Shown here piece after piece: positions 1-41,838 of a stretch of 41,838 nucleotides of DNA. Below the pieces are notes generated by a model, which made no database searches, was not told the DNA's origin, and was given only the letters and a program-made list of their open reading frames with translations. The stretch is from positions 1 through 41,838 of IMG/VR virus record IMGVR_UViG_3300048901_000018; one strand, written 5' to 3'. Both the position numbers and the translations under genes were made by a program. The stretch is from a virus. Taxonomy: Duplodnaviria; Caudoviricetes. Numbering within the stretch: position 1 is the first letter of the stretch; the number at the start of each line of letters is the position of its first letter.

Positions 1-28
1 TGACATGGTAGTTACTATGTGCTAATGT
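1..28 (+). promoter_or_regulatory. Putative sigma70-type promoter, -35 cut by the window edge
   Basis: TGACA (1-5), 17-nt spacer, then TGc-TAATGT extended -10 (23-28), upstream of the first ORF. Confidence 0.5.
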
Positions 29-50
29 AATACAATCGCTATCAAATTGT

Positions 51-383
51 ATGCAGGTTGACATTATGCACAAATATGTAGCAGAGGAAGCGCACAAAAA
101 GGTTTGGCATGCCTATACAGGACAAAAAGGCATGGCTAAAACCAGAGGAATAAGATGGAATTTAACCTTTGAGGAGTGGTGTGATATTTGGTTTGCCTCT
201 GGTAAATGGGCCGAACGTGGTAAAGGTGGAAACCAATACTGTATGGCTCGCAAACATGATGAAGGCAGCTATTCAGTTGATAACGTTGTGATTATTACCA
301 ATAGAGAGAATATGAGAGAAAAGACGCCTGCCCGTTGGCGTAATCAATACGGGGAAGGAAAAACTAAGAACACGGCACCCTGA
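51..383 (+). CDS. Putative HNH-like (His-Me finger) endonuclease-family phage protein
   Basis: RGIRWNLTFEEW...YCMARKHDEGSYSVDNVVIITNREN resembles the R.D.G.Y...NV.....N pattern of HNH-like phage proteins. Confidence 0.5.
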   Translation: MQVDIMHKYVAEEAHKKVWHAYTGQKGMAKTRGIRWNLTFEEWCDIWFASGKWAERGKGGNQYCMARKHDEGSYSVDNVVIITNRENMREKTPARWRNQYGEGKTKNTAP

Positions 384-425
384 ACACTTGCCGTGTGAGT
401 CGCACGAAAACAGGAGTCACAAGTG

Positions 426-773
426 ATGACAGAGAACCTGCATAAAGCAGAGCCGCATATCATTGCGGCTATTCGGCGTTTGGAAATGATGCTTTGGTTT
501 GTGAGGAATAAAAAGCTCGCTCCTCACGTTCATATTCCAAAGTATTACGATCTGGTTATGAATGACATGGTGGCGCTACAGAGTGCCCTGTGTTCCGACG
601 ATGAGTACACCGAAGCTGTGGCTCAAAGTTTGGCCCGTGTGAATCACACGAGGGAATACAACTACAACGTGACCGCCAACGATAAAGGCGAAATCCATTA
701 CATGATTGACGCTGCGTTGCCTCTCAAAGAGATGAAAGAGAATGTCATCTTTGTGCGGAGAGAAGAGCCATGA
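426..773 (+). CDS. Hypothetical early protein
   Basis: ATG at 426 after CAGGAG. A one-mismatch palindrome lies upstream (393) and a perfect copy inside (637, VNHT). Confidence 0.7.
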   Translation: MTENLHKAEPHIIAAIRRLEMMLWFVRNKKLAPHVHIPKYYDLVMNDMVALQSALCSDDEYTEAVAQSLARVNHTREYNYNVTANDKGEIHYMIDAALPLKEMKENVIFVRREEP

Positions 774-1138
774 CTGGAACAAGGTCGAGGTTCGAGCAAG
801 CCAAGCCGCTTACGTTAGAGCGGCTGCAAGATTTCGTTGCGATCGACTGTTTGACTGCCCAAGTGCCACTGATCGAGGTATCGCGTAAAGGTGGAATGCG
901 TATCTGGGTCGCTTACGATCCGTCTCGTACTTATGGCACTTATATGGAGGTAGGTCCAAATGGACTCGTGCGCACTATCACAGTATATCTTTCGGGGAGG
1001 AAGAATGAGGTCATCAACAGACCATCGTATAAAATTACTAGAGTTCCTAAGGGAAAGAGACTATATTCTGCGGTACCAAAATCCCGACGCTTTAAGGGAG
1101 TTTCTAAAGAAGCGAAACCTACCAGTGCCGAGGAGTAA
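770..1138 (+). CDS. Hypothetical protein
   Basis: ATGA overlap with the previous stop; basic C-terminal tail overlaps the next gene. Confidence 0.6.
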   Translation: MTGTRSRFEQAKPLTLERLQDFVAIDCLTAQVPLIEVSRKGGMRIWVAYDPSRTYGTYMEVGPNGLVRTITVYLSGRKNEVINRPSYKITRVPKGKRLYSAVPKSRRFKGVSKEAKPTSAEE

Positions 1139-1271
1139 AGCTGTGATGGAAATCACTTGGCACAAAAGCATCACGGCGGCCAAGAACTTACCAAAGGAAT
1201 ATAGGTTAAAGAGTAAGAAGTGGTTAGAAGTTCGGGGTTATCATGCGCTTGATGATGGGGATTTAGAATGA
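1005..1271 (+). CDS. Conserved-looking phage hypothetical protein
   Basis: GGGGAGG RBS before ATG 1005. The ERD..L...HK..T....LP...R..S..WL..RG pattern is familiar from small phage proteins. Confidence 0.7.
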   Translation: MRSSTDHRIKLLEFLRERDYILRYQNPDALREFLKKRNLPVPRSKAVMEITWHKSITAAKNLPKEYRLKSKKWLEVRGYHALDDGDLE

Positions 1272-1678
1272 GAGGAGGTTGGGTATGCACAATTAAAAAA
1301 TGTAAGGATAAGAACATGGGCTATCCAGTCTCATCACTGGTTCGGTCTAACTTTAAATTTACGTCTAAGGGTGAACCTATATGTCTTGATTGTTGGTCTA
1401 GATGGGGATTTAGAATGAAAACGCGAGCCAAGATGATTGATGTTGAGGGAGAGTCGCTGTGTATTGTTGAGATTGATGGTGGTACATTGCGTAGTGCTGT
1501 CCAAGCTGCGGTCGGTCGTTTGATTCACACGGCGGATGCAAACGCAGATTTGAACTGGACACACATTGAGATATACGTGAACAGATGGATGGTGGATGAT
1601 GACGGTAACACTCGCCCTGCGGAACTTGAAGGAAGCAATAGAGATACTAAAGAGGGAGCCTCGAACAAAGGAACGTGA
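1268..1678 (+). CDS. Hypothetical protein with N-terminal Cys pairs (alternative start at 1415)
   Basis: ATGA overlap with the previous stop; CTIKKC and CLDC motifs. Confidence 0.55.
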   Translation: MRGGWVCTIKKCKDKNMGYPVSSLVRSNFKFTSKGEPICLDCWSRWGFRMKTRAKMIDVEGESLCIVEIDGGTLRSAVQAAVGRLIHTADANADLNWTHIEIYVNRWMVDDDGNTRPAELEGSNRDTKEGASNKGT

Positions 1679-1742
1679 CGAAGTTCTCAAGCAACTGGAA
1701 GATGCTCTGCAAGAGTTGCAGGATATCTGGAGGAGGGTTTGA
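1596..1742 (+). CDS. 48-aa helical protein not in the ORF track
   Basis: Manual translation MMTVTLALRNLKEAIEILKREPRTKERDEVLKQLEDALQELQDIWRRV. It fills the gap, and its stop overlaps the next start. Confidence 0.55.
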   Translation: MMTVTLALRNLKEAIEILKREPRTKERDEVLKQLEDALQELQDIWRRV

Positions 1743-2023
1743 TGACTGATAGGTTGTTGGGTGGACAGGCGGCCGATAGGTTACCGAACGACATACCTGT
1801 GCAGGAATGTCTCAAGATAGCTGATAAGTTGATCCGTGAGGGTCATCAGGTGTATCAGAAGTTCACTTGTAGTAAGTGTCAGTCACGTCAGACGATTGAT
1901 ATGCCTGATACGTTCTACGCGAAGGGTCGATGTGAGGAGTGCAGTCACATTACCGATATTGAGAAGAAGGGCTGTGGGTTCTTGGTGATAATGAGGATGA
2001 AACATGGGAGTGATACAGTTTAG
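1739..2023 (+). CDS. Zinc-ribbon protein
   Basis: CSKC...CEEC motifs; GGAGGAGG RBS. Confidence 0.7.
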   Translation: MMTDRLLGGQAADRLPNDIPVQECLKIADKLIREGHQVYQKFTCSKCQSRQTIDMPDTFYAKGRCEECSHITDIEKKGCGFLVIMRMKHGSDTV

Positions 2024-2210
2024 AATTGGTCGGAGGCATGGCAAAGCAGGATTGCCATATCTGATCCACCGAAATCAGCGGCGCTATGATGGTGCCTCTG
2101 ATAACGACTCGTACTTACACGGTTACAAGTACGGGGAGAAAGAGCGTAGGATGAGTTTTTCAGAGCGTGTGACTCACACGAAAACAGGAGAAGAGAATGT
2201 CGGAAGTTAA
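2004..2210 (+). CDS. Hypothetical protein
   Basis: Fills the gap between coupled genes; contains the palindrome at 2167 (VTHT). Confidence 0.5.
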   Translation: MGVIQFRIGRRHGKAGLPYLIHRNQRRYDGASDNDSYLHGYKYGEKERRMSFSERVTHTKTGEENVGS

Positions 2211-2637
2211 GACGAACTTAGGTTTACAGGCTCAGGTGTGGATGGATTTGGATCGTCTACAGGATCGGTTGTCTTTCCCATCACGTTCGAATGCAGGCAA
2301 AGATTTTGCAATGCTGTTTGTGTGGAAGCTCATTGAGCAAGTCTCGGGGAAGAAATACAAAGAGCTTATGGACAAGCTGATTTCTGATGGTAGGCTTGTC
2401 GATCCACAAACCCTCTCGTTTGCAGGCAACCACGTTCTTGGCGAAGCCGGTAGGTACATTGTGCAAGTCAATGTGTCCGTGCCGCGCAGGGAGTTCAACG
2501 CTGATTGGCTCGCGAACAGGTTGCTAAAGGACTATAAGGTTCCCCATGCAATCACTCGACAGTTGATTGAGGAAGCCAAACGTCCGGGCAATACGCAGGT
2601 GCGGCGTGTCACCGTTGCGGAAAAGGGAGAGGCGTGA
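2197..2637 (+). CDS. Hypothetical protein
   Basis: Preceded by palindrome plus GAAAACAGGAG, the same context as upstream of 426. Confidence 0.75.
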   Translation: MSEVKTNLGLQAQVWMDLDRLQDRLSFPSRSNAGKDFAMLFVWKLIEQVSGKKYKELMDKLISDGRLVDPQTLSFAGNHVLGEAGRYIVQVNVSVPRREFNADWLANRLLKDYKVPHAITRQLIEEAKRPGNTQVRRVTVAEKGEA

Positions 2638-2846
2638 TGGCTACAGTGTCGAAAGAGATAGCTGATAAGATCATGGCTAACGGTGGTTATTATTCCGACG
2701 ATCCTCGCGTGATGCAAGTGGTCAAGTATGACAACTTCGAGGGCCAGCCAGCATATGCGATCTTGTACGCTCAAGATATAGCGGCTGATCGATATCGTCC
2801 CACCCAATACGTCAACAATCCAAAAGTCATTTGGAGGGCGACGTAA
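2634..2846 (+). CDS. Hypothetical protein
   Basis: GGGAGAGG RBS and overlapping start/stop. Confidence 0.7.
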   Translation: MMATVSKEIADKIMANGGYYSDDPRVMQVVKYDNFEGQPAYAILYAQDIAADRYRPTQYVNNPKVIWRAT

Positions 2847-3154
2847 TGCCTTTGGTACTCGCACCATCATTTGATGATCACACTCGCGAGCAAGTCGAAG
2901 CTCACTTAGAGCAAGTTCGTATTCGGCGTCTCGCCGGGGCCTTGGAATACCAACAGTCTAAGCTTCTCAGACTAGAGAAGGATAACAACTCGGTTACGAA
3001 TAAACTCATTCGTAATTACGAACAGATGGGTAAGGCGTTAGCTCGTCTGGATAAAGACCTAGAGAAGATCGAAGGGTATCTGGCTACGTGTCAAATGCTA
3101 AAGACCGAAGCCGACTTGAACATGGATCGCATCACACTGGCGAAAAGGAAATAG
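2846..3154 (+). CDS. Coiled-coil hypothetical protein
   Basis: TAATG overlap, GGAGG RBS, heptad-like sequence. Confidence 0.7.
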   Translation: MPLVLAPSFDDHTREQVEAHLEQVRIRRLAGALEYQQSKLLRLEKDNNSVTNKLIRNYEQMGKALARLDKDLEKIEGYLATCQMLKTEADLNMDRITLAKRK

Positions 3155-3155
3155 A

Positions 3156-3509
3156 ATGCCCCCAGAGAATTATGAGTTCCAGACGGGAACGCCTGAACAG
3201 GTTGAAGTGTTCATGGATATACAGCGTTTGATCGTGAAGCTATTCAACAGTTGGCCGGGAGATACTGCCATTGCGGTGTTTGGGGCTGCGTTGGGTAGTG
3301 CAATTGCATTGATTGAAGGACAGTACAAACAACACCTTGACGAGTGTCCTGTTTGTAGGGGCGAAATTGATGAGGCTATGGTGGAGTTGCATACCACAGC
3401 CATTAACAACCTCGAATACTACTATCAGTTGGTAGTGGCGGATCGTGAGCATATACAGGATATTGCCAAGGATTTGGTGGAGGGGTTCTTCAAAGGGAGG
3501 ACACACTGA
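3156..3509 (+). CDS. Hypothetical protein
   Basis: Tightly packed ORF with a CPVC motif. Confidence 0.65.
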   Translation: MPPENYEFQTGTPEQVEVFMDIQRLIVKLFNSWPGDTAIAVFGAALGSAIALIEGQYKQHLDECPVCRGEIDEAMVELHTTAINNLEYYYQLVVADREHIQDIAKDLVEGFFKGRTH

Positions 3510-3787
3510 TGGACTGGAACACTTTCAACAAAGAACTACAAAACAGAGTGAGTGATCCGGGCATAAGGTATATGCTTGGAATTGTGTATGAGCGCCAACT
3601 CCATATGGCGAAGCAAGTGGATGCGTGTTCGAGTATCGTGAATGAGTTAGCTAACGTTATGGGAAACTTTGTGACTCTGCATGAGGTACTCGATGGAAGG
3701 CTTAAAGACCTTAATAAGCATGTTAGAGGCGACGTTGATGGTGTCGAGCTTGACTCTGTGCCTATCACTAACGACGATCCCAACTAG
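3509..3787 (+). CDS. Hypothetical protein
   Basis: GGGAGG RBS and TGATG overlap. Confidence 0.7.
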   Translation: MDWNTFNKELQNRVSDPGIRYMLGIVYERQLHMAKQVDACSSIVNELANVMGNFVTLHEVLDGRLKDLNKHVRGDVDGVELDSVPITNDDPN

Positions 3788-3959
3788 AGCAGATGATTTC
3801 GTTGATCGATGGCCGCACCCAACAAGCGTTGAGCCTGCTCCAGTTGAACAGGTTCGTGTTAAGGTCAAGAAACACCGTGTGACTCACACGAAGCGGTTTG
3901 TGTGTCACAAGCGATACTACTACAAACGCGGCTATCGATATTGGAGATGTAAGCGATGA
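3720..3959 (+). CDS. Small basic protein with signal-peptide-like N-terminus
   Basis: Hydrophobic MLEATLMVSSLTLCLSL...TRA/DD followed by a K/R/H/Y-rich tail; stop overlaps the next ATG. Confidence 0.55.
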   Translation: MLEATLMVSSLTLCLSLTTIPTRADDFVDRWPHPTSVEPAPVEQVRVKVKKHRVTHTKRFVCHKRYYYKRGYRYWRCKR

Positions 3960-4204
3960 CTGAGATTGATCCACTGTTCAAAGAGATGATGAATGATCTG
4001 GCTGGCTTCTTGGATCAGATGTTCAATGGTGATCTGAGGGGTGGCGACCGTAAGAACGCATTTGTGCTGCTCGTTATGCCGTTCAATGGTCCTCCGGGGG
4101 CGCGAACCAATTACATCTCGAATGCTAAGCGGGAGAGCATCATCGAGATGATGGAAGAGGTTGTTGCTAGGTTTAAGAAAACAGGAGGGATAGATACGCC
4201 ATGA
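3956..4204 (+). CDS. Hypothetical protein
   Basis: ATGA overlaps at both ends; FVLLV.PF.....RTNYISNA.R pattern seen in small phage proteins. Confidence 0.7.
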   Translation: MTEIDPLFKEMMNDLAGFLDQMFNGDLRGGDRKNAFVLLVMPFNGPPGARTNYISNAKRESIIEMMEEVVARFKKTGGIDTP

Positions 4205-4536
4205 GTTACCGTTACGTCACAATCAAGCCTGATGGCGAACTGATATCAACCGTAGAGAAGAAACCACCGGATTGGAAGGTAATCCAAAAATATGTGGAGG
4301 GATCGTTTCAGGTTATTCCATATTTCTCTTCGTTGGAGTTTGATGGCAGGAAGCTTAATCGTGGAACTGCGTATGCCAACGAGGAAGGGTACATCAAGGG
4401 TATGGCATTTAATCCTCTCGCCTCGGCGTGTTGGATGAAAGCGTGTCCTAAGGGGGAACCGCGTCGCATGCAATTGTGCGGCCCGGTATTGTTTGTGGCG
4501 AAGGAGAAGGAGCCACAGAATGTCCAAGCAAGTTAA
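4201..4536 (+). CDS. DUF3846-like phage protein
   Basis: IQKYVEG...YANEEG...FNPLA...LCGPVLFV matches the Q..V.G / NEEG / N..A / G.V pattern of DUF3846. Confidence 0.65.
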   Translation: MSYRYVTIKPDGELISTVEKKPPDWKVIQKYVEGSFQVIPYFSSLEFDGRKLNRGTAYANEEGYIKGMAFNPLASACWMKACPKGEPRRMQLCGPVLFVAKEKEPQNVQAS

Positions 4537-4909
4537 GGGCTTCCTCGCTCCTGATGGTACGTTCTTCGATCATGAGCCAGAGTGCAGGCGTTACGAATCG
4601 ATGAAGAACTTAGAGCGTGTGTGTGATTCACACGGAACCAACTTCGAAAACTTCATGATCTGTCTGAATGCGTGGCACAAGACAATAAAGGAATACTACA
4701 ATGCGGACTCAAAGTGTAAAGCCCCCGAAGTCGGAAAGAAAGATACCGTCGAGTTCAGAAACGAAGGAACTGACGAAGTTATTGAGAGAAACGACGGAGA
4801 TGAATACGACTACTCACTTCCACGAACTGAGGGAGATACTCCCGACCCTACCGGCGGAGACAAAGACGCTCCGGGCTTTCTCGAACAGTCGTTTAGAAAG
4901 TATAAGTGA
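4520..4909 (+). CDS. Hypothetical protein with acidic C-terminus
   Basis: AAGGAG RBS before ATG 4520 (MSKQVKGFLAPDGTFF); contains the palindrome at 4621 (CDSH). Confidence 0.65.
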   Translation: MSKQVKGFLAPDGTFFDHEPECRRYESMKNLERVCDSHGTNFENFMICLNAWHKTIKEYYNADSKCKAPEVGKKDTVEFRNEGTDEVIERNDGDEYDYSLPRTEGDTPDPTGGDKDAPGFLEQSFRKYK

Positions 4910-5870
4910 ATGCCCTACATTCGGTGTTATCCACATGCAACGTCAGTATCCCCAACACGGGCGTGCTTTGGCTTTAGAGGCTGGGGAGGCTATGCATCAG
5001 TTTTTCGCTGCGATGAGGTGCTGGCAACTGTGGAAGTTTCAGGGTTTGCCGGAACACGCGCAGCTTACTGGGGAGAGGATATTCGGCGTCGAAAGATGGA
5101 TCGAGATTTGGAAAGCTTGTGTGAAACACACGAGCGACATGGATCAGATCGCCCAACTCGCGTTTGACGTTCTCAATACGTCAGGGTATTACGACGATCC
5201 AAAGGATAAGAATCGTACCCTTGCCAACATGCAAACCGCTGCGGTAGTATATGCGAGGGAAACATATCCGTATCTTTATGCTTGGCCCATATGGGTTGAT
5301 AATCCGAAAGACCCATTGAAACCCACTGGTGTCGAACAAGTGTTCGATGTAGTTCTAGAGTATATGGATGGCAAGCGCATTCGTTACATCGGAACTCTAG
5401 ACGGGATTCTGTGTAATGCTTCAAAGAACAATCGAGTTACTATGGCAGAAAACAAGACAGCCGCTCGAATGGACAAGGCGTGGATTGAGTCCTTTAAAAT
5501 GCGTCACCAGATCACAGGGTATATGGCGTGTGGAATGGCACTGTTTCAGTTTAGCATGTATCACGCGAGAGTGTATGGATGCAGACTTAAGCCAATGTAC
5601 CGTGGCGAGGATGTTCATGTGGAGCCTGTTTCTCGAACCAAAGATGATATTTTACATTGGGCCAATTGGGTACGTAGGCAAGTTGAGATATTTGAAGAGT
5701 ATCAAGTCGATTGGGAACATTCAGAGCGCCGCACTCATTCGTGTAATCGCTATTTCCGTCCGTGTGCGCTCATTCCATTCTGTGGTGACACTCCAGAAGG
5801 TCGCCGTGAACAGTGGGATCAAATGATTGATGCTGTTCCGTCCCCGAGCGAAAGGGCGTTGCAGGAATGA
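4701..5870 (+). CDS. Cas4-like / RecB-family PD-(D/E)xK exonuclease (start may be 4800)
   Basis: ECP, GEAMH, GVEQ, GTLDG, AENKT, QITGY and C-terminal C..(PC)...C, consistent with a 4-Cys Fe-S clamp. Confidence 0.8.
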   Translation: MRTQSVKPPKSERKIPSSSETKELTKLLRETTEMNTTTHFHELREILPTLPAETKTLRAFSNSRLESISECPTFGVIHMQRQYPQHGRALALEAGEAMHQFFAAMRCWQLWKFQGLPEHAQLTGERIFGVERWIEIWKACVKHTSDMDQIAQLAFDVLNTSGYYDDPKDKNRTLANMQTAAVVYARETYPYLYAWPIWVDNPKDPLKPTGVEQVFDVVLEYMDGKRIRYIGTLDGILCNASKNNRVTMAENKTAARMDKAWIESFKMRHQITGYMACGMALFQFSMYHARVYGCRLKPMYRGEDVHVEPVSRTKDDILHWANWVRRQVEIFEEYQVDWEHSERRTHSCNRYFRPCALIPFCGDTPEGRREQWDQMIDAVPSPSERALQE

Positions 5871-6775
5871 ACGACGTAGTAAAATTCCCCATTAAGAGGG
5901 GCGTCGATGCCAGCGTCAGGCTGTCCATGCTGATATGGGGACAGGCTGGCGCAGGTAAAACGACATATGCAGCGACGGCACCGGGGGACAAGCTTTGGTT
6001 GTCCTTTGGGGAAGGCGAGCATGTTAGTGTTAGTGCTAGAAGTGACGTGTTCGTGATGGATTTGTCTAGCGTCCCTGCGGATGAAGTATTCAAGCACGGT
6101 ATCGGTAGGAATGCCTTCGGGTTGGATCAGCAATTGTATGAACGCAGGAATATCAAAACCGTGGTTGTGGATAACCTCACGGCTATTCAGTATTTGGGCT
6201 TAGAAAAAGCTGTGGCAGATGGTATAGGCAAGAGTACCATGTTCACTCCGACCATGCAGTCTCCCGGTCGATCAGCCTATGGCGGGAGGAATGCCAATCT
6301 TATCGCATTGATGAAATCGTTATTGTTCATCACTGGTAAGCACCGGGTTAACATCATCTTCATTGCCCATGAGAATGATCCAGTAACCAAGATCGACAAT
6401 AAAGGTGTGGAGACAATTGAGCACATAGGCATGTCATTGGGTGGTCAACTAGTGAACAACGTATCTGCCCAGTTGTCAGAGATATGGAACTTTCGCCAAG
6501 AGCCTATGGGCAAGCGGAATCGCATCATTACCGTTCGAGTTTCAGGCTCGCGTAAACCGATGAAAACTAGGATGTTCGATCAGCGTGGTGAGTCGTCATT
6601 CGTGGTGAACTATGACCCCACTAAGCCAAATAACACATTGGGTCAAACCACAATTGCCGGGTTTTGGGAACAGTGGCACAAGTCAGGTATGCAGCGTATT
6701 CAAGTTCCTTCTACTCGCACAGGTGGCGACAAGGAAGATAACAACGTTATAAAGATTGGTCCGCACTCTGGTTAG
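5867..6775 (+). CDS. Sak4-like AAA ATPase (single-strand annealing protein)
   Basis: Walker A GQAGAGKT, Walker B TVVVDN, IIFIAHE; lies between a nuclease and an SSB. Confidence 0.8.
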   Translation: MNDVVKFPIKRGVDASVRLSMLIWGQAGAGKTTYAATAPGDKLWLSFGEGEHVSVSARSDVFVMDLSSVPADEVFKHGIGRNAFGLDQQLYERRNIKTVVVDNLTAIQYLGLEKAVADGIGKSTMFTPTMQSPGRSAYGGRNANLIALMKSLLFITGKHRVNIIFIAHENDPVTKIDNKGVETIEHIGMSLGGQLVNNVSAQLSEIWNFRQEPMGKRNRIITVRVSGSRKPMKTRMFDQRGESSFVVNYDPTKPNNTLGQTTIAGFWEQWHKSGMQRIQVPSTRTGGDKEDNNVIKIGPHSG

Positions 6776-6857
6776 TGTGAATCACACGAACTTCCGACCG
6801 GGGAAGTTCATCATTAACAAGGTGGGCCGGTCACCACCTAACTGAGAGTCCATTAAC

Positions 6858-7394
6858 ATGGCTGAACAGGAAGAACTTGGTATTATCTCGCTAGACGTCA
6901 ATCTGTCTGACGTGGAACGCCCGCCGGAGATACCCGTCGGGAAGTACGTCGGGGAGATTCAGTCTGTCGAGGTTAAGACCTCGGGGCAAGGAAACGAGTA
7001 TTTCGCGGTTCGTATTCTCGTCCCGGCTGAGAACATTCCCGCTGAGGTTGCGGAGCACTACGAGGATGGTGCTTTGTTCTTTTACAACCGCCTCTTGGTT
7101 CCGAAGGGGAATGATCGCAGGTCGCTATGGAACCTCCGTCAGTTCGTGGAGAAGCTTGGTCTCGATTCTAATACGAACGAGATCAACCCGAACGAATGGA
7201 TGAACCAGAACATCGGCATCAACGTCGGGACTGAGAAGAACCTCGAAGGTGAAATGAGGGCGAGCGTTCGCTCTCTCTTCGCCGCAGAGGAAGCCCCTCC
7301 GCGTGAGGAAGAGGCTGACGAGGTGGTCGAAGAGACTGTGGCTGCTAAAGCACCTGCGCGTGCTGCGGCCGGTGGTCGTGGTCGTCGCCGCTGA
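6858..7394 (+). CDS. Single-stranded DNA-binding protein, DUF669-like
   Basis: IPVGKY.GEI.SVEVKTS..GNEY pattern, acidic tail, adjacent to the Sak4-like gene. Confidence 0.7.
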   Translation: MAEQEELGIISLDVNLSDVERPPEIPVGKYVGEIQSVEVKTSGQGNEYFAVRILVPAENIPAEVAEHYEDGALFFYNRLLVPKGNDRRSLWNLRQFVEKLGLDSNTNEINPNEWMNQNIGINVGTEKNLEGEMRASVRSLFAAEEAPPREEEADEVVEETVAAKAPARAAAGGRGRRR

Positions 7395-7404
7395 GTAAGT
7401 CAAC

Positions 7405-7439
7405 GGGAGGGGGCAATTGTGCCCTCTCCCAACTCTTTT
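7405..7439 (+). terminator. Putative intrinsic terminator or stabilising hairpin after SSB
   Basis: GGGAGGGGGCA-ATTG-TGCCCTCTCCC followed by AACTCTTTT. Confidence 0.55.
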
Positions 7440-7449
7440 GGAGAATACA

Positions 7450-7671
7450 ATGTCTTTACATGATACTGCTTTCGAGTACCTCAAACCCACTGATGCTCAG
7501 ATGAAAACTATGTCTGATTGTCGCATGGCGTTCACTCAGTTCGCCAGCGAGATCGACAAGCTTCTCCCTGAGGGTCCAGACAAGACCCATATCATGCGTA
7601 GGTTGCGTGACTGTGCCATGTGGGCGAATGTCACAATCACTCGAAATCCTGACGGTTCACCGAGAGCCTAA
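7450..7671 (+). CDS. Acb2/Tad1-hairpin-like protein, candidate cyclic-nucleotide sponge
   Basis: GGAG RBS. F.Y..P...Q......R.......A..I...LP....K......L....MWAN..I.R helical-hairpin pattern. Confidence 0.55.
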   Translation: MSLHDTAFEYLKPTDAQMKTMSDCRMAFTQFASEIDKLLPEGPDKTHIMRRLRDCAMWANVTITRNPDGSPRA

Positions 7672-7678
7672 CAACAAC

Positions 7679-7705
7679 GGGGTCGTGTGATTCACACACG
7701 GCCCC
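7679..7705 (+). promoter_or_regulatory. Hairpin containing the 13-bp palindrome, upstream of the RHH gene
   Basis: GGGGTCGTGTG-ATTCA-CACACGGCCCC forms an 11-bp stem with one G-U pair on the + strand. Confidence 0.6.
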
Positions 7706-7726
7706 ACTTAACTGGAGAACATCGAA

Positions 7727-8005
7727 ATGTCTCAGGTTGATATGATCACAATATCGTTGAGTCCTCCCTATCCTGACGTGGGTATGTGCACCGCTGTCGT
7801 CAGGTTGAGAGGACAAGACAAATATCTCTTTGACACAGCAGCAAAGCACATGGGTATGCCGAATAGCGTTCTCATGAGGGTGCTGTTGGTCAAAGGTGCG
7901 GAGCGAATACTAAGAGAGTTAGGGATTGAGATTACTTACGAACAAAATGATAACATCGACCTAACTAAAGGTGAGGTACTAATCGATGAAAAGGCAGGAG
8001 ATTGA
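7727..8005 (+). CDS. Ribbon-helix-helix (CopG/Arc-like) DNA-binding protein
   Basis: TAVVRL strand, QDKYLFDTAAKHMG helix and MPNSVLMRVLL helix give the typical RHH signature; GGAG RBS. Confidence 0.65.
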   Translation: MSQVDMITISLSPPYPDVGMCTAVVRLRGQDKYLFDTAAKHMGMPNSVLMRVLLVKGAERILRELGIEITYEQNDNIDLTKGEVLIDEKAGD

Positions 8006-9218
8006 ACTGTCAATGGAACAGGAAGAGGCGATTGAGATGTGTCTCGATAAGTCCAATCGCATCTTCTCAGTGACAGGGCGAGCAGGTACAGGTAAGACCA
8101 GCGTGTTAGGTATCGCTTACGATGAAACAGTGCAACAGGTAGGTGCGGGCAGAGTTGTATTATCTGCCCCCACTGGGCGAGCGGCCAAGCGGATATATGA
8201 GTTGACTGGTATTCGGGCCAAGACGATACACAAACTCTTAGAGTTTCCCGAACCGGATGAGGAAGATGAACAAGGAAACCCTATACCTCCTGATCCTCGT
8301 CGTAACCGTGAACGTCCTCTTAACGAGCGGGTCGTATATGTTGATGAGGCTTCTATGCTCTCACAACAACTGTACGAGCAACTCATGGCCGCTTTGCCTC
8401 CTAACGGAAGAATACGATTCTTCGGAGACAACGAGCAATTGCCACCTGTGGAGAAAGGATCGCCCTTCGAAGCTCTACTTAAAGAGCGAGCCTCCAAAAG
8501 ACTCAATCACTGTTTCCGATCAGACGATGAAGTTCTGTTCAATGCAGAACGTATTCGTAACGGAAGATTGCCGATAAGGAACTATCGATTTGAGATTATC
8601 TACACAGAGCAACCGATCAAGCAATTGATTAGCTTCACCACAGAAGAGGTAGTTCAACGTTCTGTGCAGATAATCATGCCAACTCGCAACGGCAACTTTG
8701 GAACCAATCGGGTTAATCCATCGTTACAGCTTAAGTTCAATCCAACCGGAGATATCCTACGTGTCGAAAGGAAAGCCAAAATCCTTAAAGACGCACCTCC
8801 ACCGATTGCGTTGCGTGGAGGTGACAAGTTCCTCTGGACGCAGAATGATTATACACTTAAACTGTTTAACGGTGACCTCGGATACATTGATTGGGTTAAC
8901 TCGGAAGATGGGAGTCTACAAATCTCTACGGAAGATCGACAGCTTATTATACCACCTTTTATACAAACGTATTCTCCTTTCCACGGATCAATCATCCACT
9001 ACGACCCAAGAAAGAAGATCGAACTTGGCTACGCTATCACTACTCACAAGGCGCAAGGGAGCGAGTTCGACACTGTGATTTACTGTATGACCCGTGCTGC
9101 CCCGAGAATGCTAAATAGGAGGAACCTATATACAGCAGTGACTAGAGCTAAACACAACGTCGTGATCATCACCGATCGTATGGCGATGACTAACTCAATG
9201 AGGAAATATCATGCCTGA
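7986..9218 (+). CDS. RecD/Dda-like SF1B DNA helicase
   Basis: GRAGTGKT, APTGRAA, TIHKLL, VDEASM, GDNEQLPPV, YAITTHKAQGSEF, LYTAVTRAK. Confidence 0.93.
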   Translation: MKRQEIELSMEQEEAIEMCLDKSNRIFSVTGRAGTGKTSVLGIAYDETVQQVGAGRVVLSAPTGRAAKRIYELTGIRAKTIHKLLEFPEPDEEDEQGNPIPPDPRRNRERPLNERVVYVDEASMLSQQLYEQLMAALPPNGRIRFFGDNEQLPPVEKGSPFEALLKERASKRLNHCFRSDDEVLFNAERIRNGRLPIRNYRFEIIYTEQPIKQLISFTTEEVVQRSVQIIMPTRNGNFGTNRVNPSLQLKFNPTGDILRVERKAKILKDAPPPIALRGGDKFLWTQNDYTLKLFNGDLGYIDWVNSEDGSLQISTEDRQLIIPPFIQTYSPFHGSIIHYDPRKKIELGYAITTHKAQGSEFDTVIYCMTRAAPRMLNRRNLYTAVTRAKHNVVIITDRMAMTNSMRKYHA

Positions 9219-9492
9219 CTTACCAGAATATGACGAGTTCGTAGAATGCACAAACCCCGACTGTGTGTATCGTAAGGCCAAGCCTGTAACCGGCTTACAC
9301 GGTATGGCTGGAGGTGGCATGGGTCCGTATACTTGTTGTGAGATATGCGGAACCGTTCTCACTAAGAGCCAAGACGCAGAAATCCTGTGTGATTCACACG
9401 AAGATATTGGGAGCAAGACCGATGCACAAGTTGCCAGTGATAAAGCTGAACACGCCGCTGAGTCAGATTCAAGACCTGACCTCGACGAATGA
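9211..9492 (+). CDS. Small Zn-ribbon-like protein
   Basis: CTNPDC...CEIC motifs; start overlaps the helicase stop. Confidence 0.55.
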   Translation: MPDLPEYDEFVECTNPDCVYRKAKPVTGLHGMAGGGMGPYTCCEICGTVLTKSQDAEILCDSHEDIGSKTDAQVASDKAEHAAESDSRPDLDE

Positions 9493-11992
9493 TATCGAGC
9501 AACACTTTCGTGCACATGCCTCCGACTTGGGTCTAGTGACCCAAGTCTTTTCAGAGGGTCCAATCAATGCCTCCATTGCAATTGTTGGTGAAGGTCCGGG
9601 CGAAAGCGAAGTCACCAAAGGGCGACCGTTCATCGGAGGATCGGGTCGCCTTCTGTTCGACACTCTCAAGACTATTGGTCTCAATCGAACAGATGTATAT
9701 GTTACAAATGTCGTTAAACGCCAAATATCGCTATCACGCACTGGTAATGAACGAAATGAGGTTAGACGTGAAGAGTTCGACAAGTGGGCTGATCTACTCC
9801 ACTGGGAATTGGCCCGACTCCCTAACCTCAAGACTATCCTTATTATGGGCAACTTTGCGTTACACGCATTACTTGGAGAGGACAAGGTTACAAACTGGCG
9901 TGGTAGTGTCCTCCAGCCCGCCAAGTTCCCCGGAAACAGACTAGGCACATATGTCATAACGATCAATCCAGCTTACGCTATGCGTGAGTTGAAGCTCGAA
10001 CCTGTGTTCACTCTAGATATAAGGAACCGATTAGGTGCGGTGGTCAAAGGAACATACAAGTCGTATGAAATCGAGACACTTATCAACCCGACTTACCAAC
10101 AAGCTCTCAAAGCAATCAGAGATATCAAAGGCGCTAAGAAGCCTACAACCCTTGACATCGAGGGCATCGGTAAAGAAACAGCATGTATCGGGCTTGCTAA
10201 CGATCCGCATAGGTCCGTGTGTATCAACTGGCGAGACGATAGAGATAATCGCTATAGTGTCCAAGAAGAAGCCGACATCTTATATGCCGTCCAAGATTTG
10301 TGTGATTCACACAGGTCTAATGGAACCCCGCTTATTGGTCAAAATGCTCAATTCGATACTTACCATCTACGGCTTAAGGACTGGCTCAGCGTCACTTTCT
10401 CAGACGACACCCTCCTACAACATCACACCCTCTACCCCCAACTTCCCCACAGTCTCGGCTTCCTCACTTCCCAGTATACTACACATCCTTTCTACAAGGA
10501 TGAGTACGATGCTTGGCGCGAGGGAGGTAACATTGACGATTTCTGGCGCTACAACGGAAAAGATACTTGTATTACTCTCAGGTGTTGGGAGAGAATGTGT
10601 GTAGAGCTAAAGGAACAAGGTCTGTGGGAGTTCTATCGCAACCATGTCATGCGAGCGCATCCACACCTTGTGAGTGCAACGGTTCACGGCGTAGCAGTTG
10701 ATGAGAAGCGAAAGCAGGAGATTGTGAAACTCGTCGCGGAGGATGTGCAGAATATCCTCGACCACTTTCACCATTGCGTGCATTTGCTAACTGGTGATCC
10801 GTTCTACTCGCCTAACCCCGGCTCTTGGCAGCAGATGAAGGATTTGTATTTCAATCGTTTGCAGTTAAAGGGTCGGGGTACTTCCACAGACGAGAGTAAT
10901 AGAGCGCATATGCTCAAGAATCCTGAAACGCCGGTAATGGCAAAGGAGATGATTGCCCTTGTCAACAGATACGCAGAAGAGTCGAAGTTTCTCGGTACAT
11001 ATGCCGAATCGAAGGTCGGGGAAGATGGTCGCTTTAGGTGCGAGTATAAGCAAAACGGAGTCCAAAAGGCTCCCGGTCGATTGTCCTCCGCCGGTCTACT
11101 TGATGGTCAGGGTGGGAACATGCAGAACCAGCCAGTCCGGGCTAGAGAAATGTATGTGTGCGACCCCGGCATGGTGTTTGGGTACTTCGACTTGTCGCAA
11201 GCGGAAGCTCGTGTTGTAGGGTGGAGGGCAGGTATCCCTAAGTGGCAGCACCAATTCGAGAAAGCCCGACTCGATGGAGTCTATGATTGTCACCGAGCCC
11301 TAGCTTCGGATATGTTCAAAGTGCCATACGAGAAAGTTCCCAAGGAGGACTTCGATGACAACGGAAAGCCAACCATCCGATACGTCGCCAAGCGATGTCG
11401 TCATGGTCTTAACTATCGTATGGAGAGATTCAAGCTCTCAGAAGTTACAGGGCTATCGTATAACGAAGCGTCTCGCAACTTCATCATATATCATACAACG
11501 ACCCCTGAACTCGAAAAATGGTGGGATGCAGAAGAGAGAAACTTTCGAAAGAATAAGGAAGTCTACAACGCACTTGGTCGAAGGTTCAAAGTTATTCAGC
11601 GTATCGATGATGAGGTTCTTAAGTCGATTGTGGCATTTTACCCGCAATCTACCATTGGGGATAAGATTACTCGCGTGTGGTATCAGAGCGAGTCGGATGA
11701 TGATTGGCCCGACGATGCTCGCGTTGCTATTGACGTCCACGATAACCTTGTATGCATTGCTAGTCCTAAGACTATCAAGACTGCTCTTCGAATAATGGTG
11801 AAGTACGCCGAGGAGCCGATCAGCATCAGGAACGTGCATACCAATCGAGCAGAGGAATTAATCATTCCAGCCGAAGCGAAGATCAGTTATCCAGTGTCGT
11901 ATGTGTTAAACGACAAGGGTAAATGGGAATACGTGCGAGATGACAAGAACGGAGTGCATAGATGGAGTCACTTGGAGAAGGTAAAGCTCTAA
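9422..11992 (+). CDS. polA: Family A DNA polymerase with N-terminal family-4 UDG-like domain and 3'-5' exonuclease (ORF open from 9314)
   Basis: UDG: IVGEGPGESE..GRPFIG.SG, YVTNVVK. Exo: LDIEG, QNAQFD, YNGKD. Pol: GRLSS, DLSQAEAR, RYVAKRCRHGLNY, VHDNL. GGGAG RBS before ATG 9422. Confidence 0.93.
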   Translation: MHKLPVIKLNTPLSQIQDLTSTNDIEQHFRAHASDLGLVTQVFSEGPINASIAIVGEGPGESEVTKGRPFIGGSGRLLFDTLKTIGLNRTDVYVTNVVKRQISLSRTGNERNEVRREEFDKWADLLHWELARLPNLKTILIMGNFALHALLGEDKVTNWRGSVLQPAKFPGNRLGTYVITINPAYAMRELKLEPVFTLDIRNRLGAVVKGTYKSYEIETLINPTYQQALKAIRDIKGAKKPTTLDIEGIGKETACIGLANDPHRSVCINWRDDRDNRYSVQEEADILYAVQDLCDSHRSNGTPLIGQNAQFDTYHLRLKDWLSVTFSDDTLLQHHTLYPQLPHSLGFLTSQYTTHPFYKDEYDAWREGGNIDDFWRYNGKDTCITLRCWERMCVELKEQGLWEFYRNHVMRAHPHLVSATVHGVAVDEKRKQEIVKLVAEDVQNILDHFHHCVHLLTGDPFYSPNPGSWQQMKDLYFNRLQLKGRGTSTDESNRAHMLKNPETPVMAKEMIALVNRYAEESKFLGTYAESKVGEDGRFRCEYKQNGVQKAPGRLSSAGLLDGQGGNMQNQPVRAREMYVCDPGMVFGYFDLSQAEARVVGWRAGIPKWQHQFEKARLDGVYDCHRALASDMFKVPYEKVPKEDFDDNGKPTIRYVAKRCRHGLNYRMERFKLSEVTGLSYNEASRNFIIYHTTTPELEKWWDAEERNFRKNKEVYNALGRRFKVIQRIDDEVLKSIVAFYPQSTIGDKITRVWYQSESDDDWPDDARVAIDVHDNLVCIASPKTIKTALRIMVKYAEEPISIRNVHTNRAEELIIPAEAKISYPVSYVLNDKGKWEYVRDDKNGVHRWSHLEKVKL

Positions 11993-12213
11993 CTTTTAGA
12001 CAATGGCACCATGAATTGAGGAACCTTCTCATTGCTCAAGGTCTACATGGTGTCAGGCAAACGGCGTTGCTCAAGCACTTCAAAGATGAAGATGAGGATG
12101 AACTTATTGGGTACTTAGAATTACTTCTCAAAGAGGACAAGGCCCAGAAGTTCAAATACCAGCGTCACATCTATTGGCGCGCGACGACAGAAATCTTGAA
12201 GGAGCCAGTATGA
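11962..12213 (+). CDS. Small protein, possible winged helix
   Basis: Three predicted helices followed by a beta-wing-like KAQKFKYQRHIYWRAT. Confidence 0.5.
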   Translation: MESLGEGKALTFRQWHHELRNLLIAQGLHGVRQTALLKHFKDEDEDELIGYLELLLKEDKAQKFKYQRHIYWRATTEILKEPV

Positions 12214-12392
12214 AGGAACTCTTTGACGTCACCGTGAGTATCATAGTCGAAACTGAGAAGGCATGGCTTGTCTCTGACGGAGATAAGGAAGCTTGGATAC
12301 CCAAGTCTCAAGCAGAGATTGAGAGGGAAAAAGATGGTAGCTATACTCTTACAGCCCCTCAATCGCTTCTGAAAGAGAAGGGTTTCATATGA
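12210..12392 (+). CDS. Conserved small phage protein
   Basis: AAGGAG RBS; ETEKAWLVSDG...WIPKSQ.E...KEKGFI pattern. Confidence 0.75.
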   Translation: MKELFDVTVSIIVETEKAWLVSDGDKEAWIPKSQAEIEREKDGSYTLTAPQSLLKEKGFI

Positions 12393-12649
12393 AGAAGTTC
12401 GAGGTTACATTTTTGGATGCTGGTCGAGAGCCAGAGTGTCCACCAGACCCAAAGTATCCAGATGGTATGGATATCGTCTTGAGCAAAGAACACGACAAGC
12501 GCGCGTGTAAATTTGAATTGCCTTATCCTGCGCCAAGATGTGGTGCGTATATGATCGTTTGTAATGACTGCAAGTACGCTGCGGTTATTACAGTGGCAGG
12601 TAGAGTAGACGACCCAAAGACGATCCAATTCCCCTGCAAGCTGAACTAA
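12389..12649 (+). CDS. Cys-rich hypothetical protein
   Basis: ATGA overlap; LPYPAPRCG..IVCNDC; last gene of the plus arm. Confidence 0.7.
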   Translation: MKKFEVTFLDAGREPECPPDPKYPDGMDIVLSKEHDKRACKFELPYPAPRCGAYMIVCNDCKYAAVITVAGRVDDPKTIQFPCKLN

Positions 12650-12686
12650 GAAAGAGCCCCGTGTGAGTCACACGGGGTTTTTCTTT
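12648..12686. terminator. Bidirectional intrinsic terminator whose stem-loop is the 13-bp palindrome
   Basis: AAGAAAGAGCCCC-GTGTGAGTCACAC-GGGGTTTTTCTTT between convergent stops at 12649 and 12685. Confidence 0.85.
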
Positions 12687-15600
12687 AATTGGGCGTATCC
12701 GATTTCTCGTGCCCTTCGTAGTCCTCGGGATTGCGTATCCCTATCTCATTCGGGTCGAGCATGTTGATCGTAAAGTGCTTGTTTCCTAGCAACTGACGTA
12801 TCTGGGGCATCTGATCAATTCGCTGTTCAGTTGCCTTTATCGTTTGCAACATGATCTGTGCAACTTGATTATGCTGAGCCGCATAGAAGTCTCTCACTTG
12901 CTTGAAATTAGATGGATTAACACCGTGGTTCGTCAGGAACTCGACGCTATCCCCCATCTTCTCATTAACATGGCTATCCATCCAAGCTCTCTCGTCACCC
13001 GTGTTAACTGTTTTCATTCTCGCTACGAGTGAGCCATACTTCATGTAATCCTTCCACATGGACTTCCAACCCACGCCACCCTTGCTTGGCATATCCCGCT
13101 CAAAGGTCTTTTGCATCTCATTCATCATCATCTTGTATAGCGGGTTCTTCGGTTCGGGCTGTGGCTCACCGGGGTTAGGTATCATATTGTCATAGGCTGG
13201 CGGCTTGTCTGGCAAGAATGACTCAACAAACTTGCCGCCTTCCTTAGACGCAGCTTTCTGCTTGACGTCACCTCTGTTGATGTCCCACACGTTCCAGCGG
13301 TAGAGCAGATCATCAATGGTATGCTTCCTCGCCCACAACTCTTCGGTTGCCTTTGTAGACATAGCCACTGGTGGCTTGTAACCTAAGATGTCCCCTACAA
13401 TTGCTGTGCGCTCCAATTCGCGTGTACCTACTGCCTTTCCAGCCGCTGCCGGTACATCTCCCCATGAGGGTGCGCTTATGCCTGCCTTGTAAGCTGTGAT
13501 ACCCATATCAGCCAGCGATGGTACAATTGCTCGGGCTGTCAGTTCTAGCGCACTCTCACCGCCGCCAAGAGTTATATACGGATTGATCTTTCGCTTCTGG
13601 ATGCCGCCAAGCCAACCTTGTGGCGACACCGCTCCCTGAGCGCCAAGCATCGCATTCCACCAACTCGGCTGCGGTGGTATGATTGCTCCACCTAACATTC
13701 CCCAAGCAGCACCGGCTAAGTCCTCACTCATAGTGGACATGCTCAGGCCGAAATATTGCTGCCACCAAGCCCGTGTCATATACCGCTGGAGTATGCCTTC
13801 CTGATAGTGTCTGAACTCAACTCCCTCTTGCGGGGGTCTACCGCCTACCGGAGCGAAATATGTGTTGTTCAGTAATGGATTGTCTCCACGACCGTTGAGC
13901 ATGTAGTTAACATAGTCGTAGGGTGCCCTGCCTTCATCCATAGCCCGCTTCTTATCTTCCTCTGTTTGATGCATATTCCAGAGATAAGCCGCTGTTTCAG
14001 GCATCACATGAGATGCAGCGAAAGCCATGCCAGCCCTTACAGGATTGTCTCTCATAGCTTTCAGTGTCGCGGCCGGGCTTTGAACCAGCACGCCAGCCCA
14101 AGGAGTTGCTATACGCGCTCCGTGTGCAAAGACGCCAGCTTGTTTGTATGCGTCAGCCCTCATGTCTTGGAATTTGTTCGCCCCTTGGAAATTGAGTGTC
14201 TCCGTCTTACCAGTGATAGGATTTTTGGAGTAAATAAATCCTCTGGTCGAGGGGTCGCCTGTGTAATTTCTCATACGCATGGCAAGTTCTGAATTAGACA
14301 TTGGCCGCCCATCGACAGTCGGGCGTTCCGTATCAGTCGCGCCTCTAGCTACTTTACGCGACCATGCGAAGTTGGGAGCTTCCTGCACAGCACGCAGAGT
14401 CTCATTAGCTGCATGGGCCGTAGCCTTAACAGGGTTCCACGCGAATTTCAACCAAGCGTCGCTGGCCTTTTCCATGTACTCATAGATCGGCGCCATCTGA
14501 GGGTTGGTATTCCTCAGCTTCGCCTTCGTGATGTTCGAGTGAATCACACGATCCTGTTGCAGCGTTGTCCCTGAGAATGCTCCGCTATCTAACATCAGTT
14601 TGTAATGCGAATCGTTGTACGCTTTCTCCATCGCACGAGACATTAAGTTGTGATACTTAGGGTCAATCAACTGTGCGAGATTTGAGTTCTGTATCCTGTT
14701 CTCGAACCACGCAACAGTCGGAGACATGGCACCTAATGCCCTCGGCACAAGCTGTGCTGGTATGGCAGTTAAAGAACTCGCCGGTCCTGCGGGTAACACT
14801 GTTCGCCCTCCTGCGGTTTTCACTCCGCTAGGAGCCGTTGTCCATCCTTGCTCCATAGCACGAATGCCACCCGTGGGAGCGAAGTGCGGTGCGAACAATC
14901 CCGTTGTACTTGCTTGGAATAGGTTCTTGGCTGTACTGCCCCATTGTCCCCATCCAGTGACAGGCATGTGATCCGCGTTTAGCATACTCACAATGAATGG
15001 ATCAGCCGTCCAATGAGTAGTCTGCCCTCCAAGCTTGCGAGTAAGCACTGCTCCGCTGTTCACTGCTTGTGGGTTGTTCTTGACCCACTCCGCAGTGCGT
15101 GGCGTGAAAGCATCCCTTGACGCTACATTGTTTATGTAATGCTGCTCGGCGTCGAATTTCATCTGCTTGCCGATAGCCTCACGCATAGCCGTCTCAGTGA
15201 CGCTCAATGGATTTTCTCCACTAAGCACTCTGCCAAGGTACTCGTCTACATTCTTCCTGTGAGAGAAGATCGGTGACGACGGAGCCCTCATAGCCTGTTG
15301 ATTGAGCGCGATAGGATGCTCAATCCAACTAGTGTTTTTGTCGCTGATGAACTCTCGAACCTTTGCTAGATTGTCCTGATAGTTGAGATGCTGAGTCACA
15401 AAGTCAGGATGATCTTGTTCCATCCTATGCGCTTTGTCTTGTGCGATGGTTAAGTTGTAGGTTCTGCCAAAGTTGTCCTCGACCGTATCAGGGAACTTGC
15501 CCATCGGGTTCACTTTGCCCGACTGTAGCTTGTTCCGCTGTATCGCGTTGTTGGTCAGATGCTCGACAATCATTCGCATCTTGATGTATTCAGGGAACGC

Positions 15601-17862
15601 AGGGTTAGCCTCTGAGAACTCAGCGAGCTTTTTGATCGGTACGGGAATGTCGATCTTGAAATTCCCAATATCCATCTTGCCTTCTTCGATCACTCTCTGG
15701 ATCAAGTTCTGAGCACCTGAGCCTGTCTGGACACGCCACTGCCACTTGGCAGCATCAGCAGCATACGGATCAATCCCGATCTTTACACCCTTGTCATATC
15801 GAGCCTGTCGATCGGCAATATCGAGCATTGACTGGTAATTGTCCACAATGCCGCCTTTGAGTATGTCGCTTGGTATGCTCGCCGCGACTGTGCCGGGCGC
15901 GCCTTTAACCTCACGTCGAGGGTCGAAAATGTCAGCCATTCCTGTCCAGCCATATGGCCTCATCTCCTTCACAGCCCTTACTGTTTTGCTTACAGCCGAA
16001 GGGGCAGCACCGATGCCTAGAGCGAATATGCCACCCCAGACCATGCCGTTTAGCTTCTCGTCATTCATCACGACGGGTCCGCCGGGAGTATTGACGATAA
16101 GAGGCGGCTTACCGAATGCACTCGCGGCTTGTGCGGGTTGGATGGGATTGACATTCGGTATCGGGTAGTTCTTTGCCATGTATTCCGCAGCCGGGCCGAG
16201 GACTTGATCCCCAAGAGCAGAGAAGCCGATATTCTTTAACGTGCTTGCAATGCCGGGGCCAATGTTCTGGCCTATCCATTGTCCTACCTGTTGGGCAGGG
16301 TTCACATTGTTTGGGTCAATACCCATTGTCTCTTGGCGAGCCCTTGTCCAATCTTCGGTTCCTTGAGCGATCTCAAAGGCTTTACGCTTAGCCGCGTCCC
16401 AATCAGACAACAAGCCCACTCCACCAACAACAGGAACCGCTGCACCGCCGGCGATCTGCACAGGCTGAGCCATAAGGCCGCTTGGGATACCCTGAGCGAT
16501 ACCCTTTAACGCTTCACCTTGCTGCATCGTGGCTGCGTTCTCAGCATCAGCCATAGCCAAACTAGTCTCTCCGATGTTCGGTATCGGAGCGGTGAATGAT
16601 CTCATAACGGCTTTGAGCTTATCAAGGAAGCTCAAGTCTGGCGGGGGCTCGGGTTTCCGGGTAGGAGGCAATGGTCTGTTCTGATCTTGATAGTTCTGTA
16701 TCGTAGAGAACATGCTAGGACCAGTAGCGTCCAATACCGCTTGCTCTCCCGGAGAGACAATGCCGGGAATTGGTAACGTCTCCGTTTGATTCACACCGGG
16801 AAGATCGCTTCGAACTTGTGCACTCTCGCGTGAGGTTCTCACTCCGGGCACTGTTCGTGTGCCACGATATCGCGGATCGTTTTGTGCTTCTGCCGCGACT
16901 TCTCTTGCAGCACGCTCAGAGCCACCCATTTGTTCGAGAGGCTTGCCAGTCATTAGCTGAGCGATTTCAGCTTGAGCCTCAGGTGTGTTGGGGATACCTC
17001 CCTTGGTAAGTTCAGGGCCGCCAACGTCAGCCCATGCGCCCGGATATAGGAACCCGGATGGCAGACCGGAATCCTCTACCTTACGCATAGTCGGGGCCGT
17101 GCCACGCGCCGCAATAGCTCGATTGATTCTGTCAGTCCACCAACGTTCAAAACCCTCGCGAGTTAGGTTCTCAGCGGTACGAGCTTGGGGAGGTAGATTA
17201 CCGATAAGGTTTGTCGTAGCCCCTCTGGTGTAGAACCCCGGCCCTTGTTGATGCATCAGATAGAGTTCTGCCGGTGTAGGCTCTCGGCCTTTGATTCTTA
17301 TGAAAGCTTCTCGGTTTGCTTCCATAAGCTTAACTGCCCCAGCCATGTGCTGCTCGGGGTTATAGATGTCTCCGCCCCCACCGTGTCGTAGCCATTCCTC
17401 GCGGCCCATTTGCAATAGGCCCTTGTATTGAGTGGCTCGATCTATATTCGACCGAGGATCGCCGCTACTCTCAACAGCGACAAATCCTCGGAGGACTTTA
17501 GGGTCCACGCCATTTAGTCTTGAGGCTTGTTCAATGGCACGCTCTACCTCTGGAGAGAACGTCTTGCCGGGCTTACTCTCTGTAGAGAGCATTTTGATTT
17601 TAGCCGTACCAGTCGGGGTGTAATCCGGCTGTGGCAGTTGCGGCGTGTTAGGATCCATAACTAACGTCTCTTTGGTTATGGAATCCTGAGGCACGCGATC
17701 TTGTCCTTTTGGGGGATATATGGAAGTCTGCTGCATCTTTTGAAGTTGCAGCAGTTCCTTTTTCAGTTGCTCTTGATAGGAGAGTTCCTCATCCGGCGGA
17801 GTGGGTTCCTCTGTCGGCGTGCCGTCCTTTACTTCACGATCATTGTTGTCGTCGTCAGCCAT
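12685..17862 (-). CDS. Large internal virion (ejection) protein with N-terminal lytic transglycosylase domain
   Basis: 1725 aa, last gene of the structural arm. GVDPKVLRGFVAVESSG, YKGLLQMG and YLMHQQG match lysozyme-like/SLT motifs. Confidence 0.8.
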   Translation of the reverse strand: MADDDNNDREVKDGTPTEEPTPPDEELSYQEQLKKELLQLQKMQQTSIYPPKGQDRVPQDSITKETLVMDPNTPQLPQPDYTPTGTAKIKMLSTESKPGKTFSPEVERAIEQASRLNGVDPKVLRGFVAVESSGDPRSNIDRATQYKGLLQMGREEWLRHGGGGDIYNPEQHMAGAVKLMEANREAFIRIKGREPTPAELYLMHQQGPGFYTRGATTNLIGNLPPQARTAENLTREGFERWWTDRINRAIAARGTAPTMRKVEDSGLPSGFLYPGAWADVGGPELTKGGIPNTPEAQAEIAQLMTGKPLEQMGGSERAAREVAAEAQNDPRYRGTRTVPGVRTSRESAQVRSDLPGVNQTETLPIPGIVSPGEQAVLDATGPSMFSTIQNYQDQNRPLPPTRKPEPPPDLSFLDKLKAVMRSFTAPIPNIGETSLAMADAENAATMQQGEALKGIAQGIPSGLMAQPVQIAGGAAVPVVGGVGLLSDWDAAKRKAFEIAQGTEDWTRARQETMGIDPNNVNPAQQVGQWIGQNIGPGIASTLKNIGFSALGDQVLGPAAEYMAKNYPIPNVNPIQPAQAASAFGKPPLIVNTPGGPVVMNDEKLNGMVWGGIFALGIGAAPSAVSKTVRAVKEMRPYGWTGMADIFDPRREVKGAPGTVAASIPSDILKGGIVDNYQSMLDIADRQARYDKGVKIGIDPYAADAAKWQWRVQTGSGAQNLIQRVIEEGKMDIGNFKIDIPVPIKKLAEFSEANPAFPEYIKMRMIVEHLTNNAIQRNKLQSGKVNPMGKFPDTVEDNFGRTYNLTIAQDKAHRMEQDHPDFVTQHLNYQDNLAKVREFISDKNTSWIEHPIALNQQAMRAPSSPIFSHRKNVDEYLGRVLSGENPLSVTETAMREAIGKQMKFDAEQHYINNVASRDAFTPRTAEWVKNNPQAVNSGAVLTRKLGGQTTHWTADPFIVSMLNADHMPVTGWGQWGSTAKNLFQASTTGLFAPHFAPTGGIRAMEQGWTTAPSGVKTAGGRTVLPAGPASSLTAIPAQLVPRALGAMSPTVAWFENRIQNSNLAQLIDPKYHNLMSRAMEKAYNDSHYKLMLDSGAFSGTTLQQDRVIHSNITKAKLRNTNPQMAPIYEYMEKASDAWLKFAWNPVKATAHAANETLRAVQEAPNFAWSRKVARGATDTERPTVDGRPMSNSELAMRMRNYTGDPSTRGFIYSKNPITGKTETLNFQGANKFQDMRADAYKQAGVFAHGARIATPWAGVLVQSPAATLKAMRDNPVRAGMAFAASHVMPETAAYLWNMHQTEEDKKRAMDEGRAPYDYVNYMLNGRGDNPLLNNTYFAPVGGRPPQEGVEFRHYQEGILQRYMTRAWWQQYFGLSMSTMSEDLAGAAWGMLGGAIIPPQPSWWNAMLGAQGAVSPQGWLGGIQKRKINPYITLGGGESALELTARAIVPSLADMGITAYKAGISAPSWGDVPAAAGKAVGTRELERTAIVGDILGYKPPVAMSTKATEELWARKHTIDDLLYRWNVWDINRGDVKQKAASKEGGKFVESFLPDKPPAYDNMIPNPGEPQPEPKNPLYKMMMNEMQKTFERDMPSKGGVGWKSMWKDYMKYGSLVARMKTVNTGDERAWMDSHVNEKMGDSVEFLTNHGVNPSNFKQVRDFYAAQHNQVAQIMLQTIKATEQRIDQMPQIRQLLGNKHFTINMLDPNEIGIRNPEDYEGHEKSDTPN

Positions 17863-17890
17863 TTCACTCTCCCGTGTGAATCACACGAAC

Positions 17891-18532
17891 TTAGTAGTCC
17901 TTGTCGTCCGCGTCCCCGTCGTCACTGGCTTGCCCCGGCTTCCTTCCATCCGGGTTAATGTACTTCGCTGCGGCCCCGTCACCGAATTGCTCGTCAAACG
18001 CTTCAACCATCGAGTCGGTCGGTGAAGCTGTGAGCCTCTCGATATCGTTCTGCGTTGGAGCATCTGTGCCGTCGAATGTGTTGCCAGCTTTGTCGATTTT
18101 GTCCTGTGCCATAGCCTCTGCACGATCAGGCATGGGAGTTTGGCGAATATCCTGTTGCGAGTCCATTTCCTCGCCATAGCCTGTGTATCCACCAGTGTCA
18201 GGTCTCACCGGCAGATTACCTCTGACCCCCTGATTAGCTTCCTGAGCGTTATACAAGTCTTGATCGGTAGAAGGGCCAGAGGCGCCACCACGTCCCACTC
18301 CTGAAAGTCTGTCACTCTCGGGAGCAACACCAACTGTAGGAGGAACATCTCTCTGAGCCATCCCCATTCTTGGGTCTTGCATCGCCATCTGCGCTCCAGC
18401 CATGCGAGGGTCACCACCTTGCATGTGCGCTTGCATACCGGCTCTGGCCACAGGGTCTTGCATGAGTTCTGCAAGCTTCTGCTGGAGAGCCATTCCTTGA
18501 GTCATTCCACCGGGAGGGGGCATCTGGGGCAT
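17891..18532 (-). CDS. Low-complexity (M/Q/P/D-rich) protein, probable virion or ejection component
   Basis: AAGGAG RBS; position among the ejection genes. Confidence 0.65.
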   Translation of the reverse strand: MPQMPPPGGMTQGMALQQKLAELMQDPVARAGMQAHMQGGDPRMAGAQMAMQDPRMGMAQRDVPPTVGVAPESDRLSGVGRGGASGPSTDQDLYNAQEANQGVRGNLPVRPDTGGYTGYGEEMDSQQDIRQTPMPDRAEAMAQDKIDKAGNTFDGTDAPTQNDIERLTASPTDSMVEAFDEQFGDGAAAKYINPDGRKPGQASDDGDADDKDY

Positions 18533-18533
18533 T

Positions 18534-19082
18534 TCAATCTCCTTTGTTGTCGATTTCGTCCTTCACCATCGCTTCGGCTTCGTCTACTTGGGGCATCATA
18601 TCTTCTGCCCCTTTAACTCGTTTGTCCCACCTCCGATTGAAATCGGGATTGGTGTCCATCGCTTCGGCAAACCTGCTCATAAACGTTCGCGGGTTCATAG
18701 CCTCAGGGATACCGATCCTGTGATACCCGTGGTCAGGAGCGTAGTCGTATTCAAAATCACCTCTGGACTCAAAGTCTCGAAGTGGATTGCTAGCAGGTTC
18801 ATTCGTGACACTTAGCAATGGCACAGGCTTCGGATCAGTTGGCTCGGTAATTTCACGGATCACTGGCTCCTTGAAGTTCCAACTGAATGGCAAGTTGAGA
18901 GCTTCTTGAATCATTAACTGTTGTATGAAGTGTGTTAAGTCTGTCGATTCGCCCTGTTTCATCCTTTGCAGCGTATCCACTGCCGCTTCCATATTGCCAG
19001 TTCTGAATTGTGGCTGTGGCTGTATCGCGAACCGATCCACGAAGTAATCTGGCCTTGGTGTGGGTAATGGAACTTTGGGCAT
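18534..19082 (-). CDS. Hypothetical protein with N-terminal VPLPTPRP motif
   Basis: ATG lies 2 nt after the palindrome at 19085. Confidence 0.7.
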   Translation of the reverse strand: MPKVPLPTPRPDYFVDRFAIQPQPQFRTGNMEAAVDTLQRMKQGESTDLTHFIQQLMIQEALNLPFSWNFKEPVIREITEPTDPKPVPLLSVTNEPASNPLRDFESRGDFEYDYAPDHGYHRIGIPEAMNPRTFMSRFAEAMDTNPDFNRRWDKRVKGAEDMMPQVDEAEAMVKDEIDNKGD

Positions 19083-19098
19083 TTGTGTGACTCACACG

Positions 19099-19821
19099 TT
19101 AAATTCTCTTTCCACCTTTTAGTTTCTCGGCAACCCTGTCAAGTATTTCTTCTTTCATTTTTCGTTGTATGTAGTCAGGGTACTCTAGAAACTTTCCAGC
19201 GGTGCCTTGTGCCGCCATAGCCGACTTCATAACCTTGTCACGAAGTTGATTAGGCATGTGAAATGATCTGTTATATACGTCCAAGTCTCCCGCCCCTGCT
19301 TCTACAGCAAGTGGAGTAAGCTTTCCCATGTATGGTTCACCGACCATCTTATTCATGGGAGACCACCCACCTTGTCTTGCCTTCCCCCAGTCTATTCCAC
19401 TCTCATTTGGATCAACGGGTCTACGAATAGGGAGCATTCCAACCAGAACACTGGTTAACGCTTGATTTTGTTCTGGTGTCATATCCTTGAATATTGGGTC
19501 TGTAAAAGCATCAGGTTCGTTGAGTACAGGCCAATCTGGATGTCTCGTAACGCTAGGAGAATTGACTCCGACAAATTGCCGCATGTCTAGAGGTATATCT
19601 TCCAAACGAGGCGACTCGTACACATGTTCCATAGCCACAGGTCCACGCCTCTCAGCAAGTAACTCCAGCCCACCTGTCGCAGGCAAAACTGGCCTCGGCG
19701 TCGGTAATGGAACTCCTTTCGTTCTCCCTTCGTCATGAGGAAGCCTAGACATATCCTTAGGCTCTGGCCCATCAGGATTTGTGGGATCGTATTCGTCTGC
19801 CCAATCATCTTCCTCAGCCAT
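19099..19821 (-). CDS. Hypothetical protein containing VPLPTPRP
   Basis: AAGGAGG RBS before ATG 19821 (MAEEDDW). Confidence 0.7.
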   Translation of the reverse strand: MAEEDDWADEYDPTNPDGPEPKDMSRLPHDEGRTKGVPLPTPRPVLPATGGLELLAERRGPVAMEHVYESPRLEDIPLDMRQFVGVNSPSVTRHPDWPVLNEPDAFTDPIFKDMTPEQNQALTSVLVGMLPIRRPVDPNESGIDWGKARQGGWSPMNKMVGEPYMGKLTPLAVEAGAGDLDVYNRSFHMPNQLRDKVMKSAMAAQGTAGKFLEYPDYIQRKMKEEILDRVAEKLKGGKRI

Positions 19822-19822
19822 A

Positions 19823-20104
19823 TCAGCCTCCTTGCATACGTTCTTGTAACGCTTGGAGCATCGCTGCTGGAGGAGCCCCACCACCCGGAGGCCCACCTAC
19901 TCCCGGAGGAGTCATCGAGGGTTCCGGTGTTGGTGGAGGTGCAGTTTGTCCACCGGGAGGAGGCGGTCCACTATCAGGCAGTCCACCACCACCTCCACCC
20001 ATCAGTTGCGGTGCAATCTGCTGCAACATCTGCATCGCCTGCGGATTCTGCAACACTTGTTGAATCATAGCCGGATTGATTGGAGGTGCATTGGGTCCAG
20101 ACAT
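19823..20104 (-). CDS. Pro/Gly/Gln-rich 93-aa protein
   Basis: Palindrome, then GGAGAG RBS, then ATG 20104 (MSGPNAPP). Confidence 0.65.
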   Translation of the reverse strand: MSGPNAPPINPAMIQQVLQNPQAMQMLQQIAPQLMGGGGGGLPDSGPPPPGGQTAPPPTPEPSMTPPGVGGPPGGGAPPAAMLQALQERMQGG

Positions 20105-20128
20105 TTTACTCTCCGTGTGAATCACACA

Positions 20129-21169
20129 TTAGAATGTATCGCCGTCGCCTGACGTACCCCACTCATTGCGACCAGAATCAAATGGAGCACTTCCGAATCC
20201 CGAGAAACTAAACGTGTTGCTCGGAACCTGATAGTCGCCTGAGCCATCGGTGATCCAAGTACCACCGGAGCCGTCGTCCATCTTTCCACTGCCAGAGCCA
20301 CCCTTGCCCATCTTGATGCTGGCAAGAGCCTTCGCAACGCCACTCAGATCGGGCGACTTGCCTGCAGCGTTAGCGAGTTGATCGAATGCGCTTCCCACTC
20401 GACTTGTACCTTGGTTGAACGCATTCAACATAGCTTGTTGCTGCTGGCCTGTAGTGTCGGTCAGCGCACTCTTCGGGATACCGGGGATATCTCCGCCCTG
20501 AGACATGAGGCTTGCCCATGTTGCCATAGGTTTACCCCACTGTTCTTCATGTAGAGCCGTCCGAGCCGCGAACTCTTTCATCGCGTCTTGTCTGGCACTC
20601 AGCATTCTCGCGTTCATAGTGTCTGCATTGCCAAGGCTTTGGTCTGTGGCCTGAATAATGCTCTGCGCATCAGCACCCCGACCCAGACGTGCTGCCTGTC
20701 GCATAACCTGACCCTGATTAGCCTTAGCTCTCGCCTGATCGCTGATAGCTGTCAGCGCAGTGAGATCACTTCGTAGTGCAGCCTCCGGCAGTGGCTGGTC
20801 GTATTGATATCCCGCTGCGGCTCTGAGATAAGGCTCGACCGCTTCTTTTGATCGGGCCTGTATTTGCTCTTTGATCTTTCGAGCCGCAGGAGCATCTTTC
20901 GTGAGTTGTAAGAGTTCTTCCTTCTGCTTCGCGTCAGAAATCTCTTTCTGAGTTGGAGCCAAAGTGACACTCCACTTATTCAATATGGGATCGTATCCGG
21001 TCACGTTCCCGTACTGATCACTGCGTGATGCAGAGGCAAACCTGTCCTGCGTCGCCGCTCGTTCCTTTTCCCAATTGAAATGGGCATACTGGAACATCAA
21101 CTGGTCGTGTTGGGCTTGGGCTTGCAACCCTGCCCCGATTAGACCAGTAATTGCACCTAGCATTTCCAT
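20129..21169 (-). CDS. Putative DNA ejection (pilot-like) internal virion protein
   Basis: AGGAGG RBS; hydrophobic Gly/Ala N-terminus MLGAITGLIGAGL followed by Ala/Gln-rich helices. Confidence 0.6.
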   Translation of the reverse strand: MEMLGAITGLIGAGLQAQAQHDQLMFQYAHFNWEKERAATQDRFASASRSDQYGNVTGYDPILNKWSVTLAPTQKEISDAKQKEELLQLTKDAPAARKIKEQIQARSKEAVEPYLRAAAGYQYDQPLPEAALRSDLTALTAISDQARAKANQGQVMRQAARLGRGADAQSIIQATDQSLGNADTMNARMLSARQDAMKEFAARTALHEEQWGKPMATWASLMSQGGDIPGIPKSALTDTTGQQQQAMLNAFNQGTSRVGSAFDQLANAAGKSPDLSGVAKALASIKMGKGGSGSGKMDDGSGGTWITDGSGDYQVPSNTFSFSGFGSAPFDSGRNEWGTSGDGDTF

Positions 21170-21205
21170 GATAGCCTCCTATTCTCTGTGTGATTCACAC
21201 GATCA

Positions 21206-22120
21206 TCAGAAAATAGTGTTCGGATTCGTGGACTGAGTTTTATTCTTATCATCTGTGGTGTCATCGGTAGAAACTCCCGAAGCTGCCGCCGGATTGAATG
21301 CCGTATTTCCGGCACCCTGACCAGCGCCACCGATAGCTGCAAGTCCAGCAGTTGTAAAGAGTTGTCCGGGCGCTCCTGCGCGAATCTTGTCACCCAGTGT
21401 ATTGAGGAAGTTTGTGAACTCGGTGTCCGCCTCGGTCTTATATTGGCCGGGATCGAAGTCCGTACCCAATTGAAGATTGCTGGCTGTTTGCCGAGCTTTG
21501 TTGGCAATGCCACTAAGTGTTCCCTGTTCCTTTCCAATGAGGTCGTTTCCGACCAGATCGAGTCGAGTGTTAACCCCGGAACGTTGTTTATCAAGATCAG
21601 CTTTCGCTGCTCCGTATCCGCTAGTGGTAAGCACACCGCGATCAAGCATGTTTCTGATGATGGCGTCAGCATCGGAATATTGCTCCTCTGCATAACCCTT
21701 CCAATAAGGATCGTCCAATGTAGTTGGGGCCTTCGACGTCTCGAAGTTCGGCGCGAAGTATTGATTGATATCCTTCTGGGCTTTGGCACGGGCACCTGTT
21801 TGCAGCGTGTCCCAGATGGTTTGACCGGCACCACTAAACGCTGCACCGGGGTTCTCTTCTGTTGGCGATATGCTGTTAAGAATGTTGTTCAACTGCGCAT
21901 CGATCGAACCACCGTATCCACTGGGATCAAGTCCCTGAGACGTGAAGTAGTTTCTCACGTCCCCACCTGCGGCGGTACGAGCATTGCCACGCAGCGTTGC
22001 AAGTTCTGTCTTGTGCTGCGCTGCCGCAGCCGCATCACGTTCTTCCTTCTCTCTCGCAGCTTGCTCTCTCTGCTGCTCAACTGCCAGTGAGTTATCGGGA
22101 GGGGGGCTCGAACCAGACAT
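21206..22120 (-). CDS. Putative internal virion protein
   Basis: MSGSSPPPDNS start, Ala-rich helices, follows the GNAT-like gene. Confidence 0.6.
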   Translation of the reverse strand: MSGSSPPPDNSLAVEQQREQAAREKEERDAAAAAQHKTELATLRGNARTAAGGDVRNYFTSQGLDPSGYGGSIDAQLNNILNSISPTEENPGAAFSGAGQTIWDTLQTGARAKAQKDINQYFAPNFETSKAPTTLDDPYWKGYAEEQYSDADAIIRNMLDRGVLTTSGYGAAKADLDKQRSGVNTRLDLVGNDLIGKEQGTLSGIANKARQTASNLQLGTDFDPGQYKTEADTEFTNFLNTLGDKIRAGAPGQLFTTAGLAAIGGAGQGAGNTAFNPAAASGVSTDDTTDDKNKTQSTNPNTIF

Positions 22121-22620
22121 CAGTTTTCTCCATATCCTGACCAGTGAAAGATTGCACCAACTTCCTTGAATCCTTGTCTCTCTAGAATAGCATTAAACAG
22201 TTCGGCTTCTTTCGAACCTTTGGGAAAGCTACCACCCGTATGCGAGGCTCGGATAAGTTTTGCTCCCTTTCCCTTGGCCCATTCGACATAGGCGTGAAAG
22301 AGTTTTGATGTGTTCTTATAAGTTCTGTACTCAGGCTCAACCCATAAGAATATGTCGTCAGCCACAAAATCATAGGACATGAGACTGCAAACGCACCAAG
22401 CTCCGCCAAATCCGTAAACAACGTCGTGTGAGTCACACAACACCCATCCTGCGAAGGCTGCGGCATTATCGATATTATGTTCGAGGACATACCGTATTCT
22501 CCCTTCGTCCGGTGTGATCCACCGATAATTTGGCAATTGAGGAATAGCGTTCATGAGTAAGTGAACACAACGCGGAATATCGTGCGGCTTATACATTCTG
22601 AGTTCCAAATCTTTGCTCAT
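22120..22620 (-). CDS. GNAT-fold acetyltransferase-like protein
   Basis: FLWVEPEYR....SKL...YVEWAKGKGAK...ERQGFKEVG; usual podovirus position before the ejection genes. Confidence 0.75.
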   Translation of the reverse strand: MSKDLELRMYKPHDIPRCVHLLMNAIPQLPNYRWITPDEGRIRYVLEHNIDNAAAFAGWVLCDSHDVVYGFGGAWCVCSLMSYDFVADDIFLWVEPEYRTYKNTSKLFHAYVEWAKGKGAKLIRASHTGGSFPKGSKEAELFNAILERQGFKEVGAIFHWSGYGEN

Positions 22621-24159
22621 CTAGAGCCTCGCATCGAATTGCATCCACGATGATTGATTGGCGTACAAAGCTACGGCGTTGCCCGCGATCAGGCCGCTGG
22701 CGGTGATGCTGCTCGTCCACGCACTATTTGTTACCGCTTGAATGGTTGCTCCCCCCGCAACAGCACCGCCACCACCTGCGGCTTGAAGGGTGAAATGCGC
22801 GCTGCCGGAGGTGCTCACGAGAGGGTTGACCCGCATTTCGACTGGGAAAGTAAATAGGGGACCATTGGCCTGCGTCGTATTGTAGGCTTGCAAGGTAGCT
22901 ATAAGCTGGTTGGCGATGAAATTCCGCCGCTGCAAGTACCGCTGGCACGTCAGCAGTTCCTGATCGTAGGGCCGCATGATGAAGGGGGACTGGGCGGCGG
23001 ATGGCAGTTCGAGGCCCGGAAGCACGATGAGGCCCGTGATCTGGAACGTGTCGGTGGTTGCCGCCGCACCGTTGATGGTGCCGCTGGCTCCATTGAGCCC
23101 TGCGCCAGTCACCCAAGCATTGGCAGGTGCCGTGTGCGCAGTGCCCGCAGCCATCACGAAAGCAACCTTGAAACCCAGTGTATTGCCACCAGTCCAGACC
23201 CCGCCGCCCAGCGTATCGCCCGGAATAGTGACCGTCTTGCACTCCCAAGCATCCGCGACGTTCTGCGTGAAGTTGAACGAGTAAAAACGGTTGTTCGGTC
23301 CATTGCCGATTGACCCGGAGTAGGTTCCGGGCCGATGGATTTTACTCCAGAAGGCAATGGAAAGAGGCTGCGCATTGGCCGTGCCCCAAGCCAGTCTTGC
23401 TATCCGGTAACCTTCGATGTAGTTCGCGAGCATTATCTGATCGGCCGAGGCCATCGCTCCACCTGTCGCCACGACGATCTTGACCGAGTTGGTCAAGCCG
23501 GGCGGAGCATCCGCTACTTGGGAAGCCGACACGACGGGTGTTGCATTATTCACCAACCTCCACCCGTCGACGACATACGGCCCTCCCATCCCGACTGTCG
23601 ACGCTGTACCGAGTTCCTGACTGACCTCCATCGCGCCGTTCACCTGCATCCCGTTGTACGCCATCGCATCGAACGGCGCGGCGTAGACGGCTTGGCGCGC
23701 GGTTTGCTGTTGGGCTGCGGTCCACGATCCTACAGCCGGATCGGGTACAATCGGACTTCTGGTATAGACGTTGCCTGTGTCACGCCAGATGCTCAAAGGG
23801 TTGTCGATCAGTGCCCCGGCATCGGTATAGCGCGCGATCTTGAAAGCCGATCCGACGTTGCTGCCAGTTTCAGGCAAGGCGTCACCAAGCTGGACGCGCC
23901 AACGAATCGAACCATTATTCTTGCCGAAGATTCCGGTCGGCGTGCTGCCGTCTGGACGATCAAGGTTGATGGCGGGGGTGGCTTTGTTGACCGTCAGGTC
24001 GCCGGTCATGGTATCGCCGGTAACATTCACGTACCTTACATCTCCGGTACTTGGGTCCAAGCCCCCACCCGAAACAGGAGCGAGCCACTTCTCACCGTCC
24101 CAAGTATAACCTTGAAACGTTTGTCCGAATACCGGATTGTTCGGAAAGTTAAAGCCCAT
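22621..24159 (-). CDS. Tail fibre / receptor-binding protein
   Basis: FNFP..P..GQ....YTWDGEKW N-terminus, GDTMTGDL, ELLTCQRY and FPVEMRVNP motifs typical of fibre proteins. Confidence 0.7.
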   Translation of the reverse strand: MGFNFPNNPVFGQTFQGYTWDGEKWLAPVSGGGLDPSTGDVRYVNVTGDTMTGDLTVNKATPAINLDRPDGSTPTGIFGKNNGSIRWRVQLGDALPETGSNVGSAFKIARYTDAGALIDNPLSIWRDTGNVYTRSPIVPDPAVGSWTAAQQQTARQAVYAAPFDAMAYNGMQVNGAMEVSQELGTASTVGMGGPYVVDGWRLVNNATPVVSASQVADAPPGLTNSVKIVVATGGAMASADQIMLANYIEGYRIARLAWGTANAQPLSIAFWSKIHRPGTYSGSIGNGPNNRFYSFNFTQNVADAWECKTVTIPGDTLGGGVWTGGNTLGFKVAFVMAAGTAHTAPANAWVTGAGLNGASGTINGAAATTDTFQITGLIVLPGLELPSAAQSPFIMRPYDQELLTCQRYLQRRNFIANQLIATLQAYNTTQANGPLFTFPVEMRVNPLVSTSGSAHFTLQAAGGGGAVAGGATIQAVTNSAWTSSITASGLIAGNAVALYANQSSWMQFDARL

Positions 24160-24176
24160 GATCTACTCCGTGTGAC

Positions 24177-26420
24177 TCACACAATTTTGGATTCCAGAAC
24201 TTCGATGCGCGTCATGGCCTCTTGCAGGGCCTTGGTCAACGCCGCGATGATCGTGAACGGGTTCGGCGACTGAATGTGATCGGGACTGTCCTTGACGCCG
24301 GTTGCTGCGGTCGGGATCAGCGTCGCCTGAAGTTCATGCGCGATGAAGCCCCAACGCTCGATATCATCGGCGGGGAACATCGGTTCGATACCGTCGCCGT
24401 CAGGTTTGACCGGCGGCGGGGCCTCGCCTTTCTCTTCGGCTTCCTTGCGGGCCTTCAGAGCCTCTTCGACCTTCAGCTTGACATGCGACGGCGGCGAAAA
24501 CTCCGCCTGCGTGTACTTGATCGGGCGCAAACCCTTCACGGTATCCCACATGCCGGGCAGGTCGAGCACGTCCTTCTTGATGCGGTAGTCGGAGGTGACG
24601 GTGATGTTGCCCACATTGGTGGTGTCGATCCACAGCGCCACACCGGGCTGGTTCAGGTTGAAGTAATTGCCGCTATAGGCACCCGACAGGCCCGCGCGGC
24701 AGGCATGTCCGGTGGCGGTTACAGTGCTGTTGATGATCAAACCGCCACCATTCAATGTGAAAACACCGCCGGTATACCAGAGGTAGTTGGTACCCGCAGA
24801 GCCAAACCGGACAATACCGTCAGTTGTGTTGCTCTGCGTTTTTAACTCAGTCCCGATGATGTTAGCAGCGACGATCAGGCTGCCGCCCACCAGATTGAAG
24901 TTGGTGCCGTCGAACGTCAGGTACTTGGTGTATGACGTACCAAACTGGTACGCCCCTGTCGTGGTCGTGACAGCCGACACGACATTGTTGCTCGCCAGTA
25001 GCTGCCCGGCATTGATGTTACCCGCGATGAGGCCGCCGCCAACCAGATTGAAGTTGGTGCCGTCATAGTTCAGATACTTGGTGGAGGTGTTGCCGAAGTA
25101 GTACGTACCGGTGCTCCCACCTATACCAACAGTAACGCTACCCAGAAACTGGGCATTGCCGCTGTCGCGACGGAGGAGCAACGCCGGTACTCCGAGCGAA
25201 ACGCCTGCATCTGAGTAGCCCAATATGGCAAAGTCGCAGCCTGCATTGCTGCCGCTCTCTGCCGTGGTGTTGCCTAATGACATCCTCCAGCGCATCGACC
25301 CAGCAACAGTGCCGTATATTGCCACTCCCGCAGCATCGGTCTTGTCCAGAAAGATCGACGGGGCAGATTTGTTAATGTGCAAATCGCCGGTCATCGTATC
25401 ACCAGCTTTGGCAACACGTAGCTGATCTCCAGTATCTACATAGCCTGTAGTAGCACCACCGCCACCAGAGACGCCAATCCATTGCGATCCGTCGCCATCA
25501 TTGTATCGAACGAACAACGCCCCGCTATCACTCTCAAGCCAGAACGTATTATCTAACGGATTAGCTGGTGGCGTGTCTGAGATGTTGATCGTAGATATCC
25601 CGCTTGGCGGCGCGACGACCGACCAAGCATGATTTCTACGTGCATACTGCTTGTCATCATATGGAGCATCGGTGATATATCCAGCGTTTTCTAACGTGGC
25701 CACTCGACCAGTAACAGAAGCTATATTAGCAGTATTCGTGGTAATATTTGCGCTCTGAGTCGTGTCTAAGTTTTCATTATTCGTCATACGAGTTGTTAGT
25801 GACGCAATATTATTCGTGTTCGTTGTCGTATTCGCTTTGTTCGTTGCGTCATTGCTAAATGTTAAATCCAATGCAGTCTGCACATTCGTTGCAGCAACAC
25901 CTGATCCAGTGTTATCATAGACTATGAAATTCGCATGAAGTGTTGCTTGAGAGTCAATGATAAATGACCAATACGCTTGATCGGTACGTATCGTCGCCGG
26001 TGCTGGCGAACTCGTATGCTCTGTAATACAAACAGCCACAACACCCTGTGGTGCAGAACTCACCATATCATTCGGCAAATAATGCGTGCTGTTCTTCCAC
26101 TCACCTCTCGGAGCGACACCAACAACAACGCGAGCCCAGTACGTTGGATGCGCCGCGCGATCTTGTGCAAACGTCGTTGGCACAGCCGCGCTCGTGTGAG
26201 TCACACTACAAACCCAGAACGTATTATCTACTGTATCAACCGCAGTCATACCGACAGAGAACAATGTATTGTTTGTCCAAGGTCGCGTGTCCACGCCTTG
26301 AAGCACTGAGAGCAAAAGCTCATCAATGGTAACTGTGTTAGTGTTAATTAGATCATGCCAAGGCCCCATCCTGAAATCAGGAAGATTGAGCCTAAAGTTC
26401 TCTGTATATTCTGTGGTCAT
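24177..26420 (-). CDS. Tail fibre with C-terminal intramolecular chaperone (Peptidase S74-like)
   Basis: Coiled-coil stalk, GDTMTGDL, TSDYRIKKDV cleavage motif, GFIAHELQ, LTKALQEAMTRIEVLE. Its stop TGA lies inside the palindrome at 24170. Confidence 0.85.
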   Translation of the reverse strand: MTTEYTENFRLNLPDFRMGPWHDLINTNTVTIDELLLSVLQGVDTRPWTNNTLFSVGMTAVDTVDNTFWVCSVTHTSAAVPTTFAQDRAAHPTYWARVVVGVAPRGEWKNSTHYLPNDMVSSAPQGVVAVCITEHTSSPAPATIRTDQAYWSFIIDSQATLHANFIVYDNTGSGVAATNVQTALDLTFSNDATNKANTTTNTNNIASLTTRMTNNENLDTTQSANITTNTANIASVTGRVATLENAGYITDAPYDDKQYARRNHAWSVVAPPSGISTINISDTPPANPLDNTFWLESDSGALFVRYNDGDGSQWIGVSGGGGATTGYVDTGDQLRVAKAGDTMTGDLHINKSAPSIFLDKTDAAGVAIYGTVAGSMRWRMSLGNTTAESGSNAGCDFAILGYSDAGVSLGVPALLLRRDSGNAQFLGSVTVGIGGSTGTYYFGNTSTKYLNYDGTNFNLVGGGLIAGNINAGQLLASNNVVSAVTTTTGAYQFGTSYTKYLTFDGTNFNLVGGSLIVAANIIGTELKTQSNTTDGIVRFGSAGTNYLWYTGGVFTLNGGGLIINSTVTATGHACRAGLSGAYSGNYFNLNQPGVALWIDTTNVGNITVTSDYRIKKDVLDLPGMWDTVKGLRPIKYTQAEFSPPSHVKLKVEEALKARKEAEEKGEAPPPVKPDGDGIEPMFPADDIERWGFIAHELQATLIPTAATGVKDSPDHIQSPNPFTIIAALTKALQEAMTRIEVLESKIV
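24889..25064. repeat. Internal tail-fibre duplication
   Basis: ACCAGATTGAAGTTGGTGCCGTC at 24889-24911 and 25042-25064 (peptide TKYL..DGTNFNLVGG twice). Confidence 0.85.
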
Positions 26421-26728
26421 TGTTGCTGACTCGCTCTGATAAGTGCAGAGGTACGCATAATGTCTGTGCTTATGCGCTTGTCATTACCCTCAACGAACTC
26501 GTTACGCAGAGAAACCAAAGCCGCATTTGTTGTGTTAATCTGTCTGCCAGTTTCGATCATGAGCATTGGTAACAGAGCAATCGAGCAATCCCAATGATCC
26601 ATCTCTTGTCCACTCTGCGGATGTATACCGCGAACGTGTTGATAAAACGCACACTTATGGCAAACAACTTTTCGCTTCTTATTCATAAGCGGACACATAT
26701 CATCTGTTTCATGTATCGGTTTGCTCAT
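26417..26728 (-). CDS. Cys-containing tail-associated protein
   Basis: CPL...CHKCAFY...G.HP.SG...D.W.C; ATGA overlaps at both ends, between two fibre genes. Confidence 0.7.
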   Translation of the reverse strand: MSKPIHETDDMCPLMNKKRKVVCHKCAFYQHVRGIHPQSGQEMDHWDCSIALLPMLMIETGRQINTTNAALVSLRNEFVEGNDKRISTDIMRTSALIRASQQQ

Positions 26729-27888
26729 TGTTTCTGTCCTATGCAGACACCAATGTAAGCTATTCTCATATCAATAGTGTGAGTGTGAGCAGCATTGCCA
26801 CCTTGAGCATCTGTCCTAGCGCCAACTCCAGCGACATAATTTAAGCCAGGAGCATTGACAAATCCGCCAGAGGTCCAAGGACTATTAGCCGGAATACTAC
26901 CATGATCGTGGTACGGCATCTCGCTTAATGTTATTGCGTGTCCATCTGTAGTCCTATACGGATCGAAACAGCCACTCCAACCAATAGCACCACCAGCAGT
27001 TCCACCGCCGCCATTAGCATCGAATATGCGTATAGCCCTATCACTCCAACCATTTATTTGATTCCATCCGGTAGGTACAACTTGTTGGAAGAAGCACATA
27101 ATACTACCAGCAGGTACTCCGGGCGGCTTAGCAAGGGCAGTATTTACGTCAGTGCGCAGACCAGCGAGCAAGGTATCTTGTGTTGTATTCTTAGCCTCAA
27201 CAGCACTCATTCGTGATTCTAGACTTGTTAACCGACCGTCTTGAGTGGTATTTAATGTTTGTATTGCGGTAATTTGATTTCCTTGGGTAATGTTTACGTT
27301 ATTCAATCCCACAATCTGCGTTTCAAGATAATCAATGGCATCCTGTACATTTGTCTTTGGAATGCTCGACGCTAGATTAGAGTATGTAACAGCATTAGCT
27401 GTAACAGTTCCTACATCAGACATATCTAACAAAAACGTCCAATATGCTTGGTCATCGACAATCGAACCTGTAGACGTACTTATGTGCTTTGTAGTACACA
27501 AAGCCATAATACCACGGCCAGAATCGTAGGCTAAGTCATATGGGAAATACTGCGTGCTTCTCGTCCATTCACCCCTTGGAGCGAAGCCAGTAAGCAATCG
27601 AGCCCAATATGTTGGATGATTTGTTCTATCCTGTGCAAACGTTGTTGGCAAGGCTGCACTAGTATGATCGATCGCGCACATCCAAACAGAGGCATCAACG
27701 CTATCGATAACAGTAATACCCACGGTATAGTGCGTTATATTTGCCCAAGGAGCAACATTGCCTTGCGACATTGCGCTATATATAATGGCGTCAAGCTTTG
27801 TAAAGTCTCCGTTAATCAAATCATGCCAAGGCCCCTGTCTAAAGTCAGGGAGAGCCAATGCGAAGTTCTTTGTGTATTGCGTTGTCAT
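26725..27888 (-). CDS. Tail fibre protein (N-terminus paralogous to 24177-26420)
   Basis: Shared LPDFR.GPWHDLIN N-terminal domain; C-terminal collar-like PAGSIMCF.Q..VPTGW and HAITLSEMP.HDH...HTH. Confidence 0.8.
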   Translation of the reverse strand: MTTQYTKNFALALPDFRQGPWHDLINGDFTKLDAIIYSAMSQGNVAPWANITHYTVGITVIDSVDASVWMCAIDHTSAALPTTFAQDRTNHPTYWARLLTGFAPRGEWTRSTQYFPYDLAYDSGRGIMALCTTKHISTSTGSIVDDQAYWTFLLDMSDVGTVTANAVTYSNLASSIPKTNVQDAIDYLETQIVGLNNVNITQGNQITAIQTLNTTQDGRLTSLESRMSAVEAKNTTQDTLLAGLRTDVNTALAKPPGVPAGSIMCFFQQVVPTGWNQINGWSDRAIRIFDANGGGGTAGGAIGWSGCFDPYRTTDGHAITLSEMPYHDHGSIPANSPWTSGGFVNAPGLNYVAGVGARTDAQGGNAAHTHTIDMRIAYIGVCIGQKQ

Positions 27889-27902
27889 TTGTGTGACTCA
27901 CA

Positions 27903-29804
27903 CTAGCGAACGTAACCACGTACTTTATTGCGGGCATACAAAAATGATAGATTGATTATTTCAAGCTTCTTCGCGATCTGACCATGAATCCTGAACTTAA
28001 CAGTTTTGAATTTGATGGGCATTCCAAACAATCGCGGATCGCGTGAACGCCTGCCCATACCATAGCCAGTCTCATTCAACGTTGTCGGATCAATGTTCAC
28101 GTCATCAAAGCCATAACCATAGGCATCGTTACCGACAAAAGCCATCGATATTCCGGGGGAATAGATAACATTTCCATCGACGTCCTTATAAAGATTGTCC
28201 ACAAAAACGTCGAACGTAAATTCAGCGTCGCCTTTTGTAGCGATACTTACGTAGCGGAGTTGTTTTAATTTCATAGGATCTTTGCCATCGATCCAAGGTA
28301 ATTCGAAGTCGATTGGGATCGGATTTCCTTCGTATAACTGCCACATCGTTGAGTTGTTGTCCCGTTCCTGTGCGAACGTGATTCCAGCCACCTTCGCGTG
28401 TGTTGTCATGCATTTCCACACCTCACCTGTAATTGAGTCATAGACCAATCCGCCAGCCGACATTGCGCCAGCATCAGCATTGATCCAGACATAATCCCGA
28501 TCTAGCATCCTGTCAGCGTAGAAATTCTCACCGCCAAACGTACCATTACCACTAAGGAAAACCTTGGTCCCTTGTGCTAGGAACAAACGACCAAGCACGC
28601 TTGTCCATGCGGCAGCCCAGTCCATGTTCTCAAATTCAGACCACGCATGCATCTTTAATCGCGGGTTGAACGTATAACACAAAACCTTGCCATTAGGCAT
28701 GAACAATAAATAATCGTTATTCAGCTTATCATACGCTGAAAAGGCTTTGTTCATTTGTTGATCGTCTGTCAAAGCGCCGACGATTTGTCGATACGCTGGC
28801 GCAATCTGCGTAGAGAGAAAATCCGATGTGAACGAATCTGGTGCGTATAGATTTCGTTTAGCACTTGCCAAGCCATTAAGACCACAGAACATAATATCAT
28901 TTTCAACAGTAGCAATACAACGATTACCCAGAACACCGAACTGAGGAAGGTTGTCTGGAAACTCTGGCGTGTGTATTGGGGGCGTTGCATCATTGTATTT
29001 GCCCAGTTTAATCTGCAAAGTAATATTCTGCATGAACACAAGCAGATAATTTCTAAAGCCAGCTATGCCTCTGATCGCCGCTGCGCCCTCTGGAGCATAC
29101 GCACCAACGTCGATCGCAGGCAACGCATCCGTGGTCGGATCGCCATAGAACGTTCCGCTCGTCCCCTTACCGCTTATGTAGATATACGTGGGATTGCGAG
29201 TGGTGATATTTCCACCTGTGTCGGTCACAACTGTGTTCGCTACAATGTGATAGTTAGCCGCAACGCAGCCGAACTTACCAATTGGAACGTTCACGTTCGA
29301 CCCAGTACCCAAATCTTGAAGATACTTAACAACAAAATTCGAATCGATCACAACGGGCTTGTCTTTGCCGTCATGAATGATCAGGGTATCTTTAAAAGGC
29401 ACAAAGCTAACCTGTGTAACTCCGGTTCGCCAAGCAATAGGCGCTCCGGGCAATGCTGCGGCAATCGCAGTGTTCCAAATCTCAGTGATGATCGTTCCGT
29501 CAAGGGTGGTTGTAAGAATGTTCCCGCTCTGAGTAACGATAATGTTTCTACCGTTGAAATAGTAACCGTCTACAATTGGCGAATTTCTTACAGCCTTTAT
29601 GTCACAATTAAAATTGCTTCCGAAGCGCACAGCTTGCCCTCCGGAAGATTGTCTGTGAAAATTGACCAGAGACACTTGATAATTGGGTTGCATCGACAGG
29701 TCATCATCGATTGCATTCCATCCCCCACCGAAACCACGAAGGGTCGATGAGTCAAGCTTACTCGACGGGCGAGCTTGCTTCCGCTTTTTGAAAGCTGCAA
29801 CCAC
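27903..29804 (-). CDS. Tail nozzle / tubular protein B (P22 gp10-like)
   Basis: 633-aa beta-rich protein, GFGGGWN start, located between adaptor and fibres. Confidence 0.65.
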   Translation of the reverse strand: MVAAFKKRKQARPSSKLDSSTLRGFGGGWNAIDDDLSMQPNYQVSLVNFHRQSSGGQAVRFGSNFNCDIKAVRNSPIVDGYYFNGRNIIVTQSGNILTTTLDGTIITEIWNTAIAAALPGAPIAWRTGVTQVSFVPFKDTLIIHDGKDKPVVIDSNFVVKYLQDLGTGSNVNVPIGKFGCVAANYHIVANTVVTDTGGNITTRNPTYIYISGKGTSGTFYGDPTTDALPAIDVGAYAPEGAAAIRGIAGFRNYLLVFMQNITLQIKLGKYNDATPPIHTPEFPDNLPQFGVLGNRCIATVENDIMFCGLNGLASAKRNLYAPDSFTSDFLSTQIAPAYRQIVGALTDDQQMNKAFSAYDKLNNDYLLFMPNGKVLCYTFNPRLKMHAWSEFENMDWAAAWTSVLGRLFLAQGTKVFLSGNGTFGGENFYADRMLDRDYVWINADAGAMSAGGLVYDSITGEVWKCMTTHAKVAGITFAQERDNNSTMWQLYEGNPIPIDFELPWIDGKDPMKLKQLRYVSIATKGDAEFTFDVFVDNLYKDVDGNVIYSPGISMAFVGNDAYGYGFDDVNIDPTTLNETGYGMGRRSRDPRLFGMPIKFKTVKFRIHGQIAKKLEIINLSFLYARNKVRGYVR

Positions 29805-29831
29805 AGGCTTACTCCGTGTGAGTCACACGAA

Positions 29832-30536
29832 TTACGGATTGGGGCTTGTCGGATACCAATTATAGGGAATCCCGCCACCCGTTGAAGCCGGGGTAATCTT
29901 CCTGCGTGACAAGTTCGAGGTGATCTCTTGGAACCTGTCATCTGCAAGAGTTTGCTGATCCTGAGCCGCCCCACTGTTAAGATCGTCACTCGATAACGTC
30001 ATCCACGCGACGGCATGAACGAGCATATCGTCGTCCAAATCCATCACGTCATCCCATTCCCACGGAGCTAACTTGCCATCCGCAGAAAACTCTCGGGGAT
30101 AATGACGCCAGCAAATAACAATCTTCCCAGTCGTGGTAGGAGGAATGATCTGGATACGCCTGAACTGATAGTCAGGATCAATCGTCGGTAATGCTGTCCA
30201 GAACAAAGCACTCGTACCCTTGAGCATGTTAGGATTGCGTCGTCGGTCTAAGACCGGAATTTGGTAGTTGCTATTTTCGGGAAACACTGCAAAGATATCT
30301 TCGTAGTCCCTCAGATGCTGAAACGTGTCCTCCGTGATCTTGCCGGATATTCCATCCAGATCGACCATCGACCACGAAGTGTACTGATCCCACGGATACT
30401 TCTTGTGGAACATATTGAACGCACGGATGCAGTCGCGAAACATACGGTCATCACCGTAGGTCTGCACGCCTGCACCCGGCACGTCGCCAAGAAGCTCCTG
30501 AGCATCGGTGACTATCTCTCGGATTGTCTTGGCCAT
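29832..30536 (-). CDS. Head-tail adaptor / tubular protein A
   Basis: T.REIV..A..LLGD N-terminal helix; size and position. Confidence 0.6.
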   Translation of the reverse strand: MAKTIREIVTDAQELLGDVPGAGVQTYGDDRMFRDCIRAFNMFHKKYPWDQYTSWSMVDLDGISGKITEDTFQHLRDYEDIFAVFPENSNYQIPVLDRRRNPNMLKGTSALFWTALPTIDPDYQFRRIQIIPPTTTGKIVICWRHYPREFSADGKLAPWEWDDVMDLDDDMLVHAVAWMTLSSDDLNSGAAQDQQTLADDRFQEITSNLSRRKITPASTGGGIPYNWYPTSPNP

Positions 30537-30550
30537 CTGTGTGACTCACA

Positions 30551-31225
30551 CTAAGCGTTGAAAGCCCTGATCCCGTGTAGACCGCCGTTATTGTTGGCGT
30601 TCACGCCGGTATCCGGTCGCATGCACACGATGTACTCCTTGATACCATCAGGCGCAGCCGTGGGGATATACTGTCCACGAGGATCGCCGGTGCTTGCCGT
30701 TGCAGGATCGGTCAAGTCCGCTGCGACGATCTTGGCGAACGCCAGATCGATAAAAGCGCCCGCCTCTTTCACCCACTCAAGCGAGCCCTTCCACGGGAGA
30801 GGCAAGTTCGCCCCACGGGCAACAGTGACCTGCGCCACTGCTGTCGTATGTCCGGGCATGCCTCTTGCACCGAACACACGATAGAACGGCTTCTTCATCG
30901 CGCCACCAGCGACGACGATATCCTCGACCATCGGCTGGCCGAGATAATCTTCGCCGAAGATACGCACACTGGTTGAACCCGTCAGGGCCGTGGTCACGGC
31001 AAGAACAAGGTTCCGTCCATACGGCGAGTCGGTGAACACGATCGGAGAAGCCAGATACCCCGACGCATTGGCCGGAATATCAATCGCCTGCGCACCACCG
31101 GCGGCAAGAGGCCGTCCGAGAGATACGATATTCCCTTCATTCGCACTGAGCGAGCTTGCCCACTGCATACCGGGGACATACATATTGATCCCCTGCATGA
31201 AGCCTGATCGATCACGAAAACCCAT
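30551..31225 (-). CDS. Virion structural protein, possible capsid decoration
   Basis: Gly/Ala-rich, AGGAG RBS, two genes after the capsid gene. Confidence 0.55.
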   Translation of the reverse strand: MGFRDRSGFMQGINMYVPGMQWASSLSANEGNIVSLGRPLAAGGAQAIDIPANASGYLASPIVFTDSPYGRNLVLAVTTALTGSTSVRIFGEDYLGQPMVEDIVVAGGAMKKPFYRVFGARGMPGHTTAVAQVTVARGANLPLPWKGSLEWVKEAGAFIDLAFAKIVAADLTDPATASTGDPRGQYIPTAAPDGIKEYIVCMRPDTGVNANNNGGLHGIRAFNA

Positions 31226-31239
31226 CTGTCTCTCCTATG

Positions 31240-31656
31240 TTATGCTGCTCTTTCATCTTCATCGAGGTCACGGGGAACATAATCCGTGACTTCAACCTTG
31301 CCGCGAGCCTCGGCCAAATTAATGACCATCTGTTCAAGCTCGCGATAGCTCGCCATACGGAGATGTGGGTCTTGGGAGAGGAACATCTTCCCTAACGGGG
31401 AATTGGGATCGTTGAGACCGTTAAGTTCGATGATCTTCGGCTCCTTGTGGAGTTGATAATGACGAAGCATTGCAAGCGACTTGACCCTAATCGCGTGTCC
31501 ACGGGGAAAATAAACGAGGTATCCCGCATCTTCATCCACAAGCTTCTTCTTGATTCCGTCTTTGGTCCAATAATGCTTCTCGCGTTTGACCGAGCCTTCT
31601 TGTTTGACGACGACATATGCGAGCCTTGAACCATTGAGAATCCCGTTGATAGCCAT
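31240..31656 (-). CDS. Hypothetical protein
   Basis: Palindrome plus GGAG RBS upstream. Confidence 0.7.
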   Translation of the reverse strand: MAINGILNGSRLAYVVVKQEGSVKREKHYWTKDGIKKKLVDEDAGYLVYFPRGHAIRVKSLAMLRHYQLHKEPKIIELNGLNDPNSPLGKMFLSQDPHLRMASYRELEQMVINLAEARGKVEVTDYVPRDLDEDERAA

Positions 31657-31680
31657 TTTCGATCTCCGTGTGAGTCACAC

Positions 31681-31699
31681 ACGAACGCAGAGCGTTCGT
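31681..31699 (-). terminator. Hairpin after the capsid gene (possible partial terminator or stabiliser)
   Basis: ACGAACGC-AGA-GCGTTCGT abutting the palindrome at 31668; no U-tract. Confidence 0.4.
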
Positions 31700-32667
31700 T
31701 ATGAGTTGGTCAGATAAGCGTGGGTGCGGTATTGCCTCCACGTGCAAAGCTGACCTTCCCAGACAACACGGCGGCCGGTGGCATCCATGTTCCAAGGAGA
31801 CGACAGCTTCTTGATCCGCATGTTGCACCCTCGAAGAACGTGCAACGTCAGATATTCCTCGTTGATGAAGTAAGCATCTTGCGACGCTAACTTCTCGTCA
31901 AAAAGGAGCGGAACCCCATTGTGGGTAGTGCCGGAGATTCCGAGATTGACGAGCTTGCGACCTGTGCCGGAATCCTTGAGCTGAATTTGCTGCTTGTCTC
32001 TCGCCGCAGCTTTGTGCATCCGGTAGATGTTTCTGCCGGCAAAGATAACCGTGGGTCGCGGAGAAGATTGCCCGTCCGTCGATCGGTTAAGGTCGAGTTC
32101 GAGGATATCATCGAAGGCTTCCTCGATGTTCTCCGGCGAAAGTGTACCGTTGAAATCATAGGAAGAACTCCTCCACTGAGACTCATTGGCTAAGTTGATA
32201 CCGCCAACCACACCAACAGTAGGATCAGCAGGAATAAGATTCCCAAGACCGTTCGGGTCACTGCCCGATCCGATAGAGGTGTGGTAGGTGGCGAACTTGC
32301 GCTTAATGGATTCGTCAAGGGCTTGGATTTTTCCCTTGAGGATTTTGAAGATTTCCGCCCGTCCTTGGTTTTCATCTTCTTCCTGATCCGAAATGATGAG
32401 CGAACCCACCACTCTCGACATGAAATATTCAACAGTCGAGAACTCGTTCGTCTGATCGATCGACACAGTATCGTAATACTGCATCGACTGAACGTTCGGA
32501 TTGAGTCCGGTAATCAGCGGATTAGTGATCTGAGGACCGCCATCCTCGGTGACCACACGCTTTTTAGCGTGCAGATAGGCACTGACAGTGCCGCTGATCG
32601 CGGAAGCCATGATAAGCTTTGCCCGCGATCGATCCAACATTGCGTGGATGATTGTATCCAGTACCAT
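31699..32667 (-). CDS. Major capsid protein (322 aa)
   Basis: Start reassigned to ATG 32667 (MVLDTIIH). GGPQITNPL, PNGLGNLI, VGGINL...SQWR and HNGVPLLFD fit HK97-fold podovirus capsids; follows portal and scaffold. Confidence 0.85.
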   Translation of the reverse strand: MVLDTIIHAMLDRSRAKLIMASAISGTVSAYLHAKKRVVTEDGGPQITNPLITGLNPNVQSMQYYDTVSIDQTNEFSTVEYFMSRVVGSLIISDQEEDENQGRAEIFKILKGKIQALDESIKRKFATYHTSIGSGSDPNGLGNLIPADPTVGVVGGINLANESQWRSSSYDFNGTLSPENIEEAFDDILELDLNRSTDGQSSPRPTVIFAGRNIYRMHKAAARDKQQIQLKDSGTGRKLVNLGISGTTHNGVPLLFDEKLASQDAYFINEEYLTLHVLRGCNMRIKKLSSPWNMDATGRRVVWEGQLCTWRQYRTHAYLTNS

Positions 32668-32695
32668 GACTTCACCCTTGTGTGACTCACACGAA

Positions 32696-33871
32696 CTATC
32701 TACGGGCTCCGCCCAAGACTTCTCGTATGATTGCGTCGTATGACATACTGGGGTGAGCAGGTCCAGCGTTAGACCCTCTTCCCCTGTCACCACCGGATGG
32801 GGCCATACCCTGCCCATTCGGTAGACTCCGCGAAGGTTGCCCTCCGGGGTTGCCACTTAGTCGCTGTCTCTGACTGCGGCTTGGCGGTTGTCGTGGATCA
32901 ACGCCATTCCGAATCAGGTGAAGTTGCACCTTGTCCCAAATTTCTCCCAGTGACATATGCTGAAACCGGGGTTGTTGTAAAACGGCATGGAATACGTGAG
33001 TGTATGGAACTGCCTCGGGCGTATTTCCAAAGAACGTCTGTACTTGTCTCTCCGCTTGTTGGAGGTATTGGGAATCTACTTCTTGCCTTTGCTGAGCCTC
33101 ACGCTGCTGTTGCGTGTACTGCTGAACAGGAGCAATACCAGCTTGGATTTCTCTCCGAATTTGCTCCACGAGAGTTTTCGGATCGATCGACTTGTTATCC
33201 ATTCCTAACTGTGATATATCTATACCAGATAATGCCGCCCTTGTCAAGAGGTTTTTTAGCACGCCCACCGGATCGGTTTGCGCTTGTTTGTAGTACCCCG
33301 CAGCCTCAATAAGACCCTCTTTTGGCAGATCGTAAGCATTGATCTGTTTCATTGTACTCTTCAAATCAGAGAGTTCTTTCTCAAAGGCGAGCCCTATCTC
33401 CACGGCTCGGTTGAGCTTTCCACGCTCTTGTTGCATCTGGTTCTGTATATTACCAGTTGCAGCACGAATATAGTCTGTTGCCTGTTTATGAACTCGCTGA
33501 TAAATACGGGCTTCCGACCCTGCCCGTGCAATGAGTTCTCCAGTTCGAGAATCGACAAGATTACCTTTCTTATCTTGCCTGAATGTCGCTCTAGGATCGA
33601 ACTTAAGCGCATTTTGGCGCAACGGATCAGGTGCCTGTTGACGTGGTTCACCGCGGAACTGCTGATCTTCAAATCTCTGTTGGGGTTCACGTTGTTGTTC
33701 GTGTGATTCAAACGAAGGATCGTCAGGTTCGTTCGGTTGGCCTTGATCCGGTTCTTCACTTTCATCACCCCAATCGAGTTGCGTAGTCGGAGCCAAATCC
33801 TCATCGGTCAAACCCAAGGAGTCCTTAATAACGTCCATACCAACCTTGTCGTCACCATCTAGATCGGGCAT
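32696..33871 (-). CDS. Capsid scaffolding protein
   Basis: Acidic disordered N-terminus and Gln-rich coiled coil, between portal and capsid. Confidence 0.7.
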   Translation of the reverse strand: MPDLDGDDKVGMDVIKDSLGLTDEDLAPTTQLDWGDESEEPDQGQPNEPDDPSFESHEQQREPQQRFEDQQFRGEPRQQAPDPLRQNALKFDPRATFRQDKKGNLVDSRTGELIARAGSEARIYQRVHKQATDYIRAATGNIQNQMQQERGKLNRAVEIGLAFEKELSDLKSTMKQINAYDLPKEGLIEAAGYYKQAQTDPVGVLKNLLTRAALSGIDISQLGMDNKSIDPKTLVEQIRREIQAGIAPVQQYTQQQREAQQRQEVDSQYLQQAERQVQTFFGNTPEAVPYTHVFHAVLQQPRFQHMSLGEIWDKVQLHLIRNGVDPRQPPSRSQRQRLSGNPGGQPSRSLPNGQGMAPSGGDRGRGSNAGPAHPSMSYDAIIREVLGGARR

Positions 33872-33880
33872 TTACTGCTC

Positions 33881-36148
33881 CTATTGCATCGTTGGGGTTA
33901 TAGGCTGAACTTGACTTGTGGGGGGTGGTCCCCCCGGAGGCTGACCTGTGGGTGGTGGCGCACCTCCGCCTTGCGTTTGTGCTACTGCCTGCTTTAAGAA
34001 TGCAGCAATCTCCTCTGGTGCAGCACCCTGAGCGTGCATCTGCATCACCTTTTGTTTCACCTCAGGAGGCAGATTTGCCAACTCAGGCGGAATACCAGAG
34101 GCTCCGCCTCCCTCAGTAGCCGCACTCGGCTGGTTCTGTCCCGGCTGTGGTGGCGCTTGCGCCCCAGTCGAGTTGCCACGAGCCAAGTTCGCAACCATTT
34201 CTTGTTCCATCAAATCCCAATCCTCGGGCTTGATGACAACCTCGGTGAAGGCTTGTTCAAGAACTCTCAGCGCAACCTTCATCGACGTCATCGGGGCGGC
34301 CGAAGCGAATTGGCCTATGGCCTGAGCGACTTGGATGGCTTCTTTCTTCTTAAACACGGAGTTCGGTTTCTCGCTCGTACCGGGAACGATGTCCAGAGCA
34401 AATTTCGTATTGTATTGGTCGCGGGTCATGTTGACCCAAGGTTCAGCCAGCTTACTTCCCACAAGCGTTGTAACCTCGTCCTTACTCATATTCTGAACGC
34501 ATTGCTCCAAGAGAGCTTTACATAGATCAGCCAGAACGTCCTCAACTACTTCGATCTTCGCCCCCACACTCATCCTAGCGGCATCTTGATATGATTGTAC
34601 CGAAGCTTCGTTTGTGTTCGTTTTGAATTGAACACCACGAATAGCATCTGAAGTATTCGATATCCGATTAATCGAATTGATCGTCGGTTCCTTGTTGAAT
34701 AGTGCCTCATAGTTGAGTGAGGGAGGAACCAATGCTTCAAATACGTCACCGATCTTAGAACCTTCTGGAACCTTAACGCCAATGACAGACTGCTCATCGA
34801 CAAACCCCCTCTTCACTGCTTGCATGAGGATTTCAGCATCGGCAGGTGAAAGCTTGTGCGAGTTGTAAAAGAAGAAATTGAATATCGAATTTCTGATCCT
34901 CGCAACCTGACGATTGATCTGATTGATCTCGTCTTGCTGGTCTAAGTAGTAGGATACTTCACCGACGGTAGTAGTCTGTCCAGTAGACAGCCCGAATCCA
35001 AGAATGAAGTAAGGAAAAAATCTCGTTGTTTTAGTATAATCGTCCCATATCCAAAGCGGATATGTCCAATCATCAGCGGCGAACAAGGAGGTACGTCGTG
35101 TAGACTTGTCCCAAAATAGCCAGCACTCAGTATAATACAAAGACCGATATCCAGAGACTTCCTCATTCTCTTGAAGCGAAGTCTCTCCGCTAAGAGATTC
35201 GAGGACAAGGCCAAATGCATCGTCCTTCTGAGACTGTGACCCCGCGGTGAACGTCGCCTTGTGCGTCGGCTTGAACACGTAATACCAACAGTCACCATCT
35301 TCCTCCTTGCGAGTGAATTTGTGCTTGAGAAATGCTGTAGGAAAATAACATCTCTCAGCCATCCAATTGGCATCGGTCCCATCTGGCATCTCTGCCACTG
35401 GATCGACAACCAAATTCTTTGCCATAATGTTTCGCAGCTTTGGTCCTCCCGGCTCGAACACGCTCGCAACAGATTCAATCGCGGCGAGCTTGCCATAAGC
35501 ACTTTCCAAAGCCCTTTGGCTTTTGGCCTTCTCAATCTCTTGTGTGACGTCCATCAACTCTTTCAGCACAGAATCGACTGAATCAGTTTTGAGAACGTAA
35601 TCCAATTTGAGCACTCCGAAATTGGTCATCAGAGCGATGCCAACTGCCTTCTTGACCTTCGGCTTGCAATTGAGAAGATTCTTACCCTTGAGCAAAGCGT
35701 TCAAGAGAGAACGAGCACACTCCGCGAACTTCTCGTCCTCTTTATCTGTCGTGTTCACAGCAATGTCAGGATCGCGACCATAAACAGCAGGAAGCATAAC
35801 GTTAACATTAGAATAGACGACGTTCTCTGTGACGTCACCACGATGGAAAACGCCTTTGCTGCTATCCGAAACTTTGACTTGATGGTTGTTGTAATAGGCA
35901 AAGCACTGCTCCCAAGCGTCATGGATAAGCTCGTTCGCCTTTAACGCACTGTCAACCATCGTGCGGCAAAGAGCCCCGAACGCTTTCGACACAGGAATCT
36001 TCGAGTCAGGGAAAACCTGATAGACCGGCGGCTCTTTTTTGTTGACCTTATCCTGAGGCTTTTTGCCATCGATAAAGTCATTCACATCGAACAGATCGCC
36101 TTGGGGATCGTCGTTGTCGCCCATGTCATAGTCTTGATTGTCAGCCAT
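33881..36148 (-). CDS. Portal protein
   Basis: 755 aa; NVVYSNVNVMLPAVYGRDPDIAV, YLDQQDEINQINRQ, Pro/Gln tail; downstream of terminase. Confidence 0.85.
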   Translation of the reverse strand: MADNQDYDMGDNDDPQGDLFDVNDFIDGKKPQDKVNKKEPPVYQVFPDSKIPVSKAFGALCRTMVDSALKANELIHDAWEQCFAYYNNHQVKVSDSSKGVFHRGDVTENVVYSNVNVMLPAVYGRDPDIAVNTTDKEDEKFAECARSLLNALLKGKNLLNCKPKVKKAVGIALMTNFGVLKLDYVLKTDSVDSVLKELMDVTQEIEKAKSQRALESAYGKLAAIESVASVFEPGGPKLRNIMAKNLVVDPVAEMPDGTDANWMAERCYFPTAFLKHKFTRKEEDGDCWYYVFKPTHKATFTAGSQSQKDDAFGLVLESLSGETSLQENEEVSGYRSLYYTECWLFWDKSTRRTSLFAADDWTYPLWIWDDYTKTTRFFPYFILGFGLSTGQTTTVGEVSYYLDQQDEINQINRQVARIRNSIFNFFFYNSHKLSPADAEILMQAVKRGFVDEQSVIGVKVPEGSKIGDVFEALVPPSLNYEALFNKEPTINSINRISNTSDAIRGVQFKTNTNEASVQSYQDAARMSVGAKIEVVEDVLADLCKALLEQCVQNMSKDEVTTLVGSKLAEPWVNMTRDQYNTKFALDIVPGTSEKPNSVFKKKEAIQVAQAIGQFASAAPMTSMKVALRVLEQAFTEVVIKPEDWDLMEQEMVANLARGNSTGAQAPPQPGQNQPSAATEGGGASGIPPELANLPPEVKQKVMQMHAQGAAPEEIAAFLKQAVAQTQGGGAPPPTGQPPGGPPPTSQVQPITPTMQ

Positions 36149-36181
36149 AACTTTTCCCCGCCGTGTGAGTCACACGAAAAC

Positions 36182-36487
36182 TCAAAAGTTCGCTTCAAGT
36201 CCAAACAAGTCTCGGCAAATCTGCTCGCGGATTGTATTCTTCACGATTATTGAGTCGAAGGGATTAATAATATTGTAAGCATAATCGTGAATGCAATTAG
36301 CGAGGAGAACTTGGTTATTAACGAGTGTCTCATAGATCGGCTGTTGATTTTCATCGGCAGTGGTCACAAGATCGCGGTTCAGATCAATATTCGGAGCCTG
36401 CTCGACAAATGAATCGTACAGGCTATTATAGCTCGGATTATAATACTTGATCACGTTCAAAGACGAAATGACATCATCAACAGTCAT
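36182..36487 (-). CDS. Hypothetical protein
   Basis: GGGGGAAGG RBS before ATG 36487 (MTVDDV), 1 nt after the upstream stop. Confidence 0.65.
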   Translation of the reverse strand: MTVDDVISSLNVIKYYNPSYNSLYDSFVEQAPNIDLNRDLVTTADENQQPIYETLVNNQVLLANCIHDYAYNIINPFDSIIVKNTIREQICRDLFGLEANF

Positions 36488-36488
36488 G

Positions 36489-36662
36489 TTACCTTCCCCC
36501 GTCACAACGTATGATCTGAACAATTGTTCTGGCAAGCGCCCGACACTGTATCCTTGCATTCTGTGCGTCGATTTCAGCTTGCGTGTATACAACCGGCTCC
36601 CTTGCGTTGACCCAACAACCACCTAGCGGCAGGATCAACAAAACAATCAGGATTCTCCACAT
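36489..36662 (-). CDS. 57-aa lipoprotein, o-spanin-like candidate, not in the ORF track
   Basis: Manual translation MWRILIVLLILPLGGCWVNAREPVVYTQAEIDAQNARIQCRALARTIVQIIRCDGGR; lipobox LGGC. Confidence 0.7.
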   Translation of the reverse strand: MWRILIVLLILPLGGCWVNAREPVVYTQAEIDAQNARIQCRALARTIVQIIRCDGGR

Positions 36663-36663
36663 C

Positions 36664-36828
36664 TCAGTGAATCCCCGTTACACGCCCCAATCCGCCAATG
36701 AGTTCGCTCGCAATCCACAGCGCAACAGAGAGCGGCAACAAATTCCATCCGCTCACGCTTGCAAGCCTCACCGCCACACACGCAATCACAAACGCGAACA
36801 CCAACAGGATCAGACCAACATTTGCCAT
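36664..36828 (-). CDS. 54-aa two-TM membrane protein, holin-like candidate, not in the ORF track
   Basis: AGGAGG RBS; MANVGLILLVFAFVIACVAVRLASVSGWNLLPLSVALWIASELIGGLGRVTGIH. Confidence 0.7.
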   Translation of the reverse strand: MANVGLILLVFAFVIACVAVRLASVSGWNLLPLSVALWIASELIGGLGRVTGIH

Positions 36829-36837
36829 GACTTCCTC

Positions 36838-37098
36838 CTATTTTTTAGTTACTGCGTCTACGATTCGGTCTATTCTTTCTTTGTTTGCCTTTGCTTGGCT
36901 TTCCAGCGACGTTAGGCGAGACTCTTGCTTTTCGTCTTGGAGACTTCCCCTTGTCTCCAGTGTACTCACCCTTGACTCTAGCCTTACCGAATATGCTATC
37001 AGACTGCCCAGTATCCCCAAAAATGCCACCAGTTGTCCTAGAAGAAAAAAGACCAGTGTGTGATTTTCTCGATACCATGATCTAACTCGCTCAATCAT
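36838..37098 (-). CDS. Single-TM plus coiled-coil protein (holin or i-spanin-like candidate)
   Basis: LVFFLLGQLVAFLGILGSLIAY followed by heptad repeats. Confidence 0.65.
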   Translation of the reverse strand: MIERVRSWYRENHTLVFFLLGQLVAFLGILGSLIAYSVRLESRVSTLETRGSLQDEKQESRLTSLESQAKANKERIDRIVDAVTKK

Positions 37099-37110
37099 GT
37101 GTGAATCACA

Positions 37111-38649
37111 CTAAAACCGGGCGCGACGTGAATTTCTTCCATCATCGTCCATTTCGTACCAGAACATATACTTGGGAACTTGTTTGCTTCGCGGAATCTC
37201 TATTTCTGCGGGCTCAGGCTGGTGGGAGAGCATATACTTAACAGCATCCATCGCATGATCATCGCGGTCGATGGGTCGATCAATGTGTTCGCCCGTCGAA
37301 GTACGGTCCCAGTAATAGTTTGTAATCTCGTCGGTGATAAAGTCCAGATCATCGACAAAATACAGAAGCGGTGCCGGAGACTTTCCAGTGACGATGTGCT
37401 CATGGGTTGGTTGTTCTGCGAGGTAAGCTGCAACCTTCGCAACTCCTGTGATGATATCATTCGTAGCCGGTCTGCATTCCATTCCCGCAGTCGCCAGAAG
37501 TTGTGCAATAGGAGTGCCGGTATCGACGTGCTTTTCAATAACCTTTTGCTTAAAGATTGACGGATCGGCTCTGATCGACTCCTCCACGTTGATAAGATGA
37601 GCGTATTTTGCCCTAATCTTTCGAACGAGATCGGGCTGTTTGGTGTAATGAAGGTTTCTCTCATAGAAGCCATCCAATACAATAACTCTTCCCCAGTCAT
37701 CCACGAATCCAAAAAGATAACACGAAGGAGAGGATATTCCGAAGTCGTATCCCTCAATTGCTTGGACACGGTAATGCTCCCTCTGCAATCTCCACAAATG
37801 ATCCATCGCTTGCTGGCGAGTAAGAAGATTCTTCTCCTCCTCATAATCTTGGTAAACCAAACCTTCATACGCTGCCCACTTGCCTTCAAGGAATCGAGCG
37901 CGCATCTGGCCTCGATACGAAGCCTCCAGAGTACGAATAAAATCGTCTGTGAGATTTTCTTTGTTCGTGTAAGTCGAACCTTCGATCAAATCAATGATCG
38001 GAACGCCGGTCATCGGATTGCAAAGCAGTTGATCCATCTTGCGACCGGATCGCTTGTAAACCTGTAACGGCTTGATCATCTCACGATACACCCAATTACT
38101 TGTTGGGTTGCTCGACAGCATCAGCCATCGTGGTCCCGAATCCGGCATGGATTCGTCCTCGCGTCCTTCTGGGCGGTAAGGTGTTTGTCCACGGAGACGT
38201 CCCATAAGATCGAGAAGGTCTTTATGTACGATTTCAGGATCTTCAATTTGATCGATGCCGATCCAATCATACGTCGCTGAGAGCAAATTCGATGTGGTTG
38301 AGCCATCAACATTTTGCTTACCCCTCTGTGAGATGTAGCGAAAATTGATGATCGTCCCATTCTTGAGGTAACAAGTATTGTCATCCTGTGTTGGCATCTT
38401 CTTGATCCAATCAGGAGGACACCACAGAAAGAAAACCTTCCTCAATGTGTCATTCAGCTTCGGGTAAGTTGAACGGCCAAGGAGCCCGTTTGAACCCGGA
38501 TATTCGACACACAGCTTGAGAGCTTTGATAACCAAAGCGGTGGTCTTGCCGTTCGCAAAACCACCACCAAAGAATTGAATCTTGTTGCGAGACTGATCGA
38601 AGTCCCACTGTATTGTGCCTTTTCTTAATTTGTAATTGTTCTGTGACAT
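37111..38649 (-). CDS. terL: Terminase large subunit
   Basis: Walker A GGFANGKT, Walker B variant WIGIDQIED, LSSNP, RFLEGKW, nuclease GYDFG and DDHAMDAVKY. Confidence 0.92.
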   Translation of the reverse strand: MSQNNYKLRKGTIQWDFDQSRNKIQFFGGGFANGKTTALVIKALKLCVEYPGSNGLLGRSTYPKLNDTLRKVFFLWCPPDWIKKMPTQDDNTCYLKNGTIINFRYISQRGKQNVDGSTTSNLLSATYDWIGIDQIEDPEIVHKDLLDLMGRLRGQTPYRPEGREDESMPDSGPRWLMLSSNPTSNWVYREMIKPLQVYKRSGRKMDQLLCNPMTGVPIIDLIEGSTYTNKENLTDDFIRTLEASYRGQMRARFLEGKWAAYEGLVYQDYEEEKNLLTRQQAMDHLWRLQREHYRVQAIEGYDFGISSPSCYLFGFVDDWGRVIVLDGFYERNLHYTKQPDLVRKIRAKYAHLINVEESIRADPSIFKQKVIEKHVDTGTPIAQLLATAGMECRPATNDIITGVAKVAAYLAEQPTHEHIVTGKSPAPLLYFVDDLDFITDEITNYYWDRTSTGEHIDRPIDRDDHAMDAVKYMLSHQPEPAEIEIPRSKQVPKYMFWYEMDDDGRNSRRARF

Positions 38650-38658
38650 TCGTGTGAT

Positions 38659-38763
38659 TCACACTAAAAACCAAATGAGGGCAACGATCGAGTAACCTAC
38701 CGCAAAATAACAAAGAGCCCCTTGCGGTCCGCTCAGCCAGTAATGGAACTCTTTCCAACTCAT
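38659..38763 (-). CDS. 34-aa single-TM peptide not in the ORF track
   Basis: MSWKEFHYWLSGPQGALCYFAVGYSIVALIWFLV; ATGA overlap upstream, stop TGA supplied by the palindrome at 38652. Confidence 0.6.
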   Translation of the reverse strand: MSWKEFHYWLSGPQGALCYFAVGYSIVALIWFLV

Positions 38764-38969
38764 TCCATGTGCCAGCCGTACACGAACGGTGCCCACTGAG
38801 GAGCACTAGGATTGCCAAGAGCAACAATACACGCTTTCGCTGTGGAATCATACACAATCTCACCAGCGTAACGCGCAGTCGCCGGCGGTCCAGCATTTGA
38901 CCTATTCGGCGTCGAGTATGGAGGGTCCATTGGCTCCGTTGGGCGTGCTAAATTCGGTACTATCGCCAT
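38760..38969 (-). CDS. Hypothetical protein
   Basis: AGGAGG RBS upstream; overlaps the end of the putative small terminase. Confidence 0.6.
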   Translation of the reverse strand: MAIVPNLARPTEPMDPPYSTPNRSNAGPPATARYAGEIVYDSTAKACIVALGNPSAPQWAPFVYGWHME

Positions 38970-39627
38970 TATCGCCTCCTATGGTTGAATCGATTTCAAT
39001 ATTGACGTTCTTCCCGGCACCGAATTCGTCCAGTACCTGTATACGCAGAACGTTCTTGAGAGAAATCTGTTTCTCCGCGACCGCTTTGGGATTGAATCCA
39101 CCACGATCCATAAGGTCAATCGATGCTCGTAGACGGTTTCCCTCAATCTTACCGTTAGCTGATACGTGCGCAATCGTGTCGAGTGCTCCGTGCGCATAAG
39201 CGGCAATGCGATGAGTAACGTTTTCACTTTCTGCTGAGATGATTTCGGAGCCCAAAAGTTCCAGATACTCCGAATAAGCAGCATGAGCCCTAATTTCCTC
39301 AACCTCGGGTACTGAACACTTAAGCGCATGGGCTATCTCTCTATCACCTACGCCAAAGAACGTGTAGAGCATGACCGCGCCACAAGCATTCAAGACATTC
39401 GGCTGTGCTGGCAATTCGTTGAGGTTTCGACGTCTCTTCCCCTTAAACGTAACGGGGTTGATCTTGGTTTCGTTCTTGATTCTTGGGAAGTAATCTTCCG
39501 GGTATTCGGGCGCAATAAGAGACCCATCCGGTGCTACGAACGGGTCTCCTACACGAGCGAGAATAGGCACAGGGGGGGATGGCTTGGCCTTTTCCCGCTT
39601 GACCCTTGGTTTGTAGACCTTGGGCAT
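38902..39627 (-). CDS. Putative terminase small subunit
   Basis: HTH-like GDREIAHALKCSVPEVEEIR, RLRASIDLMDRGG; upstream of terL. Confidence 0.6.
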   Translation of the reverse strand: MPKVYKPRVKREKAKPSPPVPILARVGDPFVAPDGSLIAPEYPEDYFPRIKNETKINPVTFKGKRRRNLNELPAQPNVLNACGAVMLYTFFGVGDREIAHALKCSVPEVEEIRAHAAYSEYLELLGSEIISAESENVTHRIAAYAHGALDTIAHVSANGKIEGNRLRASIDLMDRGGFNPKAVAEKQISLKNVLRIQVLDEFGAGKNVNIEIDSTIGGDNGDSTEFSTPNGANGPSILDAE

Positions 39628-39635
39628 GGGAAAGC

Positions 39636-39995
39636 CTATGTGCTTGAAGCCTCTTGAGCCTGTTTGCGAGCCTCTTTGGCGGCTTCTATATCTGCGACGA
39701 TCTTGGCAAAGCCCTCATCGCGCTTGGCTTGATTGTTCGCGGCGGTCTCTTCGGCTTGGGCCTTCACCTTCGCCTCGAAGTCCTCGTCACTTTCGCCCTC
39801 AGTCCGCGCTATCGGCGGAGGTGCTGGCTCATCGAATTGTGTGAGAACAGCTTCGGGCTTGTTCGAGGATAAACCCTCTTGGAACAGCACCGTTGCCGTC
39901 CTCATGACGAAATCCTGATCCGTTTCGTCCTCGATCCTCGGCAAATATCCCTCCGAGTCGAACTGATACTGGGCCTTCTGAACTGCTTGCTTCAT
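39636..39995 (-). CDS. Acidic helical hypothetical protein
   Basis: Palindrome plus AAGGAG RBS before ATG 39995 (MKQAVQ); internal repeat R.EDETDQDF / R.EGESDEDF. Confidence 0.7.
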   Translation of the reverse strand: MKQAVQKAQYQFDSEGYLPRIEDETDQDFVMRTATVLFQEGLSSNKPEAVLTQFDEPAPPPIARTEGESDEDFEAKVKAQAEETAANNQAKRDEGFAKIVADIEAAKEARKQAQEASST

Positions 39996-40058
39996 TTTCA
40001 ACTCCTTGTGTGACTCACACGACGGGAAAAGAATCAACTCAATAGGAATCACTTCCTA

Positions 40059-40436
40059 TTACCGCGTTCCGAGAGGATTCCGATCCCCGTTGTAGATCGG
40101 ATTCGGGGTGGAATTGGGCGCCATTGTAAACGCCTGACGAATGTCAGTCACGTCAGAAGCGGTCGTATTGCGATTGACCATATAGGTCTGCACAATAGGA
40201 CGAACCCCGCCCAATTCGGGACTTGCCGCGATTTCTGCGTACCAATAGGAGGCTAAGCCTCCCGGTGCGGCTCCTAAGAGCGTGTCCAAGATCGGGCGAA
40301 GTGCAAATTCACCCTTATTACTGAGCGCCTGAGCTATTCGGCGAGTGAAATGGTCAGTGATCTGCGGCCCAATACTGCCGAGAGTAGGGCCATAACCGGC
40401 ATGTAGACCACCTTTAACGTCGCATAGAGACCTCAT
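40059..40436 (-). CDS. Hypothetical protein, first gene of the late arm
   Basis: TGGAGG RBS before ATG 40436 (MRSLCDVKGG). Confidence 0.7.
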   Translation of the reverse strand: MRSLCDVKGGLHAGYGPTLGSIGPQITDHFTRRIAQALSNKGEFALRPILDTLLGAAPGGLASYWYAEIAASPELGGVRPIVQTYMVNRNTTASDVTDIRQAFTMAPNSTPNPIYNGDRNPLGTR

Positions 40437-40456
40437 TTTGTCCTCCAAAGTAGTTA

Positions 40457-40548
40457 AAATGCCGTTGGGCCGAGCGTCTGACAGGAAACAGACACCCGGC
40501 CCGAGCAAAATGTGACCCTGAACGGCACATTTCACGTGTGAATCACAC
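40457..40548 (-). promoter_or_regulatory. Structured 5' leader of the late transcript
   Basis: 14-bp stem 40467-40480 / 40489-40502 with two G-U pairs that form only on the minus strand, flanked by alternative pairings. Confidence 0.55.
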
Positions 40549-40584
40549 GGAAAGCAGGAGGAAACGCATGACTCACCGACCATT

Positions 40585-40613
40585 ATCCTACCATATGTCA
40601 GTATACCTGTCAA
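40585..40613 (-). promoter_or_regulatory. Sigma70-type promoter for the late arm
   Basis: TTGACA (40613-40608), 17 nt, TGg-TAGGAT (40590-40585). Confidence 0.7.
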
Positions 40614-40649
40614 GAACTATTTCGTGTGATTCACACGAAGTGATTCACC

Positions 40650-40666
40650 TGCGACATATCGTCGCA
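40650..40666. promoter_or_regulatory. RegR/PrrA-like inverted repeat TGCGAC-N5-GTCGCA
   Basis: Perfect 6-bp arms with a 5-nt spacer, between divergent promoters. Confidence 0.55.
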
Positions 40667-40681
40667 CCCCCCATAACCTGC

Positions 40682-40711
40682 TTGACTTCACATACCAAAC
40701 TGTGGTAGTTT
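40682..40711 (+). promoter_or_regulatory. Sigma70-type promoter for plus-strand early genes
   Basis: TTGACT, 18 nt, TGg-TAGTTT. Confidence 0.55.
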
Positions 40712-40829
40712 AATGGTATTCTGTGACGCGATGCGGAAGTATTGCGACCCCCTCTGACCAGTAAGACGCGCATCATTTGCGATCGTTCCGACACCCTTTT
40801 CCGTGTGAATCACACTTCAGGAGACCAAA

Positions 40830-41102
40830 ATGGCCCGCAAAATACCGGGATTTAACTGGGATAGAGTGCAGAAAGAGACGCGCATCCATCAAGGAGAGCG
40901 TGTTTCTGTCGTTAAGGAAGATGAGCGACCGATTAACAGGAAGATTGCTGAGTTAATCCGATATAAACAGGATTTGAAGGATAAGGGTGAGCCGTATGAA
41001 GTTCGGAAGATAGTGCAAGATGAGATAGATAAACTGATGAAGAAACGGGAAGCTAAAAGGAACGCCGCGCTATTTCGTGAATGGAAGGATAGAACTCGAT
41101 GA
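40830..41102 (+). CDS. Charged helical hypothetical protein
   Basis: Palindrome at 40803, then CAGGAG RBS. Confidence 0.7.
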   Translation: MARKIPGFNWDRVQKETRIHQGERVSVVKEDERPINRKIAELIRYKQDLKDKGEPYEVRKIVQDEIDKLMKKREAKRNAALFREWKDRTR

Positions 41103-41209
41103 ATCGCGATAACGGCGTAAACGGATTTTGGATTCCATTGATATATGGTGGCCTGTTCGGCGCCGCGATCGGTATTATATTATATGTAATATGGTGGAGA
41201 TATTTATGA
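41099..41209 (+). CDS. 36-aa single-TM peptide not in the ORF track
   Basis: MNRDNGVNGFWIPLIYGGLFGAAIGIILYVIWWRYL; ATGA overlaps at both ends. Confidence 0.65.
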   Translation: MNRDNGVNGFWIPLIYGGLFGAAIGIILYVIWWRYL

Positions 41210-41415
41210 GTGTGAATCACACAGACAACAAACTCTACGCGGTTATGGCTAATCACTTCTACGCTGGTATAATCGTGAATCGTGGAGTCATCATTCAAGC
41301 CGCGCCTATTCTTAAATGGTCTATCGGCCAAGACTTCGACAACTTTAGGTTGTATTGTCGTAAGAAATTCTGGGCGATAGGCCCTGAAATCAAACCATTG
41401 GATCATCAGCTATGA
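41206..41415 (+). CDS. Hypothetical protein (69 aa)
   Basis: GGAG RBS, ATG 41206; HFYAGII..GVIIQAAPILKWSIG pattern; palindrome at codons 2-6. Confidence 0.7.
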   Translation: MSVNHTDNKLYAVMANHFYAGIIVNRGVIIQAAPILKWSIGQDFDNFRLYCRKKFWAIGPEIKPLDHQL

Positions 41416-41519
41416 GCATGGCACCCCCTCCTAGTCCCACCACACTCATACTCGCATTTGTGATTATGTTTATACTTCTGGTATACGAGTATTTGCATCA
41501 TTCGCTGCGATTATTATAA
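41412..41519 (+). CDS. 35-aa single-TM peptide not in the ORF track
   Basis: MSMAPPPSPTTLILAFVIMFILLVYEYLHHSLRLL; ATGA overlap with the previous stop. Confidence 0.55.
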   Translation: MSMAPPPSPTTLILAFVIMFILLVYEYLHHSLRLL

Positions 41520-41563
41520 ACCACGCGAGGATAATCCTTCCCTCTTTCTTTCCTCTATGCCCC

Positions 41564-41603
41564 AAAGAAAAAGCCCCCTCAGATATCTCTAAGGGGGCTT
41601 TTC
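41564..41603. terminator. Bidirectional intrinsic terminator
   Basis: AAAGAAAAAGCCCCCT-CAGATATCTCTA-AGGGGGCTTTTC. Confidence 0.8.
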
Positions 41604-41646
41604 CATGTTCAGGACTAGGCCCAGAGCCTAATAATGTCCTATCATT
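41564..41646 (-). ncRNA. Candidate ~80-nt small RNA
   Basis: Bounded by a consensus promoter and a terminator. 5' hairpin AGGAC..TAGGC-TCTGG-GCCTA-GTCCT; no ORF longer than 9 codons. Confidence 0.5.
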
Positions 41647-41652
41647 ACCCCC

Positions 41653-41681
41653 ATTATATCGCCGTTAGGCGCGGTTGTCAA
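41653..41681 (-). promoter_or_regulatory. Perfect-consensus sigma70 promoter
   Basis: TTGACA (41681-41676), 17 nt, TATAAT (41658-41653). Confidence 0.85.
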
Positions 41682-41705
41682 GCCATATTCATCAACAATG
41701 CACCC

Positions 41706-41722
41706 TGCGACAATATGCCGCA
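41706..41722. promoter_or_regulatory. Second RegR/PrrA-like inverted repeat TGCGAC-N5-GCCGCA
   Basis: Reads TGCGGC-N5-GTCGCA on the minus strand, upstream of the 41681 promoter. Confidence 0.55.
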
Positions 41723-41838
41723 CCTAAGGGATTTCGTGTGAATCACACACCCCCCTTTTATTGGGAATTGGGCCCCCTTTGCGTAGGTTTGTGTGATTTT
41801 CACTCATGCGTAGGCGCCCGCGCTGCGCGGTGCGCGCC

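What the first reader, a model, noticed from the sequence alone, without database searches (positions are those of the whole stretch)
393..41748. Genome-wide 13-bp palindrome system GTGTGA-N-TCACAC (30 perfect copies)
Seen: 30 exact and about 6 one-mismatch copies in 41.8 kb, against about 41838/4^12 = 0.0025 expected. They occur in both arms, at gene junctions, inside genes, in a terminator and around promoters, with a free centre base. Known analogues: mycobacteriophage L5 stoperators (13 bp, about 30 copies at gene boundaries, but asymmetric and oriented) and chromosome-organising sites such as E. coli matS (a 13-bp palindrome of different sequence). Inference: a dimeric protein coats the whole phage genome, to silence it, organise or segregate it, shield it from host defence, or pace transcription or ejection. 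I do not recognise this motif from any described phage.
Basis: partly seen in the sequence, partly recalled or inferred. Interest (0 to 1): 0.95.

Follow-up and report, generated by a model that had tools for sequence, protein, structure and literature searches.

The report
Phage palindrome lattice with new reader
An uncultured soil phage repeats one 13-letter DNA palindrome about every 1.2 kb along its whole genome, and its relatives point to a phage protein of no known family as the likely reader, which would coat and mark the viral DNA as its own rather than switch single genes.

Summary
Confirmed: 30 exact and 6 one-mismatch copies of GTGTGA-N-TCACAC (chance 0.01) in a lytic-looking soil podovirus. 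All 31 related records first examined carry such a lattice in their own spelling. Spacing is more even than random in 27 of 28 genomes, sites persist inside genes, and half-sites vary independently, so this is a double-stranded DNA site, not a hairpin or artefact. The best candidate is a basic ~310-aa early protein of no known fold ('fam26'), predicted dimeric and abundant. Its gene lies in the gap just left of the window. Among nine further near-complete relatives, six have fam26 and a lattice but no RHH; three (one clade) have an RHH but neither fam26 nor lattice. One basic helix is conserved within a motif class and switches between classes. Binding and purpose are untested; genome coating or self-marking is my best reading. 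The kind is known (Cluster O mycobacteriophage repeats, function unknown), and this scan found such lattices before on other DNA.

The parts
393..405 (.). lattice site, 1 mismatch, upstream of ORF 426
637..649 (.). lattice site in ORF 426-773
   Evidence: kept in 2 of 2 alignable relatives
1518..1530 (.). lattice site, 1 mismatch, in ORF 1268-1678
2167..2179 (.). lattice site 18 bp before ORF 2197
3877..3889 (.). lattice site in doubtful ORF 3681-3959
4529..4909 (+). acidic early protein 'p4493' (median pI 4.6); absent with fam26 from the three lattice-free genomes; possible partner, untested
4621..4633 (.). lattice site in p4493
   Evidence: kept in 4 of 4 alignable relatives
5119..5131 (.). 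lattice site, 1 mismatch, in the exonuclease gene
   Evidence: kept in 0 of 4 alignable relatives
6775..6787 (.). lattice site at the Sak4 stop codon
7685..7697 (.). lattice site 30 bp before the RHH gene
7727..8005 (+). ribbon-helix-helix protein (TacA/DUF1778-like); tested as reader and rejected
   Evidence: fold; rejection
9387..9399 (.). lattice site before the DNA polymerase gene
10300..10312 (.). lattice site inside the DNA polymerase gene
   Evidence: kept in 5 of 5 close relatives; 24 of 24 genomes have a site at codons 210-340 of PolA
12661..12673 (.). lattice site inside the hairpin where the two arms converge
14537..14549 (.). lattice site, 1 mismatch, in the 1725-aa gene
16784..16796 (.). 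lattice site, 1 mismatch, in the 1725-aa gene
17874..17886 (.). lattice site, gene junction
19085..19097 (.). lattice site, gene junction
20115..20127 (.). lattice site, gene junction
21188..21200 (.). lattice site, gene junction
22426..22438 (.). lattice site in the GNAT gene
   Evidence: kept in 4 of 4 alignable relatives
24170..24182 (.). lattice site overlapping a stop codon
26194..26206 (.). lattice site in the 747-aa tail gene
   Evidence: kept in 4 of 5 relatives
27891..27903 (.). lattice site, gene junction
29816..29828 (.). lattice site, gene junction
30539..30551 (.). lattice site, gene junction
31668..31680 (.). lattice site after the major capsid gene
32680..32692 (.). lattice site before the major capsid gene
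33701..33713 (.). lattice site, 1 mismatch, in the scaffold-position gene
36163..36175 (.). lattice site before the portal gene
37099..37111 (.). lattice site at the TerL stop codon
38652..38664 (.). lattice site 3 bp before TerL
40008..40020 (.). lattice site, gene junction
40536..40548 (.). lattice site in the late-operon leader
40624..40636 (.). lattice site 11 bp upstream of the -35 of a leftward promoter-like site (40613-40585)
40803..40815 (.). lattice site before ORF 40830
41210..41222 (.). lattice site in the first codons of ORF 41206
41736..41748 (.). lattice site, control region
1..50 (+). left end of the record; the candidate reader gene fam26 is not in the window but ends about 0.4-0.7 kb to the left of it
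   Evidence: synteny in G001; contigs of runs that hold this phage

Best explanation
The 13-mer is a selected, evenly spaced lattice of double-stranded DNA palindromes, likely bound by a phage-encoded early protein of no known fold ('fam26', about 310 aa, predicted to be an abundant dimer) that would coat and organise the infecting genome and mark it as self. Shown: the lattice, its even spacing, its persistence inside genes, the independence of its half-sites, its rarity in bacterial chromosomes, and its co-occurrence with fam26 and not with the RHH protein. Inferred: each subunit reads one half-site with the basic helix K-x-T-x-R-S/T-N-x-x-H/T-x-x-K-K (residues 128-143 of the modelled G001 protein); fam26 is made first and in bulk; bound dimers every ~1.2 kb, helped by Lys/Ala-rich tails, compact or loop the DNA and shield it from host DNA-acting factors during lytic growth. 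The sites sit at gene junctions because 13 bp cost least there, and inside long genes where no junction is available. My odds: reader is fam26 about 0.7; purpose is coating or self-marking about 0.6 given that.
For: Lattice: 32 of 32 records carry a dyad at 0.74-1.89 per kb, reversed-sequence control 0. Spacing CV 0.53 against 0.96 in the window; P<0.05 in 27 of 28 genomes against both a uniform null and a gene-junction null (four near-duplicate pairs included). 23 of 28 alignable in-gene positions keep a site at 65-81% DNA identity, in each genome's own spelling. Mixed half-sites: 174 seen against 146 expected if independent, 350 sites of 8 genomes, so pairing is not selected. Bacterial chromosomes: about 200 stretches in all of GTDB hold the 15-mer tested; five genomes checked have 1-2 copies of the 13-mer each. 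Reader: fam26 found in 28 of 32 records, the four misses being partial records. Of nine further genomes at least 90% complete, six have fam26, a lattice and no RHH; three complete ones have an RHH, TerS and the winged helix but no fam26 and at most 3-7 copies of any dyad. Residues 128-138 are the best-conserved stretch among four TACA-motif proteins (73-100% against 41-52% overall) and 9-18% identical to the GT-motif class. Across 131 homologues K130 89% K/R, R134 86%, N136 95%, median pI 9.5. His139 goes with G at position 4 in 9 of 9 genomes and switches with the motif in the sister pairs G041/G042 and L308/L295; rank 9 of 10,796 column-states, and fam26 columns rank first for two other motif traits. 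Homodimer model: score 0.71, best control 0.00; the mark was reached by 20 of 30 solved homodimers and 1 of 23 monomers; runs agree in at least 75% of contacts, pLDDT at least 74. Capsid-like codon bias, third of 24 families; RHH 23rd. The same fam26 allele is in 4 of 4 runs that hold this phage, at matching depth where compared (11.2 against 11.6; 5.0 against 5.3), and one contig joins its 3' end to window 2166-2219.
Against: No binding was measured and no protein-DNA model could be run. The three genomes without fam26 form one clade, so presence/absence is a single contrast, and p4493 is lost with fam26. Whole-protein distance did not single out fam26 (partial r 0.06-0.08; TerS highest at 0.26-0.33), nor did sliding windows (best fam26 rank 14-51 of about 2,880). 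The R134/N136 pair ranked 32 of 3,003 and 171 of 2,926, behind structural proteins. Thr139 also occurs with G at position 4 in G001, G020 and G039. In the dimer model residues 133, 136, 137 and 140 touch the partner chain, so the helix may be conserved for structure, and the antiparallel coiled coil was not shown to bring two helices onto half-sites 7 bp apart. All modelling used a relative's protein (G001). Relatives show a mild orientation bias (centre G 506 against C 375; mixed sites 60 against 39). The purpose is inferred from spacing and abundance only.
Confidence: 0.45

Rival explanations
1. Same reader, but it works as a symmetric stoperator: bound dimers slow or stop host RNA polymerase between genes, giving negative feedback on early genes, pacing of the late operon, or a dormant carrier state.
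For: 19 of 36 sites lie just before a start codon; one lies 11 bp upstream of a promoter-like -35; fam26 itself has a site upstream in 14 of 23 and downstream in 17 of 23 genomes. Precedent: Cluster A repressors (PMC9283540, passages).
Against: Sites are symmetric and unoriented in the window (centre A11, T10, G8, C7), whereas stoperators need orientation. No integrase, ParA/B or known repressor among 115 ORFs of two complete relatives; no prophage relative in GTDB. Both arms carry sites alike, and spacing is more even than gene junctions explain. Upstream sites are as common for capsid (19 of 22) and TerL (18 of 24) as for fam26.
Confidence: 0.2
2. The lattice is a set of loading points for DNA replication: the reader recruits the host helicase-primase or the phage Dda helicase about once per Okazaki-fragment length.
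For: No primase or ring helicase was detected in the window or in two complete relatives; spacing of about 1.2 kb is even and usable on both strands; 24 of 24 PolA genes keep an internal site.
Against: The three lattice-free genomes keep the same helicase, exonuclease, Sak4 and DUF669 genes (their primase content was not tested). Priming signals known to me are single-stranded and asymmetric (recalled).
Confidence: 0.1
3. A host factor reads the sites, for example through methylation of the central GANTC (the CcrM site of Alphaproteobacteria, recalled) or a host regulator with this core.
For: All 30 exact sites contain GANTC, while GANTC outside sites is among the 4 most depleted of 16 like palindromes in 28 of 28 family genomes. 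G015 and G032 avoid it outside (0.25, 0.29) yet keep it in 19 of 19 and 37 of 37 sites. A similar 15-mer is a single-copy site beside a MarR-like ORF in Actinomycetota.
Against: Several lineages have lattices almost free of GANTC (G002 1 of 51, G024 0 of 46, G029 0 of 41). Motifs differ between phages with 96% identical capsids. No bacterial genome with many copies was seen (38 of 64 parts scanned). Outside depletion does not predict GANTC in sites (rho 0.21, P 0.31, n 26).
Confidence: 0.09
4. The small terminase or another virion-assembly protein reads the lattice to pick phage DNA for packaging.
For: TerS has a helix-turn-helix-like stretch and the highest whole-protein partial correlation with motif distance (0.26-0.33); the sites separate phage DNA from host DNA about a thousandfold.
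Against: TerS is present in the three lattice-free genomes; packaging signals known to me are single loci (recalled).
Confidence: 0.05
5. The ribbon-helix-helix protein at 7727-8005 is the reader and the sites are its operators.
For: RHH fold supported (TacA1 Z 6.0, rmsd 2.2 over 50; PutA RHH Z 5.8, rmsd 1.1 over 44); present in 26 of 32 records; a site lies 30 bp before it.
Against: Absent from G026-G029 and from six more near-complete lattice genomes; an RHH is present in the three lattice-free ones. L299 and L308 have 92% identical RHH with the same strand but different motifs. The strand Arg is Glu in L249/L250, whose sites stay mostly GTGTGA. Low-expression codon use.
Confidence: 0.04
6. 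The sites are recombination linkers at gene borders, or RNA hairpins, with no DNA-binding reader.
For: Junction placement; a Sak4 recombinase is encoded; recombination between repeats was noted in Cluster O (PMC4351075 section 8); a 5-bp stem with a 3-base loop is possible.
Against: Mixed half-sites are in excess, not depleted (174 against 146); linkers need neither symmetry nor even spacing nor conserved in-gene copies.
Confidence: 0.05

Closest known systems
17-bp dyad repeats of Cluster O mycobacteriophages (Corndog and relatives; PMC4351075, passages and section 8 read)
   Same: More than 30 near-invariant dyad copies per genome, between and inside genes, not oriented, absent from host chromosomes, in phages that are not obviously temperate; predicted dimeric reader; function unknown.
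   Different: Other sequence and geometry (7-3-7 against 6-1-6), other phage group and host. There the motif is the same in five close genomes and denser at one end; here it is evenly spaced, drifts between relatives, and a specific candidate reader co-occurs with it.
Cluster A mycobacteriophage operators/stoperators (L5, TipsytheTRex; PMC9283540, passages read)
   Same: More than twenty 13-bp sites across the genome, many in short intergenic gaps, read by one phage protein.
   Different: Those are asymmetric, oriented with transcription, bound by a monomeric HTH repressor of temperate phages. Here they are symmetric and unoriented, and no HTH repressor or integrase was found.
MatP/matS of the E. 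coli Ter macrodomain (PMC3116907, passages read)
   Same: 13-bp palindrome with a free centre, 23 dispersed copies, a dimer proposed to bridge sites and compact DNA: the best 'works like' model.
   Different: Other sequence; host-encoded; one site per tens of kb in one chromosomal region; the fam26 model shows no match to MatP.
Lattices noted earlier by this scan in other phages (AI notes, unchecked: e1-10424577, e1-9761080, e1-6085818 and others)
   Same: Evenly spaced phage-private palindromes that differ between relatives; one note also proposes an abundant dimer of no known family.
   Different: No sequence look-alike to this family was returned; several of those have ParB/KorB-like readers, which were not found here.

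Membership tests
Cluster O-type genome-wide dyad repeats (a descriptive class) | More than 30 near-invariant dyad copies across the genome, inter- and intragenic | tested here: met
Cluster O-type genome-wide dyad repeats (a descriptive class) | No orientation with transcription; rare in bacterial chromosomes | tested here: met
   window centre bases A11, T10, G8, C7 (relatives show a mild bias); the true host is unknown
Cluster O-type genome-wide dyad repeats (a descriptive class) | The Cluster O 17-bp sequence itself (true homology) | tested here: not met
   other sequence and spacer
Cluster A stoperators | Asymmetric 13-mer oriented with transcription | tested here: not met
   perfect palindrome
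Cluster A stoperators | Temperate phage with integrase or parABS and an HTH immunity repressor | tested here: not met
   no such Pfam or PHROG hit in 55 window ORFs or 115 ORFs of G002 and G012; genes cut by my 20-kb stretches or missed by my caller were not scanned
Cluster A stoperators | Bound protein halts elongation | not testable with these tools
   needs in vitro transcription
MatP/matS | matS consensus, in the Ter region of a chromosome | tested here: not met
   sequence differs from the consensus quoted in PMC3116907; the sites are on a phage
   fam26 model: no Foldseek hit at E<=0.001, best VIA Z 4.7 on helical pieces; the central domain was barely tested
ParB/KorB-parS systems | ParB-family protein encoded | tested here: not met
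   no ParB hit
RHH regulator-operator systems | RHH fold in 7727-8005 | tested here: met
RHH regulator-operator systems | The RHH co-occurs and co-varies with the sites | tested here: not met

The most novel reading that the evidence does not exclude
fam26 founds a new class of sequence-specific DNA-binding proteins: a clamp-like dimer with no HTH, RHH or ParB domain that reads each half-site with one basic helix whose few residues set the base sequence. It builds a self-marked phage nucleoid every 1.2 kb that shields viral DNA from host silencing or GANTC-directed attack, and reader and some 35 sites are re-spelled together as lineages diverge.
Probability: 0.3. Interest if true: 0.87.

Novelty: new variant of a known kind. 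Interest (0 to 1): 0.68.

Why it matters
Genome-wide dyad repeats in lytic phages have been an open puzzle since Cluster O was described: neither reader nor function is known. This family supplies dozens of natural variants of site and protein, a named candidate reader with no known fold, a candidate specificity helix and natural lattice-free relatives. A binding assay with three or four synthetic genes would test it without a cultured phage. If it holds, it adds a new DNA-recognition fold with a simple code and a phage strategy of marking its whole genome.

Tried and rejected
No DNA-level relative among cultured phages (window 1-20,000 only); nearest capsids 22-25%; no fam26 match in 50,697 phage records; no prophage relative in GTDB by the capsid protein. 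RHH as reader: my first candidate, rejected. A simple code from the RHH strand looked good in 12 genomes and failed with more. The winged-helix ORF 11962-12213, the coiled-coil ORF 2846-3154, the 2197 ORF and TerS are all present in the lattice-free genomes. Whole-protein and sliding-window covariation did not pick any reader. fam26 has no significant Pfam, PHROG, PDB-sequence or fold match; BFVD gave only uncharacterised phage proteins, best E 1.6e-3; an ESM Atlas lead to the phiC31 repressor family scored 0.78, below the reliable range, and the paper search for it gave nothing relevant. The central domain of fam26 was not folded and searched alone. The bacterial scan gave single-copy hits, 59 of 120 from Actinomycetota, flanked by AT-rich arms and, in two loci read, beside a MarR-like ORF. 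No RNA holder listed. Literature: ten searches; the string TGTGANTCACA returned 0 papers; none described this family; subscription papers are not covered. The RegR/PrrA and CcrM readings are recalled: the RegR search returned 0 papers and the one CcrM review was seen only as a listing.

Full report
Observation. The window holds 30 exact copies of GTGTGA-N-TCACAC (shuffles: mean 0.01), six one-mismatch copies and one two-mismatch copy. The arms pair only across a one-base spacer. By my gene of the 36 sites lie between genes within 71 bp of a start, one in the convergent terminator, three in the control region and 13 inside ORFs. The record is a 93% complete viral contig of podovirus type: P22-like portal, terminase, capsid, transglycosylase-bearing 1725-aa protein, UDG-PolA fusion, Dda-like helicase, Sak4. 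Cultured phages are distant (capsid 22-25%). The family is common in soil and root metagenomes (209 capsid stretches). No prophage relative was found in GTDB, and 115 called ORFs of two complete relatives gave no integrase, ParA/B, primase or known repressor.

A selected DNA lattice. I fetched 31 related records, whole or in part. All 32 with the window carry a dyad at 0.74-1.89 per kb; the reversed-sequence control gave 0. Spellings differ: GTGTGA, GT[T/G]TGA, GT[A/G/T]TGA, GTGTG[T/A], GTTGTG, CTTTAA, GATTAA, YTACAG. Phages with 96% identical capsids can differ. Spacing is more even than random in 27 of 28 genomes of at least 30 kb, also against a null that puts sites at gene starts (four near-duplicate pairs are in the count). 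In-gene sites persist: 23 of 28 alignable positions in five relatives, each in the genome's own spelling, and 24 of 24 PolA genes have an internal site. Mixed half-sites are more common than independence predicts (174 against 146), so no hairpin is selected. In GTDB about 200 stretches hold the 15-mer tested, and five genomes checked have 1-2 copies of the 13-mer.

ORF 7727-8005 follows a site and models as a ribbon-helix-helix protein. It is missing from G026-G029, which have lattices. L299 and L308 share a 92% identical RHH but differ in motif. Its codon use looks like a scarce protein's.

The candidate reader. Clustering showed a core gene absent from the window, 'fam26', in 28 of 32 records, the misses being partial records. 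In G001 it directly precedes the homologue of window ORF 426 and has a site on each side. Four of four runs that hold this phage carry one identical fam26 allele, 82% like G001's; depth matches the window's left end in the two runs laid on both; and one contig links its 3' end to window 2166-2219 through a 24-base match and a 30-base loose end. The gene therefore ends about 0.4-0.7 kb left of position 1. The G001 protein models at pLDDT 87 with no significant family or fold match; 219 clusters match its profile. It is basic (median pI 9.5) with a conserved helix K130, R134, S/T135, N136, H/T139, K142, K143. A homodimer is supported: 0.71 against best control 0.00, a mark reached by 20 of 30 solved homodimers and 1 of 23 monomers, contacts agreeing at least 75%, pLDDT at least 74. 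Its codon bias ranks third of 24 families by likeness to the capsid gene.

The separating test. A terminase scan gave nine more genomes at least 90% complete. Six have fam26, a TACA-type lattice and no RHH; three complete ones have an RHH and no fam26. I read three of the six and all three of the latter whole: 38-55 dyad copies against at most 3-7, and a second-round profile still found no fam26. The lattice-free genomes keep TerS, the winged helix, the coiled-coil ORF and the replication genes tested; they lack fam26, p4493 and the GNAT. Two distant GenBank phages have neither gene nor lattice. The three form one clade, so this is one contrast. Residues 128-138 are the best-conserved stretch among four TACA-type proteins (73-100% against 41-52% overall) and only 9-18% like the GT-type helix. 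Within the GT class, His139 goes with G at position 4 and switches with it in two sister pairs. Against this: whole-protein and window tests did not single out fam26, structural-protein columns score as well by chance, Thr139 also occurs with G in three genomes, and part of the helix touches the partner chain in the model.

How it most likely works. Shown: an even, symmetric, self-specific lattice that travels with fam26. Inferred: fam26 is made first and in bulk, one dimer binds each site, and the coated DNA is compacted or looped and shielded. Even spacing across both arms, symmetry, predicted abundance and a lytic gene set fit architecture or self-marking (0.45) better than a stoperator-like roadblock (0.2), replication loading points (0.1), a host factor (0.09), packaging (0.05), the RHH (0.04) or linkers and hairpins (0.05).

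Host clue. GANTC is among the four most depleted of 16 like palindromes outside the sites in 28 of 28 genomes, though a codon-shuffle null gives a wide range, 0.0-1.1, 0.76 here. A second palindrome at 40650 and 41706 resembles the RegR/PrrA box (recalled). With capsid neighbours among Bradyrhizobium and Brucella phages this suggests an alphaproteobacterial host; it is not shown. Some lineages keep GANTC only inside sites, others have moved their motif off it.

Comparison and novelty. The kind is known: Cluster O mycobacteriophages carry 34 dyad repeats of unknown function (PMC4351075, passages and section 8). Stoperators are asymmetric and oriented (PMC9283540, passages). matS is the nearest functional model (PMC3116907, passages). 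This scan noted such lattices on other DNA (42 findings by words), none matching this family by sequence. Ten literature searches found neither this motif nor this family; supplements were not read. Verdict: a real, new variant of a known and unexplained kind, with a new and testable candidate reader. Interest 0.68.

Noticed in passing
window 40650-40666 and 41706-41722: A second palindrome, TGCGACA-N3-TG(T/C)CGCA-like, lies upstream of promoter-like sites and recurs in the control region of 11 relatives; it resembles the RegR/PrrA/ActR box (recalled), so host redox regulators may drive phage promoters.
   Followed up: partly
window, whole; G002 and G012: No primase or ring helicase detected; PolA carries an N-terminal uracil-DNA-glycosylase-like domain. 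How the lagging strand is primed is open.
   Followed up: partly
G024, G027, G028 against G015, G032: GANTC is almost absent from some genomes (0-0.11 of expected); others avoid it except inside lattice sites; GTGTG[T/A] lineages have fewer GANTC-containing sites than their half-site frequencies predict.
   Followed up: partly
window 51-383: HNH/endonuclease VII-like ORF is optional: a contig in run X2 skips 377 bases here, and another shows a perfect site before ORF 426.
   Followed up: partly
window 7450-7671: Acb2/Tad1 hairpin-domain protein (E 1.3e-5, below Pfam cut-off; above it in G002 and G012), a likely anti-defence sponge whose position varies between relatives.
   Followed up: no
   Followed up: partly
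L453-L567 (Actinomycetota): The same 15-base core with AT-rich arms is a conserved single-copy site in many soil Actinomycetota, beside a MarR-like ORF in the two loci read; probably a local operator.
   Followed up: partly
G081 (L660-L662): This lattice-free genome has seven copies of a 12-bp palindrome CAACA-N2-TGTTG, perhaps the operator of its RHH.
   Followed up: no
window, whole: At least 12 six-base palindromes are absent, a sign of restriction avoidance.
   Followed up: no
L110:16358-16525: A ribosome modulation factor (RMF) homologue in relative G012 (E 1.5e-7).
   Followed up: no
L031-L034: A further dyad, CAATT-N8-AATTG, five copies, in the 44% GC relatives.
   Followed up: no
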